Assembly: GCA_047495785.1 (NCBI GenBank)
Contig: JBLDXI010000019.1
Coordinates: forward strand, 372,001 to 436,000
Source of the DNA: Lepidodermella squamata
Lineage: Eukaryota; Animalia; Gastrotricha
Direction: 5' to 3'
Length of the DNA stretch: 64,000 nucleotides
Below the pieces are notes generated by a model. It did not search any database, was not told the DNA's origin, and saw only the letters and a list, made by a program, of their open reading frames with translations. A program made the position numbers and the translations under genes. Below, in pieces: positions 1 to 64,000 of this stretch (the stretch's first letter is position 1; each line of letters starts with the position of its first letter).

Positions 1-1703
1 TGGAGAAACGTGGCATTCTTTGGCATTTTTCATTCTTCCTATGATATTTTTACACCTTTCTGGTCCATTTTTTTCGCACAAATATGTATAGCTAAATATT
101 TCCCAAAAAAGCATACATTACTTCAAAACATTCCCTTTTTCGAACTTTATTTTCTCTGAATTTTCCGGTTTATTTTTCTCCAAATTTATCTCTAATTTAG
201 TCCCAAGTTTTGGCATAAAATACTACATTAATAATACATCAGTGCTAAACTTAACGGTTGCGTAATAAGAAAATAATGTTGAGCTGTTTTCAATCTTCTG
301 AAATTTATATATTAATTTTACATTTTAGTCGACCTTGAGGGATCTTGTTGATCACTAAATGCGCAACCGACTTCGAGATTTGGATGAAGCGCGATGGGTT
401 AAATTAAATGGGTAGAAATTAATTGCTGAAATTATATATAATTATTAATTATTAATTAATTTCTACCCATAAAGATGATGTTTGGTACATTTTGAAGGCA
501 ATTATCGGTCACCAAAGACACCGCTTTAAAATGGCGAAAAAATAGCTCAGACAAATCAATTCCATGATAAATAAAAAATTCGCAGTGCTTGAATATCAAC
601 AAATTATTGTGGCCAATCTTGACCTGAAAAAAATATCCGAAAAAGCGATTTCAGGCCACTAGAAAAGTCTAAAATTTGGTTCCGCTAACAGGAGGACCCC
701 AATTCAATTCCTGAATTTTCCTCTAAATTTTGATATTTTGATAAATTTCTGAAATTTCTAAAAATCCCAAAAAAATTCGAAATGAAGCACGCGGAAATAA
801 AGCAAACACAGTGAAATTTGCACGATTCTGTACAAAACTAAGCTAACTTGGTAGGAAAGCATTTTCAAATATTTCTGAATTCCTGAAGCAAAGGCTTCAC
901 GCGAAAGACCGTTTGTTTAGGATTTTCGCGCTGAATTCCCAACTGCGTAATTTTCACGACTTCACCGTTTGGCGTAAATAAAAATCCGCTAAAATTGAAC
1001 CTCGTCGATTTTTTCCAACATTTTTGCAGCATCATCAAAACTGAAATACCCTCACTTCCTTTTTAGCGAAAAATACCTGAATTTTTATCAAAAATTTCAT
1101 TATTTCTCGACTCTTCATTATAAAATCTGTCTACATGAATTTACACGGTGGTTTATTGAGCAAAAAAATGCCAGTATATATCATTTTAGCTCCGTGTATT
1201 TTCGTGTAAACCCTCGGTTTCTCCCGAAATAGAATGAGCGGGAAATTCCGTGAAATTTCCGATCGTGTAATTTCATGTAATGTCACTTGCGGCTCGTACT
1301 TGAAAATTCGAGCAGTAAAATGAGAGTAATATCGACTGAATTTTAAAAATTTATTTACTTTTTATTCACTCGATCTTCCTACATGAGAATACAACGTCTT
1401 TTTCAGGATGTAAAATCATGTGAGGATGTTTCAGACGAGAAATCGTGCAGCTTCCATTGAAATACATCGAAGAAATGAATGAAGGACGAAAATCCATGAG
1501 TTTACATGACCGAATTTCAGGGTTTACACGAATTTTCATGAAGTTTCTCGGCCGAAAAACGAAAAACCCTGTTTTACAACGCTGAATTCCGGATCGCTGA
1601 GCTGGTTCCTGATCTGCTTACATGAATATACCCAAATATACTGCTAAATACCTTAAAATACAGGAATTTACAATGTTAATTTACGCAAACTTTTTTGTCC
1701 GGG
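1..1703. mobile_element. Right part of a CACTA/EnSpm-like element (truncated by the window edge), same family as 1731-6087
   Basis: 1080-1703 is near-identical to 5440-6087 and ends in the same terminus ...TTTTTGTCCGGG followed by AT. It has many subterminal TTACATGA/TTACACG motifs. Confidence 0.6.
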
Positions 1704-1730
1704 ATGTTTGTTATCTTTGGAGTGCTCCAT

Positions 1731-4700
1731 CCCGGACTAAAAAGTTTCAGCTTGTAAACTCGTGTAAAATGGGGTAAAAACACGTCATTGTATTTCCATG
1801 TATTTTCATGTAGAAATTAGATCGACTCCTATGAATTTACATGATCATTTTATTGATTCAGCTCACATGAATTTACATTTAGACCATAATTGGCTGCCGT
1901 TCGCCCTGCGCTTCCACGGAATTACACGGAGTGGTGAGTCTGGTTGATTTCGCCGGAAACGCTGGAAAAACTTGCCTTGACTTGCTTCTCCTAGCTGAAT
2001 CGTCAAACTTGAGTTTTCAACGACATTTCGCCGTTGTAAACTCATGTAAGAAGATTCAGCCATGAAAAGCAAGTCAAGACAAGTTTTTCCAGCGTTTCCG
2101 GCGAAATCAACCAGACTCACAACTCCGTGTAATTCCGTGGAAGCGCAGGGAGATGGCTCAAAAATATAGCATTTTTCACACTGAATCGCAGATTAGGCAC
2201 AAAAAATCGCGAAACATCGTGTAATTCCGTGTAAGCATAAGCAGAGCTGCGCAGAAAAATTCACACAAAATTCGCAAAAATGGGGAAAAAATCGAGAAAA
2301 ATAGTGTGATAAGCAGAGAATTGGCAGCATGAAAGAAGCAAGAGAAAATAGCAATTTTCACAGAAATTACGATTTTCACATCAACAGCATTTTTCAAAAA
2401 AATATCAACCTCACAGATTTTGCGAAAAGCAATAAAATCGAGAAAAATCGTTATTTTATTGTCTGTTCCTTGGCGCATCTTTTGCGCTATAATGTGACCA
2501 ATGACCTATGACGAACAGCCAGAAATTCAGCCTAAAATGAACAGCTTCAGTTCATGGTTGCAACAGGATTCAGCTGCAGGTAATTGAAAATGTAGTTGTA
2601 GCAGCAACGTGACATCGACGTATGATCACCTGAATTTCAATCAGATCACCAGCAGCATCAGGACATTTCCTTCGATCATCGTCAGCAGCCGAGCAATAAC
2701 ATCCCTGAAAGTTAAAAGTTGACATATCAACTGAATGGGATGTCCGCCGAAATTCTACTCAGGACCGATAATCGATTATTTCCAGGGATCAGTCCAAGAA
2801 ATACGTTAAGCGGGTATTTTTCTTGATTTAATTTTGCTTTCAAAATTGATGCAGAAATTATCAGCAAAAATGTTTTCACAACTTAATTTGAATATTTGAT
2901 TTATTTTGAATACGATTCCGGTTAACAAACTCGCCTTTTAAACCTGTTTTAAATCGAATCGAGTCTCGTCCAACGCTTGACCCAGCCTGATGAAGGTGAG
3001 TGCAAGCTGCAATCGCCTAGAAATTAATTAGCTTTTTTATTAATTATTTCGATTATAATTTGTCTCAGGAATTGCCAGAAATTCCTCACCTTCATTGTAG
3101 TTTGTTTTCAGGTTTTCTCAACGACATTCCATAGCTCCACAGCAAAATTCGGCAGGAGTGAAAATGCGAATTATTAATTTAATTACTTATTTTAAGGTAG
3201 ATTTTAACTCACCACGTTGCAGGAAATTCGAGATGCGAGAAATCGAGGGCCATCGCTGACAGCCTATAAAGTTTCAGAAAAATGGTTTAATTTTGATCCT
3301 CGAGATGAACAGCGTGTTCCATTAGTAACGCAAGCAAAAAAAATACTTGGAAAGGGTTCAGACGCCGTAGAATGAGTGGCGAAGTCCCATCTCAAGGTCA
3401 TACTATTTTTAGAAAATTTCAAAAATCTCGAGAATGGTAATAAAGTATTTCACTTGTTAATGGAGTTTAAAAATTCAGGACCGGGTTAAATACCGAAAAT
3501 AACCGAATCAGTTAAATACCGAAACTACCATCCGGGTTTTCACCAGTAAATTTCTTTGGTTAAATCGCGGATAAAAGGAATATTCTCTCAGTTGGATCAA
3601 TTTTTTGAAATTAGTTGAATTTCCTTCAAAACGTTGAAATCAAAAATATTTGCGCAACTTTTGGAACACGCCGTATTATTCATAATTGTTTAAATAAAAA
3701 ATATGAATAATTAATATAAATTTGAAATAATTCCGTGGAAATACGTTGAGCCTAGGCAGCTACGAAGGAGATGGCAAATTTCAAAAATTTAAATCCCAGA
3801 GAAATAAACTAATGCTATTTAAGCCGAGGGTCGAAAAATAGGATTAGTAAGCGCGAATGCGAGTCATCTACGTTGCCTGTCGAATTACCTGTCGAAATTA
3901 TTACTCACTCAGGTAGACGAATAAAGCTGGCCTGGACAGGCTGGATTAGCCGCGCGGCCGTTCCCGTAAAATTGAATGGCCCGTACCGGACTGGCTCATG
4001 CGCTGCCATTGAATCGCCACCATAGCGGGCAATAAATAAATTTAGAGATTTAATTGCTTTGCCTGATCACCTTTGACCAGGGAATCGAAACAGCGTCGAC
4101 CGGCCGGTAAGTTTCAATCAAAATGCGAGCTGCATCAAATAAAAAATGACCTAATTTCAAACGACGAAAAAATAACGAATAACTGTGTGGCTCTCATTGC
4201 GCTAAGTTTGTCCTAAGCCGCACGTGTCAGATGACACGTAACACAGGGCCGCGCATTATTTATAATAGTTTTAATTTCAATTTTTTCACAATTTTCTCCG
4301 AATTTCCAAAGAATTTTTCTTGACAGTTAGTACATTTTTAGCAGCTCGTAGTTATTCTGGGCGCATGTCGAATTTGTTAAGTGCCCAAAGAAAATGCACC
4401 ATATTCAGGAAAATTGTGATCACCTTGGGTCTAGGGCCCTTTAAAATTAGGTAAAAATAGCTATCACATATTTCAATTTTCTAACATATATTTGCATCTT
4501 TCTGGTCGATTTTTTGTGTGAAAAAAGCTAAAATATAGCTGTCATGACTGCTTCAAAATTCCTGCCGTGCGAGCTGGCTAGGTTATTTTTTCTCCGAATT
4601 CTCCGGTTCTTTCTCTCCATAATTTCACAAATTTTTCTCAAAGTTTGGCGTAAAATCCTGCATCATTAAAAATCAGAATTATGCTGCACGTCTGCGGAAT

Positions 4701-6087
4701 AAAATGCACGTGATAAGGAAATAAGTCCATGATTTGTTTCTAATTTATGCCCTACCATTTCGATTTTCAACCCTTCTTTCATGACCTGATCGCTTATTAC
4801 GCAATCAACTTCACAATTCGGATAAAGCCCAACTCGTCAAAATCTATAATTTTCGCAAACAATTGTAACCTAAAACGGTGATTTTTGGTACACTTAAGAC
4901 ACTAATTTATGAGCGAAAAAATGCTCAGGGTCAACTCATGGAAAATACGAAAGTGTCGAATATTCAGCAAATTGAACTTCTGAATGTTTTTCTTAATTTT
5001 AAAATTTTAATACATTTTATAAAAATTTAGAAATTAAAAAATAATCCTGAATTTCGAAAAATTGCATGCGACAATAAACATCAGCAATCACAGCAAAAAA
5101 CATACATCAAATTGGCATTCTATAAAAACAACGATTTTCAAATGTTCTAATTTTTTCCTCACTTTTAAGAGTTGTCTTTCCCACGAAAGAACGCAGCTGA
5201 TCGTTATTTTCAATGAAATCCGCAAAAATCGTGAATAGCAAATTGTTTCAAATTTTATTGCGCTGAATTCCTAACTGCCTAATGAAACTGAATTCCTAAC
5301 TGAATTCCTAATGCCCTATCCACGACTTCACAGTTTTGCGTAATTCAATAAAAATCCGCTAAATTTGATTTGCCCGTGAATTTTAAAACATTTTCGTGAA
5401 ATTGGAACTGTAATCACGTTAATTCCCTTTTTGCGAAAAATTCCTGAATTACGTCAACCGTCAAAAATGTGCCATTTCTCGAGTCTTTATTTTAACTATC
5501 AGTCAACATGAATTTACACGGTGTATTTTGAGCTAAAAATTGCCATTATTTATCATTTTTAACTCCGTGTATTTTCGTGTAAGCACTCTGTTTTCTCCGG
5601 AAATATAATGAGTTCAAATTCCCATGCAATTCTGTGAAATTCCCATTCGTGTGATTTCATGTAATGCCAATTGCGGCTCGGACTTGAAAATTCGAGCAGC
5701 AAAATTAGGTAAATCGCTGTTGAATTTTAAAAATTAATTCAGTTTTTATTCAATCGATCTTCCTACATGAGAATACAACGTTGTTTCCAGGATGTAAAAT
5801 CATGTGAGTATATTCCAGTCGAAAAATCGTTCAGCTTCCATTGAAATACATCGAAGAAATAACTGAAGGACGAAAATCCATGAGTTTACATGACCGAATT
5901 TCAGGGTTTACACGAATTTCCATCAATTTCCTCGGCCGAAAAACGAAACACCCTGGTTTACAACGCTGAATTCCGGATCGCTGAGCTGGTTCCTGATCTG
6001 CTTACATGAAAATACAAAAATAAACTGCAAAATACCCGAAAATACAGGAATTTACAATGTTGATTTACTCAAACTTTTTTGTCCGGG
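1731..6087. mobile_element. Non-autonomous CACTA/EnSpm-like (CMC) TIR element, about 4.36 kb
   Basis: Termini CCCGGACTAAAAAGTTT / AAACTTTTTTGTCCGGG, flanked by AT at 1729-1730 and 6088-6089 (2-bp TSD with CCC ends is typical of animal EnSpm). Reiterated subterminal motifs occur in both orientations. No long ORF; degenerate exon-like segments at about 2500-3400. Confidence 0.6.
1904..2150. repeat. Long imperfect palindrome (arms about 120 bp)
   Basis: CCCTGCGCTTCCACGGAATTACACGGAGT... at 1904 pairs with ...ACTCCGTGTAATTCCGTGGAAGCGCAGGG ending at 2150. Confidence 0.9.
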
Positions 6088-6093
6088 ATGAGA

Positions 6094-6260
6094 CCCAGTT
6101 ATGCTGTTGAGCACAAGTTGAGCACTCGCGATAGGTTCCGGCTGACGTTGAGCATAAATTGCGCAGAAATTGAGCGCCCATTTAGCACTCATTGAGCATT
6201 TTGAGCACAAGTTGTGCAATTGAGCAAAAATGCTCAAAGGAGAGATAGCCTGTGCTCAAT
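6094..6260. repeat. Fragment of a second CACTA-like element with TTGAGC reiterations
   Basis: Begins CCCAG and contains about 8 TTGAGC/GCTCAA motifs. No matching right end seen. Confidence 0.35.
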
Positions 6261-7128
6261 GGAATGGCCCTTGAATAACCATTGAAGTTCAGTGTATTGA
6301 AGTTGTATATGCGGATGACGTTTTACTAAACCCGCCCACAGTTAAACAGAGAATTATCTAAAAACGTAAAGAAATGTCTTCTAACATATTACTATCGGCG
6401 AAGGTCGTATAATAAGCATAATAAGAAACCGACTATACTATAATATACACGACATTTTATTTTAGGAAGGCCAGAGCACAAAACGCCAGAACATATCATT
6501 ATCAACAAAGCTATCAAATTCGATGATCAATATTCAATATTCTGAACATCCGTGGAAATGTCTACAGTTTTGAATAAAAACTCAAATGAAGGATCAAATA
6601 AAACAGATTCCGCACCGTCAACCGTCATACGACCAAGCAGCTCCATATGCTAACGGCGCCGGGTTCGCCAATTCATGGAAGGAAAATTTTGGAATGCGAA
6701 GTTACGCGCCAGCGAAAGGAATGAACGGTTCAGTTATCGAGGTTTTGACCGCCCAACCGCAGGCTATCATCATCATGGCTCAACGAGTTTCTATCGATGA
6801 ATCCACCAATCGCCTCAGGATAGCAGCATGTTGGATGACTTGCATTTCGATGTTTTTGGGATCTTTGGTATTATCGATTCCCGCCTGGTTATGCTATCGC
6901 CAAAAGAATCGAAGCTCGGAAGCTAGGAGCAGAAAATCGCGGAAATGCTACATTTTATCAATAGTAACATCAGCGATATCAATCGCTTTGGGCATTTCCG
7001 CCGCTGTCTTTATCATATCGTTCTTGTCGCGCAATATTTGAATTGCGAGCCTAGTGATTTTTATATATTAGTTACTGCGCGCAACATGGCTATATATGCG
7101 GCACGCGCGTGATGTAGTATGAGCGCCA

Positions 7129-9476
7129 AGCGAAAGATCAATACTTGCATATTAAGGAGGGGCCGTTTATGCGGGCGTGTTTTCGCGGGCGAAATTCTTT
7201 GTAACTCGCGGGTTTTTCTTAATTTTTTGATAACTCAGCTAAAAACTGGTCAATAATTGAAAAAAGTGTTGCAAAAGACCAATATTTTAACGCCGCATAC
7301 ACTGGCCCAATGATTGGAGAAATTTCACTGAGTAGATGCGATAATATTTGCAAAATACATGAAGAGCGCTAGTCTAGTTAACGTCAGGTAAACTCCTATT
7401 TTTGTCCGATTTTGTTGCGCCAATGTCTTCTAAATTCGGCTATTTTTTATTTTCGAATTGAATGAGCTTTCCAGGATTACCTTGAGACGGAAGAGCGTGT
7501 TTCTACTACTCGCGTGGAAAGACCTGAAATTACCAAAAATATCACGCCGGCGCAGCAAGTTAATTCTTCGGTGAATTTTTTTTGTTTTCAGTTAAGAAGC
7601 TCTAACGGCTGCTTCCTGCAAGTAAAAGAACAGAAACATGGGATCTGACTCGTTTTAACGACCTTGGCAGGCTCATCAATTATTCAATGAAAAATTACCA
7701 AACCATTCCCATCAGGTTATTTCGGATTTTTTCCGGTCAATTTCGAATTTTCTTCGGTGAAGTGGTAGATTAGAGGCAAGACATTATCTTAATATCTGTC
7801 ATTCAATGAAACTATGTCGTTTTTAAAAAAAAAATTGAAATGTTCAGAACAAAACTTTGACACTGCTTTCAGACACCCTGAATTTACCGATTTTTTTCGG
7901 TTGCGCAAACAATTCGAGTATTATTCCCAAAAAAATGCCATCTAAAGCCTTTTAGATCAATTATTTAGGATTTCACGGAAGAAAAATAAAACTTCCCCGA
8001 AAAACTCCCGAAAAAAACCCGATGGGAATTGTTCGGTAATTTTCGGTACTTAGCTATACTAGACCGTATTTTACCAGTTTTTTCATTCTTCTTGTCAACT
8101 ATGATAGTTGATTAGTATTTCCATGACAGCTGAGATACCCTAATACCATCAGAGTAGTAATAATCCTGGGTTCTTGGCTTTTTCATAAACCCGAAATGCG
8201 GATCGGTCTTTTTGTCCGCTCACTAATCGAAAATTCTTCGGTGAAAATTTTTTGCTTTCAGTCTATAAGCTCAACTTGTAGTTTCCTTCAATCATAGAGG
8301 ATATAATATTAGGTCCACCGACTCGTTTCCATTGGCAGACTCGCGCATTACTCAGTAGAAAACCCGGTAATTATGCTGAAAATACCGAAGGTAAACACGA
8401 CCTACTCAACAAGCGCAATTGAAATCTTTTCGATAGAAAATGTTATGTTAGGTATCCCTCACAAATTCATAATGTTTTAGCTTTAAAAAAGCGAGCCGGA
8501 AGGATCGGGATCGCGTAATAAACCACATCGCAGAATTTCACCGGGAAAAACCGGTTGCAGGTTTGATGCCTACCAGCTGAAAATGTTCACGAAAGCGATG
8601 CGGCAGACTGCGCAAAAACAGTAAGAAATATCGACTAGTTATAATCGAATAAGAAAATTCTGTTTACCACCGATAGGTTTCAGGCTGGTTAGCCGAACAA
8701 TTTCGGTTTCAAACTGGTCAGGCGGTGACTAGTTCGGCTTCGGTGATAATGACATGGATCATACTTTTCGCTGAACAGTAGTACAGAAAGTCGTAAAATT
8801 TCTTGCTGGAAAGTAACTGCCAGTCATAGCAGTCTATTAAAAAAATATTTTACCGATAAATCTCCGAGAATTTAGCGAACGGATCACTGTATATATTTAG
8901 GGTGTATCCGGTATTTCCGGAATTTTCATATAAACAGCGACGTAGTGCTCTTAAAGGTGATCGAAGGCGTTAAACCCAGGTTCAATTGATTGCTTAAGGT
9001 CGCCCTGATATTTTAGACTGAAAAAATCTGAAGAGCGACGTTTGAGTAAAGTGGAATAGCGAATATTACCAAACCATTCCCATCGGGTTTTTCGGTTATT
9101 TTTCGGTGAATTCGTGGATTAGTAGTGCAAAATACCTTAGGTAACATCTGTTTGAGAATAAATCCTCAATTCTTAGGAAAAATGTGGAAAAATAAATTTA
9201 TACAGGGCGTCTAAAGGTAATTAAGAGTTGAATGTTGACATTCTAGATAATTCCAGCGAATTTTGTTATATTAAGTAAATCACCACTTCTAAAGGTATTT
9301 TATATCAAATACGGGACGTATTGACGGAAAATATATATGACCGTGCAGGTGAAATTTTCCGAAATTACGCTCGTCGGATATCTTGATGATATCTTGCTGG
9401 GATATCTTGCGACATTTCACAAGCCCGAGAAGTGATAAGCGGCCCCTCATTAATATGCAAGTATTGATTTTTCGCT
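7129..9476. repeat. Segment inside Sola1 bounded by an imperfect inverted repeat of about 42 bp (possible nested element)
   Basis: AGCGAAAGATCAATACTTGCATATTAAGGAGGGGCCG (7129-) versus CGGCCCCTCATTAATATGCAAGTATTGATTTTTCGCT (-9476). The internal motif ATTACCAAACCATTCCCATC occurs at about 7694 and 9066, and inverted at about 8020. No clear TSD. Confidence 0.5.
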
Positions 9477-10450
9477 TTATGATACGAACCGGATTCACGC
9501 AATCAATAAAGCGGTTTCGCGGCGTCATGCCTCGCGCCTGCACGCCGAAACTGGAACGGTTAGGTGGACGGATAAAAAATTTCGCCGAAACCTGTTCTAT
9601 CGAACAGACATAACCCGGTAACTATCTGATGAACGGTTTATTTTCGACGAATTTTCAAACTGAGAATTTCACGAAAACCGACGTTTAATAACGACATCGA
9701 AGTATTTTCCCCGCACCGAACACCCTTTTAGGTGCGGAATTTATTCTGTTCAAAGTTTATTTTTAGCTACGCTGAAGCACGACGGATATGTTAGTACCAA
9801 AACCGCTGCGAGATTCACAAGTTTTCCGTTGATTGTAGCGTTTGGCGGGCGATTTATCTTTAGTGAAAATAAATAATTTAATTTCATTGACTTTCGTCAA
9901 ATTTACGGACACCTTAAACTGATAGCGCTTATATTTTCATGTTCGTAAAATGTAGCAAAGTTTGCGCTGAATTTTTAGAGACTAGGCTTTTTGTCACCGC
10001 CCTCACGGTTGTCGAGCAATATGGGGCGCCGTGAATCGCGTTTTCAGCCTATTTTTAGCGCGGCGGCGGCGCTCACACACTCCCTCAGCTATATAAGGGG
10101 CGCGGTAGAACTTGGTTTTGATCCACCTTAAAATTTGAAAATGTCGAAATTCACTGTTTTCTTAATTTTTCGGGAAAATCTGTAAGTGTCCTGGCGTTAA
10201 TTAATTACCATTTCTAGTGCAAAGTTTCATGGGTTATTTTAACAGTGCAAGTCAATACCGCCCATCGATTTTGACCAAAATTTGAGATAAAGACAAACTA
10301 GGTAAACTTTCGAAGAAAACATAACATTACATTTATTATGATATAAAATCCATTAGTATGAATTGCCACTCTTACATTGAGACACATTGATGATATAAAA
10401 ATTTCCTATAATGTCATTTTTCAAAAACAATGCAGAAGATTCATGTTAGC

Positions 10451-12697
10451 TCAAGTTTCACAGCGCCCGGTCTCCTCCTCCGCCATGTGCTCATCGTTTT
10501 CTTCTATAACCGAAGCATACCTTTCACGAACTTCTCGACATTTTTCGGTTATCTTGTGCGGTTCAACTCGGAGTCCACTGTGCGACCTAGCTATAGCTTC
10601 CCAGTGATCAAGATGACTCAGGGGTATTACTCCCTCCTTAATCCAATCTGAAAAATAGAAGAAAAATATGAACAATACTACGCAGAGAAGTGCTCACCGA
10701 ACATCGCAGTCATTTTGGAAGCAGGTATCAGGTTAAAGCCATTGTATGCTCTGCGCACGGTCCAGTCAAATGACTTTTCCATTAAATTCGGTTCAGCGTA
10801 GTGTTTGGCCCATTCTTCATTATCATAACTTCGACGAGTTCGAATGAGCTCGATATTAAATTTATCGTATAAAAGCCAGGAAATAGCACTTTTACGCAAA
10901 CCGAGATTTGGAAAGCGATTTCCGAAAGTATCATCTTGCTTATTGTTTTCCTTGACTTTAATAAAGTCGAAGTATTTCAACTCGACAAGCGAAAAATCTC
11001 GATGGGAAAAAGCTGATAGAATTACATCGCGCCATTCTTCTGTCGAAACAATGTTCTCGCGACGCTTAATCTCTCTGTCTACTAAAGAGTGAGCGATGTC
11101 CCCGCGCATGAAAGAATGACCACTGACTAAAAATTTGTGATGTACACGTGACAGGTTGCTATTGGCATTTTTCAAGGCTTTAGAAATTCCCGCGACGACA
11201 AGACAGTTTTTGTTCTGAGAACCACACTGGTCCGACCATAGGAATACCGTTCTAACTTCTTTTGGGATCATTTCGGTTAAAAATTTGTACAGGCATGTCG
11301 CAATTTCCGTCCCTCCTTTTCCGCCCTGATCTTCGTCCCAGATGAATCCGTAGGTTTTTTTCGTGACATTGTCAAAAATAGTTAAAAACCTTGTCAGCCA
11401 TTTTGACCTGTATCCAAATGAGCAACAAGGCGTGGGATAGTTTCTAGCAAGATCAAATTCGCAGCACATTATTTCGCCATATGAATTCCGCGCCAACTCG
11501 ATGTCAGAATCCCGAGATTTCCTTGCAGCATTTTTCTTTGCCAAATGTGCGCGAAACAGTGGATTTTTTTTGCGATGAGTTGGTGAGAACAGTTGCTCGA
11601 ATCTGACGCGAAGTGATATACTTAATCAATTCAGGGGGAGAAAACATTTTTCTTACCTCATACATGTCGGACACCTGTCCGCTTTGGGCATGTAGAAAGA
11701 CAACCGCGGGAAATTCGCTGCGAGTATTGATTTGAAAGTAGTGCAGCGTACCGCTTTAATAGGCTCGGCCGGGCGCTTTTCTCCTGCTCTCAGCTCGTCG
11801 ATTATTTCTCGAGATCGATAATCGGCGACCATTTTTTCGTAGTCAGCCCATTCCTTTGCTTTTTTATCGGCATATTTTTTGTAAAGGGAGAGCTTGCTGT
11901 CGAACCTCCACACATACAGACGTTGGCTTTTTTGTCTGGTGTAATGAGACGGTACTCTAGGCAATGCTCCAATAAAGCGGCAAACTTCGTTTAGCTGACC
12001 TTGAGACGTTCGATTTTGTTTTCCGTGTTTCCCCCTCTGATCAGGTGTCACGCCGGTCGGTTTCACTCTCTTTTTTAAGCTATAATTAACAAACGACGGG
12101 CAAAAATCGAGCGCGGCGTGGAAAAAAGGGCCACAGACAGCGACCAACTCTCCCTTCTCGGACTGAACCGTTGGTTTACCCGATGATAGCGGTAAATAGT
12201 AACTGCATTTGTTTCTTTTCCCCTCGCTTTTTTTAACCAGGACGTAGCGCGCGATGAAAACCTGCTTTGCAGTCGGATCTGGATTGCTGTATAGCGCTTG
12301 CTGTAGATCGGTCAGGGCTTCAAGCGTAAAATTTTCATGGCAGCGCTCTTTACACTTACAGTGTAGTAGTTTTGCTGCTCTTTGCCGAACAAGTCGATGT
12401 TTTCGTACAACTGTGCCTGATTTCTTGCTCGAAATTTGCTCTCTCACGTGGGCTACACCAGCGCGGAGCCTTTCCTTTTCCAGTAAAAACTGGTGATTAG
12501 GACGTCGCCTCTTCGGCCGCAAGTCAGGAAAATCGATTTCGGCTCGAGAGGACAGCAGCGGCTCGTTTCTTGCTGATTCGCCATTCGTGTTGATCTGCAG
12601 GTTCCTTGTTGGTTGCAAGTAATATTCTCCAGTGCGTAAAAACTCGTCAACATCAGCGTTCAATTCCTGCTCATAAGAACTTGACGTGCCAGCCATC
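10451..12697 (-). CDS. Sola1-type transposase, 3 exons (about 12697-11657, 11602-10698, 10647-10451)
   Basis: Motifs SHYTR, CPTC, FDLARNYPTP, WDEDQGGKGGTEIATCL, LWSDQCGSQNKN, KFLVSGHSFMRGD. GT-AG introns 11656-11603 and 10697-10648 join the three ORFs in frame. Confidence 0.88.
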
Positions 12698-14409
12698 ATA
12701 AGACTAAATGAAAATGGAAGAAGTCCTACTTTGGACAACGCTTTTAATTAGGATCTAGAAAGTGTTATGGATTCGAAAAATTTGCAATTTCGCGCAATGA
12801 AATCGAAATGAAATCGCTTAGGAAAATTTTTAAATAATGAATATGCTAATTCAAGTTTTGTTTGATTTTTTTCGCCCAAAAAATCTAGCTGAAATGGGAT
12901 ACAAAATTTAAATAATATGGACCATAATAATTATAACAAGACATCAAAGGTGCCTCCTGAAAATTACTAGAACAATGCACTTAGCCTAAATAGGACTGCC
13001 CGCGAAACACAAGCGGCGAGAATGGATAACTTATAAATAGGCGATTTATCTCCGGAATCATTTGCAACAATGTTCTTGCGGTGTATGACTTGACCTCTAT
13101 CAGTGTCACAATATCACTCGTTTAGCGTTTATTGCCCGCCGCCTGGCGCCGAGGGTGTAAATAAATCAATGCACCACGTCATTTGTTGTTATGAACGCTC
13201 GCGCGCACTCGCACATATGCCATATGTGCGCAATCACTAATATATTGAATTCACTAGGCCCGCCAATTCAAATATTGCGCGACAAGAACGATATGGGCTC
13301 AAAAGGTGTATAATTCATCGCCTTATTTGTCGACAGAACCAAAACCAGTTCCTAATTCATTGGCTGATAAAAGTCTGATTTATACTATGGACTATAACAC
13401 TGTGGCTGCGCTGGTGTCTCTTTTATTTGTCCGCTGGTGGCTTGGGGCCATATTAGCTTTCTTTCTGATTAGAAAATAAATGACTTCTTCGGAATCGGAA
13501 TAGATAGTGAATCAATCCGTTGAATTATTCATTTTGCAATCCCTTTTCTGAGTTATCTTTCAATTTCATGTTTGGAGCTGCTCTCCGTTGGGCGCATAGA
13601 AAATCAGGCACATTGTTTTAGAAACGGCATGGAACTGCAATCGGCTTGTCTATTTTTGCTAAGTAACAAATGTCACCATCGATGATGCCCTTTGTTGCCT
13701 TCCTCTTCTTGGCTAGCTTTCGGCCTTCAAAACTCTCACAGAATGGAAAATAGGTTCAGCACATCCTGGCTATGTGCTTTTCGTCAATAAGTGCCACACC
13801 TTTCGAGCCAGCTCTAAATTGGTAATAAAAAATTGAGAGTCACAGAAAAAATAATATTTAAAAGACACAATTCATCGATGTTCAGAATTTCTTGGGAATT
13901 TCCCTCACAGCAATTATTGAACGGGCGAGATTGTCCTACTCATCTTCATCGTCGCTTGATATGAAGCCTCATGACAATTCTGCTTCATTAGAATGAGCAT
14001 GTTAGAAAAGCGTGATTTGTGTTATTTTTTTAAAGAGAAAGAATCTTATTTTTGTCGGGCTCATGAATCGAATTAATGCGATCAGCTCATAAATTGTCCG
14101 TCACGTGGCACGTGGCGCAGAGATTCTTGTTAAGGAAGATTAAGGCTTTCGGGTACGTCTCATGCTTCATTCGGCTGATAACAATTTGATGAATGGCCTA
14201 TTCAATGGCTAGAATCGTGTCTGTTTCAGAACCTCAGACATAGTCTTTCGATATATTTAACCGATGACCAGTAAAAAATTATCGTTTGAAGTTTAACGGC
14301 ACCAAATTACAGCAGTTATGATTCATTGTTTTGGCAAGACGAATTATGCCGAATCTAATTGAATACGTGGTTGAGCATAGTGGATTACATGCGCCGGGAA
14401 GTGTTCAAT

Positions 14410-14447
14410 AAACCCGCCCACAGTTAAACAAAGCTATTATCTAAAAG
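14410..14447 (+). promoter_or_regulatory. Conserved upstream motif of family genes (also at 6328-6362 and 16047-16083)
   Basis: AAACC(C/G)GCCCACA(G/C)TTAA(A/G)CA..ATTATC is retained upstream of copies 1, 2 and 3 while neighbouring sequence diverges. Confidence 0.45.
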
Positions 14448-14660
14448 CGTTACGAAATGTCTTGAAACATAATAAAACCAAACACGAATGAAAAACACCG
14501 GTCGCTGTGAAATTAACGTGCAAACTTCCTGTAATATACCCATACGAAATTTTAGAAACTTGACAACACATATGAGCGAGAGTTTCTCAATTTTATTCAT
14601 CAACAGACCTACTGCATCCGATAATCTAGAATTTGCTTTTTCTAAACATCATCCTTGATA

Positions 14661-15281
14661 ATGTATACAGTCCTAAATGAAAACTCAAATGAAGAATCAA
14701 ATACAACTGATCACCCGCCGACCTACAACCAAGCAGTTCCGCATAGTGGAAATGGCGCTGAGTTAGCAAATGAAGGATCAAATACAACTGTTCCTCCGCC
14801 GTCATACCACGAAGCAGTTCCTCATGCTGAAGTTGCTGGTTTCGCCGATCCAAGGAAGGAAAATATTGGTAGGCAAAGTTACGTGCCAGCGCCTAGAATG
14901 AACAGTGCAGCTTTCGATGTTGTCACCTCTCAACCGCAGGCTATCATCATCATGGCTCCACGAGTATCATTCGATGAATCAACCAATCGCCTCATGAAAG
15001 CAGCATTATGGTTGTCAGTCATTTCACTGTTCTGTGGATGTTTGTTACTATCGATTCCCGCCTTCATGTGCTATCGCTCAACGAGTCGAAGTCCGCAAGC
15101 TACGAGCAGAAAATCACGAGGTAGCTACATTTGTTCGATAGTGACATCAACGATATCAATAGTTGTCGGTATTGTCGCCACTGTAATTATCATATGGGCG
15201 AGAGTGGCTTCGTTTGATTCATCTGCTACTTCAGCACCTGCTACTTACTACGGGTCTGGTTCATACTATTACGGAAGGTAA
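14661..15281 (+). CDS. CD225/dispanin-like PPxY membrane protein, copy 2
   Basis: PPTY and PPSY in a duplicated 26-aa module, then APRVSFDESTNRL, hydrophobic segment LFCGCLLLSIPAFMCY, basic loop SRKSRG and a TM helix. Confidence 0.85.
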   Translation: MYTVLNENSNEESNTTDHPPTYNQAVPHSGNGAELANEGSNTTVPPPSYHEAVPHAEVAGFADPRKENIGRQSYVPAPRMNSAAFDVVTSQPQAIIIMAPRVSFDESTNRLMKAALWLSVISLFCGCLLLSIPAFMCYRSTSRSPQATSRKSRGSYICSIVTSTISIVVGIVATVIIIWARVASFDSSATSAPATYYGSGSYYYGR

Positions 15282-16217
15282 CACTGTGACTGTCCAGAAT
15301 GGGAAAATATTATAAATTAATCCTGCGTTCAATCAAGTCTCTTTTAAATAAGTTTGATAAGGCATTCTTGCCAAGTTCTCAGTGTTACTAAGGATTCGAT
15401 CTGCATCACCACTTGTATAGCCAGTAGATTTTTAGCTAAAGTGCATCTATAAATATAACAACAATGTGTATCTGTACTATAGCTCGTAGAGTTCTCAAAT
15501 ATTGTGTGTCGTAGCGCAAAGAGTTAGATTCTATCTGCGTCTCAATTTGTTTATTCAATAAAACATGCGTTCTTCTCTGTGAGTTATTTTTTTTAATTTT
15601 TGAAGCTGCTCATTGCTGGACGTACATGTATACAGGCTCATTTGAATACGGTAGGGAATTGTAATCGGCTTATCTATTCTTGCAATAGTAACACATTTCA
15701 TTCTTGTTGATGCCGTGGTGTTCCGGCGACATTTTTTGGCAAATAAAAGTACAATTATTCGTAACGAAGGCAATCCAGCCCCCAGTCTCCATAAAGAAAT
15801 GCTGAAAGAAAACGTAGCTACGCACGCACTAATGATTCATCGCTAGCACTTCAGCAATTAGATGCATGTGCACTAATCGAGGGAGCAAGCATATCGGACT
15901 GAGGATTGTTGTTGGACGTGCATGTTGGTGTTATGCTTCTTCGACCTCAGTATCCACTACAGCAATGTACCAGCAATGACATGGCGCTGAGAATGGCGCG
16001 CGTGAGTATAGTGGATTCAAGTTTTATATGAGGATAATTATTTACTAAACCGGCCCACACTTAAGCAAAGAATTATCCGAAAGCGTTGAGAAATACCTTT
16101 AAACATAATAAAATGCATATGAGTGAAACCTTGTCGCTGTATATTTGACGCTTGAACTCCCTATACCTACTACAAGTTTTTCTTTTGCATTTTAATTTTT
16201 TCAAAGCTAAATTTTAC

Positions 16218-16400
16218 CAGCGACGCTGGCTAAGTGCCCAGTTCTGCCTGCCTATTCATTTTCTCTGCTGTTATTTTGCACCAGCATATGGGGCATCAGC
16301 AACTAATGAATAAAAATAAGCAGAAGCTGCTTACGAAAAATTTGGAGAATTAAAAAATGAATAGGCAGAAAAAAGTGGGCACGTGAAAGACAGCGCTATG
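16218..16400. mobile_element. Small MITE-like inverted repeat upstream of copy 3
   Basis: GTGCCCA...CTGCCTATTCATTTT pairs with AAAATGAATAGGCAG...TGGGCAC. Absent from the homologous upstream region of copy 2. Confidence 0.45.
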
Positions 16401-16558
16401 ACATTTATTTTGACCAAAATGAAAATAGAATATGGAAGACGTATACCCACACGAAATTTTTTTAAAGCCCACGGCACGATACGCGAGATTTCTTGATATT
16501 TTTCATAACCATAGTTACTGAATCCTATAACCTAGAGTTAAATTTCTAAACATCTGGG

Positions 16559-17026
16559 ATGATAACTGCAATCTCGAAAGAAAATGCATATGATGGATCA
16601 AACAAAACCGATGTCCCGCCGTCGGACCACCAAGCAGTTCCACATGCAAATGGCACTGGGTTCGCCAATCCCTGGAAGGAAAATATTGGTATGCCAAGTT
16701 ACGCGCCAGCGACAGGAATGAACTGTGCAGTTGTCGAACCGCAGGCTGTTATCATCATGACTCCACGAGTTTCATTCGATGAATCCACAGATCGCCTCCG
16801 GAAAGTAGCACGTTGGATTTCAGTCTTTTCGCTGATCCTGGGATGTTTGTTTCTATCGATTCCCGCCTGGTGGTGCTATCGCCAAAAGAATCGAAGATCG
16901 GAAGCTACGAGCAGAAAATCGCGGGGCACCTATATTTTAGTAATAGCGACGTCGGCGATATCAATCGTTATGGGCTTATCCTCCGTTGCAGTCCTCATAT
17001 GGTTGAGGATTGTTGACTTAATCTGA
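16559..17026 (+). CDS. CD225/dispanin-like membrane protein, copy 3 (PPxY degenerate: PPSD)
   Basis: Same core (RVSFDESTDRL...LSIPAWWCY...SRKSRGTY) with a very short C-terminal tail. Confidence 0.8.
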   Translation: MITAISKENAYDGSNKTDVPPSDHQAVPHANGTGFANPWKENIGMPSYAPATGMNCAVVEPQAVIIMTPRVSFDESTDRLRKVARWISVFSLILGCLFLSIPAWWCYRQKNRRSEATSRKSRGTYILVIATSAISIVMGLSSVAVLIWLRIVDLI

Positions 17027-18414
17027 ATCTAAATGAATTTTCGGAATCTGAATAGATTGTATATGAAATCAAGCGTAAAATTGTTTGTGTGTTATTTTTA
17101 ATTTTTAATTTTAGGAGCTGCCTAATCACCAGTGGCGTAACTAGGTCTACCAAACTGGGTGGCAAGCCTTGGGGCCAGCACGTCTTTTCTACGTATTTGC
17201 GGCCCCGAATTTTTCAGACCAAAGGGCCCCCCCCCCCCCCCTGTGGTACCGCACGAAATCATCAGAAATCGCTATGGAGGTCAAGGTCAGTTAACGCCAA
17301 AAACGCCAAAATCATCATACTTGCTCATACTACGAGAATAGAAAAAGTAGAGCATTTGATAAAGAAAGACATAATATAGCAGCACGACATTAAACCATTT
17401 GCTACACAATTCTGAATGCGCAGAACATTTGTCCCACACCTTTTTTGTTATTTGGGAACACTGATGTGAAAGCCTAGCAGCAATGATGAGTCGCGTGCTT
17501 GGAAAAATGAATTTATATCGCTGGGAAGAATTGTCATAACCTTTGTACTTAGTACGTGAGTCATTTCGCCCCTCAGAGCAGATGAGTTTCTGCGTATGTG
17601 GGTTGTTTGGCGCATAACTATTTTCTTCGAGGAAGAAAAACCTGCCGAATCCTAGTCAATCCTGCGCCACGATCGGCAGTGATAGATTCCAGTGAAACTG
17701 TTATTCGTGAAAAGCTGCCAAAGAACCCCATAATTTTGATTCAGAGCGATAGAACGCTCTTAGATCTAAATTTTCCTGTAAGAATTGATTTTTTATGATT
17801 TCGTGGAATTTTTTGAAAAAAAATGAAGAAACAGTAGCCAGACGATTTCTATGAAACCAGATGAATCTATGTGAACTATCGTGATTGAAACTTTCAGTCA
17901 AATTAGAAACTGATATCAGGAGTCCTTAGCTTAGCATACAGGTGCGAATTTTCCGACCAGTCCTTGTATTTTCGAAATTCGATTGTTTTGCTTGGCTGAT
18001 GAAGTATTTGTGGCCGTGAAAGGGTTTTAATGTTCCGCGAACATTTGTTTTTTGAATATTTTTTTTAATTTTTTGAAACGCTACGCCAACCATTTTATTA
18101 CTTTTCATTCGGACGGTCTCACTTGTCAGAAACAACCCACGCATGGCACGTCAAATGCAGTTAAGCATTATTTTCATCTTAATGCGTTAGCAATTTTCGT
18201 TAAGATTAAACACTCACGAATGATTAATACCCGGTCGCTGTAGCATCCGGAATTATCTTCCTATCTCAGGTAGAGGCTAAAAGAAGACGAAACGTGATAA
18301 TTGTTAAATTATTTAGGCCTCCCCTTGGTGAATAATCAATAGAATTCCACTAAGATCTTAGGAGTTCAGTATGAACTGTCAAATGTTTTGTCTTTTGCCC
18401 AACCATTTAGGAAA

Positions 18415-19101
18415 ATGCTTACAGCCTTGAATGAAAACTCAAATGAAGGATCAAATGCAACTGATTCTAACCGAGCAGTTCCACAAGGTAAAAATGGCGC
18501 TGGGTTTGCAAATGATGGATCAAGTACAGCAACTGATCTCCCACCGTCACACGATCAAGCACATGATGAAAATGTGTCCGCTGGGTTAGCCAATCCAAGG
18601 CAGGTAAATAATGGTATGCAAAATTCTTGGCCAGCGACAGTGATGAACGATGCAGTTATCGAGGTTGTAGAAGCCCGACCGCAGGCAACCTTCATCATGG
18701 CTCCACGAAGTTCCTTCGATGAATCTACCAATCGCTTAAGAAGAGCAGCAGGTTGTATGGCTCGCTTTGCTATGTTTCTTGGTTATGTGCCGCTGTCAAT
18801 TCCTGCTTGGGTATGCTATAGTCTAAAGAACCAAAGTATAGAGGCTAATAGCAGAAAAGCAAGAGGTACCTACGTATGCTCGATAGTGACATCATCGATA
18901 TCTATTGTCCTGTGCATTTTTATCGTTGCAATTTTTATTTCATGGGTGGATTCAAATGTGAAATCGAACTCATCTTCGTTATTGTCCAATTCTGCATCTT
19001 CCTATGAGCATCATATTCATGCGCCACACTCAGGGCATTCAAGCGAAGAAACAAATGACGAGCATGAAGAATTTGCTGAACATTTCAGTGCTGTAGAATG
19101 A
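18415..19101 (+). CDS. CD225/dispanin-like membrane protein, copy 4 (PPSH; His/Glu-rich tail)
   Basis: ATG at 18415 follows TTTAG/GAAA (acceptor of a probable 5'UTR intron). Family core is intact. Confidence 0.85.
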   Translation: MLTALNENSNEGSNATDSNRAVPQGKNGAGFANDGSSTATDLPPSHDQAHDENVSAGLANPRQVNNGMQNSWPATVMNDAVIEVVEARPQATFIMAPRSSFDESTNRLRRAAGCMARFAMFLGYVPLSIPAWVCYSLKNQSIEANSRKARGTYVCSIVTSSISIVLCIFIVAIFISWVDSNVKSNSSSLLSNSASSYEHHIHAPHSGHSSEETNDEHEEFAEHFSAVE

Positions 19102-19320
19102 TAGAGCAGGCTGAAATTCATGACCCACCCAACCACTTTGTATGCACTATTTTCTTTGTCTGATTTTCCGTTTGTCGTTCAAGTTCAAGATAATCATAAA
19201 ATTGAAAAATTCGGATTGAGAATAAGGCTAATAACGAATTTCATTTCATTCGCCTCCATTGCGCCACCCGGACGGCGCCGTTGGCGGAGTTTCGTTGATT
19301 CGCAACACTTCTGGCATAAA

Positions 19321-19703
19321 GATCGCCTCAGGATAGCAGCATGTTGGATGGCGTGCATCTCGACGTTTATGGGAGCGGTATTATCGATTGCCGCTTGGTT
19401 ATACTATCGCCAAAAGAATCGAAGCAGGGTGCGATCTTGGATCTCAGAGCTAACAGGTATTTTATCAATCGTAACTCGTAACGTCCGCAATATCAACCGC
19501 TTTGGACACTTCCGCCGCTATATTTGTCACATGGGTGGCGAGATTGTCTAATCATCGCCTTATTCGTCGACTGACCCAAAACCAGTTTATAACTCATTGT
19601 CTAATAAAATTTTGACTTTTACTATGGATTATAACACTGTGATTGTGTTGTTTCCTCTTCTGTTTGTCCGCTGGAGGCTAGGGGCTAATTTAGCTAATAA
19701 ATG
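19321..19703 (+). pseudogene. 5'-truncated, frameshifted family copy 5 (copy-1 subtype)
   Basis: DRLRIAACWMACIS...YRQKNRS followed by frameshifts. The 3' part is homologous to 13295-13479. Confidence 0.75.
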
Positions 19704-19922
19704 AATCCTTTACATTGTTTGATAAGTCATTTTTGTTATCTTTTTTCTGCGTTATAAACAAATCCGTCTTGGCCAGTGTTTAGCCAGACAATTCAAATTC
19801 AAAATTTCAGTATGTAACGTGTAACGGATAATGATAAAATGAAGCTTGATGAAACCAAAGTATACGACAAGTTTATAATTCATTATTCACTTTTTTGGCA
19901 AGATGACTTGATTGCGAGAATG

Positions 19923-20290
19923 CGCCTGGAATGAACGGTGTAGCTTTCGAAGTTGTAACCTCTCAACCGCAGGCTATCATCATCATGACTCCTTAGGTTT
20001 CATTCGACAAATCAACCGATCACCTCAGGAAAGCAGCATGTTGGTTGTCAATAATTTCGCTGTTCTTTGGATGTTTGTTATACTAGCGATTCCCGCCTTT
20101 AAGTGCTATCGCTCAGCGAGTCGAAGTTCGCAAGCTACGAGCAGAAAATCGCGGGGTTGCTACATACGCTCGATAGTGACCTCAGTGATATCAATAGTAA
20201 TCGGCATTTTCGCCACTGTATTTATCTTATATTCGCAGTGGCTTCATTCTCTTCACCTGACCTATAACCTGCTACTTACTACGGAGGGTA
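19923..20290 (+). pseudogene. 5'-truncated, frameshifted family copy 6 (copy-2 subtype)
   Basis: Nucleotide similarity to 14890-15290. The frame switches before LAIPAFKCYRSASRSSQATSRKSRGCY. Confidence 0.75.
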
Positions 20291-20466
20291 ACAATATGGC
20301 TGTGCGGGAACGGAAAACATTACCGTAAATTGGGGCAAAATGGGCGCGGGAAAAAAATTATCCCCTGTTTTTTCGCATTTTTACACGTTTCAGAGGGTCC
20401 TGATTCCGATTTTATAGGAAGCTCATTTTGCCCCAGGTTTGGGTTGTTAATATTTAGTGATTGTGA

Positions 20467-20545
20467 GGGTTGAATTGTCGAGTGGTTGTGATGCGTCATC
20501 AGAACTTGAGTGATCTGATGACCGACGGTTCGAATCCTCATAAAG
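20467..20545 (+). repeat. tRNA-derived SINE-like head (Pol III A/B boxes)
   Basis: A-box-like TTGTCGAGTGG, hairpin GTCATCAGA/TCTGATGAC, B-box GGTTCGAATCC. No complete cloverleaf. The adjacent 20532-20580 segment is inverted at 20725-20777. Confidence 0.4.
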
Positions 20546-21478
20546 CAGCATTTTTTTGCTACGCATTTAATATTTTAATTTTTTTGTTTTAATTGTCCAT
20601 TTTAATAATTTTTAATTAGTTTCCCCGTTTTTTCTGATAGTATTACTGCTGAGCAACTTTTAAACGTCTAGCGAACAAAAAATGGCCGGGATACGTGGCG
20701 TTAGTGGAATAATTAAAATGGAAAATTAATAAAAAAATTAAATGCGGAGCAAAAAAATGCTGCTTTATGAGGATTCCCGCACGAAATCATCATAAATCGC
20801 AATGGAGGTCAAGGTCAGTAAACGCAAAAAACGCCAAAATCGACTACAGCTCACATAACCGCGTCAATGAAACCTTTCTGGAGGATGCAGTCGATTGTCA
20901 ACGCATGAAACATCCTATAGCAGGATCAGGAGGATATTTGACACAGAAAGACGTAAACCAGCAGTACGACATAAAAAGTCCGACTGTAATTGTGAATTCG
21001 CGGATATTTTTCGTGATTTGGAAACACTTGGAAAAGCTTAGCCGCAATGGAGAATTGCATGAATGAAAGATGAATTCATACTTATCCCTTGAAAACTCAT
21101 TTTCCCAAACTTTATAATTTCTACTTAGGAATTTTTTGTTTATCAGGACGGAATTTCCGCTTTTGCTCGATCAAAAATGTAACAATTTGAGTATAGTAGG
21201 GCCCACCAGCGGCATTTTCGGCCCTGATCAGCCGCAAAAATCTTGGACTTTCCAACCAGCTGCACTGTGGGTACATTTTCATTCGAAATCGGCCGCAGCA
21301 ACTGTTTCTTCGATAACATTGTATTCTCGATGAGAAAAACACTCGAACCCACCCTGGCAGACAAAGCAGGAGAAATTGTTCAGACTACCTGAACTAAAAT
21401 GCTAGCCAGCTTTCCCGATTTCTTTCATCGATTTCATAGTAACTGCTACCGATCTCGGCACAGGTTGGCACCAGATTA

Positions 21479-23042
21479 CCGTAACGAGTGGTAATTTTGG
21501 ACAAAACGTGTTTTTCGAACATTAAAAATCAGCATTTGCTCCTAAATTTCTGAAATTTTTACCAAAGGTTTTAAAAAATTTGAGAATTTTACCTGACCTT
21601 TGGCTAATTAATATGTGTTCCGGTAACTTTGGGCAATTAGAGGGTAGTTTTGGACACTCATTTGCATATGCAATTTCATTGAAATTTCATTGTGAATTAT
21701 CTGTTTTTCCCGCTTTTTCATTTAATCTTAGGTCAGATTCCGACATAGAGATGATAGAGTGCTCACTCCCCACCAAAACCATACAACGCTATGGGGGCCA
21801 TATGGCAGGGGATTAACTCATTGTCCTGGAGTACAAAACTGAACTAATTACAAATCGATCGATCGCACAAATCGCTGGCGCCAGCGCTTCGATTATCGAT
21901 TACAGAGTCGGGCTCTGGGTCATCGCTAAACTGAGAGACGGCCGATTTTTTGATACTAAATTTAACCAGGTAGCATTTTTAGAAGTGGTCGATAGGCGAC
22001 CGATAAGTCAACGTCCCTTTTCGACCTTTTACCTTTGAGGCGGTCCACACCTGGATCTAAGGTGAAATTGAACGACCTTTTGAAGCCAAGTTATTCATCA
22101 GGTGGGAACGATCATTTTGACACCTGATTTAGATCTGGAACCCCTACATTTTGATCGATACAAATTTTCGAAATTAAATCACCCTTAAAAAGCACTTTTT
22201 TGACTGTTTTCAGCAGTTTTTCACTGAGTAAACACTGTTGCGTAATTATTGAAAAAGAGTTTTTTGCGCAAGGATTAACTTTTAACATCCAATTTTGATG
22301 AGTCATGGTCGTTCACACGCACAAAATAAAGATTTTTGGCTTATAAAATTAGTTTTTAAGGGTTAATTAACTTCGAAAATTTGTATCGATCAAAATATAG
22401 GGGTTCCAGATCTAAATCAGGTGTCAAAATGATCGTTCCCACCTGATGAATAACTTGGCTTCAAAAGGTCGTTCAATTTCACCTTAGATCCAGGTGTCGA
22501 TTTGTAATTAGTTCAGTTTTGTACTCCAGGACAATGAGTTAATCCCCTGCCATATGGCCCCCATAGCGTTGTATGGTTTTGGTGGGGAGTGAGCACTCTA
22601 TCATCTCTATGGTTTCTCGAAAGTTCAATGAAAATGTGTTTTTGCGCAGCAGCATACTTAACCCGTCCAAAAGTGTCCAAAATTACCCCAATTTTCACCT
22701 GTTTTTCAGGTAAATGCCCCGCTAAAACGCGTCGACGGATTGTCATTTTTTCTTCGATTATAGGGAGAGTAAAGATAGGAGAATACTTCATTGAAAACTG
22801 ATCGATTATTAGAAAGATAGAAGGGGGTCCCAAAACGGCACCAAAGTCTCACTGCTTGCAACTTTTTCTGAAATTCGATTTCTGCTCCAATCGTCTTGAT
22901 TTTTATGTCAAATAAAGGCTGAAGAGACGGAGCATTTTATGCGAAAACTCCCATGATTTAAACGTTCAACCCTGAAAAGTTGCAAACCTGCAAAGCCGAA
23001 AGTGTCCAAAGTTACCCTGTCCACAATCACCACACGTTACGG
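21479..23042. mobile_element. Non-autonomous Tc1/mariner/pogo-type element
   Basis: TA|CCGTAACGAGTGGTAATTTTGGACA ... TGTCCACAATCACCACACGTTACGG|TA, giving a TA TSD. Subterminal GTAACTTTGG/TTTGGACAC motifs. Confidence 0.75.
21744..22611. mobile_element. Nested foldback MITE with CATAGAG termini (P-element-like)
   Basis: Apparently perfect TIRs of about 115 bp (21744-21858 / 22497-22611) plus a second inverted pair at about 22048-22180 / 22366-22497. The TSD is not clean. Confidence 0.75.
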
Positions 23043-23852
23043 TACTGATTTTCAGCTTAAGCGTCGCAAATTTTACTACACAAAGCGGGTAGCTTGGCCG
23101 CGTAGCTACTAATCCTGACTGAAAGATGGCTCATCAGTCAACTTGGCACCACGTTTTTCGATTTAGGGTTTAGTGAACATTTTATTTGTGAAAACTGGCC
23201 GGATTTCTCCATAGAATTGATTGCGAGAGAAGAATCGTTTCAATCGACATCGTTTAGCCTTATTTCCTGCGAGACCTGACACCCCATTTCTTGTTTTGAT
23301 TTAATTCTCAAACTGACAAAACAGTAGCCTAGCTGAGGAATTTGATAAAACCGGATGGATTCATAGTCGATAAACTAGCTCAATTGAAATTTTCAGCGAA
23401 ATCAGCAGATATCAAGAGTCTTAGCATAGCGTTAGGGTGACGATTTTCCGACTAGTTCCTTCATTTGCCTGAATATTCGATTGTTTTGCTTGGCTCCTAA
23501 CAAAATATGCACGTGAAAGGGCTTTAAAAGATCCACAACACTTTTTCATGCTTTTCATGCGGACGGTCTCACTCGTCATAAAAACAACCCACAACCCACG
23601 TTAACGGCAGTCAAACATTATATCATTTTAATGCGTGAGCATTGTCGTGTAAGGCTGAAAACTCACCAATGAGTATAGCCGGGTAGCTTTAGCATCCGGA
23701 AATACCTTCCTATCCCGGCTAGAGTCCATTAAAGAGGACGAAACGCGAGAATTATTTATTAATTTTATCCTCCTCATAGTGAAGTTCCATCAAGAATCAA
23801 GATCTAAAGCGTATAGTGAACTGTCACATGTTGTTTCCAACTATTTAGGAAA

Positions 23853-24521
23853 ATGGTTACAGCCTTGAATGAAAACTCAAACGAAGGATCAACTACAACT
23901 GATCCCCCGCCGTCATACAACCAAGCAGTTCCGCATGGTGAACATGGAGCTGGGTTAGCAATTGAAGGATCAAATACGACTGATCCCCCACCGTCATACG
24001 ATCAAGCACACAATAAAAATGTGTCCCAGCCGGCGACGGTGATGAACGTTACAGTTGTTGAGGTTGTGACCGTCCGACCGCAGCCTATTTTCCTCATGGC
24101 GCCACGAGTTTCATTCGATGAATCCACCAATCGCCTAAGGAGAGCAGCAGGTTGTATGGCTTGTTTTGCTATATTTTTTGGTCTTTTGCCGCTGTCGATA
24201 CCTGCTTTGATATGCTACAACCGAACGAGCCGAAGTGTTGAAGCTAATAGCAAAAAAGCGAAGGATAGCTACATATGCTCGATAGTAACATCATCTATAT
24301 CAATTGCCCTTGGCATTTTAATCACTGCGATTATTGTATGGTGGAGAGTGACCTATTCGTTTTCATCATCGTCCATTCCTCCGCCTAATTATCAAGCTAC
24401 TTTTCTCACATATTTCCCAGATCCAGATCTAGATCTGGTGGATCCAAGCACCACAACCCAACCGACGAATCCCTGGCCTAGAGAATTTGACAAAGCTGAA
24501 TTTTTGAATTCAGGTTTATAG
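23853..24521 (+). CDS. CD225/dispanin-like PPxY membrane protein, copy 7
   Basis: Two PPPSY modules, the family core and a Pro/Thr-rich tail. Confidence 0.87.
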   Translation: MVTALNENSNEGSTTTDPPPSYNQAVPHGEHGAGLAIEGSNTTDPPPSYDQAHNKNVSQPATVMNVTVVEVVTVRPQPIFLMAPRVSFDESTNRLRRAAGCMACFAIFFGLLPLSIPALICYNRTSRSVEANSKKAKDSYICSIVTSSISIALGILITAIIVWWRVTYSFSSSSIPPPNYQATFLTYFPDPDLDLVDPSTTTQPTNPWPREFDKAEFLNSGL

Positions 24522-25006
24522 AACAGCCTGAAAATCTTGAATTTCCCGCCCAAGCACTCTGTATCGAATATTTTCTTTGACTGATTTTCCTTTGTCCATG
24601 ATGAAGTCTCCAATGTGCAAACATCCGCCCTCTGCAGGCACCCTTTTCTTGAACAATTAAGCGTTTTTTTTTAAGTGAAATATTAAAGAATTCGGACTGA
24701 ATTCGGATTGAATAAACTAGATTTCGGATTTCGGATTGAGAAAAAGAGCAAACAAAAATTATTCATTTTAAAGGAAACTCATATGCGTAGACGATTTTTT
24801 ATTCGTATATTGACTTTGGTTCCTCCTAAAATTCTCGGTTTGACGTATCTTCAAGATCATATATAATTGAATATTAAATTAAATATTGCCTCCACTGCGT
24901 CAACCTGGAGGTCGCTTGAGGGGCTTTATTCATTCGCAACTGTAGGTACAAGAAAAATTGCAGAATAGGCAGTTTTCATAGACGCTTTAAAAATAACTGT
25001 CAGATG

Positions 25007-25230
25007 CTCTTGTTTAGCGCACTTGGTTGTGTCATAGCCGTTATTTTCACAATTCTTCGCGAGTTTCAGGTGTTGATCTTCAAATTCTCAGCCAAGATTC
25101 AGCTACATCGTATCCATTATCGCGTCACTGCTGTGTATCGCCGCTTCTATTGCTCTGGTTATAATCCTTAGAATGCTACGATTCCTCAATCCTATCGATT
25201 ATCGATCAGCATACTATACTACGGATGACT
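25007..25230 (+). pseudogene. 3' fragment of a family gene (copy-9 subtype), copy 8
   Basis: Nucleotide similarity to 26520-26731 (CTTGGTTGTGTCATAGCCGTTAT...ACTACGGATGA), with indels. Confidence 0.65.
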
Positions 25231-26122
25231 ACGGAGAATTGTCCTGCACGATTTTACTGTGAGAATTGTTACTGTCGAAGAGCCGAACAAGTCTGATGCC
25301 TAAAACCTGAAATACGCGATGTAAATCGTGGTGGGCCGATGGAAAAGTTCTTTTTACAAATTTCAGCCTTCAATCAATTTAGGCGTAAATAGGCCGTTTT
25401 AAGAGGCTTCACCTTGCCCTTGAATAGACCTGGACCCGCCCGTCTGGGCCTTTTAATTGTTTCTCGTTTTGCAGCAGTCAGAAATAGGCGATACATAGGG
25501 TCAAGCCAGTGAATGTATCCGAATCTCATCTATTAAGTATAACCAATTTCGGCCTAAATAGTCGGATTCTGACGTCGTTAAGTGCTAAATGCCTGCATCG
25601 ACGCAAGCCATTTCTTATTGAGATGCCTGAAATTGCCGTATTGGTGGTCATAACACGTCCCGCCGCTGAACTGAATTCTATTTTTAGACGTGATTATTAT
25701 AATTATCTATGTTTGGGAAAGCGTTAAGGGTTCGATTCAACGTGCCGCCATCACTATTTTCGACGACCCATCCCAGCAAAACAATTTACATACGGGAAAA
25801 AAGAAATCAGTTAGTGAGCTGATGGGTGTATGCGATATGCGATTCCCTTTGTGCGAATGTTTTCCTCGTTTGCATATGAGAGAAAAAAGTAACGCGTTTG
25901 TGCGAAGAAGTTTATTTTAGCCATCTTGCCACCACGTATATTGCCGCAAATTTCTGTTACAGCACGCATTGATTCACTGTTATTCTCACCAAAAAAACAT
26001 GTTTAATGACAAAGAAATTAAAAAAAGCCTAAGTGGCGATGTTTGCCGCGCTGCCAACGATAATACCCACGTATGAATTGTAATATAAGGATATCAAAAA
26101 GGTTGTTTTTCACATTATCTGA

Positions 26123-26731
26123 ATGGATGAAATGGAGAGAAGCCCTTCAGTGAAGCCGGAAAGCTCTCCCCCGCCCTATCCCAGCCAAACATCCACTAAT
26201 CAGACGCTGGGTCGAGATTCCTCTTCCAACCAACAGGCTGCAATCAATGCGGGGGCTCCGACGACCAATAACATTCCCATTACGTATTCTCATGAACTTC
26301 AGCGATACGCGCAACAATCGACGCAAGATAATAGATGGATAGGATCCGACTCGAGACCAACTTTCAGTGTGCAGAGAACGTTGACGACTGATCCAACGAT
26401 GCGGCAAGTTATCATGATGCCCGCGTCACAGTTTGCCGTTGAACATCCGGATACTAAGGCTAACAATGGCTTAAAGATCGCTGCAATAATCTTGGCTTGC
26501 ATTGCAGTATCAATGGCGGTGCTCTTGCTCACTTCACTCGGATGTGTGCTAGCCGTTATCTGCGCGTTTCTGCCAAGTTTTGGATGTTGTTCATCAAAAT
26601 CTCTCTCAAAATGCAGCTTCATCATATCTATTATCATTTCACTAGTTTGTATTGCTGCTACAATCGCTCTGATTGTAACAGCTTTTAAAACTACAACAAT
26701 TCCCCAGCCATATCAAGAATATTACGGATGA
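26123..26731 (+). CDS. Divergent CD225/dispanin-like membrane protein, copy 9
   Basis: PPPY, low-complexity N-terminus, LKIAAIILAC hydrophobic hairpin, LPSFGCC loop and a TM helix. Confidence 0.8.
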   Translation: MDEMERSPSVKPESSPPPYPSQTSTNQTLGRDSSSNQQAAINAGAPTTNNIPITYSHELQRYAQQSTQDNRWIGSDSRPTFSVQRTLTTDPTMRQVIMMPASQFAVEHPDTKANNGLKIAAIILACIAVSMAVLLLTSLGCVLAVICAFLPSFGCCSSKSLSKCSFIISIIISLVCIAATIALIVTAFKTTTIPQPYQEYYG

Positions 26732-28527
26732 GCGAATCCTGCTAGAGCTCTATTGGACGTTTCAGCTCTACTTAACTTCAACTTCAAATCTCTCAATGGA
26801 AATCATTCTAACCCTCTTATACGAATAATTCCTGACCCAGGCAACTTATAATTCAAACTTATAAACTTGAATACATTTTAGAACATAATCGAATCTCTTT
26901 GATGAAAACCCGTTTGATTTGTAGAGTAAACTGCGAGTTTGTATGAGAGAAGCAAAACAAAAAATTATTTATGATATATTGACGTTTCAGAACTGACAAT
27001 TATGGCTATAACATAAATTGCAATAAATGAAATAGCAAGTCTGATGCCGAAATCAGCTTCTGCTACCACATTCTGCTGATACAACCCTCCAAACAGTATA
27101 TTCCTCAACCTTAACCTCAAATATCCGATTAAAAGTTAAGCTTCAGGAATGATTTGGAGACTTTTTTACAGTTAAAAATATATAGGTACGGACATTTTTT
27201 CTCTGCCTATTAAAATGAGAATGATTTTATTGTTTCACTTCCCAGCGACTGAGCGTCTATACACTTTCGGGTTTTGAGGAAGGCGAAGGCAAGGCAAACC
27301 ACTAGAATTTCAGTCACCCGCCCCCACGTCCGAGAGTATATTGCTTTTGTTTACAATTCAAAATCTTCCGAAGTCGCCATTCGTCTCGATCTAGTGCAGG
27401 TGTTTCGGTCAATGTCCAGTCAACAGTTATTTCGATAATTTCGGTTATATTACTACCATCATTAAGAGGTCTTCTGTCAATATGAACGCCTTCATTTAAA
27501 GCATGCAGACCCTTGACCCTTCTGACGACAAATTCCCTAATCAAGAGTTTTCAGTAACAATAAAGCTGAATGGGTTTGCGAGCATCGAATCCCTTGGACT
27601 ATACAGTAACAGTGTGCCGACAATAGAGATAAATGACACGAAGTAACTTCCTGCATCTCCACCAAGTCAGCCGCGTTCCTGGTCGCTGGAAAAAGCCTGA
27701 TCACCAATGGATAAATTATATTAATACAGGCGGACATCAAAATGAATTCGGAATTTTCGAGGAGCCGAACATGTATGCTGCCAACATAGATCTCTATAGT
27801 TTTAAATTTAAATTTATATTATCGATGGCAATTTAATTTTTAATAAATAAAAAATTTGCTATCGAAAGTAACTATTATGCACACTTATGCTAAACACGTC
27901 ACGTGATTTTTTACGCAAACCCGGGTAACGGGAGCTTCGAAGCCGCTGCGTCCTGATACGTCTCATGATCTAATGCGATGCCGATCTCAGTGTTCAGCTG
28001 CCACGTCTGTACTTTACATGGTACTAGGGGGACTACTTTTTCAACGGTGTTCATGATCGTTTTAAGTATTGCGTGTCGTCAAGCACACATCAGTTCCGAA
28101 CTAGCCCAACTATTATTTCTTGAACACCCTGCATATCGTTTAGCGTCGTTGAATAACTCCGATTTAGGCTTGTTTACATTCGTTGTGGCGAGACGCCTTT
28201 TGTTTTTACTTCTTTATTGACGTCAAACGTCAGTTAAAGGAAGTTTAGAAAGCAGGGAACCAACACGTGATAGGTTACTTCAGCCGTCTTGTATAGGGCA
28301 ACCACGAAATTTTTCCGTAAAGTTTCTGATGCTGCAAGCACGGATTCATTGTGCCCCCCCCCCCCCCCCCCAAATAAAACATGTTTAATGAAAAACCATT
28401 AAAAAAGCCCAGTGGCAAATTCTGTTCCTGCGCTGTTCCCACGTATGAACTTCGAATATGAATCATCAGTCGACTCATATAAGGAGATGAAAACATTTTT
28501 TCACATTATCAATTATCAGAAGACAAA

Positions 28528-29340
28528 ATGCCTAAAGTGAAGAGAAGGTCTTCCCGCTCTTCAGCGAATAAAAGCATTTCCCCGCGGCATCGAACGCGGC
28601 ATCGAACTGAACAGACGCTGGGTCTTCAAATTTTTAACAAACACGCTGCGATCGATTCGAAGGCGCCGCCGACTTTTACCATTCCGGTTTCGTATTCTCA
28701 TGAACGTCCACGATACTCGCGACCAACGAAGTCTGGTACGAGGAAAGGATCCAAGCCGACAGAAACTTTCACTACGCAGACAACGTTGACGACTGATCCA
28801 TCGTTACCGCAAGATTTTACGATGCCCGAATTAGAAGAAGATTCTGTCGAATTGCGGGATAATTCACCCTGCAAAGGCTTACGGATGGCTGCAAGAATCC
28901 TGGCTTACATTTCTGTATTTATGGGGCTGTTCTTGTTCACTTCAATCGGTAATGTCATAGCCGTTTATCTCGCATTTCAGAGACCCCGAAATATATCCAA
29001 ATGCTGGCTACGACTGGCCTACATCACATCCATTATCGTGTCACTAATCAATATCGCCGCTTCAATCAATCTGATTGTTGTGTTTGTCCGGCTATTAAAA
29101 GCAGTAATCAGTTTACTACATGCGTGCACCGAACTAGTTCAGATGGCTAACGACTTGAAAGCGTTACAAGCGTTCGTGTCATTCGAATTGCCGGATTTAC
29201 TTAATGATAATAGTTTACTGTTTGATTCGTTAAGAAATCAATCCTCATGGTTACTGAATATTACGAATCGAACATACACACTGAATGGCAAGGCAAAAAT
29301 GTTTAACAGCAGCTTTAATAATAGCAGCAATTTTATTTGA
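28528..29340 (+). CDS. Divergent family member, copy 10 (basic N-terminus, long C-tail with N-glycosylation sequons)
   Basis: Paralog of copy 9 (IPVSYSHE, TLTTDP, GLRMAARILA, YITSIIVSL). Upstream DNA is homologous to 25950-26120. Confidence 0.78.
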   Translation: MPKVKRRSSRSSANKSISPRHRTRHRTEQTLGLQIFNKHAAIDSKAPPTFTIPVSYSHERPRYSRPTKSGTRKGSKPTETFTTQTTLTTDPSLPQDFTMPELEEDSVELRDNSPCKGLRMAARILAYISVFMGLFLFTSIGNVIAVYLAFQRPRNISKCWLRLAYITSIIVSLINIAASINLIVVFVRLLKAVISLLHACTELVQMANDLKALQAFVSFELPDLLNDNSLLFDSLRNQSSWLLNITNRTYTLNGKAKMFNSSFNNSSNFI

Positions 29341-29389
29341 AATATACCATTCGCTCTAAAAATATAGTGTTAGTACCCATGCTTGGGCA

Positions 29390-29665
29390 ATATTTTACGA
29401 TATAGCACGAGTGTTTCATTCATATCTCGATTCTCGTGCTAGGAATCTCAGATATAAATGAAACACTCGTACTAGGTATATCATACAAATATACGATTTC
29501 CATCACGTCGTTTGACTGAAGTAAATTTATTGCCTGTTCAGTGCTTATGTTGATATATTTGTATGATATATTGCCCGAGTAAAGAGTCTATATCTGAACG
29601 GAGCCGAAGGCGAGTTGAGATGAGTTAATCAAGTACGGCGAGTTCAGATATAGACGATTTACGAA
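29390..29665. repeat. Double-hairpin repeat element
   Basis: ACGAGTGTTTCATTCATATCT / AGATATAAATGAAACACTCGT and GTCTATATCTGAAC / GTTCAGATATAGAC inverted pairs. Confidence 0.55.
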
Positions 29666-30689
29666 TGCTGTATCAAAAAAAGCACATCTACGAACACTTT
29701 ATTTTTAAAACGAATGCTATATTTAATACTTCTAAACTGATACTTTTTCTATAATTGCTGATGCGGTGCTTGCAAGAAATCATTAAATTTATATTCATAA
29801 ATTTCTCGAATCATATATATCTGAGAGCGTTATTCTTTGCCCGTTGCCCGTTTCATCATTAATTTCTAGCTCAGCGCCCGAGCCAGCAATAGCCCGTGTC
29901 GCCTTCCACTGTTGTATAGCTAATAAATTGTTTATCTCATATTATCACGCCCGAAAGGACTATAAAAGCGAAGAAAAATAATGATAAATCATTCAGTTGA
30001 TCTGCTTGAATAACTCGCCTTTTTTATTTGACATTCAGTCTGATTGCGACTATCAGTTAATCCCCGAACCAGGTCAGGGCATACAACCTTCACTTTATTG
30101 CCGCCGAGACCTGTCGATCACGACTGATCGTATGGCCCGGAATAGATGAAACAGGTATGTTTGTGTGCTAGTGCGCGCAAATATGGAAGTTTTGGTCATA
30201 TAGTTTTGAAACGCACTGTAGAACCAGTGATGGCCATCAAAATCTATTCAGAAATGACTAGGAGCCAAACTCCAAGAGGAGCCAAAAGCTTCAGCTGGCA
30301 CAACCATCCAAACCGTAGTAATATTTCTCAACCTCAAAGAATAATTTGGATTCTTTATTACAGAATTTTTGGCGAAAGCACAAAAAATACATATCGCAGC
30401 CAGGATGATGATTCATGACGACCAGCGCATTAATTCAAAAAATGCCAACCTGCGTGGAGTGCGTAAAAAATACGCAAAAAACTGTCGCTCAAGTTATAAC
30501 TCTACTATACGACAAGTAGGCATGAACCTGCCAACATTTTATACTAAACATAAAACTACTCTTATGCTATTTTATAGCGTGCTGCTAAGACATAATATGA
30601 GCCAGCAGAACACACACATACATATGTGTTTCATTGTGTTTGACTAAGGATTTCTCGTTTTTTCACCTGTCAGCTCTCAACTGAGCAGA

Positions 30690-31331
30690 ATGTCTCAGCA
30701 GCCACAGCAGCAGCAAGAGACGAATCCTTCACGAGCTTCCCCTCCCGAAAATGCCCCACCAGGATACCAACAAGCAGTCTCAACGCAACCTTTGCAGCCC
30801 GGCTATGCCCCGAAATATGGCCAACTACCGCCTGTAAACTACAACCAGGTTGCACCTCCGATGTATCAGGATGGTAATACCGCCTATTACCAGCAGCAGC
30901 CAATTGTAGCTCAGCCTTATGCATACGATCCGAATGGCCAGGGCGTCAACCATGTTGTCATCTACCAGCCGGGTACTGCTATGCCCACCCAGGTAATTTA
31001 CGCGGCGAGACCCTCTTTCGACGAACCAACAGACCGGATGCGAAGGGCTGCAGTCGGAATGGCTATCACTGCAATGTGTTGCGGATTCTGGATCTTGTCG
31101 ATTCCTGCTCTAATCTGCGCTTTAGTGCCAAGTTGTGGGACTCACCCGTCGAGTAGACGGTCGCGCGGTTGCTACATCGCTTCAATTGTCTTCTCGGTCT
31201 TGGCCATTATTGGAACAACAATTGCTATCATCCTGATCATTGTTTATCGAAGGAACTACTACACCTACTACTCGAATTCGGCTTACTCAAGAGTCGATTC
31301 CCCGAGTGGTAGCGTATATTTTCAAGGTTGA
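30690..31331 (+). CDS. CD225/dispanin-like protein, copy 11 (most canonical-looking; P/Q/Y-rich)
   Basis: PPGY and PPMY. AITAMCCGFWILSIPALIC resembles the CD225 CC-containing intramembrane segment, followed by SRRSRGCYIASIVFSVLAIIG. Confidence 0.88.
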   Translation: MSQQPQQQQETNPSRASPPENAPPGYQQAVSTQPLQPGYAPKYGQLPPVNYNQVAPPMYQDGNTAYYQQQPIVAQPYAYDPNGQGVNHVVIYQPGTAMPTQVIYAARPSFDEPTDRMRRAAVGMAITAMCCGFWILSIPALICALVPSCGTHPSSRRSRGCYIASIVFSVLAIIGTTIAIILIIVYRRNYYTYYSNSAYSRVDSPSGSVYFQG

Positions 31332-31495
31332 GAATGCACTGACATATATTCAACATGATCCCGATGATAGAACAGTTTTCTGATGCATATTGAATCTCTC
31401 TATCTACATCTACAGCGAAAATTACTTCCGGTTAATTGTTCCTTTATATACTGGTGCCATATTCTTGCATTAAAGTTGATGACACATTTAAATCA

Positions 31496-33001
31496 CTAGT
31501 TTCTTATACCGACGGTTGATTGAGACGAGCGAATACCAGCATACGCCTTCGTGTAGATCTGTTTGAAGAGCGTACCAAAATCAATCCAAAATTTTCCTCT
31601 GTCCATTGCTTCCATGATAGCAATGTTTCGCCTGTTCGCTGCTTCGCTCATTGCCGAAACGAAATTTCCGAGACGAAGGCGACGATCTGTCATTTTCTTC
31701 TCGTCGTGGGCGCAAATATTACTCAAGTAAGCCTCGTACGTTTGGCTGATAGATCGATAGGACGCCACAGCGGAAGGAATAGGGGCTGAATAACCTAAAA
31801 TGAAGGTCAAGTTAAAGATTTTTCAAACAATTTTGAATGAATTTTACCAACCATCGTTCAAAACAACCAAAAATGCGTATAGAAAAGCGATTTCTCCAGC
31901 TGTAGGGTTCCAACTTCGAAACAGCTGGTTCATGTGCCAAGTTTCATTCTCGATGTACTTGTTTAAAACAATAATAACAAATTACTACGGCGCAAGACAT
32001 GCAAATTACCGAGAATTCTGGTGCAACGCGAGCAAGACCTGCGAACTCGGTGTTTTTCACACAAAACATTGGTACATCTGGAGAAGAAACTGCATCGGCT
32101 ATGCAGACTTTCGAGATGCTCAAAGCAAACAGCTCACATCTATCCTGAACACTGATTTTATCGTATCCTGTTACCTAAGGATGAGATTCTGTTGTAGCAA
32201 GTATGGAAGAAATTACCAGGCAACGCTTTCATAAAATTCGCCACGTTGTGGACGTTAGCATCCCAATCTGGTTTGATTGAGCTCCAGAGGTGGACTAAAG
32301 TCGGCAACTCAATGTTCTCTCGCTTTCTATAGCAGAGCTTGGAAAATGGAAAATTGCATAGTTAATAGCGCGTAAAGCTAATATAAGGATAACTCACAGA
32401 TCGCATTTTCTGGGTCATTTCATGAGAATGATCGACTAGATTAGCTAGAGTCTGCTCCATCGCTTTTGGATTCGAAGGATTAGACGGAATTACCGTGATA
32501 GACACATTAACGGATGCCGCCAAGTGATTTGTCATAGGCTCTTTTTCCGAATCCTCTCTCTTCCTTCGAGGTTTTCTCGGTCGTGCTTTGGCTGGACACC
32601 GCATGTTGAGTTCGAAGCATTTTTTCAGGCGACAAGCCGCGCAGATTCCACGCAGTATTGACCCAGCGTTTGAGACACCTATTGCAGGCTTTACGTCTAC
32701 TTCTTGCTTAGTCAAACAGCTGAAACCGCCTCGTTCACATTCCAATTTTCCTCTGTTATCTTTTTGACGTAAGAAGAATCTCTTGAAAATAAATAATTGA
32801 TGATGCTGAAAGTATATTCTCATCGTTTTAGTTACTCTACAGGCCTCGCAAACGTATGCATGGTGGCGTTTGATTTTTGTTGTTAAGACGTCGCAGATCT
32901 GAAGAGAGACATTTATAGTGTGAAATTCTAAATAAAGTCTTAAAGTTGGTTTATACCTGGCAGTTCATCATTTCCAAGCTAGATGAAGAAGCGCTTGTCA
33001 T
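31496..33001 (-). CDS. Divergent nuclear receptor A (C4 zinc-finger DBD plus putative LBD), multi-exon
   Basis: MTSASSSSLEMMNCQ|ICDVLTTKIKRHHAYVCEACR|RFFLRQ...CAACRLKKC assembled across short GT-AG introns. The last exon is within the ORF at 31496-31810. Confidence 0.8.
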
Positions 33002-33654
33002 GCTTGTAGATGTTAGTGTTTTTGAACTGATTCTCCCTAAAGTAACTAGTTCGCACTTTCAACTTTTACTTGCTGGAAATTTGACTAAAATCACGAACTG
33101 AGGCGTTGCTTTCACGGATATACAGTCAGCATCGATCGTGAGAGGTGTCTACAATCCAGGATTCACAAGTCATTACTCTACAAGCTTCTCACGCGCGGAA
33201 ACAGGTAGAGGTTAGTGAAATTCTCTGAAGAACAGTATCTATTATGTGATCAATGTTTTCACACTCCTGAAAATGAGCTTCTAGACAATGTTTCTTAAAC
33301 TAAATGAATTTCTGAAACTTCCTAAATCTAATTACAGGTGAGCGTGAAAAATGCCTATATTTACAATCCTTTTTCGCAGTTAGTTATATGTAATTTATAT
33401 GTGAATTATCTATACTTCACACCTGACAAAAAACTGATCAAGCGCTTCAGTGAGTAATAGTGAATTCCAATAGTCTTTCCTGATCGTTAGAAACAGGTCT
33501 GGGCGATCAGTGTGAGCATTTATTTCGCAAGGCTGACGCATGTGTACTCTTTGTGGAATTTCTTAGACTAGCTAGTGATAAGTAATTAATATCGATCGCA
33601 ATATAAATACGTTACTAAGAGTGTCCTAAGTGAGAAATGTATTGTAGTCACAAT

Positions 33655-35661
33655 TTAGACCAGACACTGATAAATGGTTTTGTTTGCTGCAACATCGAAA
33701 CCAATTGGCCTCCATGGTGCGCTCATCAGTTTGAAATACTCAGCGCCATAAGTGACCGAAGCCATGAAAATAACCAGGATTCCAATTATATTCACCACAA
33801 AACCAGCCTTAACCATGTCCATGATGCGAAATTTGCCAGTCTGAAAGACGAGAGCGTTCGGAGGAGTGGCCACTGGGAACATGAAGGCGAAAGAGGCTGC
33901 AAGAGCTGTTGGAAACATGAACAGCATCGGATTCCCTCCTCGATAATCCGCCTTAACATAGGAAACAATAAATATAATTTCTAATTACTTTCCGAAATAC
34001 ACTTACAAGTCTGTTGAGTATGGGCATCATCAGCGTGACACACGCTGTATTCGACATGAACTCCGTTACGAACACCATGAAAGTCAGCATGACTAGTAGG
34101 GCCACCACGTCGTCCAAAGGTGAAACTAGCTCGTTCAACAATTGAGCTAGGATGTCAGCAAGGCCTGATTTTTCAGCGCCATACGCCGCAGCCATTCCAC
34201 CGCCGATTAGCAGCATTAGTCCGAATGGGAAAGTTCTTTCAGCCTCGACCCAATCTATAGTTGTCCTCGGTGGCACGATCTTTCCTGTAATTCGATCCCT
34301 GTAAGGTAGGGTGATGGGAAAAATAAAAAGACTGAGGGCTACTAAAATGGTAGCTGTTGATTCTTTCACATATCCCGGAGCCATTAGTTCCCATCCGATT
34401 AATGGATCTGTGTTCATTTGTCTTGTTATAAGGAGTCCGATCATGAGTAAACAGTGGGTTAATACGACGCCCTGTTCGAAATCAAACGGAGGCAACTGTT
34501 TGTAGATGTGTTCGATAGTTTGCTCGACCCTCTTTCGATGATCATCCAAAGCAGTGGTACGGCATCCGAAAGCATAGCTGAAGCCGCAAAAGTATATGAG
34601 CAGCCAAAACCACATCAAGGCAAGAAAGAGGAAACTCATAGGCACCGAGAAAATCATCCAGCTTAAACAGAATATTTTCAATTTTCATCTCAGAATTTAG
34701 GTTACAAGTTTTTACCTGAGAAAATTTATAGGAGAAATGCAATCTTTCGCGGCAAAAGCTTTCTCCACTTGCTCTTTCATAATCAAATTAGGCCCAGTGC
34801 CAATAACAGTTGCAGTTCCACCAACTGAAGCACTGTAGGCGATTGCGAGTAGAAGCATGTTTTCGTATTTGTGGTGCTCATATTCTTGCTTCAATTCCGG
34901 GGTGACGACTTTGACTTCGGCAAGACCTTTCTCGGCAGAAAATTCATCAATTGGCATTATTTGAGTCACAACTTTCATCTCTAAACCATCTTCGGTTTCG
35001 TTTTCTCGAGCAAGGGCTGTTTCTAGAGCTTCCCTCAATTCCCCGGTCACTGAGATAACGATTGGAATGAGCAAAACAGTCGTCATAGTATTTGAGCACC
35101 ACATTGAGAGAAACCAAGACGTCACCATAAAACCAGCCAGCAACCACCGTGGTTTCGCCCCAACTATAGTCAACACTTTCAGGGCGAAACGCTTGTGTAA
35201 GCCGACCCTTTCAAAGGCTCCTATTACAAGAATGCTCCCGACAAAGGATATGTTAGACTCAGCCATGTATTGCGGGGCAAGTTCTGAAGCTTTAACAAGA
35301 GACATCATTGGATAGAGGACCATCGGGATTATGGCAGTTATCTGATTTCAAAGAATGATACTAGCATTGATTTATACTATTCAACTTACAGCTAAAGGAA
35401 GAGACTCTGTTGTCCATAGAATAACCATAAGAATGATCACATAAGCACACTTCATTGCGCTCTGAATTCGGAAGTGAATCATTTTTGGAAAGAACTTTCG
35501 ATAAATTCATCGGAACTTACGCTCATTTTCGGGTCGTATTCGAAGCAGAAGCATAGTGGAAGCAAAAGCAAAGGTATCAAAACAATCACAATTGTGTTCC
35601 GAAAGGCCCATACGTATTTCCAGAACAACCTGCAGGTGTCAGACAGTTCAACAGCTGTCAT
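33655..35661 (-). CDS. SLC13: SLC13 sodium:dicarboxylate/sulfate symporter (INDY-like), multi-exon
   Basis: GLHKRFAL, FLSMWCSNT, AYSASVGGTATVIGTGPNL, TEFMSNTA, ASFAFMFPVATPPNA. Confidence 0.93.
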
Positions 35662-36412
35662 TCCTGGCCCTCAAGGTGTGAGATGGTAAATGAGGAAATA
35701 TTTGCGAAAAAGGATCTGAATATGTGCACACCCTTTTAATAGACAATGATTAATGAAGTGTTGTTTCGCGACTTCTGTGAGTGAATGTTCTTACCGTCCT
35801 ATCCTATGTCTGCGCACTTGTTTGAACTGGCTGAGCAAATTATCAGGGCGGAAGACTTGATTAAGATATCACACGATTTTTTTCCTGCTCTAGGAATTGA
35901 GTGCTATCTTTTATCAGCACCCACTTCCGGTATGATATGATTCAACCTAAAGAAATCCATCCAAGAGTCTGGTCCCGTGCCAAAAAGTATGGAGATCGGG
36001 CTCAGCTCGACCAGCATTTAGGGCATCTTCTGTGATTCGGTTCACGACTAGAATGTTTTCATTATCAAATTTCAAATTTTCAAAATTGGAAATCCGCCTT
36101 AAATTTTCTCAGGATTACTTTATCGCGACCAAAGAATGCTGAGAAATAATACTATCCGGAAATTGGAAATAGCCACTCGAGCGTTCAAGAGTGAGCGATC
36201 GATCGGGCGAGTTCGCTCACGGGCAAAAAACTCAGCAAGTATGAAAAGAAAATACAATTCCATGTATTAGTTAGTTCTGGAATCGATAAGCCACAGTTTA
36301 GACTAGTTTTCTTTTGTTGTTGATTTTCTCGGCCATGCACTCACCAGTATTCATCCTTCCCTGACAACCCTAGAAATTAGAGTGTTTTATTTCTGTTTCT
36401 ATGGCATTCAGA

Positions 36413-36982
36413 ATGAGGCCTGAAATGTATTATAGTAATAAAACAATAGATCCACGTTTATTCCGTATGAAAATTGGCGTACCAGTGCCAAGCCGTCCGG
36501 ACCGTTTGGCGACTCTTAGCGCTGTTTTACCGCCTTCACCTAAAAAGGTCCACCACGGGCACTTCGAACCTACACCATTTAATGTTCAAAACTGGACAGA
36601 AAAGTCGCTCGAATCGAGTACATATTCAAATACAAGTCACATTTTCTACTACAACAAGGACGGTCTAACTCTGTATGACATCGACTGTCGAAAGGAGAAA
36701 CGATGTAAAATTGGAGCAATTATAGTATCAATTTTAAGCTTGATACTTACACCTAGTCCCTGCTCGATTGTCGCAGCTGTTATGTCTCTTCTACCTTCAT
36801 TTTGCAGGGTCTACACTCCGATCGGGTTCTACAAGGTTGCAATTTATTTCGCCGCTGCTTCATTTATTATCGGTCTCATAATTATGACCGCTTTATTAGC
36901 TTATTACGCAAATCGTTCGTCTGATGATGCTCTACCGAAATTGCAAAATTCAACTGCGGCAAATATGACAATAAATAACTGA
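36413..36982 (+). CDS. Highly divergent member of the CD225-like family, copy 12
   Basis: Same C-terminal layout (CKIGAIIVSILSLILTPSPCSIVAAVMSLLPSFC, then a TM helix). Closest to 61546-62103. Start is 36413 (after TTCAG) or 36401. Confidence 0.7.
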   Translation: MRPEMYYSNKTIDPRLFRMKIGVPVPSRPDRLATLSAVLPPSPKKVHHGHFEPTPFNVQNWTEKSLESSTYSNTSHIFYYNKDGLTLYDIDCRKEKRCKIGAIIVSILSLILTPSPCSIVAAVMSLLPSFCRVYTPIGFYKVAIYFAAASFIIGLIIMTALLAYYANRSSDDALPKLQNSTAANMTINN

Positions 36983-37076
36983 CCGATATCAGTTAGTGTG
37001 GTTTGTGATAATAAGGTGATAAGAAAGGGTTATTATCAAACACCGACGAAACACAACTAGCCATCAGTTTAGCGTG

Positions 37077-38780
37077 ATGGAGAGTGATAGAGGTCAATCG
37101 AATCAATTGTTAGAGGAAATCGCGAATATCCCACCGCAGATTCCGAAGCAGTTAGAAAATCAGAAATGGACTTGGTACCTCGTTTTTTGTAATGCTGTGA
37201 TTGCAATAGGAGCTAATAGCCTTTTCGGCTACAACCTGAGCGTGCTGAATGCACCCTATGGAGTTTTGACATCGTTTGTAAATCATACAGCGATTTCTTC
37301 GTCAGAATTATCCGAAGAAGGACTGTCAACATTGTCATCACTTGTGGTCACAATGTACCTCTTCGGTGGTATCATTGGTTCGACCTGGTTTCCAACAATT
37401 CTAGTCTCAACATTAGGGAAGTAAGTTTTGACTTTAGATATTTCGTATTCAGCAATCCATTTTAGGAAGAAATCTCTGCAAATTGCCTCAATTTTCGGCG
37501 TTATTGGAAACATTACTCTTCTCATCACACCGTGGGCCCAATCTGCTATCCCATTATATGTTGGCCGGTTTGTAATTGGGCTTCAAACAGGCTTGGCTTT
37601 GGTCATAGCTCCGGCATTTATCAACGAGTTGGCTCCAATTAGGCTGCGAGGAGCATGTGGAACGATGTTAGCAGTGAGCGCGTCACTCAGCAGCTTACTC
37701 GCAAGTTTCTTAGGATTTGATTGGATATTTGGCAACGAGTCTCACTGGCATCTATTATTTCGTAGGTTGCCACAATTTACTTGCTCATTTTAGCTTCTTT
37801 TGATTAGTTATTAGCCTGTTTGCCTGCATGATTCATGGGTCATGCTTATTTTTTGTGGTTGAAAGTCCGCGATGGCTGCTCGACCAAAGACGAGACTATG
37901 AGGCTTTGGAAGGTTTGCTTGTCTCCTCCTATCAATTCTTAAACAAAACTGAATTCCAGTGCTCATGAAATTGCGGGATGGCGACTCAAACACCGTAGCG
38001 GCCGAACTAGCGATGATTAAACGGCAAGCTTATGACGATGCCGATGTCAAACCCGTTTCGATGCTTAGCTTCTTGCGAAATCGCTCGAATTTATGGCCAT
38101 TGTTCATTTCGATTCAGTTGCACATTTGCAACCAAATGACTGGAACAGGAGCCATCGTCTTCTACGCAACATCAGCCATGACTGCATCTGGCCTGAGCCT
38201 AGAAACGGCGATTTTAGCAAACTTTGGCCTTAGCTTTGTCACCCTCCTTGGCAATTGTGTTAGCGCCTTAGTTGTTGACCGGTTCGGACGGCGATTGCCT
38301 ATGATTATCGCAACATTTGGCCTGACCATAGCAAACTTGATTATAGTTATCGCCTTTTCGTTTGAGGTATGTCACTGAATGATGAATGATTCCATTCCAA
38401 AACTCTCTTCAACCTTAGCTACACTACTTGGCCGTAGTGGGCTTCGCGCTATCTCTGCTAGCATTTGGATCTGGACCGGGGCCGATACCTTGGTACATGA
38501 CTGCCGAACTTTTCAAGCAAGCATCTCGGACGTCAGCTTTATCGGTAGCGACATTTGTCAATTGGCTAGCTAATATCGCAGTGGCATTCACTTTCCCGCT
38601 TCTGCAGGTATACTTCCCGCTTTTAAACTTTACAGATAATCGAGTTCTTGATTTCAGATAGCTATTGGGAAATTCGCATTCATTCCTTTCCTTGGAATCG
38701 CCTTTGTCGAAGGCCTTTTCTTCGTCTTTTGCTTGCCAGAGACAGCTAATAGCTTGAAGAAATCCATAAGCAACTCGTAA
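37077..38780 (+). CDS. SLC2: SLC2/GLUT-family sugar transporter, multi-exon
   Basis: FGYNLSVLNAP, GRFVIG, INELAPIRLRGACG, ESP, VDRFGRR, GPGPIPWYMTAELF, FVNW, LPET. Confidence 0.92.
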
Positions 38781-39229
38781 CTCATGTACATGATCGAGAG
38801 TAAAAAAGCGCATCTCAATTCTTTTATGAACTGATTTACAAGATTGACAGCTAATAAGCCCTGTCACTTCAAAATACCTGACTATTATCTCACATCCGAG
38901 GTTAAGTCATATGAGTTTTTCATTACCTCCTACTTCTAACGGAGCGCAATCTAATCCTTGTGAGAGCTGTCACATGTTATCGACATCAATGTTGTTTGTA
39001 TACTTTTCACGCTAATATATTTTTGCAAATTTGCCGGCCTGAAATCTATTGAATATAGAAGGAATTTTAATTGAAGTAGTACACTCAAATTTAGGGCATA
39101 GCTTTACGGATACACGAGATCTAAACTATAATTCAAAGGAATTTGAGTTTCACATGATTGATAATGCACACTCCGACAATTTTATTCGAAAGTATTCGTT
39201 TCCGACAATATAGATCTTTTTAACGCGAG

Positions 39230-40623
39230 ATGAGATGCCAGGTTAGCATGGATACTTGAGCAATAAATGTATGACATGGAGATTCATCTTTCAGGTTTGC
39301 GAGGTTGCCACAAGTGGGGCTTTGCGATACGGAGCCATTCTGTGCGGGGCTTGCCGTCGCTTTTACATCCGCCAGCGATCAAACAGAGACAACCTGAAAT
39401 GTTCTGCAGGCTCAGAAGGTAACTGCCTAGAAAAATCGAGGCTAAATCCAATCACGACTTGGAATGGCAAAAAGTGGCGATCACTCTGCTCAGCTTGCAG
39501 ATTTTCCAAGTGTTGCGCTGTTGTCAAAGACAGTTCTAAAATATCTAATGAGTCTAATGACCTAACGTCAAAGAAATGCGTCTTCAGTCCGTCAACTGAG
39601 ATTCAATCGGATCTGGTCTCAGCAGAAAATTATCTTAATACCTTCTTGCAATCAACTGATCGAATGATGGATGGATTTCAAAGGGTTCTGTGATATAAGA
39701 CTGCATTTCTATTTCACAATTACACTTGTATACCTCAGATGCCGCATCGGAATTCGCGGTTTTTCTCAGCATGCCAACCGTCAACGTCGATAATGTTGGA
39801 AATTTTGCAACATTTGTTCCTGCCCCAAGTTCTCACTGTCCGGGAATTCGTCAAAACCTTACCAGGTTTGTCTTGGGCTGAAAACATTGGCTTTCAATCA
39901 GGTTTATCTTAGGATACGATGCTATTTCGGCATGTGATCGGACGGAGCTCTTCGCAACCAGCTACGCCTCCATTCTCATATTGGAAAACGCCCTGAGGGA
40001 CCAGCCAGTTGTCCTCGGAATGAACGCTAGAAACTGTGAAATAGTTGTCGCCAATTTTCCTCCGATGAGTGTTAGAGCTTTCTTAGATTTCATTATGCTA
40101 TAGCTAATGCTAATCTGCTCGTTTTAGTACGCAAGCGAGGAAATGACAAAGCTGTGGGCGATTTTGAGATTCTACCGTCCGGACAAAGCTGATATCGCAT
40201 TCCTTGTAGCCTTCCTCTTCTTTTACAACGGTGATTTTAACATGATTTGCCAAGCAATAGTTAAATGAATGCATTTGTATTTAAGGAGGTCAATGGGGAT
40301 GTGTGGATAGCCGACCTGTTGCTGACTCTTTAAGCTACATAAAATCTCTTTATATGGCTTACAATATGCGACGAAATCCTCGCCCGACAGATTTTCAAAC
40401 AAAAACGAAGGAAATGATGTTTTTGGTTGAGCTGTTCACCGATGCTGGGCTCCGTAGACTAACAGCTCATGGCAGAGCTCAACTCGTTCAACAGCAGTTA
40501 TTGTCGACTGAAGCTAACCTGTTATATCGAGATTTTTATTCGCGAATCGCTAATAGGTTTCTGCCTGACACTGTAGTCGGCTTCTTGAGAAAGAGAAATG
40601 ATGGAACCAGTGATGTTAAATAA
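39230..40623 (+). CDS. Divergent nuclear receptor B
   Basis: MRCQ|VCEVATSGALRYGAILCGACRRFYIRQ...CSACRFSKC, LBD-like VREFVKTLPG, and last exon GGQWGC...FTDAGLRRL. Confidence 0.82.
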
Positions 40624-41103
40624 TTCAGAGCAACTAATAAACGTTTTTTATTGTTTGTCACCTTGGTACTTCAAGTGAAATGTGTCTGCAAAGCTTTGGA
40701 TTTCTGCAGTCAATAACGACTTCATTTAAGCAAGGGCAACGAGGAAGAAAGGAGATCATAAGTCCACGTGGTCCAGATGCATGCCATCGAACGGTCAACG
40801 CCGGTCGATAGGATGTGACCCGTTGCAAGCCACTAAATTGAGTACTTGACATAATAGATCCCACGATGCGACCTGCAAAACTGCATTTTATGCTTGCTAT
40901 CCTTCTATCTGATTATCGCTGTACATGTCACGTGCGATATAGCATACTTGGTTATAGACAAATTTTGATCTTTAGTGGCTTTGGCAGTTGTTGATCACAG
41001 GTCAACACATTCCAGCATTTACGAAATGAGTCTTATCTAGGTCCTTATCTATTTCCTATCGGGCTGAATTTTGAATTCGAGGCTTTCCGACTTCATTGAG
41101 TTC

Positions 41104-44100
41104 ATGCCTTCTTCTTCCGGAGTGCAGTGCCAGGTTATTATTAACCCATCATTTGGTTTTAAATTACTTTCTTCGCAGGTATGCAAGGGCTCGGCGAGTG
41201 GCAAAATGCGCTATGGCACGATTCTATGCGAAGCTTGCCGTCGCTTTTACATCCGCCAGCGACCAAACAAAGACAACCTGAAATGCTCTGCGGGTTCTAC
41301 AGGAAACTGTCTAGATAAATCAAGAAGGGATCCAATCACAACTTGGAATGGAAAAAAGTGGCGATCACTCTGCTCAGCCTGCAGATTTGCGAAGTGCTGT
41401 GACGTCATGTCAGATAGCTCCGAAGCCTCTGTCACAAAAAACAATTCATCGTCTGAGATATATGTCGCCGGGCCATCACCTGAGATTCACACCGACTTGG
41501 TAGCAGCAGAAAGTTATCTCACGAACCTCCTGAGCTCGACTGACAGAATGATGGATGCATTCAAAAGAGTTATTCTTGAACCTCGAATATTTCTCCTAAT
41601 TTTTTTATCAATTCAGATGCCTCTAAGAAATTCACGCCATTTCCCAGCGGATCAACCTACAATATCAATAGTGTTCGAAGTTTTGCAAAACCTCTTCTTG
41701 CCGCAAGTTTTCATAGTCCGAGAATTCGTCAAATCACTGCCAGGTTAGATATAGTAGTAATAGATAGTGGGACTATAGGTACACCTGAAAATTCTTCATA
41801 AAAATACAAATTCCTTCTCCAATCATAGCCCATCTCGCAATTTTTCACCGTAAAACCTATCTTCTGAGTATCGATTAAACAACGTCTGCAACGCATTTTT
41901 TCGCCGTTTAGACCATCCTAAAAGCCAAAAAATAATTTTTTAAAAATAAATTTTCATTTTTTCGAAAAATTGATTGTAGCTGATTGCCAAACCAGTTTTT
42001 ACTCGTTTTAGAGCGGAGTGAATTATTCAAGTAAATCAATATCATGTGCCACAGTGAAATTTCTTCAAAATGAAACGATAGTATGAAATAATCTTATATT
42101 TACAGCAAGTATAGCACGTTCGTAATAATTTCCACATTCTGTCATTTAGAGAAAAAAAGATTCCGTCGTTTCATGAGTAACTGAAGAATTGAAGATGAAA
42201 CTGATCAAACCTCTGGATAGTCATCCGCCACTAGTTTGCTGAACAGTTTATCCAGCGCTAAAATCGTTTTTTCGCTCGGGCAGTGATCAGTTTTGTTTTC
42301 GAAAAATGTTTTTACAGTAGCCAATGAAGGGAAATCAGGGATTGGATACTCTATAGTGCGATTCTTCACCCAGATTGCCTTTTGCTTCGCGCTGAAACTC
42401 GCATCGAAATATTCGCCAAAATTCTGAATCAAGTTTTGCTGTTCCTCCTTTCTATGCAGTCGCGCCGTAGTCGATAATACTGAACTTGCGTTGTCTGTAA
42501 GCAATAGTCGTTCCTTTTGCCTAGGAGCTTTTCTGGCATTGGTTGCGGGAGGTTGTGCTATAGCTGGTTGAATTTGTTGTGCGGGAGGTTGTGCTATAGC
42601 TGGTTGATTTTGCTGGGCAGGAGGTTGTACTATAGCTGCTTGATTTTGCGGAGTGAGATGTTGTATGACATCGGTAGCAAGGTCAAGATTTTGTATGAGT
42701 GAGAGAACGGCATTTAGAACAGAAGCTTTATCCATGACAGTTATGGCTAATCGATGATCTACGAACGCAACAACTAAAAATAAATAACTTGATGTAAGGT
42801 AAAATATATACCAGATAATTATAAGATAGCTGAAGGTAACGGCGACTGAAAAGAGTTATTTCAAAATGATATAATTTTAAGAACAATGACGAATCGGGTG
42901 CACGCTAGTGAATATAATGTTTTAAGCACGAATTATCGTCACGAATTATCTGAATTGTTTCAAAATTTATTCTCGGCTTTCTTCTCATTTAATATTCTTA
43001 TATATTTTTATTTTTTGATAAATTGGTAAATTGGTAACTTGATAGTTTCGAAATTTCGTTAATTCTTAGATTCAATATTCTTATATATTTTTTATTTTTG
43101 ATAAATTGATATTTTGGTAACTTGGTAATTTCGCAATTTGGTAACTTGGTAATTTCGAAATTTCGATAATTCTTAGATTCAATATTATTATACATTTTTA
43201 TTTTTTGATAAATTGGTAAATTGGTAACTTGGTAATTTCGCAATTTGGTATTCTGGTAATTTCGATAATTCTTAGATTCAATATTCTTATATTTTTTTAT
43301 TTTTTGATAAATTGGTAAATTGGTAACTTGGTAATTTCGCAATTTGGTAACTTGGTAATTTCGAAATTTCGATAATTCTTAGATTCAATATTCTTATACA
43401 TTTTTATTTTTTGATAAATTGGTATTTTGGTAACTTGGTAATTTCGAAATTTCGAAATTTCGATAATTTGAACAAAAATCGCTCACCGCTCTAAAACGAG
43501 TAAAAACTGGTTTGGCAATCAGCTACAATCAATTTTTCGAAAAAATGAAAATTTATTTTTAAAAAATTATTTTTTGGCTTTTAGGATGGTCTAAACGGCG
43601 AAAAAATGCGTTGCAGACGTTGTTTAATCGATACTCAGAAGATAGGTTTTACGGTGAAAAATTGCGAGATGGGCTATGATTGGAGAAGGAATTTGTATTT
43701 TTATGAAGAATTTTCAGGTGTACCTATAGTCCCACTATCTATTACTACTAGATATTATGGCTAAAACGAATAGTTTCATGAATTGAAGTTGCCACAGGTT
43801 ACGAAAACATCCCGGCCATTGATCGAACAGAGCTTTTCGCAACTAGTTATGCGTCTATTCTCATCTTGGAGAATGCCTTCAGGGATCAACCGGTATACCT
43901 TGGAATTAATAGCAGGAATTACGAATTGATTATTTCTCACTTCCCCAGTCTTAACGTGAGTTTTAAATGCATTTTTATTTTCCTGAAAATGCTCTTTGCA
44001 GTATGTTACAGAGGAAATGGACAACTTGTGGGCAACATTGAAAGGCTGCCAGCTCGATATAGTCGACATCACTTTTCTCAACGCTTTCTTGTTCTTTTAC

Positions 44101-44520
44101 AACAGTGACTTTCTCCATTTTCCACTATTTTTGTAACGATTCCTGAGTTTAGGTAGTCGATTGGGATGTGCTAGTAGCCCATCAGTCGCTGAGTCTTTTT
44201 ACTGCATAAAATCTCTTTTTATGGCGTACCACACGCGTCGAAGAAACCACTCGGTTGATTTCAGCAGGAAAATGAAGGCTATCATTTATCTCGCGGAGAT
44301 TTTTTCCGATGCCGGGATACGCAGACTCACTGAACATGGCAAGGCTAACACTATTCTTCTACAGCTGTCGACAACAGAGGCACAACTACTGTATCGAGAC
44401 TTTGCCTCACGCTTCCACTCACGATTTCAGCCGGGCTCATTGATCGAGTTTTTAAGGAGGAAAAACACCGGAGAGGTCATCGGCCCTCAACAGTCAATGG
44501 GTCATTTATCTCTACACTGA
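41104..44520 (+). CDS. Divergent nuclear receptor C (tandem paralog of B; one intron carries a 2-kb insertion)
   Basis: MPSSSGVQCQ|VC...CEACRRFYIRQ...CSACRFAKC, then VREFVKSLPG|, resuming at about 43798. The last exon contains FSDAGIRRL. Confidence 0.82.
42205..42735 (-). CDS. 176-aa cargo ORF of the mini-Polinton-like element; QPPAQQ repeats and a possible XRE/Cro-like HTH
   Basis: ATG-initiated intronless ORF with three 12-aa repeats. The C-terminal PSLATVKTFFENKTDHCPSEKTILALDKLF resembles the HTH-XRE pattern. Confidence 0.6.
   Translation of the reverse strand: MDKASVLNAVLSLIQNLDLATDVIQHLTPQNQAAIVQPPAQQNQPAIAQPPAQQIQPAIAQPPATNARKAPRQKERLLLTDNASSVLSTTARLHRKEEQQNLIQNFGEYFDASFSAKQKAIWVKNRTIEYPIPDFPSLATVKTFFENKTDHCPSEKTILALDKLFSKLVADDYPEV
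42990..43470. repeat. Higher-order tandem array (units of about 100 bp built from 8-9-bp TTGGTAA(A/C)T/TTCGAAAT subunits)
   Basis: TTCTTAGATTCAATATT...TTTTTGATAAATTGGTA recurs about 5 times. Confidence 0.9.
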
Positions 44521-44601
44521 CCAAACACACATTTTGTTTTTACTGTCGAGAAAGATCCCACGCAATTTTGTTATATTATCGTTTAAACATTAAGTAGTGT
44601 C

Positions 44602-47600
44602 TCAACTCTTGATGACTTCCTTAAACTCCTGCACGAGCCACTTTTTGTACGTTTCTCGTTCTATGTCTTCTTCGACTTCGTCAGCATCCTCCCACATGTC
44701 CTTCTGCCAGTCTTCAAGTTGGCTCAACTTGCATCCTAGCTCTTTGATGTAATAATCTTCTTTTCCCGATTCTTGCTGATGGATTCGATAGCGTCTCTTG
44801 ATGTCGCGCCAGTCAGCCACATTAACCAGCATGTCCAGCTTCGGACCATCGGATTTGTCCTGTTTCTTAACTTTGAATGAAGCTTTGACCAGCGGGATGT
44901 TAGCCAGATTGCGAATTAGTGATTTCCGCCTGATAAGACCTCTTAGCTTTGACCAGTAAATTTGAGCTTTTGTAGTCTGTGAACTTTTGGCATCTCTAAC
45001 CTCCATTTGCTCATCAAGGCCGCCACCTTCCTCCTCAAGGTCTAGATAATATGAAGCCAGGGATGAACACATTTCCCAGCGACGACGCTTCAAAGTCTTC
45101 ATAGCCATATACGCTTTGAAGATCAGGTTAAACGGACTGGGCACGGGCGAAGTCTTGATGATGTTACGAATGAGGCGAGCTCGTTCGAACCTCCAAACCA
45201 AGTCGCTGTACTTCCACATCCTTTCAAACGTGTCCGATGTAATGGCCCCGATGATTGTTGAAATCATAAGGACCATGACGATTTGAAACAGTGCGAACTG
45301 AATTTGATGGAAGCCGGTGACCCATTGCGGTGAATTCCTCACTGATGGTTGGTCGTGGTAATCCGCCCAGTGAACGACGGCGTAGTAAAGAAATTGAAAA
45401 TTCGTAGATAGGGTTCCGAGAAAGTCGGAATTAGACCGGCAGCCAGGGATCTGAGATAACGAATGAGTCAATACTACAAACTACTTCATTAAAAACCCGA
45501 ACCCCTCCTTCGCCGGCTGAAAAAGGTCTTGAGCATCCGGCAGGGACTCGGTTGTTGCAAATACAGTCCTCGGTAAGTTTGGGCTCGGCATCTTTGCAAA
45601 GCGGACTGTAGATCGCATTCAGCTGCAACCACCAGCCAATAAAAAACAGGAACATGACAACAGTTCCGGCAAGACTGTCTTGAATCATGTAGATCATGAT
45701 TATCATCAGAGGGCCGAATTTTTCGCTGAAGGTTAGAAACTATACATGTACAGGAAATAATCATTTCCTCATCAAATCGGTTCGTAATTTACCTCGATAA
45801 GGTAGAACACTGCGAACAAAACTGGAATAGAGAACACTACATTCCTGGTGTACATCAGAATGTTTCCTTCATAGGTGTCAGCCCTAGAAATTAAAAAAAA
45901 TAGATCATCCAAACGGACCCAAATGAAGAATTACCCGTAGGAATAGGCAACGATCTGAAGGAGAAAAGAAACCCCGGAAAATCCTAAAATTATGCTGTTG
46001 ACCGATCTGCTGAACGCTCCACTCGAAGGATTCGATATTTCTGCCACCAGAATGCCGCCCAGGTAGATCGCCAGAAGAATTTCGTTCCAAGTTGGGAAAT
46101 AGCTCTCCCGTTGGGATAGAGGATGTAGCGGAACAGAACAAACAGTGCAAAGAACAATTAAGAAGTGAATATGGGAGGCAAGATAACATAAATACTTGAC
46201 AAGAGGGACTTTGAAGTAACCATGCTTCAGAGGCAGAGTGAAATAAACGACTAATGGAGGGAAGAGAATGAGTAATAGTGAAATGACGGTTTGCTTCAGG
46301 CCTCCCCATGTTAGGTGCCCAAGCCATATTTCAGCCAGATATCTCTGAACAGCTGCATCAGCCACGACGTCTCTCAAATTGTCGTCTAGGAGGGCATCGA
46401 TAAACAAGCGGCCACGAGAATCGGTAGATTGTAGGATCTTAGAGGGCGCTGTTTGTTGAGTGGCAATGTCCATCATTGCGGAGGTCAGATTAGAGCAAAA
46501 TTTGGCTGCTTTATTGAGATCTTTTTCGAAATCCGGATTTTTAGGAGCTTGTTCCAAGAATAGGCCAACCAACTGAGCAGATATATCGAGTGGCGAGGTA
46601 GCAGCAAGGACAAACTCCTCAATAGCTTGTTGGTCATTCAAACGGGCAAGTTTCATCAAATTTAGTGTGAACTAAATCATAGATTTCAAAAAAGCGTGTG
46701 TAACCCTTTAAGAGACATACCTCTTTGTTGCGAAGCAGTTTGTCTGTATCATGATCTAGGCTGAGAAGATACATGAAAACCTCAAGGTGGACGGATTCAG
46801 CCGCAAGTCCAATCGGAGTTTGACCTTCATTCGTTTCCAATGAGACCGAAGCTCCCAATTCGATTAGCAATTTCACAGCTTCGAGGTGACCATTCTTTGA
46901 TGTGTGGTGAAGAGGGGTCCAGCCAAACTTGCAAAAAGCTCAGTTATGATACAAATCTTTCCATCATCAAGGAAAACCTACATTATCGCGGCAATGAAGA
47001 TCAGCACCTTGGCCAATTAGGCCAGAAATCATTTCAGACTGGCCATTTCGTGATGCTAAATGAAGAGGCGTTTCGCCCCTAATATTTTGCTTCGTCATGA
47101 GGGCAGTCGATCTTGAAAGAAGCAAACTGGTTACGGTCAAGCTTCCCATCTCGGCAGCTAAATGGAGAGGAGTAGCTTTCTGGCAAAAAACGAGCTTATA
47201 GATGTAATTTAGATGAAATTCAAACCATTGTTGCACTTTCAGCATCCGGTTGAACTCCAGTTATATTCAACAGAAGCCGAACTACGAGATCGGCACGAGC
47301 GAAGCATGCCACATGAAGAGCTGTCAGGCCATACTAAGTTTGTAAATCATAAGTTAGTCAGTGGATTTCATCAAGCCCATCTTACATCGGTTTGGATGAG
47401 TTTTTTAAGCCCCGGATCTTTCACGTTAACAAAGCTCGCCTGCTGGGTCGCTGTATCAGGCGCAACAACGCTCAATAGCTCATGCACCATGTCGACCTGC
47501 GCATAGTACGCTGCGACATGCAATGCTGTTAATCCAGTCTTACGACTAGGTTCATTCCATACAGAGACAGGAATCGAGGTCACAACCTTGATGTACCCTT

Positions 47601-49995
47601 CTTTCGCGGCGATATGAAGACAAGTCATTCCTTCGAAGTCTTCATCCAACGGCTCGGCGCCAGCTTCTATCAAGATACGGACAACCTCCGCGTGCCCGCC
47701 TTTCGCTGCCAAATGGAGCGGGCTGTCATCTTTCAGGGTCCTAGCGTGGATAGCGACGTCTTTATTGAAACGAATTAACTCTCGGATGACTGACGATGAT
47801 CCTGTTGCGGCTGCAAAGTGCGCGCAAGTCATTCCCTCGGATGTTGAAAAAATCACTAGCTCGATTTGGTGTTTCAAGAACACACGAACAACGCCTGAAT
47901 GGTCACCTACTGCTGCGAGGTGTACCGGCAGTTGACCTTGTGAATCAGTCGCGAAAACATCCGCCCCGAGGCGGACCAAAGCCTGAACAACGTCTTCATG
48001 GCCATTTTTAGCGGCTAAATGGAGAGGAGTTTGCTTTAAGAAGGATGAAACGTCTAACACAGCGTTGTATTTAGATACGAGCAAAACAGCAAGGTCACGG
48101 TATCCATTAGCTGAGGCTAGATGAAGAGGAGCGATCCCGGCTCGCGATTTTGCATTGACGAAAGCTTTTTTCGCGAGAAGCAATTCGCAAGCAGCTATGA
48201 AGCCTCGCTCAGCGGCTACGTGGAGACCAGCCAAGCGTTGCTCATCTGACAAATCGACAAGAGCATCCTGTTGAGCTAAAATAGACCATCTTATTAATGA
48301 AAACGATAGGTTATTCAGGCTCACTGAGAAAATCGACAATCTCAACGTGGCCATAGTAACAAGACATCAGTAAAGGCGACTTGAGGTCCTGAAAACTTGT
48401 AATATAGTGGAGTCATTTCTATCAACTTTTGCGACTGACCTTGGCTTGATGATTTGCGAGAGCTGAGAAATTGTGTCCCTAAATCGAATCGAATAATGTA
48501 CTTTTTTGATTGTTAAACCTATGCTTACCATAAAGGACGCTAGCTCCAGAGTCACATTGATATTCCCAGATCTTGCACTGTAATGCAGCGGTGTTTCATA
48601 GGACTATGAAGTAAAAATACGAAGTTCATTCCCAAGTTCAGGCTGCTACTCTTTTTCCTTACATATTTAGTCCTTGCAGCGGGGTCTGCTCCGTATGCCA
48701 GTAAAATTTTCGTGATATCTACATCCTCCATAATGTAATGCGTCTGAATCCCTTCAGTCTCAAAGTTCAGATGCAGCCCAGTCTCGCCATCTCCCGTCGG
48801 TAAGTTGACGTAATTCTTCACATCACGTGCTGTCATTCGTTGTTTTACGTGGTCGATGAGCAGTTTAACAATTATGTAGTGACAGTGGCGTATCGCAACA
48901 TGCAAAGCAGTCTCCCCGTCTTTAGAGACCTTTCCAATTAAAATTTCCAAATAGAATCTGAGTGAGGAAATAAATTGTTATACCTGCCAAACATCAGCAC
49001 CATTGCTGAGCAGCAAGGCTACCATTTGTGCGCAACCTTTTCGAGCAGCTAAATGAAGCGCAGTCTCTTGGAGATCCCCGGTAGCAGCGGTCACCTCAGC
49101 CCCACTCTGTAACAAAATTTTCGCACAATCCACAGCATCGGTGCGCGTGGCAATGTGAAGTGCAGTTTCCCCCTTCAGTCCGCCCACTACATCGACAATC
49201 GCACTCCGACCAATTAAAGCATGGACAACATGTGGGCGGTTATGCATCACCGCCAGATGCATTGCGTTTAGTTTCGCTTTCGTTTTCGCGTACATTGGAG
49301 CTGCGTGGTCGAGAAGAACCCGAACAACTTCTACATGCCCTTCTTGAGCAGCGAGGTGAAGCGAAATTACGCCAAGTCTGTTAGACATAGCAACAGGGGC
49401 GCCTCTTTTCAGTAGAAACATGACGCATGACTGATTACCAGCTTCGGCCGCAAAATGCATGACCGTTGTGCCATGATTTGTCCGTACCTGAAATTTCGGA
49501 GGGTAAAAAAGCATAAAATCATCATTCGAGCTTACAAAAACAGATGCCTTCAATTTTTCGACAATATATTCGACCATTGCTGGGTCACCTCGAGAAGCGG
49601 CTAGGTGGAGTGGCGTGAGTCCGGATGCGTCGGCTATATTTGGATTAGCATGGAGAGAATGGAGACATTTCATCATCTTCATGTCGCCTTCCGCAGCTGC
49701 TAGATGCAGACATGTTTGGCCGTCTTCATTTCTCAGGTCAACGTTAGCTCTACCCAGTCCAACTAGAGCGAGTAGAATTCGCGGACTGTGACTCAATGCC
49801 GCCAGGTGGAGCTAAAAACCAATGAAGTAAACGAAATTAGTCACTCTGTAATCGTGTACAAACCAAGCCGTAGCCCGTTGAAGGATCCCGCCATTTATCA
49901 GCTCTCTGATGGGCGTGATGATTATCTGCGAACATTTTTTCGACTTCCGTCGAGTTGCGGGAGCGGATAGCATTCGCTAGAGCTTCCCAATCCAT
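44602..49995 (-). CDS. nompC: TRPN/NOMPC-like mechanosensitive ankyrin-repeat TRP channel, multi-exon
   Basis: About 25 TPLHxAA-type ankyrin repeats. Linker VVADAAVQRYLAEIWLG and VPLVKYLCYLASHI match NOMPC. Channel TM segments and TRP-box-like WRFERARLIR, then PVPSPFNL. Confidence 0.85.
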
Positions 49996-51039
49996 GTCAA
50001 GGAGCCAACTTCAAGCCAGCAAATATTCAGCGGTCATCGAAATTGTTTCCCTCCGTCTTTTTTTTCTCAATTTATGGCAATATTGACACAGTTATCACCC
50101 CTGTCCATGACATTCGGTGTTATTGCATTGTTTACTTGTTCGCGATTTCCACCCACGTGATAGAGATGATGTCACACCTCAATTAGAATCAATTATGACA
50201 AGGATGTCTGCTGAAAAACTAGAATGACGAGAAATTTATCGCCGACAATCGATAAAGGACACATTGCAGTCAACACCTAACCTCTTTCATAAATATGAAT
50301 TACTAATATGATCAACGTGATTTTGTGAAAATGAGACGTTTTCCGACAAATCTAACGTGCTCCTCTTTGCACGTGTGAGCAGGCTCACGTTCACAATAAG
50401 GAATTACTCAATGCGACACATTCTTTCTTCAGTAGTCCCGCGTGAAAACACTTCAAGTTCTAAAGCATTTTCAAAGAAGAAATAAGCAAACAACTTTGCA
50501 AATTACTAATGCAGACTTTCAGGAAAATGGCCTCGACTAATTTGAAAATTCTAATGAACAGGATTGGGATCCATAAGCCATAAGTTGTGCTTATGAACTG
50601 TCACATTTTAATTGAACAATGTAATACCGTGAATGTTCAAATAGTAGCTCATTCGCTAAGTGTAGCCGAACTTATAGTCTATAGTACTGGTGAGTTGCGA
50701 ACGCTTATAGTCCATCCACGCTACAGAGATCCACATACATTACCAGACAGGATTTTTAGGCATACTGGAGACATGCTTTTCCAACCATAACTATTCTAAT
50801 TTCTCTTGCTCACGGGTTCTGAGGCTGATTGAAGCCGACGGGTTGTGCTACCGTGTTATTTTTTGCGTGACAGTGGAAACTTCACTAGTAAATGTTTAGT
50901 TTCAAAGTAGCGTTAAATTGATTGTGTACAATCAAATCGAGCAGGATCAATTTTGAACTAATCTTTTTGCCCATTCTGTCCAGCTCTTTTAGTTTCCATT
51001 GAAGCAACAGCGAAAAGCACTTCGATACAAATCCTTTCG

Positions 51040-52762
51040 ATGGCAAATCTTCCGATCATCGAATGCCCGGTAAGCTCCTTATAATGAATTTCTCAATAAT
51101 CAATAATCAATTGTGTTTCAATTTAGATATGTGGGGTTGAAACGACTAAAAAGATTAGAACAGGAGCTTACATTTGCGAGGCTTGCCGTCGCTTTTATTT
51201 GAGGCAACGAACCAACAGCCAAAATTTGAAATGTCTATCGGAAATCCCAGGACAGAACTGTTTGGATCAGGCCGAAACACAATCGGTAACCACATGGGCT
51301 GGGAAAAAGTGGCGATTTATCTGCCCAGCTTGTCGATTTGCGAAATGTGTAGCCCTGGGCGTGGGAACACGGACTCCACAAGAAGCTGCGATGGCAAGAC
51401 GAACTTCGAAAACGGCCCGGCTTGGCGACGAAATCCATTCTGATCTTGCTGAGGCTGAAGTCAACTTGGGCAGCTTCATCACCGCCGCAGATCGCTTGGC
51501 AGATGCGTTTGCAAATGTAAATTTGAAGTCTAAGATTTCCCCAAGAATTTTAAATAGTTATTTAATACCCGGGAGTGATTCCAAAAAGTAACATTCCTAT
51601 GGTAGATCTGACGAGGTTAGTCGGCCTAAGAGCTAACTGCCCTGTCCAGAGGCGCAGCCGAGGCCGGAATAGCGGGCCAAAGGACGAGTGTCCTTCCACA
51701 TACCTCGTAAAATATCTCTCGTAACTGACTTTCTGTTGTAACATTTTCCGCAGCTTACAATGAGGAAGAAGCAAGTCATCACAAGTCAACATAGCCACGA
51801 ACAACTTTGGACTGACATTATCAAGTACCACTTCTCGCCCCAAGTATCAGCCCTAAAAGACTTCTTAACATCCATACCAGGTAACTAAGCAAAATACTAT
51901 GGACTTTTTATGCGTAAAGACTTTCAATAGGCTTCACGGAGTGTACAGCTCAAGAACGCGCTGAACTTTTTATGGGAAGCTACCATTCTATCACCATCGC
52001 GGAGAATTACAAACACGACGTGCCGATTCCGCTCGGGATGAGCAAGGAAAACTTGTATAACGCCTTGATACTATATCCCGAGCTTATCGTAAGTTGTCCT
52101 TGATTGGGCGAAATTTGCCGATTAATCTTCTTTACTGCAGTACACATTGGCGGAGGCGAAAATTCTGAAAGAGACCATGCAACCTTGGCGGCCGAATCGC
52201 GTTGAATTCGCCTTTTTAGTAGGCTTTCTTTATTTCTACAACGGTATGAACTTTTGACTTGATTCATATTGGTTAAGATTTTTCATCTGAAGGAGGACAA
52301 TGGGGCTGCGGAAGCAATCTTTTGTTCAGTCGTATTCTCTTCAGCCTTACCGCTTTGTACCGGGCCTATTGTTACCAGTTCGGATTGGTTTCTACGCAAG
52401 AAATGTTCGATCATAGATTGCAATGCATGTTGCAATTGGTGAAAGCTTTTGGTGATGCTGGTCTAAGGCGTGTTTTGGCCCAGTACATCTACATGTTGCG
52501 GGAAAGTGGCGTTAAGAGAACTATCCTTGAAGGAAACAAATCTCTCTGGAAAGACATGTATGTTCACCTTCATAAGCGCTACCCGCCTCCAACGCTGAAG
52601 CTAAAATTCCCAGTTGCGAACTTGATGGGTCCGGGGATGATTCAACTCTTGGCTAGTCAGGAGAACGGACTCGCGGCGCCGAGTGCGCTCGAACTTGCCT
52701 TCAGCAAATCTGACCTAGAAAACTGTACCGAAATGGACGAAAGAATTTGTGTTGATGATTGA
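51040..52762 (+). CDS. Divergent nuclear receptor D
   Basis: MANLPIIECP|ICGVETTKKIRTGAYICEACRRFYLRQ...TTWAGKKWRFICPACRFAKC, GGQWGC, FGDAGLRRV. Confidence 0.8.
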
Positions 52763-53407
52763 TACAACAAGAACGAACCTTTAATCCAAGCTTTGTGCTT
52801 CAAAATTAGAACTTGTAGTAATTGACGTATCATGGAAAACAAGCTTGTCTTTTACCGTGGGCGAAATGAACGAATTGAGGGGCAGAGTGTCTTGCAATGC
52901 CCACCCGGTCCTGCCAGCTCATTCGATCAATCAGGTTTTGTAGCGCTCCGTTTTCTTTCTGGTAGAAGGCTAGCCAAAATATTTGAGATGATCACTTCAG
53001 CGTGATGGGAAGTAGGGCGCTATCCCAATGCTCCTTCTGATCAAAAACAAGCATTATTTTACTTGATATGAGCAGCACCCAACAGGTTTCCTCAGTCTGT
53101 CCAAACTGATGAGCCGTGATTATCGATTGATGAGCAATAGTGAATAGAATTACCATGTCTCTACGGATGCTACGGATCTTTTACTTGATATAATCATAGC
53201 CATACAAGTATGTCTGTTCTTCAAAGCAAGAAAAAACAAAGCAACTAAGGATTACCCATAAGTCATCACTTGACAGCTTTTAAAGGATAACCAACTAATT
53301 ATTTCAAGGTCCATTTATGGGTACTTGGTACTTGTTGTACAGTGGGTTGCAGCTTCAGTCTGCTCTATCAAGCTCTGGAACTAAAAATTTCAGCTCGGCC
53401 AAATTCT

Positions 53408-53837
53408 TCATGCCAGGCATTTTTCTCGGCGCTTGGAAGCCCTGAGTGATGCGTTATAACAGGAGACGCATAGGAAGATGCGGAATGGGGCGATGATGAA
53501 GATTGGTCGACTCAGCATTACAATAATTGCAATGATTATAATTCCCAGGAAAATTGATAACGATGATGTCACTACCGAGCATACGTAGGTATCCCTCACT
53601 TTTTCCTGTTTGCATCTAGACTTCGGTTCGCTCGGTTGTAGCAAGCAGGTATCGATAGCGGCCAAAGACAAAAAACGCAGCAAAGTAAACCATACAACCT
53701 GTTGCTCTTCTTAGGCGATCGGTAGATCCATCGAATAAGGAATCTTGTGGAGCCATGATGATGGTTGCCTGCGGTCGGGCTGCCACAACCTCGATTACTG
53801 CAGCGTTCATCACTGTCGCTGGCCGAGAATTTAGCAT
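53408..53837 (-). pseudogene. 5'-truncated, frameshifted family copy 13
   Basis: 53660-53837 is almost identical to 56075-56257. Frameshift near 53675, and similarity stops abruptly at 53837. Confidence 0.8.
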
Positions 53838-55775
53838 TCAGAATTCGGCCATTAAGAAGGCATATTTTACGATACGATCCGGATTACAACAAATTTCCCT
53901 CTACAAAAAGCTTTCTCGTTTCATCTCGGGGTTTTGGGGGTTTCCGGTTTTTCCATGAAAAAGACGCTCCTGAAGCAAGCATTCAATGTTTTTTTTATAA
54001 TTTCGATAATTGATAGTGGTAATCCGGAAGTGACCAAGCGGAAGTTGCATTTAAACCATAAATATCGATGCTAAAGGGAGTTTAGATGGTCCCATGGGGT
54101 AATTTAGTACGTAGATTTCGAATTTCGCGTCGATTTTCCCGCCAGTAGATTCAGTGAAATCGGTGTAAATGGATGATTTTGGATCGTTGATACAAATAAT
54201 GCTCAAGTCCCAGGATAACCGCGGTTTCAACCGGGTTAACCCCAGATTCCCCTGGCTAAATTTAACCGCGGCATCTCTACTCTCCACTTCCCGCATTTCG
54301 TTTTCGGAACGACCCACCATCTTCAGCTGAAAAAAACAACCGTTTTCATATCCTTATATTATTCATGCGTGCTGAGTATCGTTGGTAGCGTGGCAAGACT
54401 TGCCACCTAGGCTTTTTTTAATTTATTTGTCATTAGACATGGTTTATTGCGAGAGCAATGAATTCATGCGAGCTGCAACAGAGATGTTGCAACAAGATAC
54501 TTGATGGCAAGATAGCAGAAATACATTTTCGCATGTTGGTTTCCCCTGTTGCCTGTTCAGGGGCCTATATTAGAGGCGAAATCTTCACGCGAAAATAAAT
54601 GCGCTACTATAATGGGTGAAAGTGCTAGTAAATTAGGTAAACAGCTGAAAGCGTGTAAATTGCTACTAATTCGCGCAATTTGCTACTAGTTTGAGAAATG
54701 CGCTATTATGCTGAAAAACTTAGTGAATGAAAGTGTCGTATTTATTTCGCTTGGCTTTACGAATTAAGGTTCAGCCTGCATAACTAATATCGATTCCAAT
54801 AATCGATTTTCAAAACAAATGTTTTTTCGAAATGGGCGAGGGCTATCGGCTAAAACTTGCAATAATTGGTAAAACTAGCCTTGTTAGATTCGAGAACAGA
54901 AAAGTCAAGGCATTTGTGTATTCGGCAGTCATTTCCATGCCAATCACGAAAATTCAGATATCTCGCTTATATGGCAATTTTTTCAATTTACCATCACATT
55001 CCCGAAATACTATAGCGGTTTTGTCGAAATAGTGGCACTTCTCCACATTTGTTGTCATATTAGCTGCTTTAGCATCGCACTTGACGTTCTATGCGCTCTT
55101 AGTCAGATTTAGTAGCGCTTCGCGCGAAATAATAGCAGTTTTTGTGTCTGTTTTAGAAACGGTAGTCTGTTTTACCGTCTGTCATTCGCACGCACCCTTA
55201 TGAAAACTAATGAAAACGTATGAAAATGAAACTGATAATGAAAACTTCAGGTGACTTGGTTCAGATTTCAGGCCTGCAGCCGACTGTTTCAAAATGAAAA
55301 AAAATACAATTAGATTCAGATTCAGGCCGTCTGTTTTGAATGTAATGAGTCGACTGAGCATGTTTGTCCGGTCAACTCATGACTAATAGTTTAGACTGCT
55401 GGTTTAGACTTCAGACGAGCAGCGATCGCTGAGGGCCGCGTCGATCACATCCGCGAAGATTCAATAGAGGAACAGTGCTATTTCAACTCTATTCATTTTT
55501 GCAAAGAATTCAGCAATTTTGAAAATGTACCTATTCTGCATTCTTTGTCCTGCATGTACTGTGCGAAGTGTTGCGAATCAACAAAGCTCTGCCAGCGACG
55601 CCGTCGAGCTGGCGCAAGGGGGTGAAGGAAATGGCATTTTTTATTCGCTCTATTCTCCATCCGAAGTTTTAAATTTGATAATTAACTTGAACGAACTTGA
55701 ACGACAAACGGAATATCAGATAACAAAATAATAGTGTATACAGAGTGGTTGGGTGGGCCACGAATTTCAGCCTGC

Positions 55776-56477
55776 TCAATCAATCAGTCCGAAAATTTCA
55801 ACTCTGGGAATTTCAAATTCTTCATGCCAGGCGTTTTCGGCGTTTTCGTCGCTTGGATGCCCTGAGTTATGCATATGACCAAAATCCGCATAGGAAGATT
55901 CGGAATTGGACGATGATGAAGATCTGTCGGAAAATAGCAGCCATCCAATAATTGCAGCAATGTTAATGACAATTGATATAAATGATGTCACCACCAAGCA
56001 TATGTAGGTATGCCTCGCGTCTTTGATATTTAATATTGGGCTCATTCGGTCGTAGACCATCGCAGCAGGTATCGACAGCGGCCAAAAACCAAAAAACATA
56101 GCAAAGTAAACCATACAACCTGTTGCTCTTCTTAGGCGATCGGTAGATCCATCGAATAAGGAATCTTGTGGAGCCATGATGATGGTTGCCTGTGGTCGGG
56201 CTGCCACGGCCTCGATTACTGCAGCGTTCATCACTGTCGCTGGCCGAGAATTTAGCATACCGTTATTTTCCTTCCTTGGATTAGCTAACCCAGCGGACAC
56301 ATTTTCATCATGTGCTTGATCGAATGACGGTGGTAGATCAGTATTTGTTTTTGCATTTGATTCATCATTTGCAAAGACAGCGCCATTTTCACTTTGTGGA
56401 ACTGCTAGGTTACAATGGGACGGAGGATCCGTTGTATTTGATCCTTCATTTGAGTTTTCATTCAAGACTGTAGGCAT
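55776..56477 (-). CDS. CD225/dispanin-like membrane protein, copy 14 (inverted paralog of copy 4; PPSH/PPSF)
   Basis: MPTVLNENSNEGS start and family core. Flanks are homologous to 17740-19320 in reverse orientation. Confidence 0.85.
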   Translation of the reverse strand: MPTVLNENSNEGSNTTDPPSHCNLAVPQSENGAVFANDESNAKTNTDLPPSFDQAHDENVSAGLANPRKENNGMLNSRPATVMNAAVIEAVAARPQATIIMAPQDSLFDGSTDRLRRATGCMVYFAMFFGFWPLSIPAAMVYDRMSPILNIKDARHTYICLVVTSFISIVINIAAIIGWLLFSDRSSSSSNSESSYADFGHMHNSGHPSDENAENAWHEEFEIPRVEIFGLID

Positions 56478-56619
56478 TTTCCTAAATGGTTGGACAAAAC
56501 ATGTGACAGCTCATACTGAACTCCTAAGATAGTAGTGGAATTCTATTGATTATTAGGATGGGAGGATGAAAGAACTAAACAATTCTCGCGTGTCGTCTTC
56601 TTTTAGCCTCTATCTTGGA

Positions 56620-56782
56620 CAGAGCTGGAAAACCTGCGGGATTTCCTACGCGCCGATTTTGAAATTTCCTACTAAACTACCACTTTCTTCAACTTTTGAC
56701 TGTTTCCTAAGCCAAAATTGCCTACTTTTCCCAAAATTTCCTACGCACCTGGTGCGTCATTTCTGCAAGTTTTCCAGCTCTG
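56620..56782. mobile_element. hAT-type MITE, 163 bp
   Basis: TIR CAGAGCTGGAAAAC / GTTTTCCAGCTCTG and perfect 8-bp TSD ATCTTGGA (56612-56619, 56783-56790). Confidence 0.9.
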
Positions 56783-57330
56783 ATCTTGGATAGGAAGAAA
56801 ATTCCGGATGATGCATCGACCGGGTTTTACTCATTCGTGAGCGTTTAAGCTTAACGACAATTGCTCACGCATTAAGATGAAAATAATGCTGAACTGCCTT
56901 TGACGTGCCATGCGTGGGTTGTTTTTGACGACAAGTGAGACCGTCCGCATGAACAGTAATAAAATAGTTGGCGTAGCGATTCAAAAAGGAATTGTGTGCG
57001 AACTCATAAAAACCGTTTCACGGCCAAAAATATGGTTCCATCAGCCAAGCAAAACATATTATTTCGTAAAATATGGGACTGGTCGGAGAATTGACACCTG
57101 TATACTAAGCTGTGGACTTCAGATATCGGTTTCTAATTTGACTGAGAGTTTCAATCACACTAGTTAACATAGATTCATCCGGTTTCATAGAATTCGTCTG
57201 GTTAATGTTTATTTATCTATTTTCAAAAAATTCCTCGAATACCTACACGACAGGAGATTTTAATTCTTACAGGAAAATGTCGATCTAACAGCGTTTCATC
57301 GCTCTGAATCAAATTCATGCGGTTATTTTC

Positions 57331-59195
57331 CTTGGGACTAATAGTAGATGGACTCGACACTTCCTATCTAACGCATAATAAATCGTTCGGGGAGACCGGG
57401 GAGGCAAAAAACGTGGGGATTGATCGCGTGTTGTTTTGATCGCAGAAAAAAATGGCCGATTAACAATAAATTCAACCGCAAAACCAGCATCTCACCATTA
57501 CGCGAATTTTATGTCGTCGATTTTACGCTGGGCACATGTTTACTCCAAAACAACACACCTTTTTCTTGAATTAATTGAACCATCGCATAGATCATAGTTC
57601 GAGGATCGCAGCGATGAAAAATTTATCGGCTATTTAACTTTAGAAGCCAGTGCAATTTCGCTTTGATTATAAGCTACCGCCTTGTGCGCATAATTTTTAA
57701 GGCTGATCAATGATATTTTCACTGCCTTTTGGGGTGAAAATACACAAAATAAGGCTTGTTCATCGGACTCATTGGCCGATTACAATAGGCTTCGCAGTTC
57801 ACGCAGTGAATTTAATATTAAACGATTCCCCATAATTCCATAGGTATATCATTTGGCATTTTGCTGGCATTTTGGCATTATTGAATTTTGAAACAATTTC
57901 ATGGCTAATATGGTAGAAATCGTAAGATCTAAAAGAGCATTTGATCGGAGGCCAATTGATATTATGTTCCGCTTTCGATTACATCTCAACTATTTTTAAA
58001 CAAATGAATCAAATAATGGGGAAAGGTATGGATAAAAATATCTCAGTGGATAAAAATATTCACACGAAAGGATACTATAGTATGTTTACAAAAGTTATAT
58101 TAAAGTTATATTTTAACTGTTGCTAAATATTTTGCAAACTTTGTTCCGAAATCAAGCGGAACCAACCTCTAATCCTAACGATCATAACGCTAACTTTCGC
58201 GACTGAAAAATTGGCTATAAAAGCCAAACCCAAATTTAAATGGTGTAAAAATAGTTAGGATTACACGGAACCTTTTTATCAATGCGCCTAAAAATCCTTG
58301 CAAATTTAGAGATAATTACTCCCATATTCAGTTGTTCTTCTGAATAATGAAACATAATTTCTTATTTAGGAAGTTGAGATTTAATTATTAATTTGTTAAA
58401 TAATATTTTATTTTTTGGCATCGTAGCGTGCGTCCTTCGTTGCTCTTTTTGAATCTTCAAGAATTATTTTCATATCGCTTATACCTGCGGAGAAATCGTG
58501 ACCCCATTGCCCAAGATTGGCAATTTTTCGCCGCTTAACACTTTAACTGCCAAAATTAGACTGCGAGATCCGATATTTGGATCCAAATCCTGGGTCTGTC
58601 GAAAAGTCCTTTTTTCTGGTCAACGGTGCTTCGTATGGCAAAATGGCCGACGGCAAAGTGTAGGCTGTAGGCCATAACCCGGCGGTTCTTTTGACACCGA
58701 ATTTGGGGGCACAAGATCTGAGCAGGTCTTTGAAAATGACAGTGAAAAAACGTCGAAATTTTGGATTAGAGCCAAAAAGCAGACCCAAGAATTGGACCTA
58801 ATTATTAGACCCACATTATGGCGCAACAATCGAAATTTCACTGTTTTTACAAGTTGATTTCTGTGCGTTCCTTGAAGTCTTTGGCCCCAAATTCGGTGTC
58901 AAAAGAACCGCCGGGTTATGGCCTACACTTTGCCGTCGGCCATTTTGCCATACGAAGCACCGTTGACCAGAAAAAAGGACTTTTCGACAGACCCAGGATT
59001 TGGATCCAAATATCGGATCTCGCAGTCTAATTTTGGCAGTTGAAGTGTTAATGGGAGAAGGCTGTGTGTTGTTGTAAAAAGTAAAAGTTATTTTCATTCA
59101 TAATTTTAGCGTGAAAAAAATCGCGATTCAGCCATTTTTTGCTCCCGTCCGAATGATTTTGAGGAGTGTCGAGTCCATCTACTATTAGTCCCAAG
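57331..59195. mobile_element. Non-autonomous TIR element, superfamily uncertain
   Basis: 31-bp TIR CTTGGGACTAATAGTAGATGGACTCGACACT. Flanks TTATTTTC / CTATTTTC give an 8-bp TSD with one mismatch. It interrupts sequence that is continuous at about 17720. Confidence 0.8.
58539..59047. mobile_element. piggyBac-type foldback MITE nested in 57331-59195
   Basis: TTAA|CACTTTAACTGCCAAAATTAGACTGCGAG ... CTCGCAGTCTAATTTTGGCAGTTGAAGTG|TTAA with arms of about 170 bp or more. Confidence 0.85.
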
Positions 59196-60113
59196 CTATT
59201 TTCAGCCTTTCACGATCAAAAATTTTACTGAGATCTTTTATAGTTGATCGTGGCGCAGGATTGACTAGGATTGACTAGGACTCGAAGCAAATAGTTATAG
59301 GGCATAACTACCCACATGCACAGAAACTCACTCTGCTCTGAGGAGCAAAATGACTTGCGTAGAAAGTACAAAGGTTATGACAATTCTTCTCAGCGATATA
59401 AATTCATTTTTCCAAACATGGGATTCACCATTCAGGTTTCAAAAGTTTCCAAATAACAAACGAAGGTGTGCGACAAAAGTTCTGCGCATTCAAAATTGTA
59501 CAACGAATGATTTATGTCGTACTGCTATATGTCTTTCTGTATCAAATGTTCTCGTTTTCTTATTCTTCTAGCATGCTAAAGTAGGCTGACGTGATAAATG
59601 TGTCGATTGTCGATGGTTTGTTTCATATGGCCCCAAGCGACTATTACCTGCGTTTTATCCATTATCCATAAAGTGTTAATTGATGCGGTATTGTGAGTTG
59701 TAGCCGATATTGGCGTTTATTGTGAGCTACTTTTGACCATCATCGCGATTTCTGATGATTTCGTGCGGGAAATGTACAGCTAACCGGCCTGCAGATAATG
59801 TACAGTCAGGTTAAGTCTCATACGAATCAGGAACGATCCCTGGCATCCCCGGCATCTTCTAATCGGTCAATCATGTACATGCTATATGATGTTATGAGTT
59901 ATTCACTCCGGGGTCGATGCGAGCGTTAAAACGGCGCGCGACTCTATGGACATAAGTCATCTTGCTAAAACAAGCCGGCTTACTTTGGTTTCTTCAAACT
60001 TCAAACGAAAATTTTATTTATGAATAATCGGCGAGATTCTGGATCTGAGCTGAAAATAAAATCTGAAAAATTCGCGAATCTAACAATTGAATTGAACATT
60101 CATCAGATTGTTA

Positions 60114-60761
60114 TCAGCCATATAAAGCAGAATTGTAATAAGTAGGCTTGGTATCTGGCGACGATGGCGATGAGGAGGACATTTTCGCCATTACAATAAC
60201 TGCAGCCAGGGAAATTCCCAAAAAGATTGACACCGATGACGTCACTATCGAGCAAATGTAGGTACCCCTCGACTTTATGCTAGTAGCTTCTTGACTTCGG
60301 TTTTTTCTGCTATAGCATATCAAAGCAGGAATCGACAGCGGTAAACATCCCAAGAATATTGCAAAGCCTGTCATCCAAGCTGCTGCTTTCCTGAGGCGAT
60401 TGGTAGATTCATCGAACGAAACTCGAGCAGCCATGATGATAATAGCCTGCGGCTGGGCAGGCATAGGCTCAACAGAAGATGCACCACTTATTTCCGTCGC
60501 TGGAAGGTAACTTTGCACAGTAATATCGTACTTCCTTGGATAAACGGGCCCAACGGCTTCCCGACGTCGCTGCTCTCTGATTTCATAAAATCTGCTTCTG
60601 TCCGCTACAGGCGCAGGTTGAGTTTGCATTTGAACCGCTGTATCTATTTGGGAAGGCCGTGGTCCCGGACCTTGTTTGCCGTCCGTTATCTGAGTTAACT
60701 CTTGTTCGTAGTAGACGTTAGCTTGGCCATAAGTTTGAAAAGCTGGATTGGTATAGCTCAT
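60114..60761 (-). CDS. CD225/dispanin-like membrane protein, copy 15
   Basis: MSYTNP N-terminus as in copy 16, and core QPQAIIIMAARVSFDESTNRLRKAA as in copies 1-7. Confidence 0.87.
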   Translation of the reverse strand: MSYTNPAFQTYGQANVYYEQELTQITDGKQGPGPRPSQIDTAVQMQTQPAPVADRSRFYEIREQRRREAVGPVYPRKYDITVQSYLPATEISGASSVEPMPAQPQAIIIMAARVSFDESTNRLRKAAAWMTGFAIFLGCLPLSIPALICYSRKNRSQEATSIKSRGTYICSIVTSSVSIFLGISLAAVIVMAKMSSSSPSSPDTKPTYYNSALYG

Positions 60762-61545
60762 TTTTTAAAAGCTGAGATTAATGAATGATTGAATAAAAAA
60801 GAAAACGAGTGATTGAATGAATGAAAGGAAGATGAAAGCGTTTCGAGAGTGAATGGAGTAAATGGGTTAAGCTAAAATTAGCCAATATGTCTGTTAGAAT
60901 GCAAGTACCTCTGTGAAAGTGTTAATATTCGCTATCATTTTTTGATCCGCCAGTTAACCCCTAATGTCCCAAGTTTGACTTGCGCCCAATCTAATTAAAC
61001 GCCAAAATTGTGAAAATATATTGACAGACTTTGAATTTGGGTTCAAGTACGGCAATTAAAAATGAAATGCTCAATTAAGTTGACACTGAAACTCCTGCAC
61101 ACCTTCCCAAGTCTACCTTTCAAGTAATTACCTCCATTGGCTTTGAATTTTCAGAGATATTATAGCGGCTTGATTGATATTCATCTAGAGCTTGCTTCAG
61201 ACAGCCCAGAAGCAACACTAAACTAAAAATAAGCCAAATTAACGTTCTAAATTCGAGGTTTGCCGCCGAGGCCACGAGGTCATCTTAACATTTCCTGAAA
61301 TTCCACGAAAATGATTATTCATGCCACTCATCTATGAATAAGAACCAATCTATATAAAGATCACGTTTATTAGGAAAAAAGTCAGTGATCTTATGTCGAT
61401 TACCTAATCTTGCGCAATCAGATTAGGATTAGTGTGGTTAAATAAAGGGTGTATAATCTGGAGTACGTCTTTCATGAGAATCGATTGATCAATGTCAATT
61501 GTGAGTTTCGGATGTATTCTTGCGTTCGTAGTTCGTAGATATTCC

Positions 61546-62103
61546 TTAGTCTAATCCGTAATAGTTGCCGTAGTTATAGCCGGTGCTGTACGAAGTCCTC
61601 GCGCCTCCCGTAAAGTATGCTATGACAAAAATAATAAAAAGAATACCAAGCCCTAATCCGATTGACCCCATAATGTAGCCGACCATGTGGAATTTACGCG
61701 GCTCAGCCACCTTGCAGCAGTCGGGGGTCACCGCGCAAACCAGAGCGATCATACTGCAATACATGGGACCAAACAACACTGCGAATACCGAAAGAGCAAT
61801 GCTACAACCACGGGAACATTGCGTTGGATGAGCTTGGGAATCGTCGACAATGAAAGTCACGACATTGGACGGTATTGGCTGGTTGACAGCAGCCATCATA
61901 GATGGCGGATGCTGATCTCTTACTTCATAAGTACAGCTTCTCGCTGGTGGACTCAGGTTAGATTTATGAGCCGATTGAGCGGGTGGAGCGACAGATGTGT
62001 ATTGAGGAACTGGATCATTCTTGTCATTAGATACCTGTGCCATTTCTTGCTGATCTGGGCCAGGCTGGTCATAAGTTTGATAAGTAGGATTTGTGTAGCT
62101 CAT
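61546..62103 (-). CDS. Divergent CD225/dispanin-like protein, copy 16
   Basis: P/Q-rich N-terminus, CSIALSVFAVLFGPMYCSMIALVCAVTPDCC, a TM helix and a Tyr/Gly tail. Upstream 62104-62590 is homologous to 60762-61220. Confidence 0.8.
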   Translation of the reverse strand: MSYTNPTYQTYDQPGPDQQEMAQVSNDKNDPVPQYTSVAPPAQSAHKSNLSPPARSCTYEVRDQHPPSMMAAVNQPIPSNVVTFIVDDSQAHPTQCSRGCSIALSVFAVLFGPMYCSMIALVCAVTPDCCKVAEPRKFHMVGYIMGSIGLGLGILFIIFVIAYFTGGARTSYSTGYNYGNYYGLD

Positions 62104-62619
62104 AATTAAAAGCTGAAAATTGTTGGATGATTGAAAAAAGGAAACGGATGATTGAATGAATGGGTGAAAGGACGTTGAAAACTTTTGGAGCGTGAAAGGA
62201 GTAAATGCGCTAAGTTAAAATTAGCCCATTTGTCTGTTAGAATGCAAGTACCTCTGTGAAAGCGTTCATTATTCGCCAGCATCTTTTGACCCGCTATTTA
62301 ACCCCTCAGTTTGACCTTTTGCCCATTTTGATTAGACCCCAATATTGCTATAATAAACTTGAAAGGCTTCGAATCTGAGTTGATGTCTGGCAAAAGGGAA
62401 TGCTCCATTTGTTGACACTGAAACTTTTGAACACCTTCGCAGCACCTTTCAGATAATCGACGCCTGTTTTAGTTTTCATCACCATCAGCTTTGAATTTAC
62501 TGAGTTAGTTTGGCGGCTTGGATTATGGCGACTCGGAAGTTATATTCATCTTTCACCTGTAGCATGTTTCTGACAGCCCAAAAGCAAGTAACAAATCGTT
62601 CGTGGCGCGGAAGAACCAG

Positions 62620-62910
62620 CACTTTAGGCAAAAAAACTCGTGTACACAGGAGTACAGTATTTTTATTCTGTAGAAATTTGTACAGTTTTGCCGGCCGTAA
62701 ATGTCAGTACGGCTCACTCGGCTGTAGAATGAGTACAGTTGTCCAGGCTGTATATGAGATGTACAGTTTTTTATTCCTGTAGCATGGGGTACAGCTAAAT
62801 GAGCCGTACGCCCAAGTACAGTCGAATGCAACGTACATGCTGAGTACAGGAGTGGCAGCCGTAGTGACTGCGTACGGTTCGTCCAAACCGTACACGAGAG
62901 TACAGGAGAT
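62620..62910. mobile_element. Possible left end of a CACTA-like element with GTACAG reiterations
   Basis: CACTTTAGGCAAAAAAA followed by about 10 (A/T)GTACAG-like motifs. Starts near where homology to 61220 ends. Confidence 0.4.
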
Positions 62911-63280
62911 TCATTTTTATAACGTAGTTGATGGGAGTTACTACGCAAACCCACGCAGAATCATATTGACGATTTTGGCGAAAGAGCGAAAGTCGGACCG
63001 ATATGCAGGTAATTAATTATTCGACGCGACGTCCATGGCTCACATAAGAGACTTGGCAAACGATTTCGGCCCTAACTCTATCTTCTCAGTCAAATGAAAA
63101 TTGGGCGTTGAGCAATAACGATTATAAATGGCGACGATGAATTAACCAAGACTATTTTCTTCTACACAGCCTCGTAGTCGATACTACCATTTCAAGCCAT
63201 CGCAAACCTTTTTCACGTTTTTATATTCTTCCGGAATTTTAGGTAATTTCCTGTATTGGCTGATTCCATACAGGATGGCC

Positions 63281-63441
63281 AAGAAATTGGGCAGAAGGTG
63301 AATTCGATGCGTATCAATTTAATGAGGAGTTTAAAGAAGTTGAAAAATTTCCAAAGCATTATTTTGCCAATAGAACTCCTCAATTTCTTGAAACTCCTCA
63401 ATGGTTGATGCGCATCGAATTCGCCTTCTGCCCAATTTTTT
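63281..63441. repeat. Imperfect palindrome
   Basis: AAATTGGGCAGAAGGTGAATTCGATGCG pairs with CGCATCGAATTCGCCTTCTGCCCAATTT. Confidence 0.8.
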
Positions 63442-64000
63442 GAAAAGTTACTTTCGGCGAGTCAAATAACATTAAATAATAACATGCCGAATAACATTAA
63501 AATGAACTGTTCTGCGGAGAGTCCTTTGGTGTTTTTTTAAACGAAAATATATTCCGTTTTTTCCAAACTTTTTTAACGCCGATGACTACGGCCTTTTTTG
63601 GCATGACGGAGATCATTCTGTCATCATTGATGACGATGATAACCTCGTGCATGCGTTTCAATTAAATCCGGGTCCTCTGCATGTATCAGTCTTTTTTGGG
63701 CGCTATCTCGAGGATCTAATGGCATTGAAACCGTCCTTGTCCCATAAGGTCGAGAACTTCACAAGAATTATTTCAGGTATTTATGAATAATATTTTTCAT
63801 CAAATGGATTTTCATCAAATCATCAAATCTCTTCTGATTTTCTAATTTTATGCTCGAAAGGAGATCGTTTTCAGTTTTCAGGAAGATCTTATTGCTTCCT
63901 AGTACTGTTAGGTTAAATGTTAGCTAAATTGCTGAAAAAAATCGCAAATTTATCGCAGTTCAACACCCGCCGAATAACTACTGTAGCTACTGCCTTCCAC

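What the first reader, a model, noticed from the sequence alone, without database searches (positions are those of the whole stretch)
6558..62103. Expanded, fast-evolving array of about 16 non-canonical IFITM/CD225-like membrane proteins in an invertebrate: candidate undescribed restriction-factor or membrane-defence locus
Seen: 11 intact intronless ORFs and 5 pseudogenes share an architecture of PPxY-bearing low-complexity N-terminus, Cys-rich hydrophobic segment (MCCGFWILSIPALIC), basic loop, TM helix and variable tail. Established: this layout, including vicinal palmitoylatable Cys and an N-terminal PPxY, is that of dispanins such as IFITM3, whose vertebrate clusters evolve by birth-and-death. 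Difference: the loop is about 8 aa shorter than in CD225 and lacks the GD..GA motif, so this may be a new subfamily or a convergent family. Inference: tandem expansion, pseudogenisation and tail hypervariability suggest host-pathogen conflict or recognition.
Basis: partly seen in the sequence, partly recalled or inferred. Interest (0 to 1): 0.82.

Follow-up and report, generated by a model that had tools for sequence, protein, structure and literature searches.

The report
Unnamed two-helix membrane protein gene cluster
The window really does hold 16 copies (12 intact, 4 decayed) of a small, unannotated membrane-protein gene that is built like the antiviral IFITM proteins, but by sequence it is a distant relative of the bacterial DUF4190 domain, not a demonstrable CD225 member, and a defence role is only a guess.

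Summary
Between 6,586 and 62,103 there are 12 intact single-ORF genes and 4 decayed copies of one family: a Pro-rich N-terminus, a 25-35 aa Gly/Pro-kinked hydrophobic segment, a short basic loop, one TM helix and a short Tyr/Ser-rich tail.

No Pfam or NCBIfam model claims these proteins. CD225 scores at most 7.5 bits against a cut-off of 27.1. A scan of 1.84 billion protein representatives found 46 hits, none close. The eukaryote-type hits are unnamed metagenome ORFs sharing PPxY, a CCCG/CFCG motif and "SIPA..LA.LPEC". In one contig they form a nine-gene tandem array.

The same window-only profile also retrieves genuine bacterial DUF4190 proteins (E 1e-5 to 9e-4). hhalign gives 97-98% probability for that link, while decoys mostly score under 25% (highest 72%). 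The only CD225 signal is a marginal PRRT1 hit in PDB (E 0.005-0.06, tied with Asterix). The dispanin G-D motif, A-x6-A motif and loop intron are all absent.

The copies are old (dS 0.3-1.3) and under weak purifying selection (omega 0.4-0.7 in the core, about 0.8 in the N-terminus). Positive selection is not shown.

Verdict: a new eukaryotic family within a DUF4190-like two-helix fold, IFITM-like in layout. A defence function is untested.

The parts
6586..7041 (+). copy 1, intact ORF (151 aa). Short N-terminus, no tail, PPxY lost (QPSY).
14661..15281 (+). copy 2, intact (206 aa from the ATG). Two PPxY motifs (PPTY, PPSY); tail ends in a Tyr/Gly-rich ...YYYGR.
16559..17026 (+). copy 3, intact (155 aa). 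PPxY degenerate (PPSD), no tail.
18415..19101 (+). copy 4, intact (228 aa from the ATG). Acidic extended tail. Lies in a block that is an inverted duplicate of the copy-13 block.
19321..19485 (+). decayed copy: degenerate core with deletions and a broken second helix.
19922..20238 (+). decayed copy: in-frame stop and a frameshift inside the core.
23853..24521 (+). copy 7, intact (222 aa). Two N-terminal PPSY motifs; long tail.
25053..25163 (+). fragment of a copy-8-like gene (loop plus second helix) with an in-frame stop.
26123..26731 (+). copy 8, intact (202 aa). Old lineage with PPPY, 'FLPSFGCCSS' loop, tail ...EYYG.
28528..29340 (+). copy 9, intact (270 aa). Sister of copy 8; 70-aa tail with six N-x-S/T sequons.
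30690..31331 (+). copy 10, intact (213 aa). The most canonical member: PPGY and PPMY, MCCG motif, 'SIPALICALVPSC'. Best match to the profile built only from metagenome proteins (E 2e-25).
36401..36982 (+). copy 11, intact (193 aa). Solitary and very divergent; lies between the SLC13-like and sugar-transporter genes.
53516..53837 (-). decayed copy split over three reading frames. Its N-terminal part is 95% identical in protein to copy 13.
55776..56477 (-). copy 13, intact ORF (233 aa). It has lost the basic loop, and its core omega against its nearest paralogues is about 0.9-1.0, so it may be non-functional.
60114..60761 (-). copy 14, intact (215 aa). Used as the query for the structure model.
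61546..62103 (-). copy 15, intact (185 aa). Old lineage with 'CAVTPDCCK' loop. Its 5' end and upstream DNA are 76% identical to those of copy 14.

Best explanation
The locus is a birth-and-death cluster of single-exon genes for small membrane proteins of an unnamed eukaryotic family. That family is an ancient, very divergent relative of the bacterial DUF4190 two-helix domain. Shown: the family and its 16 copies; its relatives in another eukaryote, where it also forms a tandem array; and the DUF4190 link. Inferred topology: the Pro-rich N-terminus and the strongly basic loop are both cytosolic. The first hydrophobic stretch (25-35 aa, kinked at G-x-L-P-L-S-I-P) therefore dips into the membrane as a helical hairpin without crossing it. 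The second helix crosses, and the short Tyr/Ser-rich, sequon-bearing tail is outside or lumenal. This is the topology favoured for IFITM3. Inferred mechanism: the ancestral protein carries PPxY, which docks WW domains of NEDD4-type ubiquitin ligases, and a Cys cluster beside the hairpin, a candidate for S-palmitoylation. It would then be a lipid-anchored endomembrane protein whose trafficking and turnover are set by ubiquitination. It could work as a ligase adaptor or as a modifier of membrane properties. Within the window, one lineage expanded to seven intact plus three decayed copies, lengthened and charged the loop, and mostly lost PPxY and the vicinal Cys under weak constraint. That suggests sub- or neo-functionalisation, or partial decay. 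A defence role is possible but untested.
For: Family and copies. A profile built only from metagenome proteins (A6) hits all 12 intact copies at E 2e-25 to 2e-9, and hhalign of A2 against A6 gives 99.5%. Relatives: 46 hits in 1.84 billion representatives, best E 4.6e-14. L001 carries nine tandem paralogues. In the nearest clade, 13 of 16 proteins have PPxY and 14 of 16 have CC/CCC/CFC. DUF4190 link: the window-only profile retrieves proteins that pass the PF13828 cut-off (39-76 bits) at library-wide E 1.4e-5 to 8.8e-4. hhalign gives 96.6-98.4% probability with scores of 54-81, against decoy scores of 14-31 and decoy probabilities mostly under 25% (highest 72%). Six of the ten top eukaryotic hits show weak DUF4190 matches. 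Topology: summed net charge over 33 proteins is +58 for the loop and -5 for the C-flank; sequon density is 2.8 per 100 aa in tails against 1.1 in N-termini. The AlphaFold model shows helix ESTNRLRKAAAWMTGFAIF, a kink at LGC, helix LPLSIPALICYSRK, a loop, and a long helix 2. Constraint: core omega 0.42 (NG86) and 0.69 (ML; omega=1 rejected at p=0.010). PPxY-NEDD4 docking and the IFITM3 topology are taken from PMC13194588.
Against: No expression, localisation or modification data exist. The topology rests on the positive-inside rule and a model of moderate confidence (mean pLDDT 69). The DUF4190 sequences were first picked by similarity to the window profile, although the later 73-sequence set was chosen by its Pfam label. 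The nearly invariant G-M-A-I-A-G of DUF4190 is not kept in this family. PPxY is absent from 8 of the 12 intact copies. Omega of 0.7-0.8 fits partly decaying genes as well as functional ones. The source organism is unknown.
Confidence: 0.55

Rival explanations
1. The family is a true but very divergent CD225/dispanin subfamily. It would share descent with IFITM and PRRT proteins and work the same way.
For: Same layout and inferred topology. CC or C-F-C in the first helix of copy 10 and of most outgroup proteins, as described for dispanins in PMC3282796. K/R-rich loop. A conserved Asp before helix 1 (FDEST). PRRT1's CD225 domain is the best natural PDB hit over both helices (E 0.0054 with A4, 0.062 with A6). 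One DUF4190 protein, P0046, also matches CD225 at 2e-4.
Against: PF04505 scores at most 7.5 bits in window copies and 10.6 bits in relatives, against a cut-off of 27.1. The window-only profile found no CD225 protein at E<=1e-3 in 1.84 billion representatives. The G-D motif, the A-x6-A motif and the loop intron are absent. Asterix, an unrelated protein, scores the same as PRRT1. The DUF4190 profile does not hit PRRT1, and 59 DUF4190 proteins do not co-hit CD225.
Confidence: 0.2
2. The cluster is an innate-defence or recognition locus evolving under host-pathogen conflict, for example as membrane-fusion restriction factors.
For: Independent tandem expansions in two eukaryotes. Pseudogenes. Omega is high for a membrane protein, at 0.7-0.8 by ML. 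Tails are diverse and probably exposed outside. The architecture is analogous to IFITM3.
Against: Omega is below 1 in every alignable region, and omega=1 is rejected for the core and for the whole gene. The tail value of 4.5 comes from 22 saturated codon columns (tree length 49) and is unusable. Duplicates are old (dS 0.3-1.3). Tails are not simply hypervariable: a Tyr/Gly-rich ending recurs across old lineages and in outgroup P0004. There is no induction or infection data and no viral homologue.
Confidence: 0.15
3. Most copies of the seven-member expansion are functionless relics with intact ORFs. Only the canonical members (copy 10, perhaps 8, 9, 11 and 15) are working genes with a housekeeping trafficking role.
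For: N-terminal omega of 0.82 does not differ from 1 (p=0.21). Copy 13 has core omega of 0.9-1.0 against its nearest paralogues. PPxY and vicinal Cys are lost in this lineage. Three of the four decayed copies belong to it.
Against: Seven ORFs of 151-233 aa remain open at dS 0.3-1.3. Core omega is significantly below 1. Start codons and the M.TALNENSNEGS N-terminus are conserved among four copies.
Confidence: 0.1

Closest known systems
Unnamed eukaryotic 'SIPA...LPEC' proteins from ENA/JGI metagenome assemblies (P0001-P0014, P0016, P0017, P0034, P0035; array on L001)
   Same: True family relatives. Size is 130-190 aa, mostly with an N-terminal PPxY, 'LRIPA' before helix 1, CCCG/CFCG, S-I-P-A in the kink, and 'Y-I-x-S-I-x-L-S' in helix 2. 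They are single-ORF genes and form a tandem array of nine.
   Different: The loop is only 5-9 aa and reads 'LPEC'. The window's seven-copy expansion instead has a 15-17 aa, +3 to +6 loop ('CY.RKNRS.EA.S.KSRG') and has largely lost PPxY and CC. The source organism is unknown and its genome is more compact.
DUF4190 (Pfam PF13828), a bacterial two-helix membrane domain
   Same: Two hydrophobic helices with a short polar loop. There is a shared small-residue/Cys-rich first helix with an (S/G)-I-(P/x)-A-(I/V)-I motif. The similarity is statistically supported in both directions.
   Different: No window copy reaches the Pfam cut-off, and none is even listed. The nearly invariant G-M-A-I-A-G at the start of DUF4190's helix 2 is replaced by R-x-x-Y-I-x-S-I. 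The eukaryotic family adds PPxY and a Tyr-rich tail. The function of DUF4190 is itself unknown.
CD225/dispanin proteins (IFITM3, PRRT1, PRRT2)
   Same: Works-like resemblance. There is a long disordered N-terminus that can carry PPxY. The first hydrophobic domain probably does not cross the membrane. Cys residues sit beside it, the cytosolic loop is basic, there is one true TM helix, and the C-terminus is short and external. Genes occur in tandem clusters. PRRT1 is the top natural PDB hit (PMC13194588, PMC3282796).
   Different: It fails the Pfam model. The loop is 10-11 aa shorter. There is no G-D or A-x6-A motif and no intron in the loop. An amphipathic helix like that of IFITM3 is not shown: the hydrophobic moment peaks at 'NRLRKAA' in several window copies but not in the outgroup.
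PPxY-bearing NEDD4 adaptors such as NDFIP1/2 (from general knowledge, not tested here)
   Same: Small polytopic membrane proteins whose cytosolic PPxY motifs recruit WW-domain HECT ligases.
   Different: NDFIP proteins have three TM helices, and no sequence relation was seen in any scan.

Membership tests
CD225/dispanin (PF04505) | Match to the Pfam CD225 model at its gathering score (27.1 bits) | tested here: not met
   The best window copy scores 7.5 bits (E=6) and the other 14 give nothing. The best relative scores 10.6 bits.
CD225/dispanin (PF04505) | G-D motif and A-x6-A motif in the intracellular loop (PMC3282796) | tested here: not met
   Loops read e.g. RKNRSQEATSIKSRG, HPSSRRS or RSRGS. 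There is no G-D or A-x6-A in any of the 12 copies or in the outgroup.
CD225/dispanin (PF04505) | Conserved splice site in the loop between the two helices of metazoan members (PMC3282796) | tested here: not met
   All 12 intact copies read through the loop as one ORF, although neighbouring genes do carry roughly 50-nt GT-AG introns.
CD225/dispanin (PF04505) | Double Cys (C-C or C-F-C) and a conserved Ala in the first helix | tested here: inconclusive
   The Ala of S-I-P-A is invariant. CC or CFC is present in copy 10 and in 14 of 16 nearest outgroup proteins. It is absent from helix 1 of the seven-copy expansion.
CD225/dispanin (PF04505) | Two hydrophobic segments joined by a K/R-rich cytosolic loop | tested here: met
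   Summed net loop charge is +58 over 33 proteins. This feature is not specific to CD225.
CD225/dispanin (PF04505) | Significant profile similarity to a solved CD225 protein | tested here: inconclusive
   PRRT1 chain 9zks_M scores E 0.0054 with A4 and 0.062 with A6. Asterix scores E 0.007 in the same search. Foldseek of the model against PDB found nothing.
DUF4190 (PF13828) | Match to the Pfam DUF4190 model at its gathering score (35 bits) | tested here: not met
   No window copy is listed. Eukaryotic relatives reach at most 18.6 bits.
DUF4190 (PF13828) | Significant reciprocal profile similarity to bona fide members (superfamily level) | tested here: met
   Library-wide E of 1.4e-5 to 8.8e-4 to proteins scoring 39-76 bits on PF13828. 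hhalign probability of 96.6-98.4%. Reversed and block-shuffled decoys score 14-31 against 54-81 for the real pairs, and their probabilities are mostly under 25% with a maximum of 72%.
DUF4190 (PF13828) | Nearly invariant G-M-A-I-A-G at the start of helix 2 | tested here: not met
   The DUF4190 alignment A7 shows G73 M74 A75 I76 A77 G78. The window family has (S/K)R-G-x-Y-I-x-S-I at that position.
Unnamed eukaryotic SIPA-LPEC family (metagenome ORFs) | Match to a profile built from those proteins alone | tested here: met
   Profile A6, which contains no window sequence, hits all 12 intact copies at E 2.2e-25 to 2.3e-9 and three of the four decayed loci. hhalign gives 99.5%.
   No LITAF or CYSTM hit in any copy. 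CD20 appears only at E 0.049 (14 bits, cut-off 27.9) in one copy.

The most novel reading that the evidence does not exclude
This would be an undescribed eukaryotic family of PPxY- and Cys-bearing hairpin membrane proteins, anciently related to bacterial DUF4190 and either convergent with or very distantly related to dispanins. It would repeatedly expand in tandem and act as an IFITM-like membrane-defence or fusion-control system in animals that lack interferon.
Probability: 0.12. Interest if true: 0.8.

Novelty: new variant of a known kind. Interest (0 to 1): 0.5.

Why it matters
If the layout reflects function, this would be a second route to small, ubiquitin-regulated, acylated hairpin proteins that tune membrane behaviour, independent of CD225. 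It would also give the large and wholly uncharacterised DUF4190 domain its first eukaryotic branch with testable motifs (PPxY, a Cys cluster). On the practical side, 12 genes here and at least 9 in another eukaryote have no name in any of the libraries and collections searched here. Defining the family (alignments A4 and A6) would let genome annotators recognise it.

Tried and rejected
- **Word-index protein searches.** These were useless for this family: copy 14's core gave no hit, not even itself, and alignment A4 gave only two already-known hits.
- **Window protein look-up.** The copy at 30690 is not on record in the assembly collection.
- **PDB.** The A1 profile found nothing. Foldseek of the better model against PDB found nothing.
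- **NCBIfam.** Nothing.
- **Rfam and tRNA scans.** No hits in the window and only a tRNA in the related loci, so they gave no clue to the organism.
- **Pattern scans for more loci.** No relative in JGI metagenome contigs with subfamily-A motifs or LPEC motifs, and none in IMG/VR viral contigs. Three earlier attempts failed because the alignments were too diverse.
- **Obtaining referenced CD225 sequences.** The third protein search, with P0046, returned only PF13828 proteins. tblastn of P0045 on plasmids returned only DUF4190-annotated genes. A direct profile-profile test against CD225 could therefore not be run. The PRRT1 stretch printed has no reference, so I did not type it into any tool.
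- **Transitive route from DUF4190 to CD225.** Rejected, because the DUF4190 profile hits CD20 rather than PRRT1 and CD225 is not among the families co-hit by 59 DUF4190 proteins.
- **Variant genetic code.** I considered this because several neighbour ORFs are split by single in-frame stops. I rejected it because these are ordinary GT-AG introns of roughly 50 nt.
- **Tail omega of 4.5.** Rejected as saturated.
- **Paper searches.** Nothing for the metagenome sample ids or for DUF4190.

Full report
**What is there**

The window looks like an animal genome. GC is 0.36-0.45. It carries nuclear-receptor-type zinc-finger genes, an ankyrin-rich TRP-like gene, an SLC13-like gene and an MFS sugar-transporter gene. 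These neighbours have ordinary GT-AG introns of roughly 50 nt. Nothing suggests a human origin. I could not name the organism: there were no tRNA or Rfam hits, and the window's proteins are absent from the protein collections.

The ORF list, tblastn of each copy against the window and a six-frame HMM scan find 16 loci of one family and no others.

- **Intact ORFs (12):** 6586, 14661, 16559, 18415, 23853, 26123, 28528, 30690 and 36401 on the + strand; 55776, 60114 and 61546 on the - strand.
- **Decayed copies (4):** 19321-19485 is a degenerate, truncated core. 19922-20238 has a stop and a frameshift. 25053-25163 is a fragment with a stop. 53516-53837 is spread over three frames, and its N-terminal part is 95% identical in protein to copy 13.

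The genes do not form one array. There is a + strand cluster, a - strand cluster and a solitary copy, separated by unrelated genes. An inverted segmental duplication, 17312-19311 versus 55565-59589 at 76-80% identity including non-coding flanks, ties the two clusters together.

**Anatomy**

All copies share the same layout:
- a low-complexity N-terminus;
- a conserved 'PQAIIIMA.RVSFDESTNRLR.AA' lead-in;
- a 25-35 aa hydrophobic stretch kinked at G-x-L-P-L-S-I-P-A;
- a basic loop;
- a second helix, 'Y-I-x-S-I-V-T-S-x-I-S-I';
- a tail.

PPxY survives in only four intact copies and is visibly degenerate in others (PPSD, PPSH, PPSF). Vicinal Cys occurs in copies 30690, 26123 and 61546 only.

The tails are not simply hypervariable. 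A Tyr/Gly-rich ending (YYYGR, ALYG, NYYGLD, EYYG, VYFQG) recurs in separate old lineages and in outgroup protein P0004. Copies 4, 7 and 13 share a derived acidic extension. Copies 1 and 3 have no tail.

**Relatives**

No Pfam model claims any copy. CD225 appears once, at E=6 and 7.5 bits. NCBIfam gives nothing.

Because the word search and family scans left the protein open, I ran the exhaustive search with a profile of the 12 window cores (A2). It returned 46 hits at E<=1e-3 among 1.84 billion representatives, with the best at 4.6e-14 and none close. All 20 hits I looked up exist only as unnamed ORFs of ENA or JGI metagenome assemblies. The contigs I fetched come from one BioSample series.

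The eukaryote-type hits are 130-240 aa proteins. Most have PPPY near the N-terminus, then 'LRIPA', CCCG or CFCG, 'CSIPALILA.LPEC', a 5-9 aa loop and 'YI.SI.LS..AI'. On contig L001, nine of them lie head to tail next to a GT6 glycosyltransferase gene. The family therefore expands in tandem in at least two eukaryotes.

A profile made only from these metagenome proteins (A6) detects all 12 intact window copies at E 2e-25 to 2e-9, with copy 30690 the best. hhalign of A2 against A6 gives 99.5%.

The tree puts the window copies in at least three old lineages:
- a seven-copy expansion (support 100/99) that is sister to copy 10;
- copies 8 and 9;
- copies 11 and 15 together with P0019, on long branches.

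**Which known family**

The same window-only profile also pulled in bacterial proteins that pass the Pfam DUF4190 cut-off: P0026, P0029, P0036, P0045 and P0046, at 39-76 bits. Their library-wide E-values were 1.4e-5 to 8.8e-4. Six of the ten top eukaryotic hits show weak DUF4190 matches.

Profile-profile comparison gives these results:

| Comparison | hhalign probability |
|---|---|
| A2 vs the DUF4190 hits (A5) | 98.4% |
| A6 vs the DUF4190 hits (A5) | 98.0% |
| A2 vs 73 DUF4190 proteins chosen by Pfam label | 96.6% |
| A6 vs the same 73 proteins | 98.3% |

Reversed and block-shuffled decoys score 14-31 against 54-81 for the real pairs. Decoy probabilities are mostly under 25%, with a maximum of 72%. 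I therefore regard a superfamily-level link to DUF4190 as supported. Family membership is not: the Pfam cut-off is not reached and DUF4190's G-M-A-I-A-G is not kept.

For CD225 the evidence is thin. PRRT1's CD225 domain is the best natural PDB hit over both helices, with a 10-11 residue gap in the loop. However, E is only 0.0054 with A4 and 0.062 with A6, and Asterix ties with it. The defining G-D motif, A-x6-A motif and loop intron (PMC3282796) are all absent. The DUF4190 profile does not hit PRRT1, and DUF4190 proteins do not co-hit CD225. I could not run a direct profile test against PF04505, because no CD225 sequence with a reference was available.

**Topology and likely mechanism (inferred)**

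Over 33 family proteins the loop carries a summed net charge of +58, against -5 for the C-terminal flank. N-x-S/T sequons are 2.8 per 100 aa in tails and 1.1 in N-termini. Copy 9's tail alone has six.

PPxY has to be cytosolic to meet WW domains. With both the N-terminus and the loop cytosolic, the first hydrophobic stretch should be a re-entrant hairpin and the tail should be external. The AlphaFold model (mean pLDDT 69) breaks that stretch into two short helices at L-G-C. This is the topology favoured for IFITM3, whose PPxY docks NEDD4 (PMC13194588).

I therefore propose a lipid-anchored endomembrane protein regulated by ubiquitination. This is a proposal only: none of these steps has been shown.

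**Evolutionary rate**

All figures below are for the seven copies of the expansion.

| Region | NG86 median omega | ML omega, GY+F3X4 | Test of omega=1 |
|---|---|---|---|
| N-terminus | 0.72 | 0.82 | p=0.21 |
| Core | 0.42 | 0.69 | rejected, p=0.010 |
| Tail | 0.86 | 4.5 (unusable) | not tested |
| Whole gene | not computed | 0.73 | rejected, p=0.0012 |

- dS ranges from 0.3 to 1.3, so the duplicates are old.
- The tail's ML value rests on 22 codon columns with a tree length of 49 and cannot be used.
- The genes are therefore weakly constrained, and fast-evolving in that sense. Positive selection is not shown.
- Copy 13 looks neutral in the core, with omega of 0.9-1.0 against its nearest paralogues.

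**Verdict**

It is partly unsupported: CD225 membership and host-pathogen conflict are not shown. The family is best described as a new eukaryotic branch of a DUF4190-like two-helix fold.

Noticed in passing
window 41749-42016 and 43486-43753: Two 268-bp inverted repeats, 99.6% identical. They enclose ORF 42205-42735 (-), which contains a 36-bp coding tandem repeat, and a 107-bp tandem array at 43031-43469. This looks like a recently inserted element with terminal inverted repeats.
   Followed up: partly
window 32362-32823 (-), 39256-39693, 41071-41748, 51199-51591 (+); also 40303-40623, 44161-44520, 52322-52762: Four divergent nuclear-receptor-like genes. Only 41071-41748 was scanned against Pfam (zf-C4, E 8e-6). 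The first zinc finger appears to lack a canonical Cys. Each + strand copy is followed by a possible ligand-binding-domain ORF. 39323-39868 and 41207-41746 are 72% identical.
   Followed up: partly
window 10678-11544 and 11653-12738 (-): Two long ORFs of a transposon-like element (weak DUF7869 match) lying between family copies 1 and 2.
   Followed up: partly
window 17312-19311 vs 55565-59589: Inverted segmental duplication at 76-80% identity that includes non-coding flanks. It links the + strand and - strand clusters of the family.
   Followed up: yes
window 33655-35323 (-), 37074-38378 (+), 44602-49796 (-): SLC13-like, MFS sugar-transporter and ankyrin-rich TRP-like genes with large exons and GT-AG introns of roughly 50 nt. 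Several exon pairs happen to be in the same frame, which mimics single in-frame stops.
   Followed up: partly
L001 2939-10649: Nine tandem paralogues of the same family, all on one strand, next to a GT6 glycosyltransferase gene. The host is an unidentified, intron-poor eukaryote from a metagenome, and the same contigs turn up in two assemblies.
   Followed up: partly
window 931-1706 vs 5300-6090; 22044-22199 vs 22345-22500: A direct repeat at 83% identity and a 156-bp inverted repeat at 95% identity. Neither is related to the family. They are probably dispersed repeat elements.
   Followed up: no
window 60724-61128 vs 62066-62457: The 5' coding ends and upstream DNA of copies 14 and 15 are 76% identical, although their cores belong to different old lineages. 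This suggests exchange or a shared promoter and first segment.
   Followed up: no
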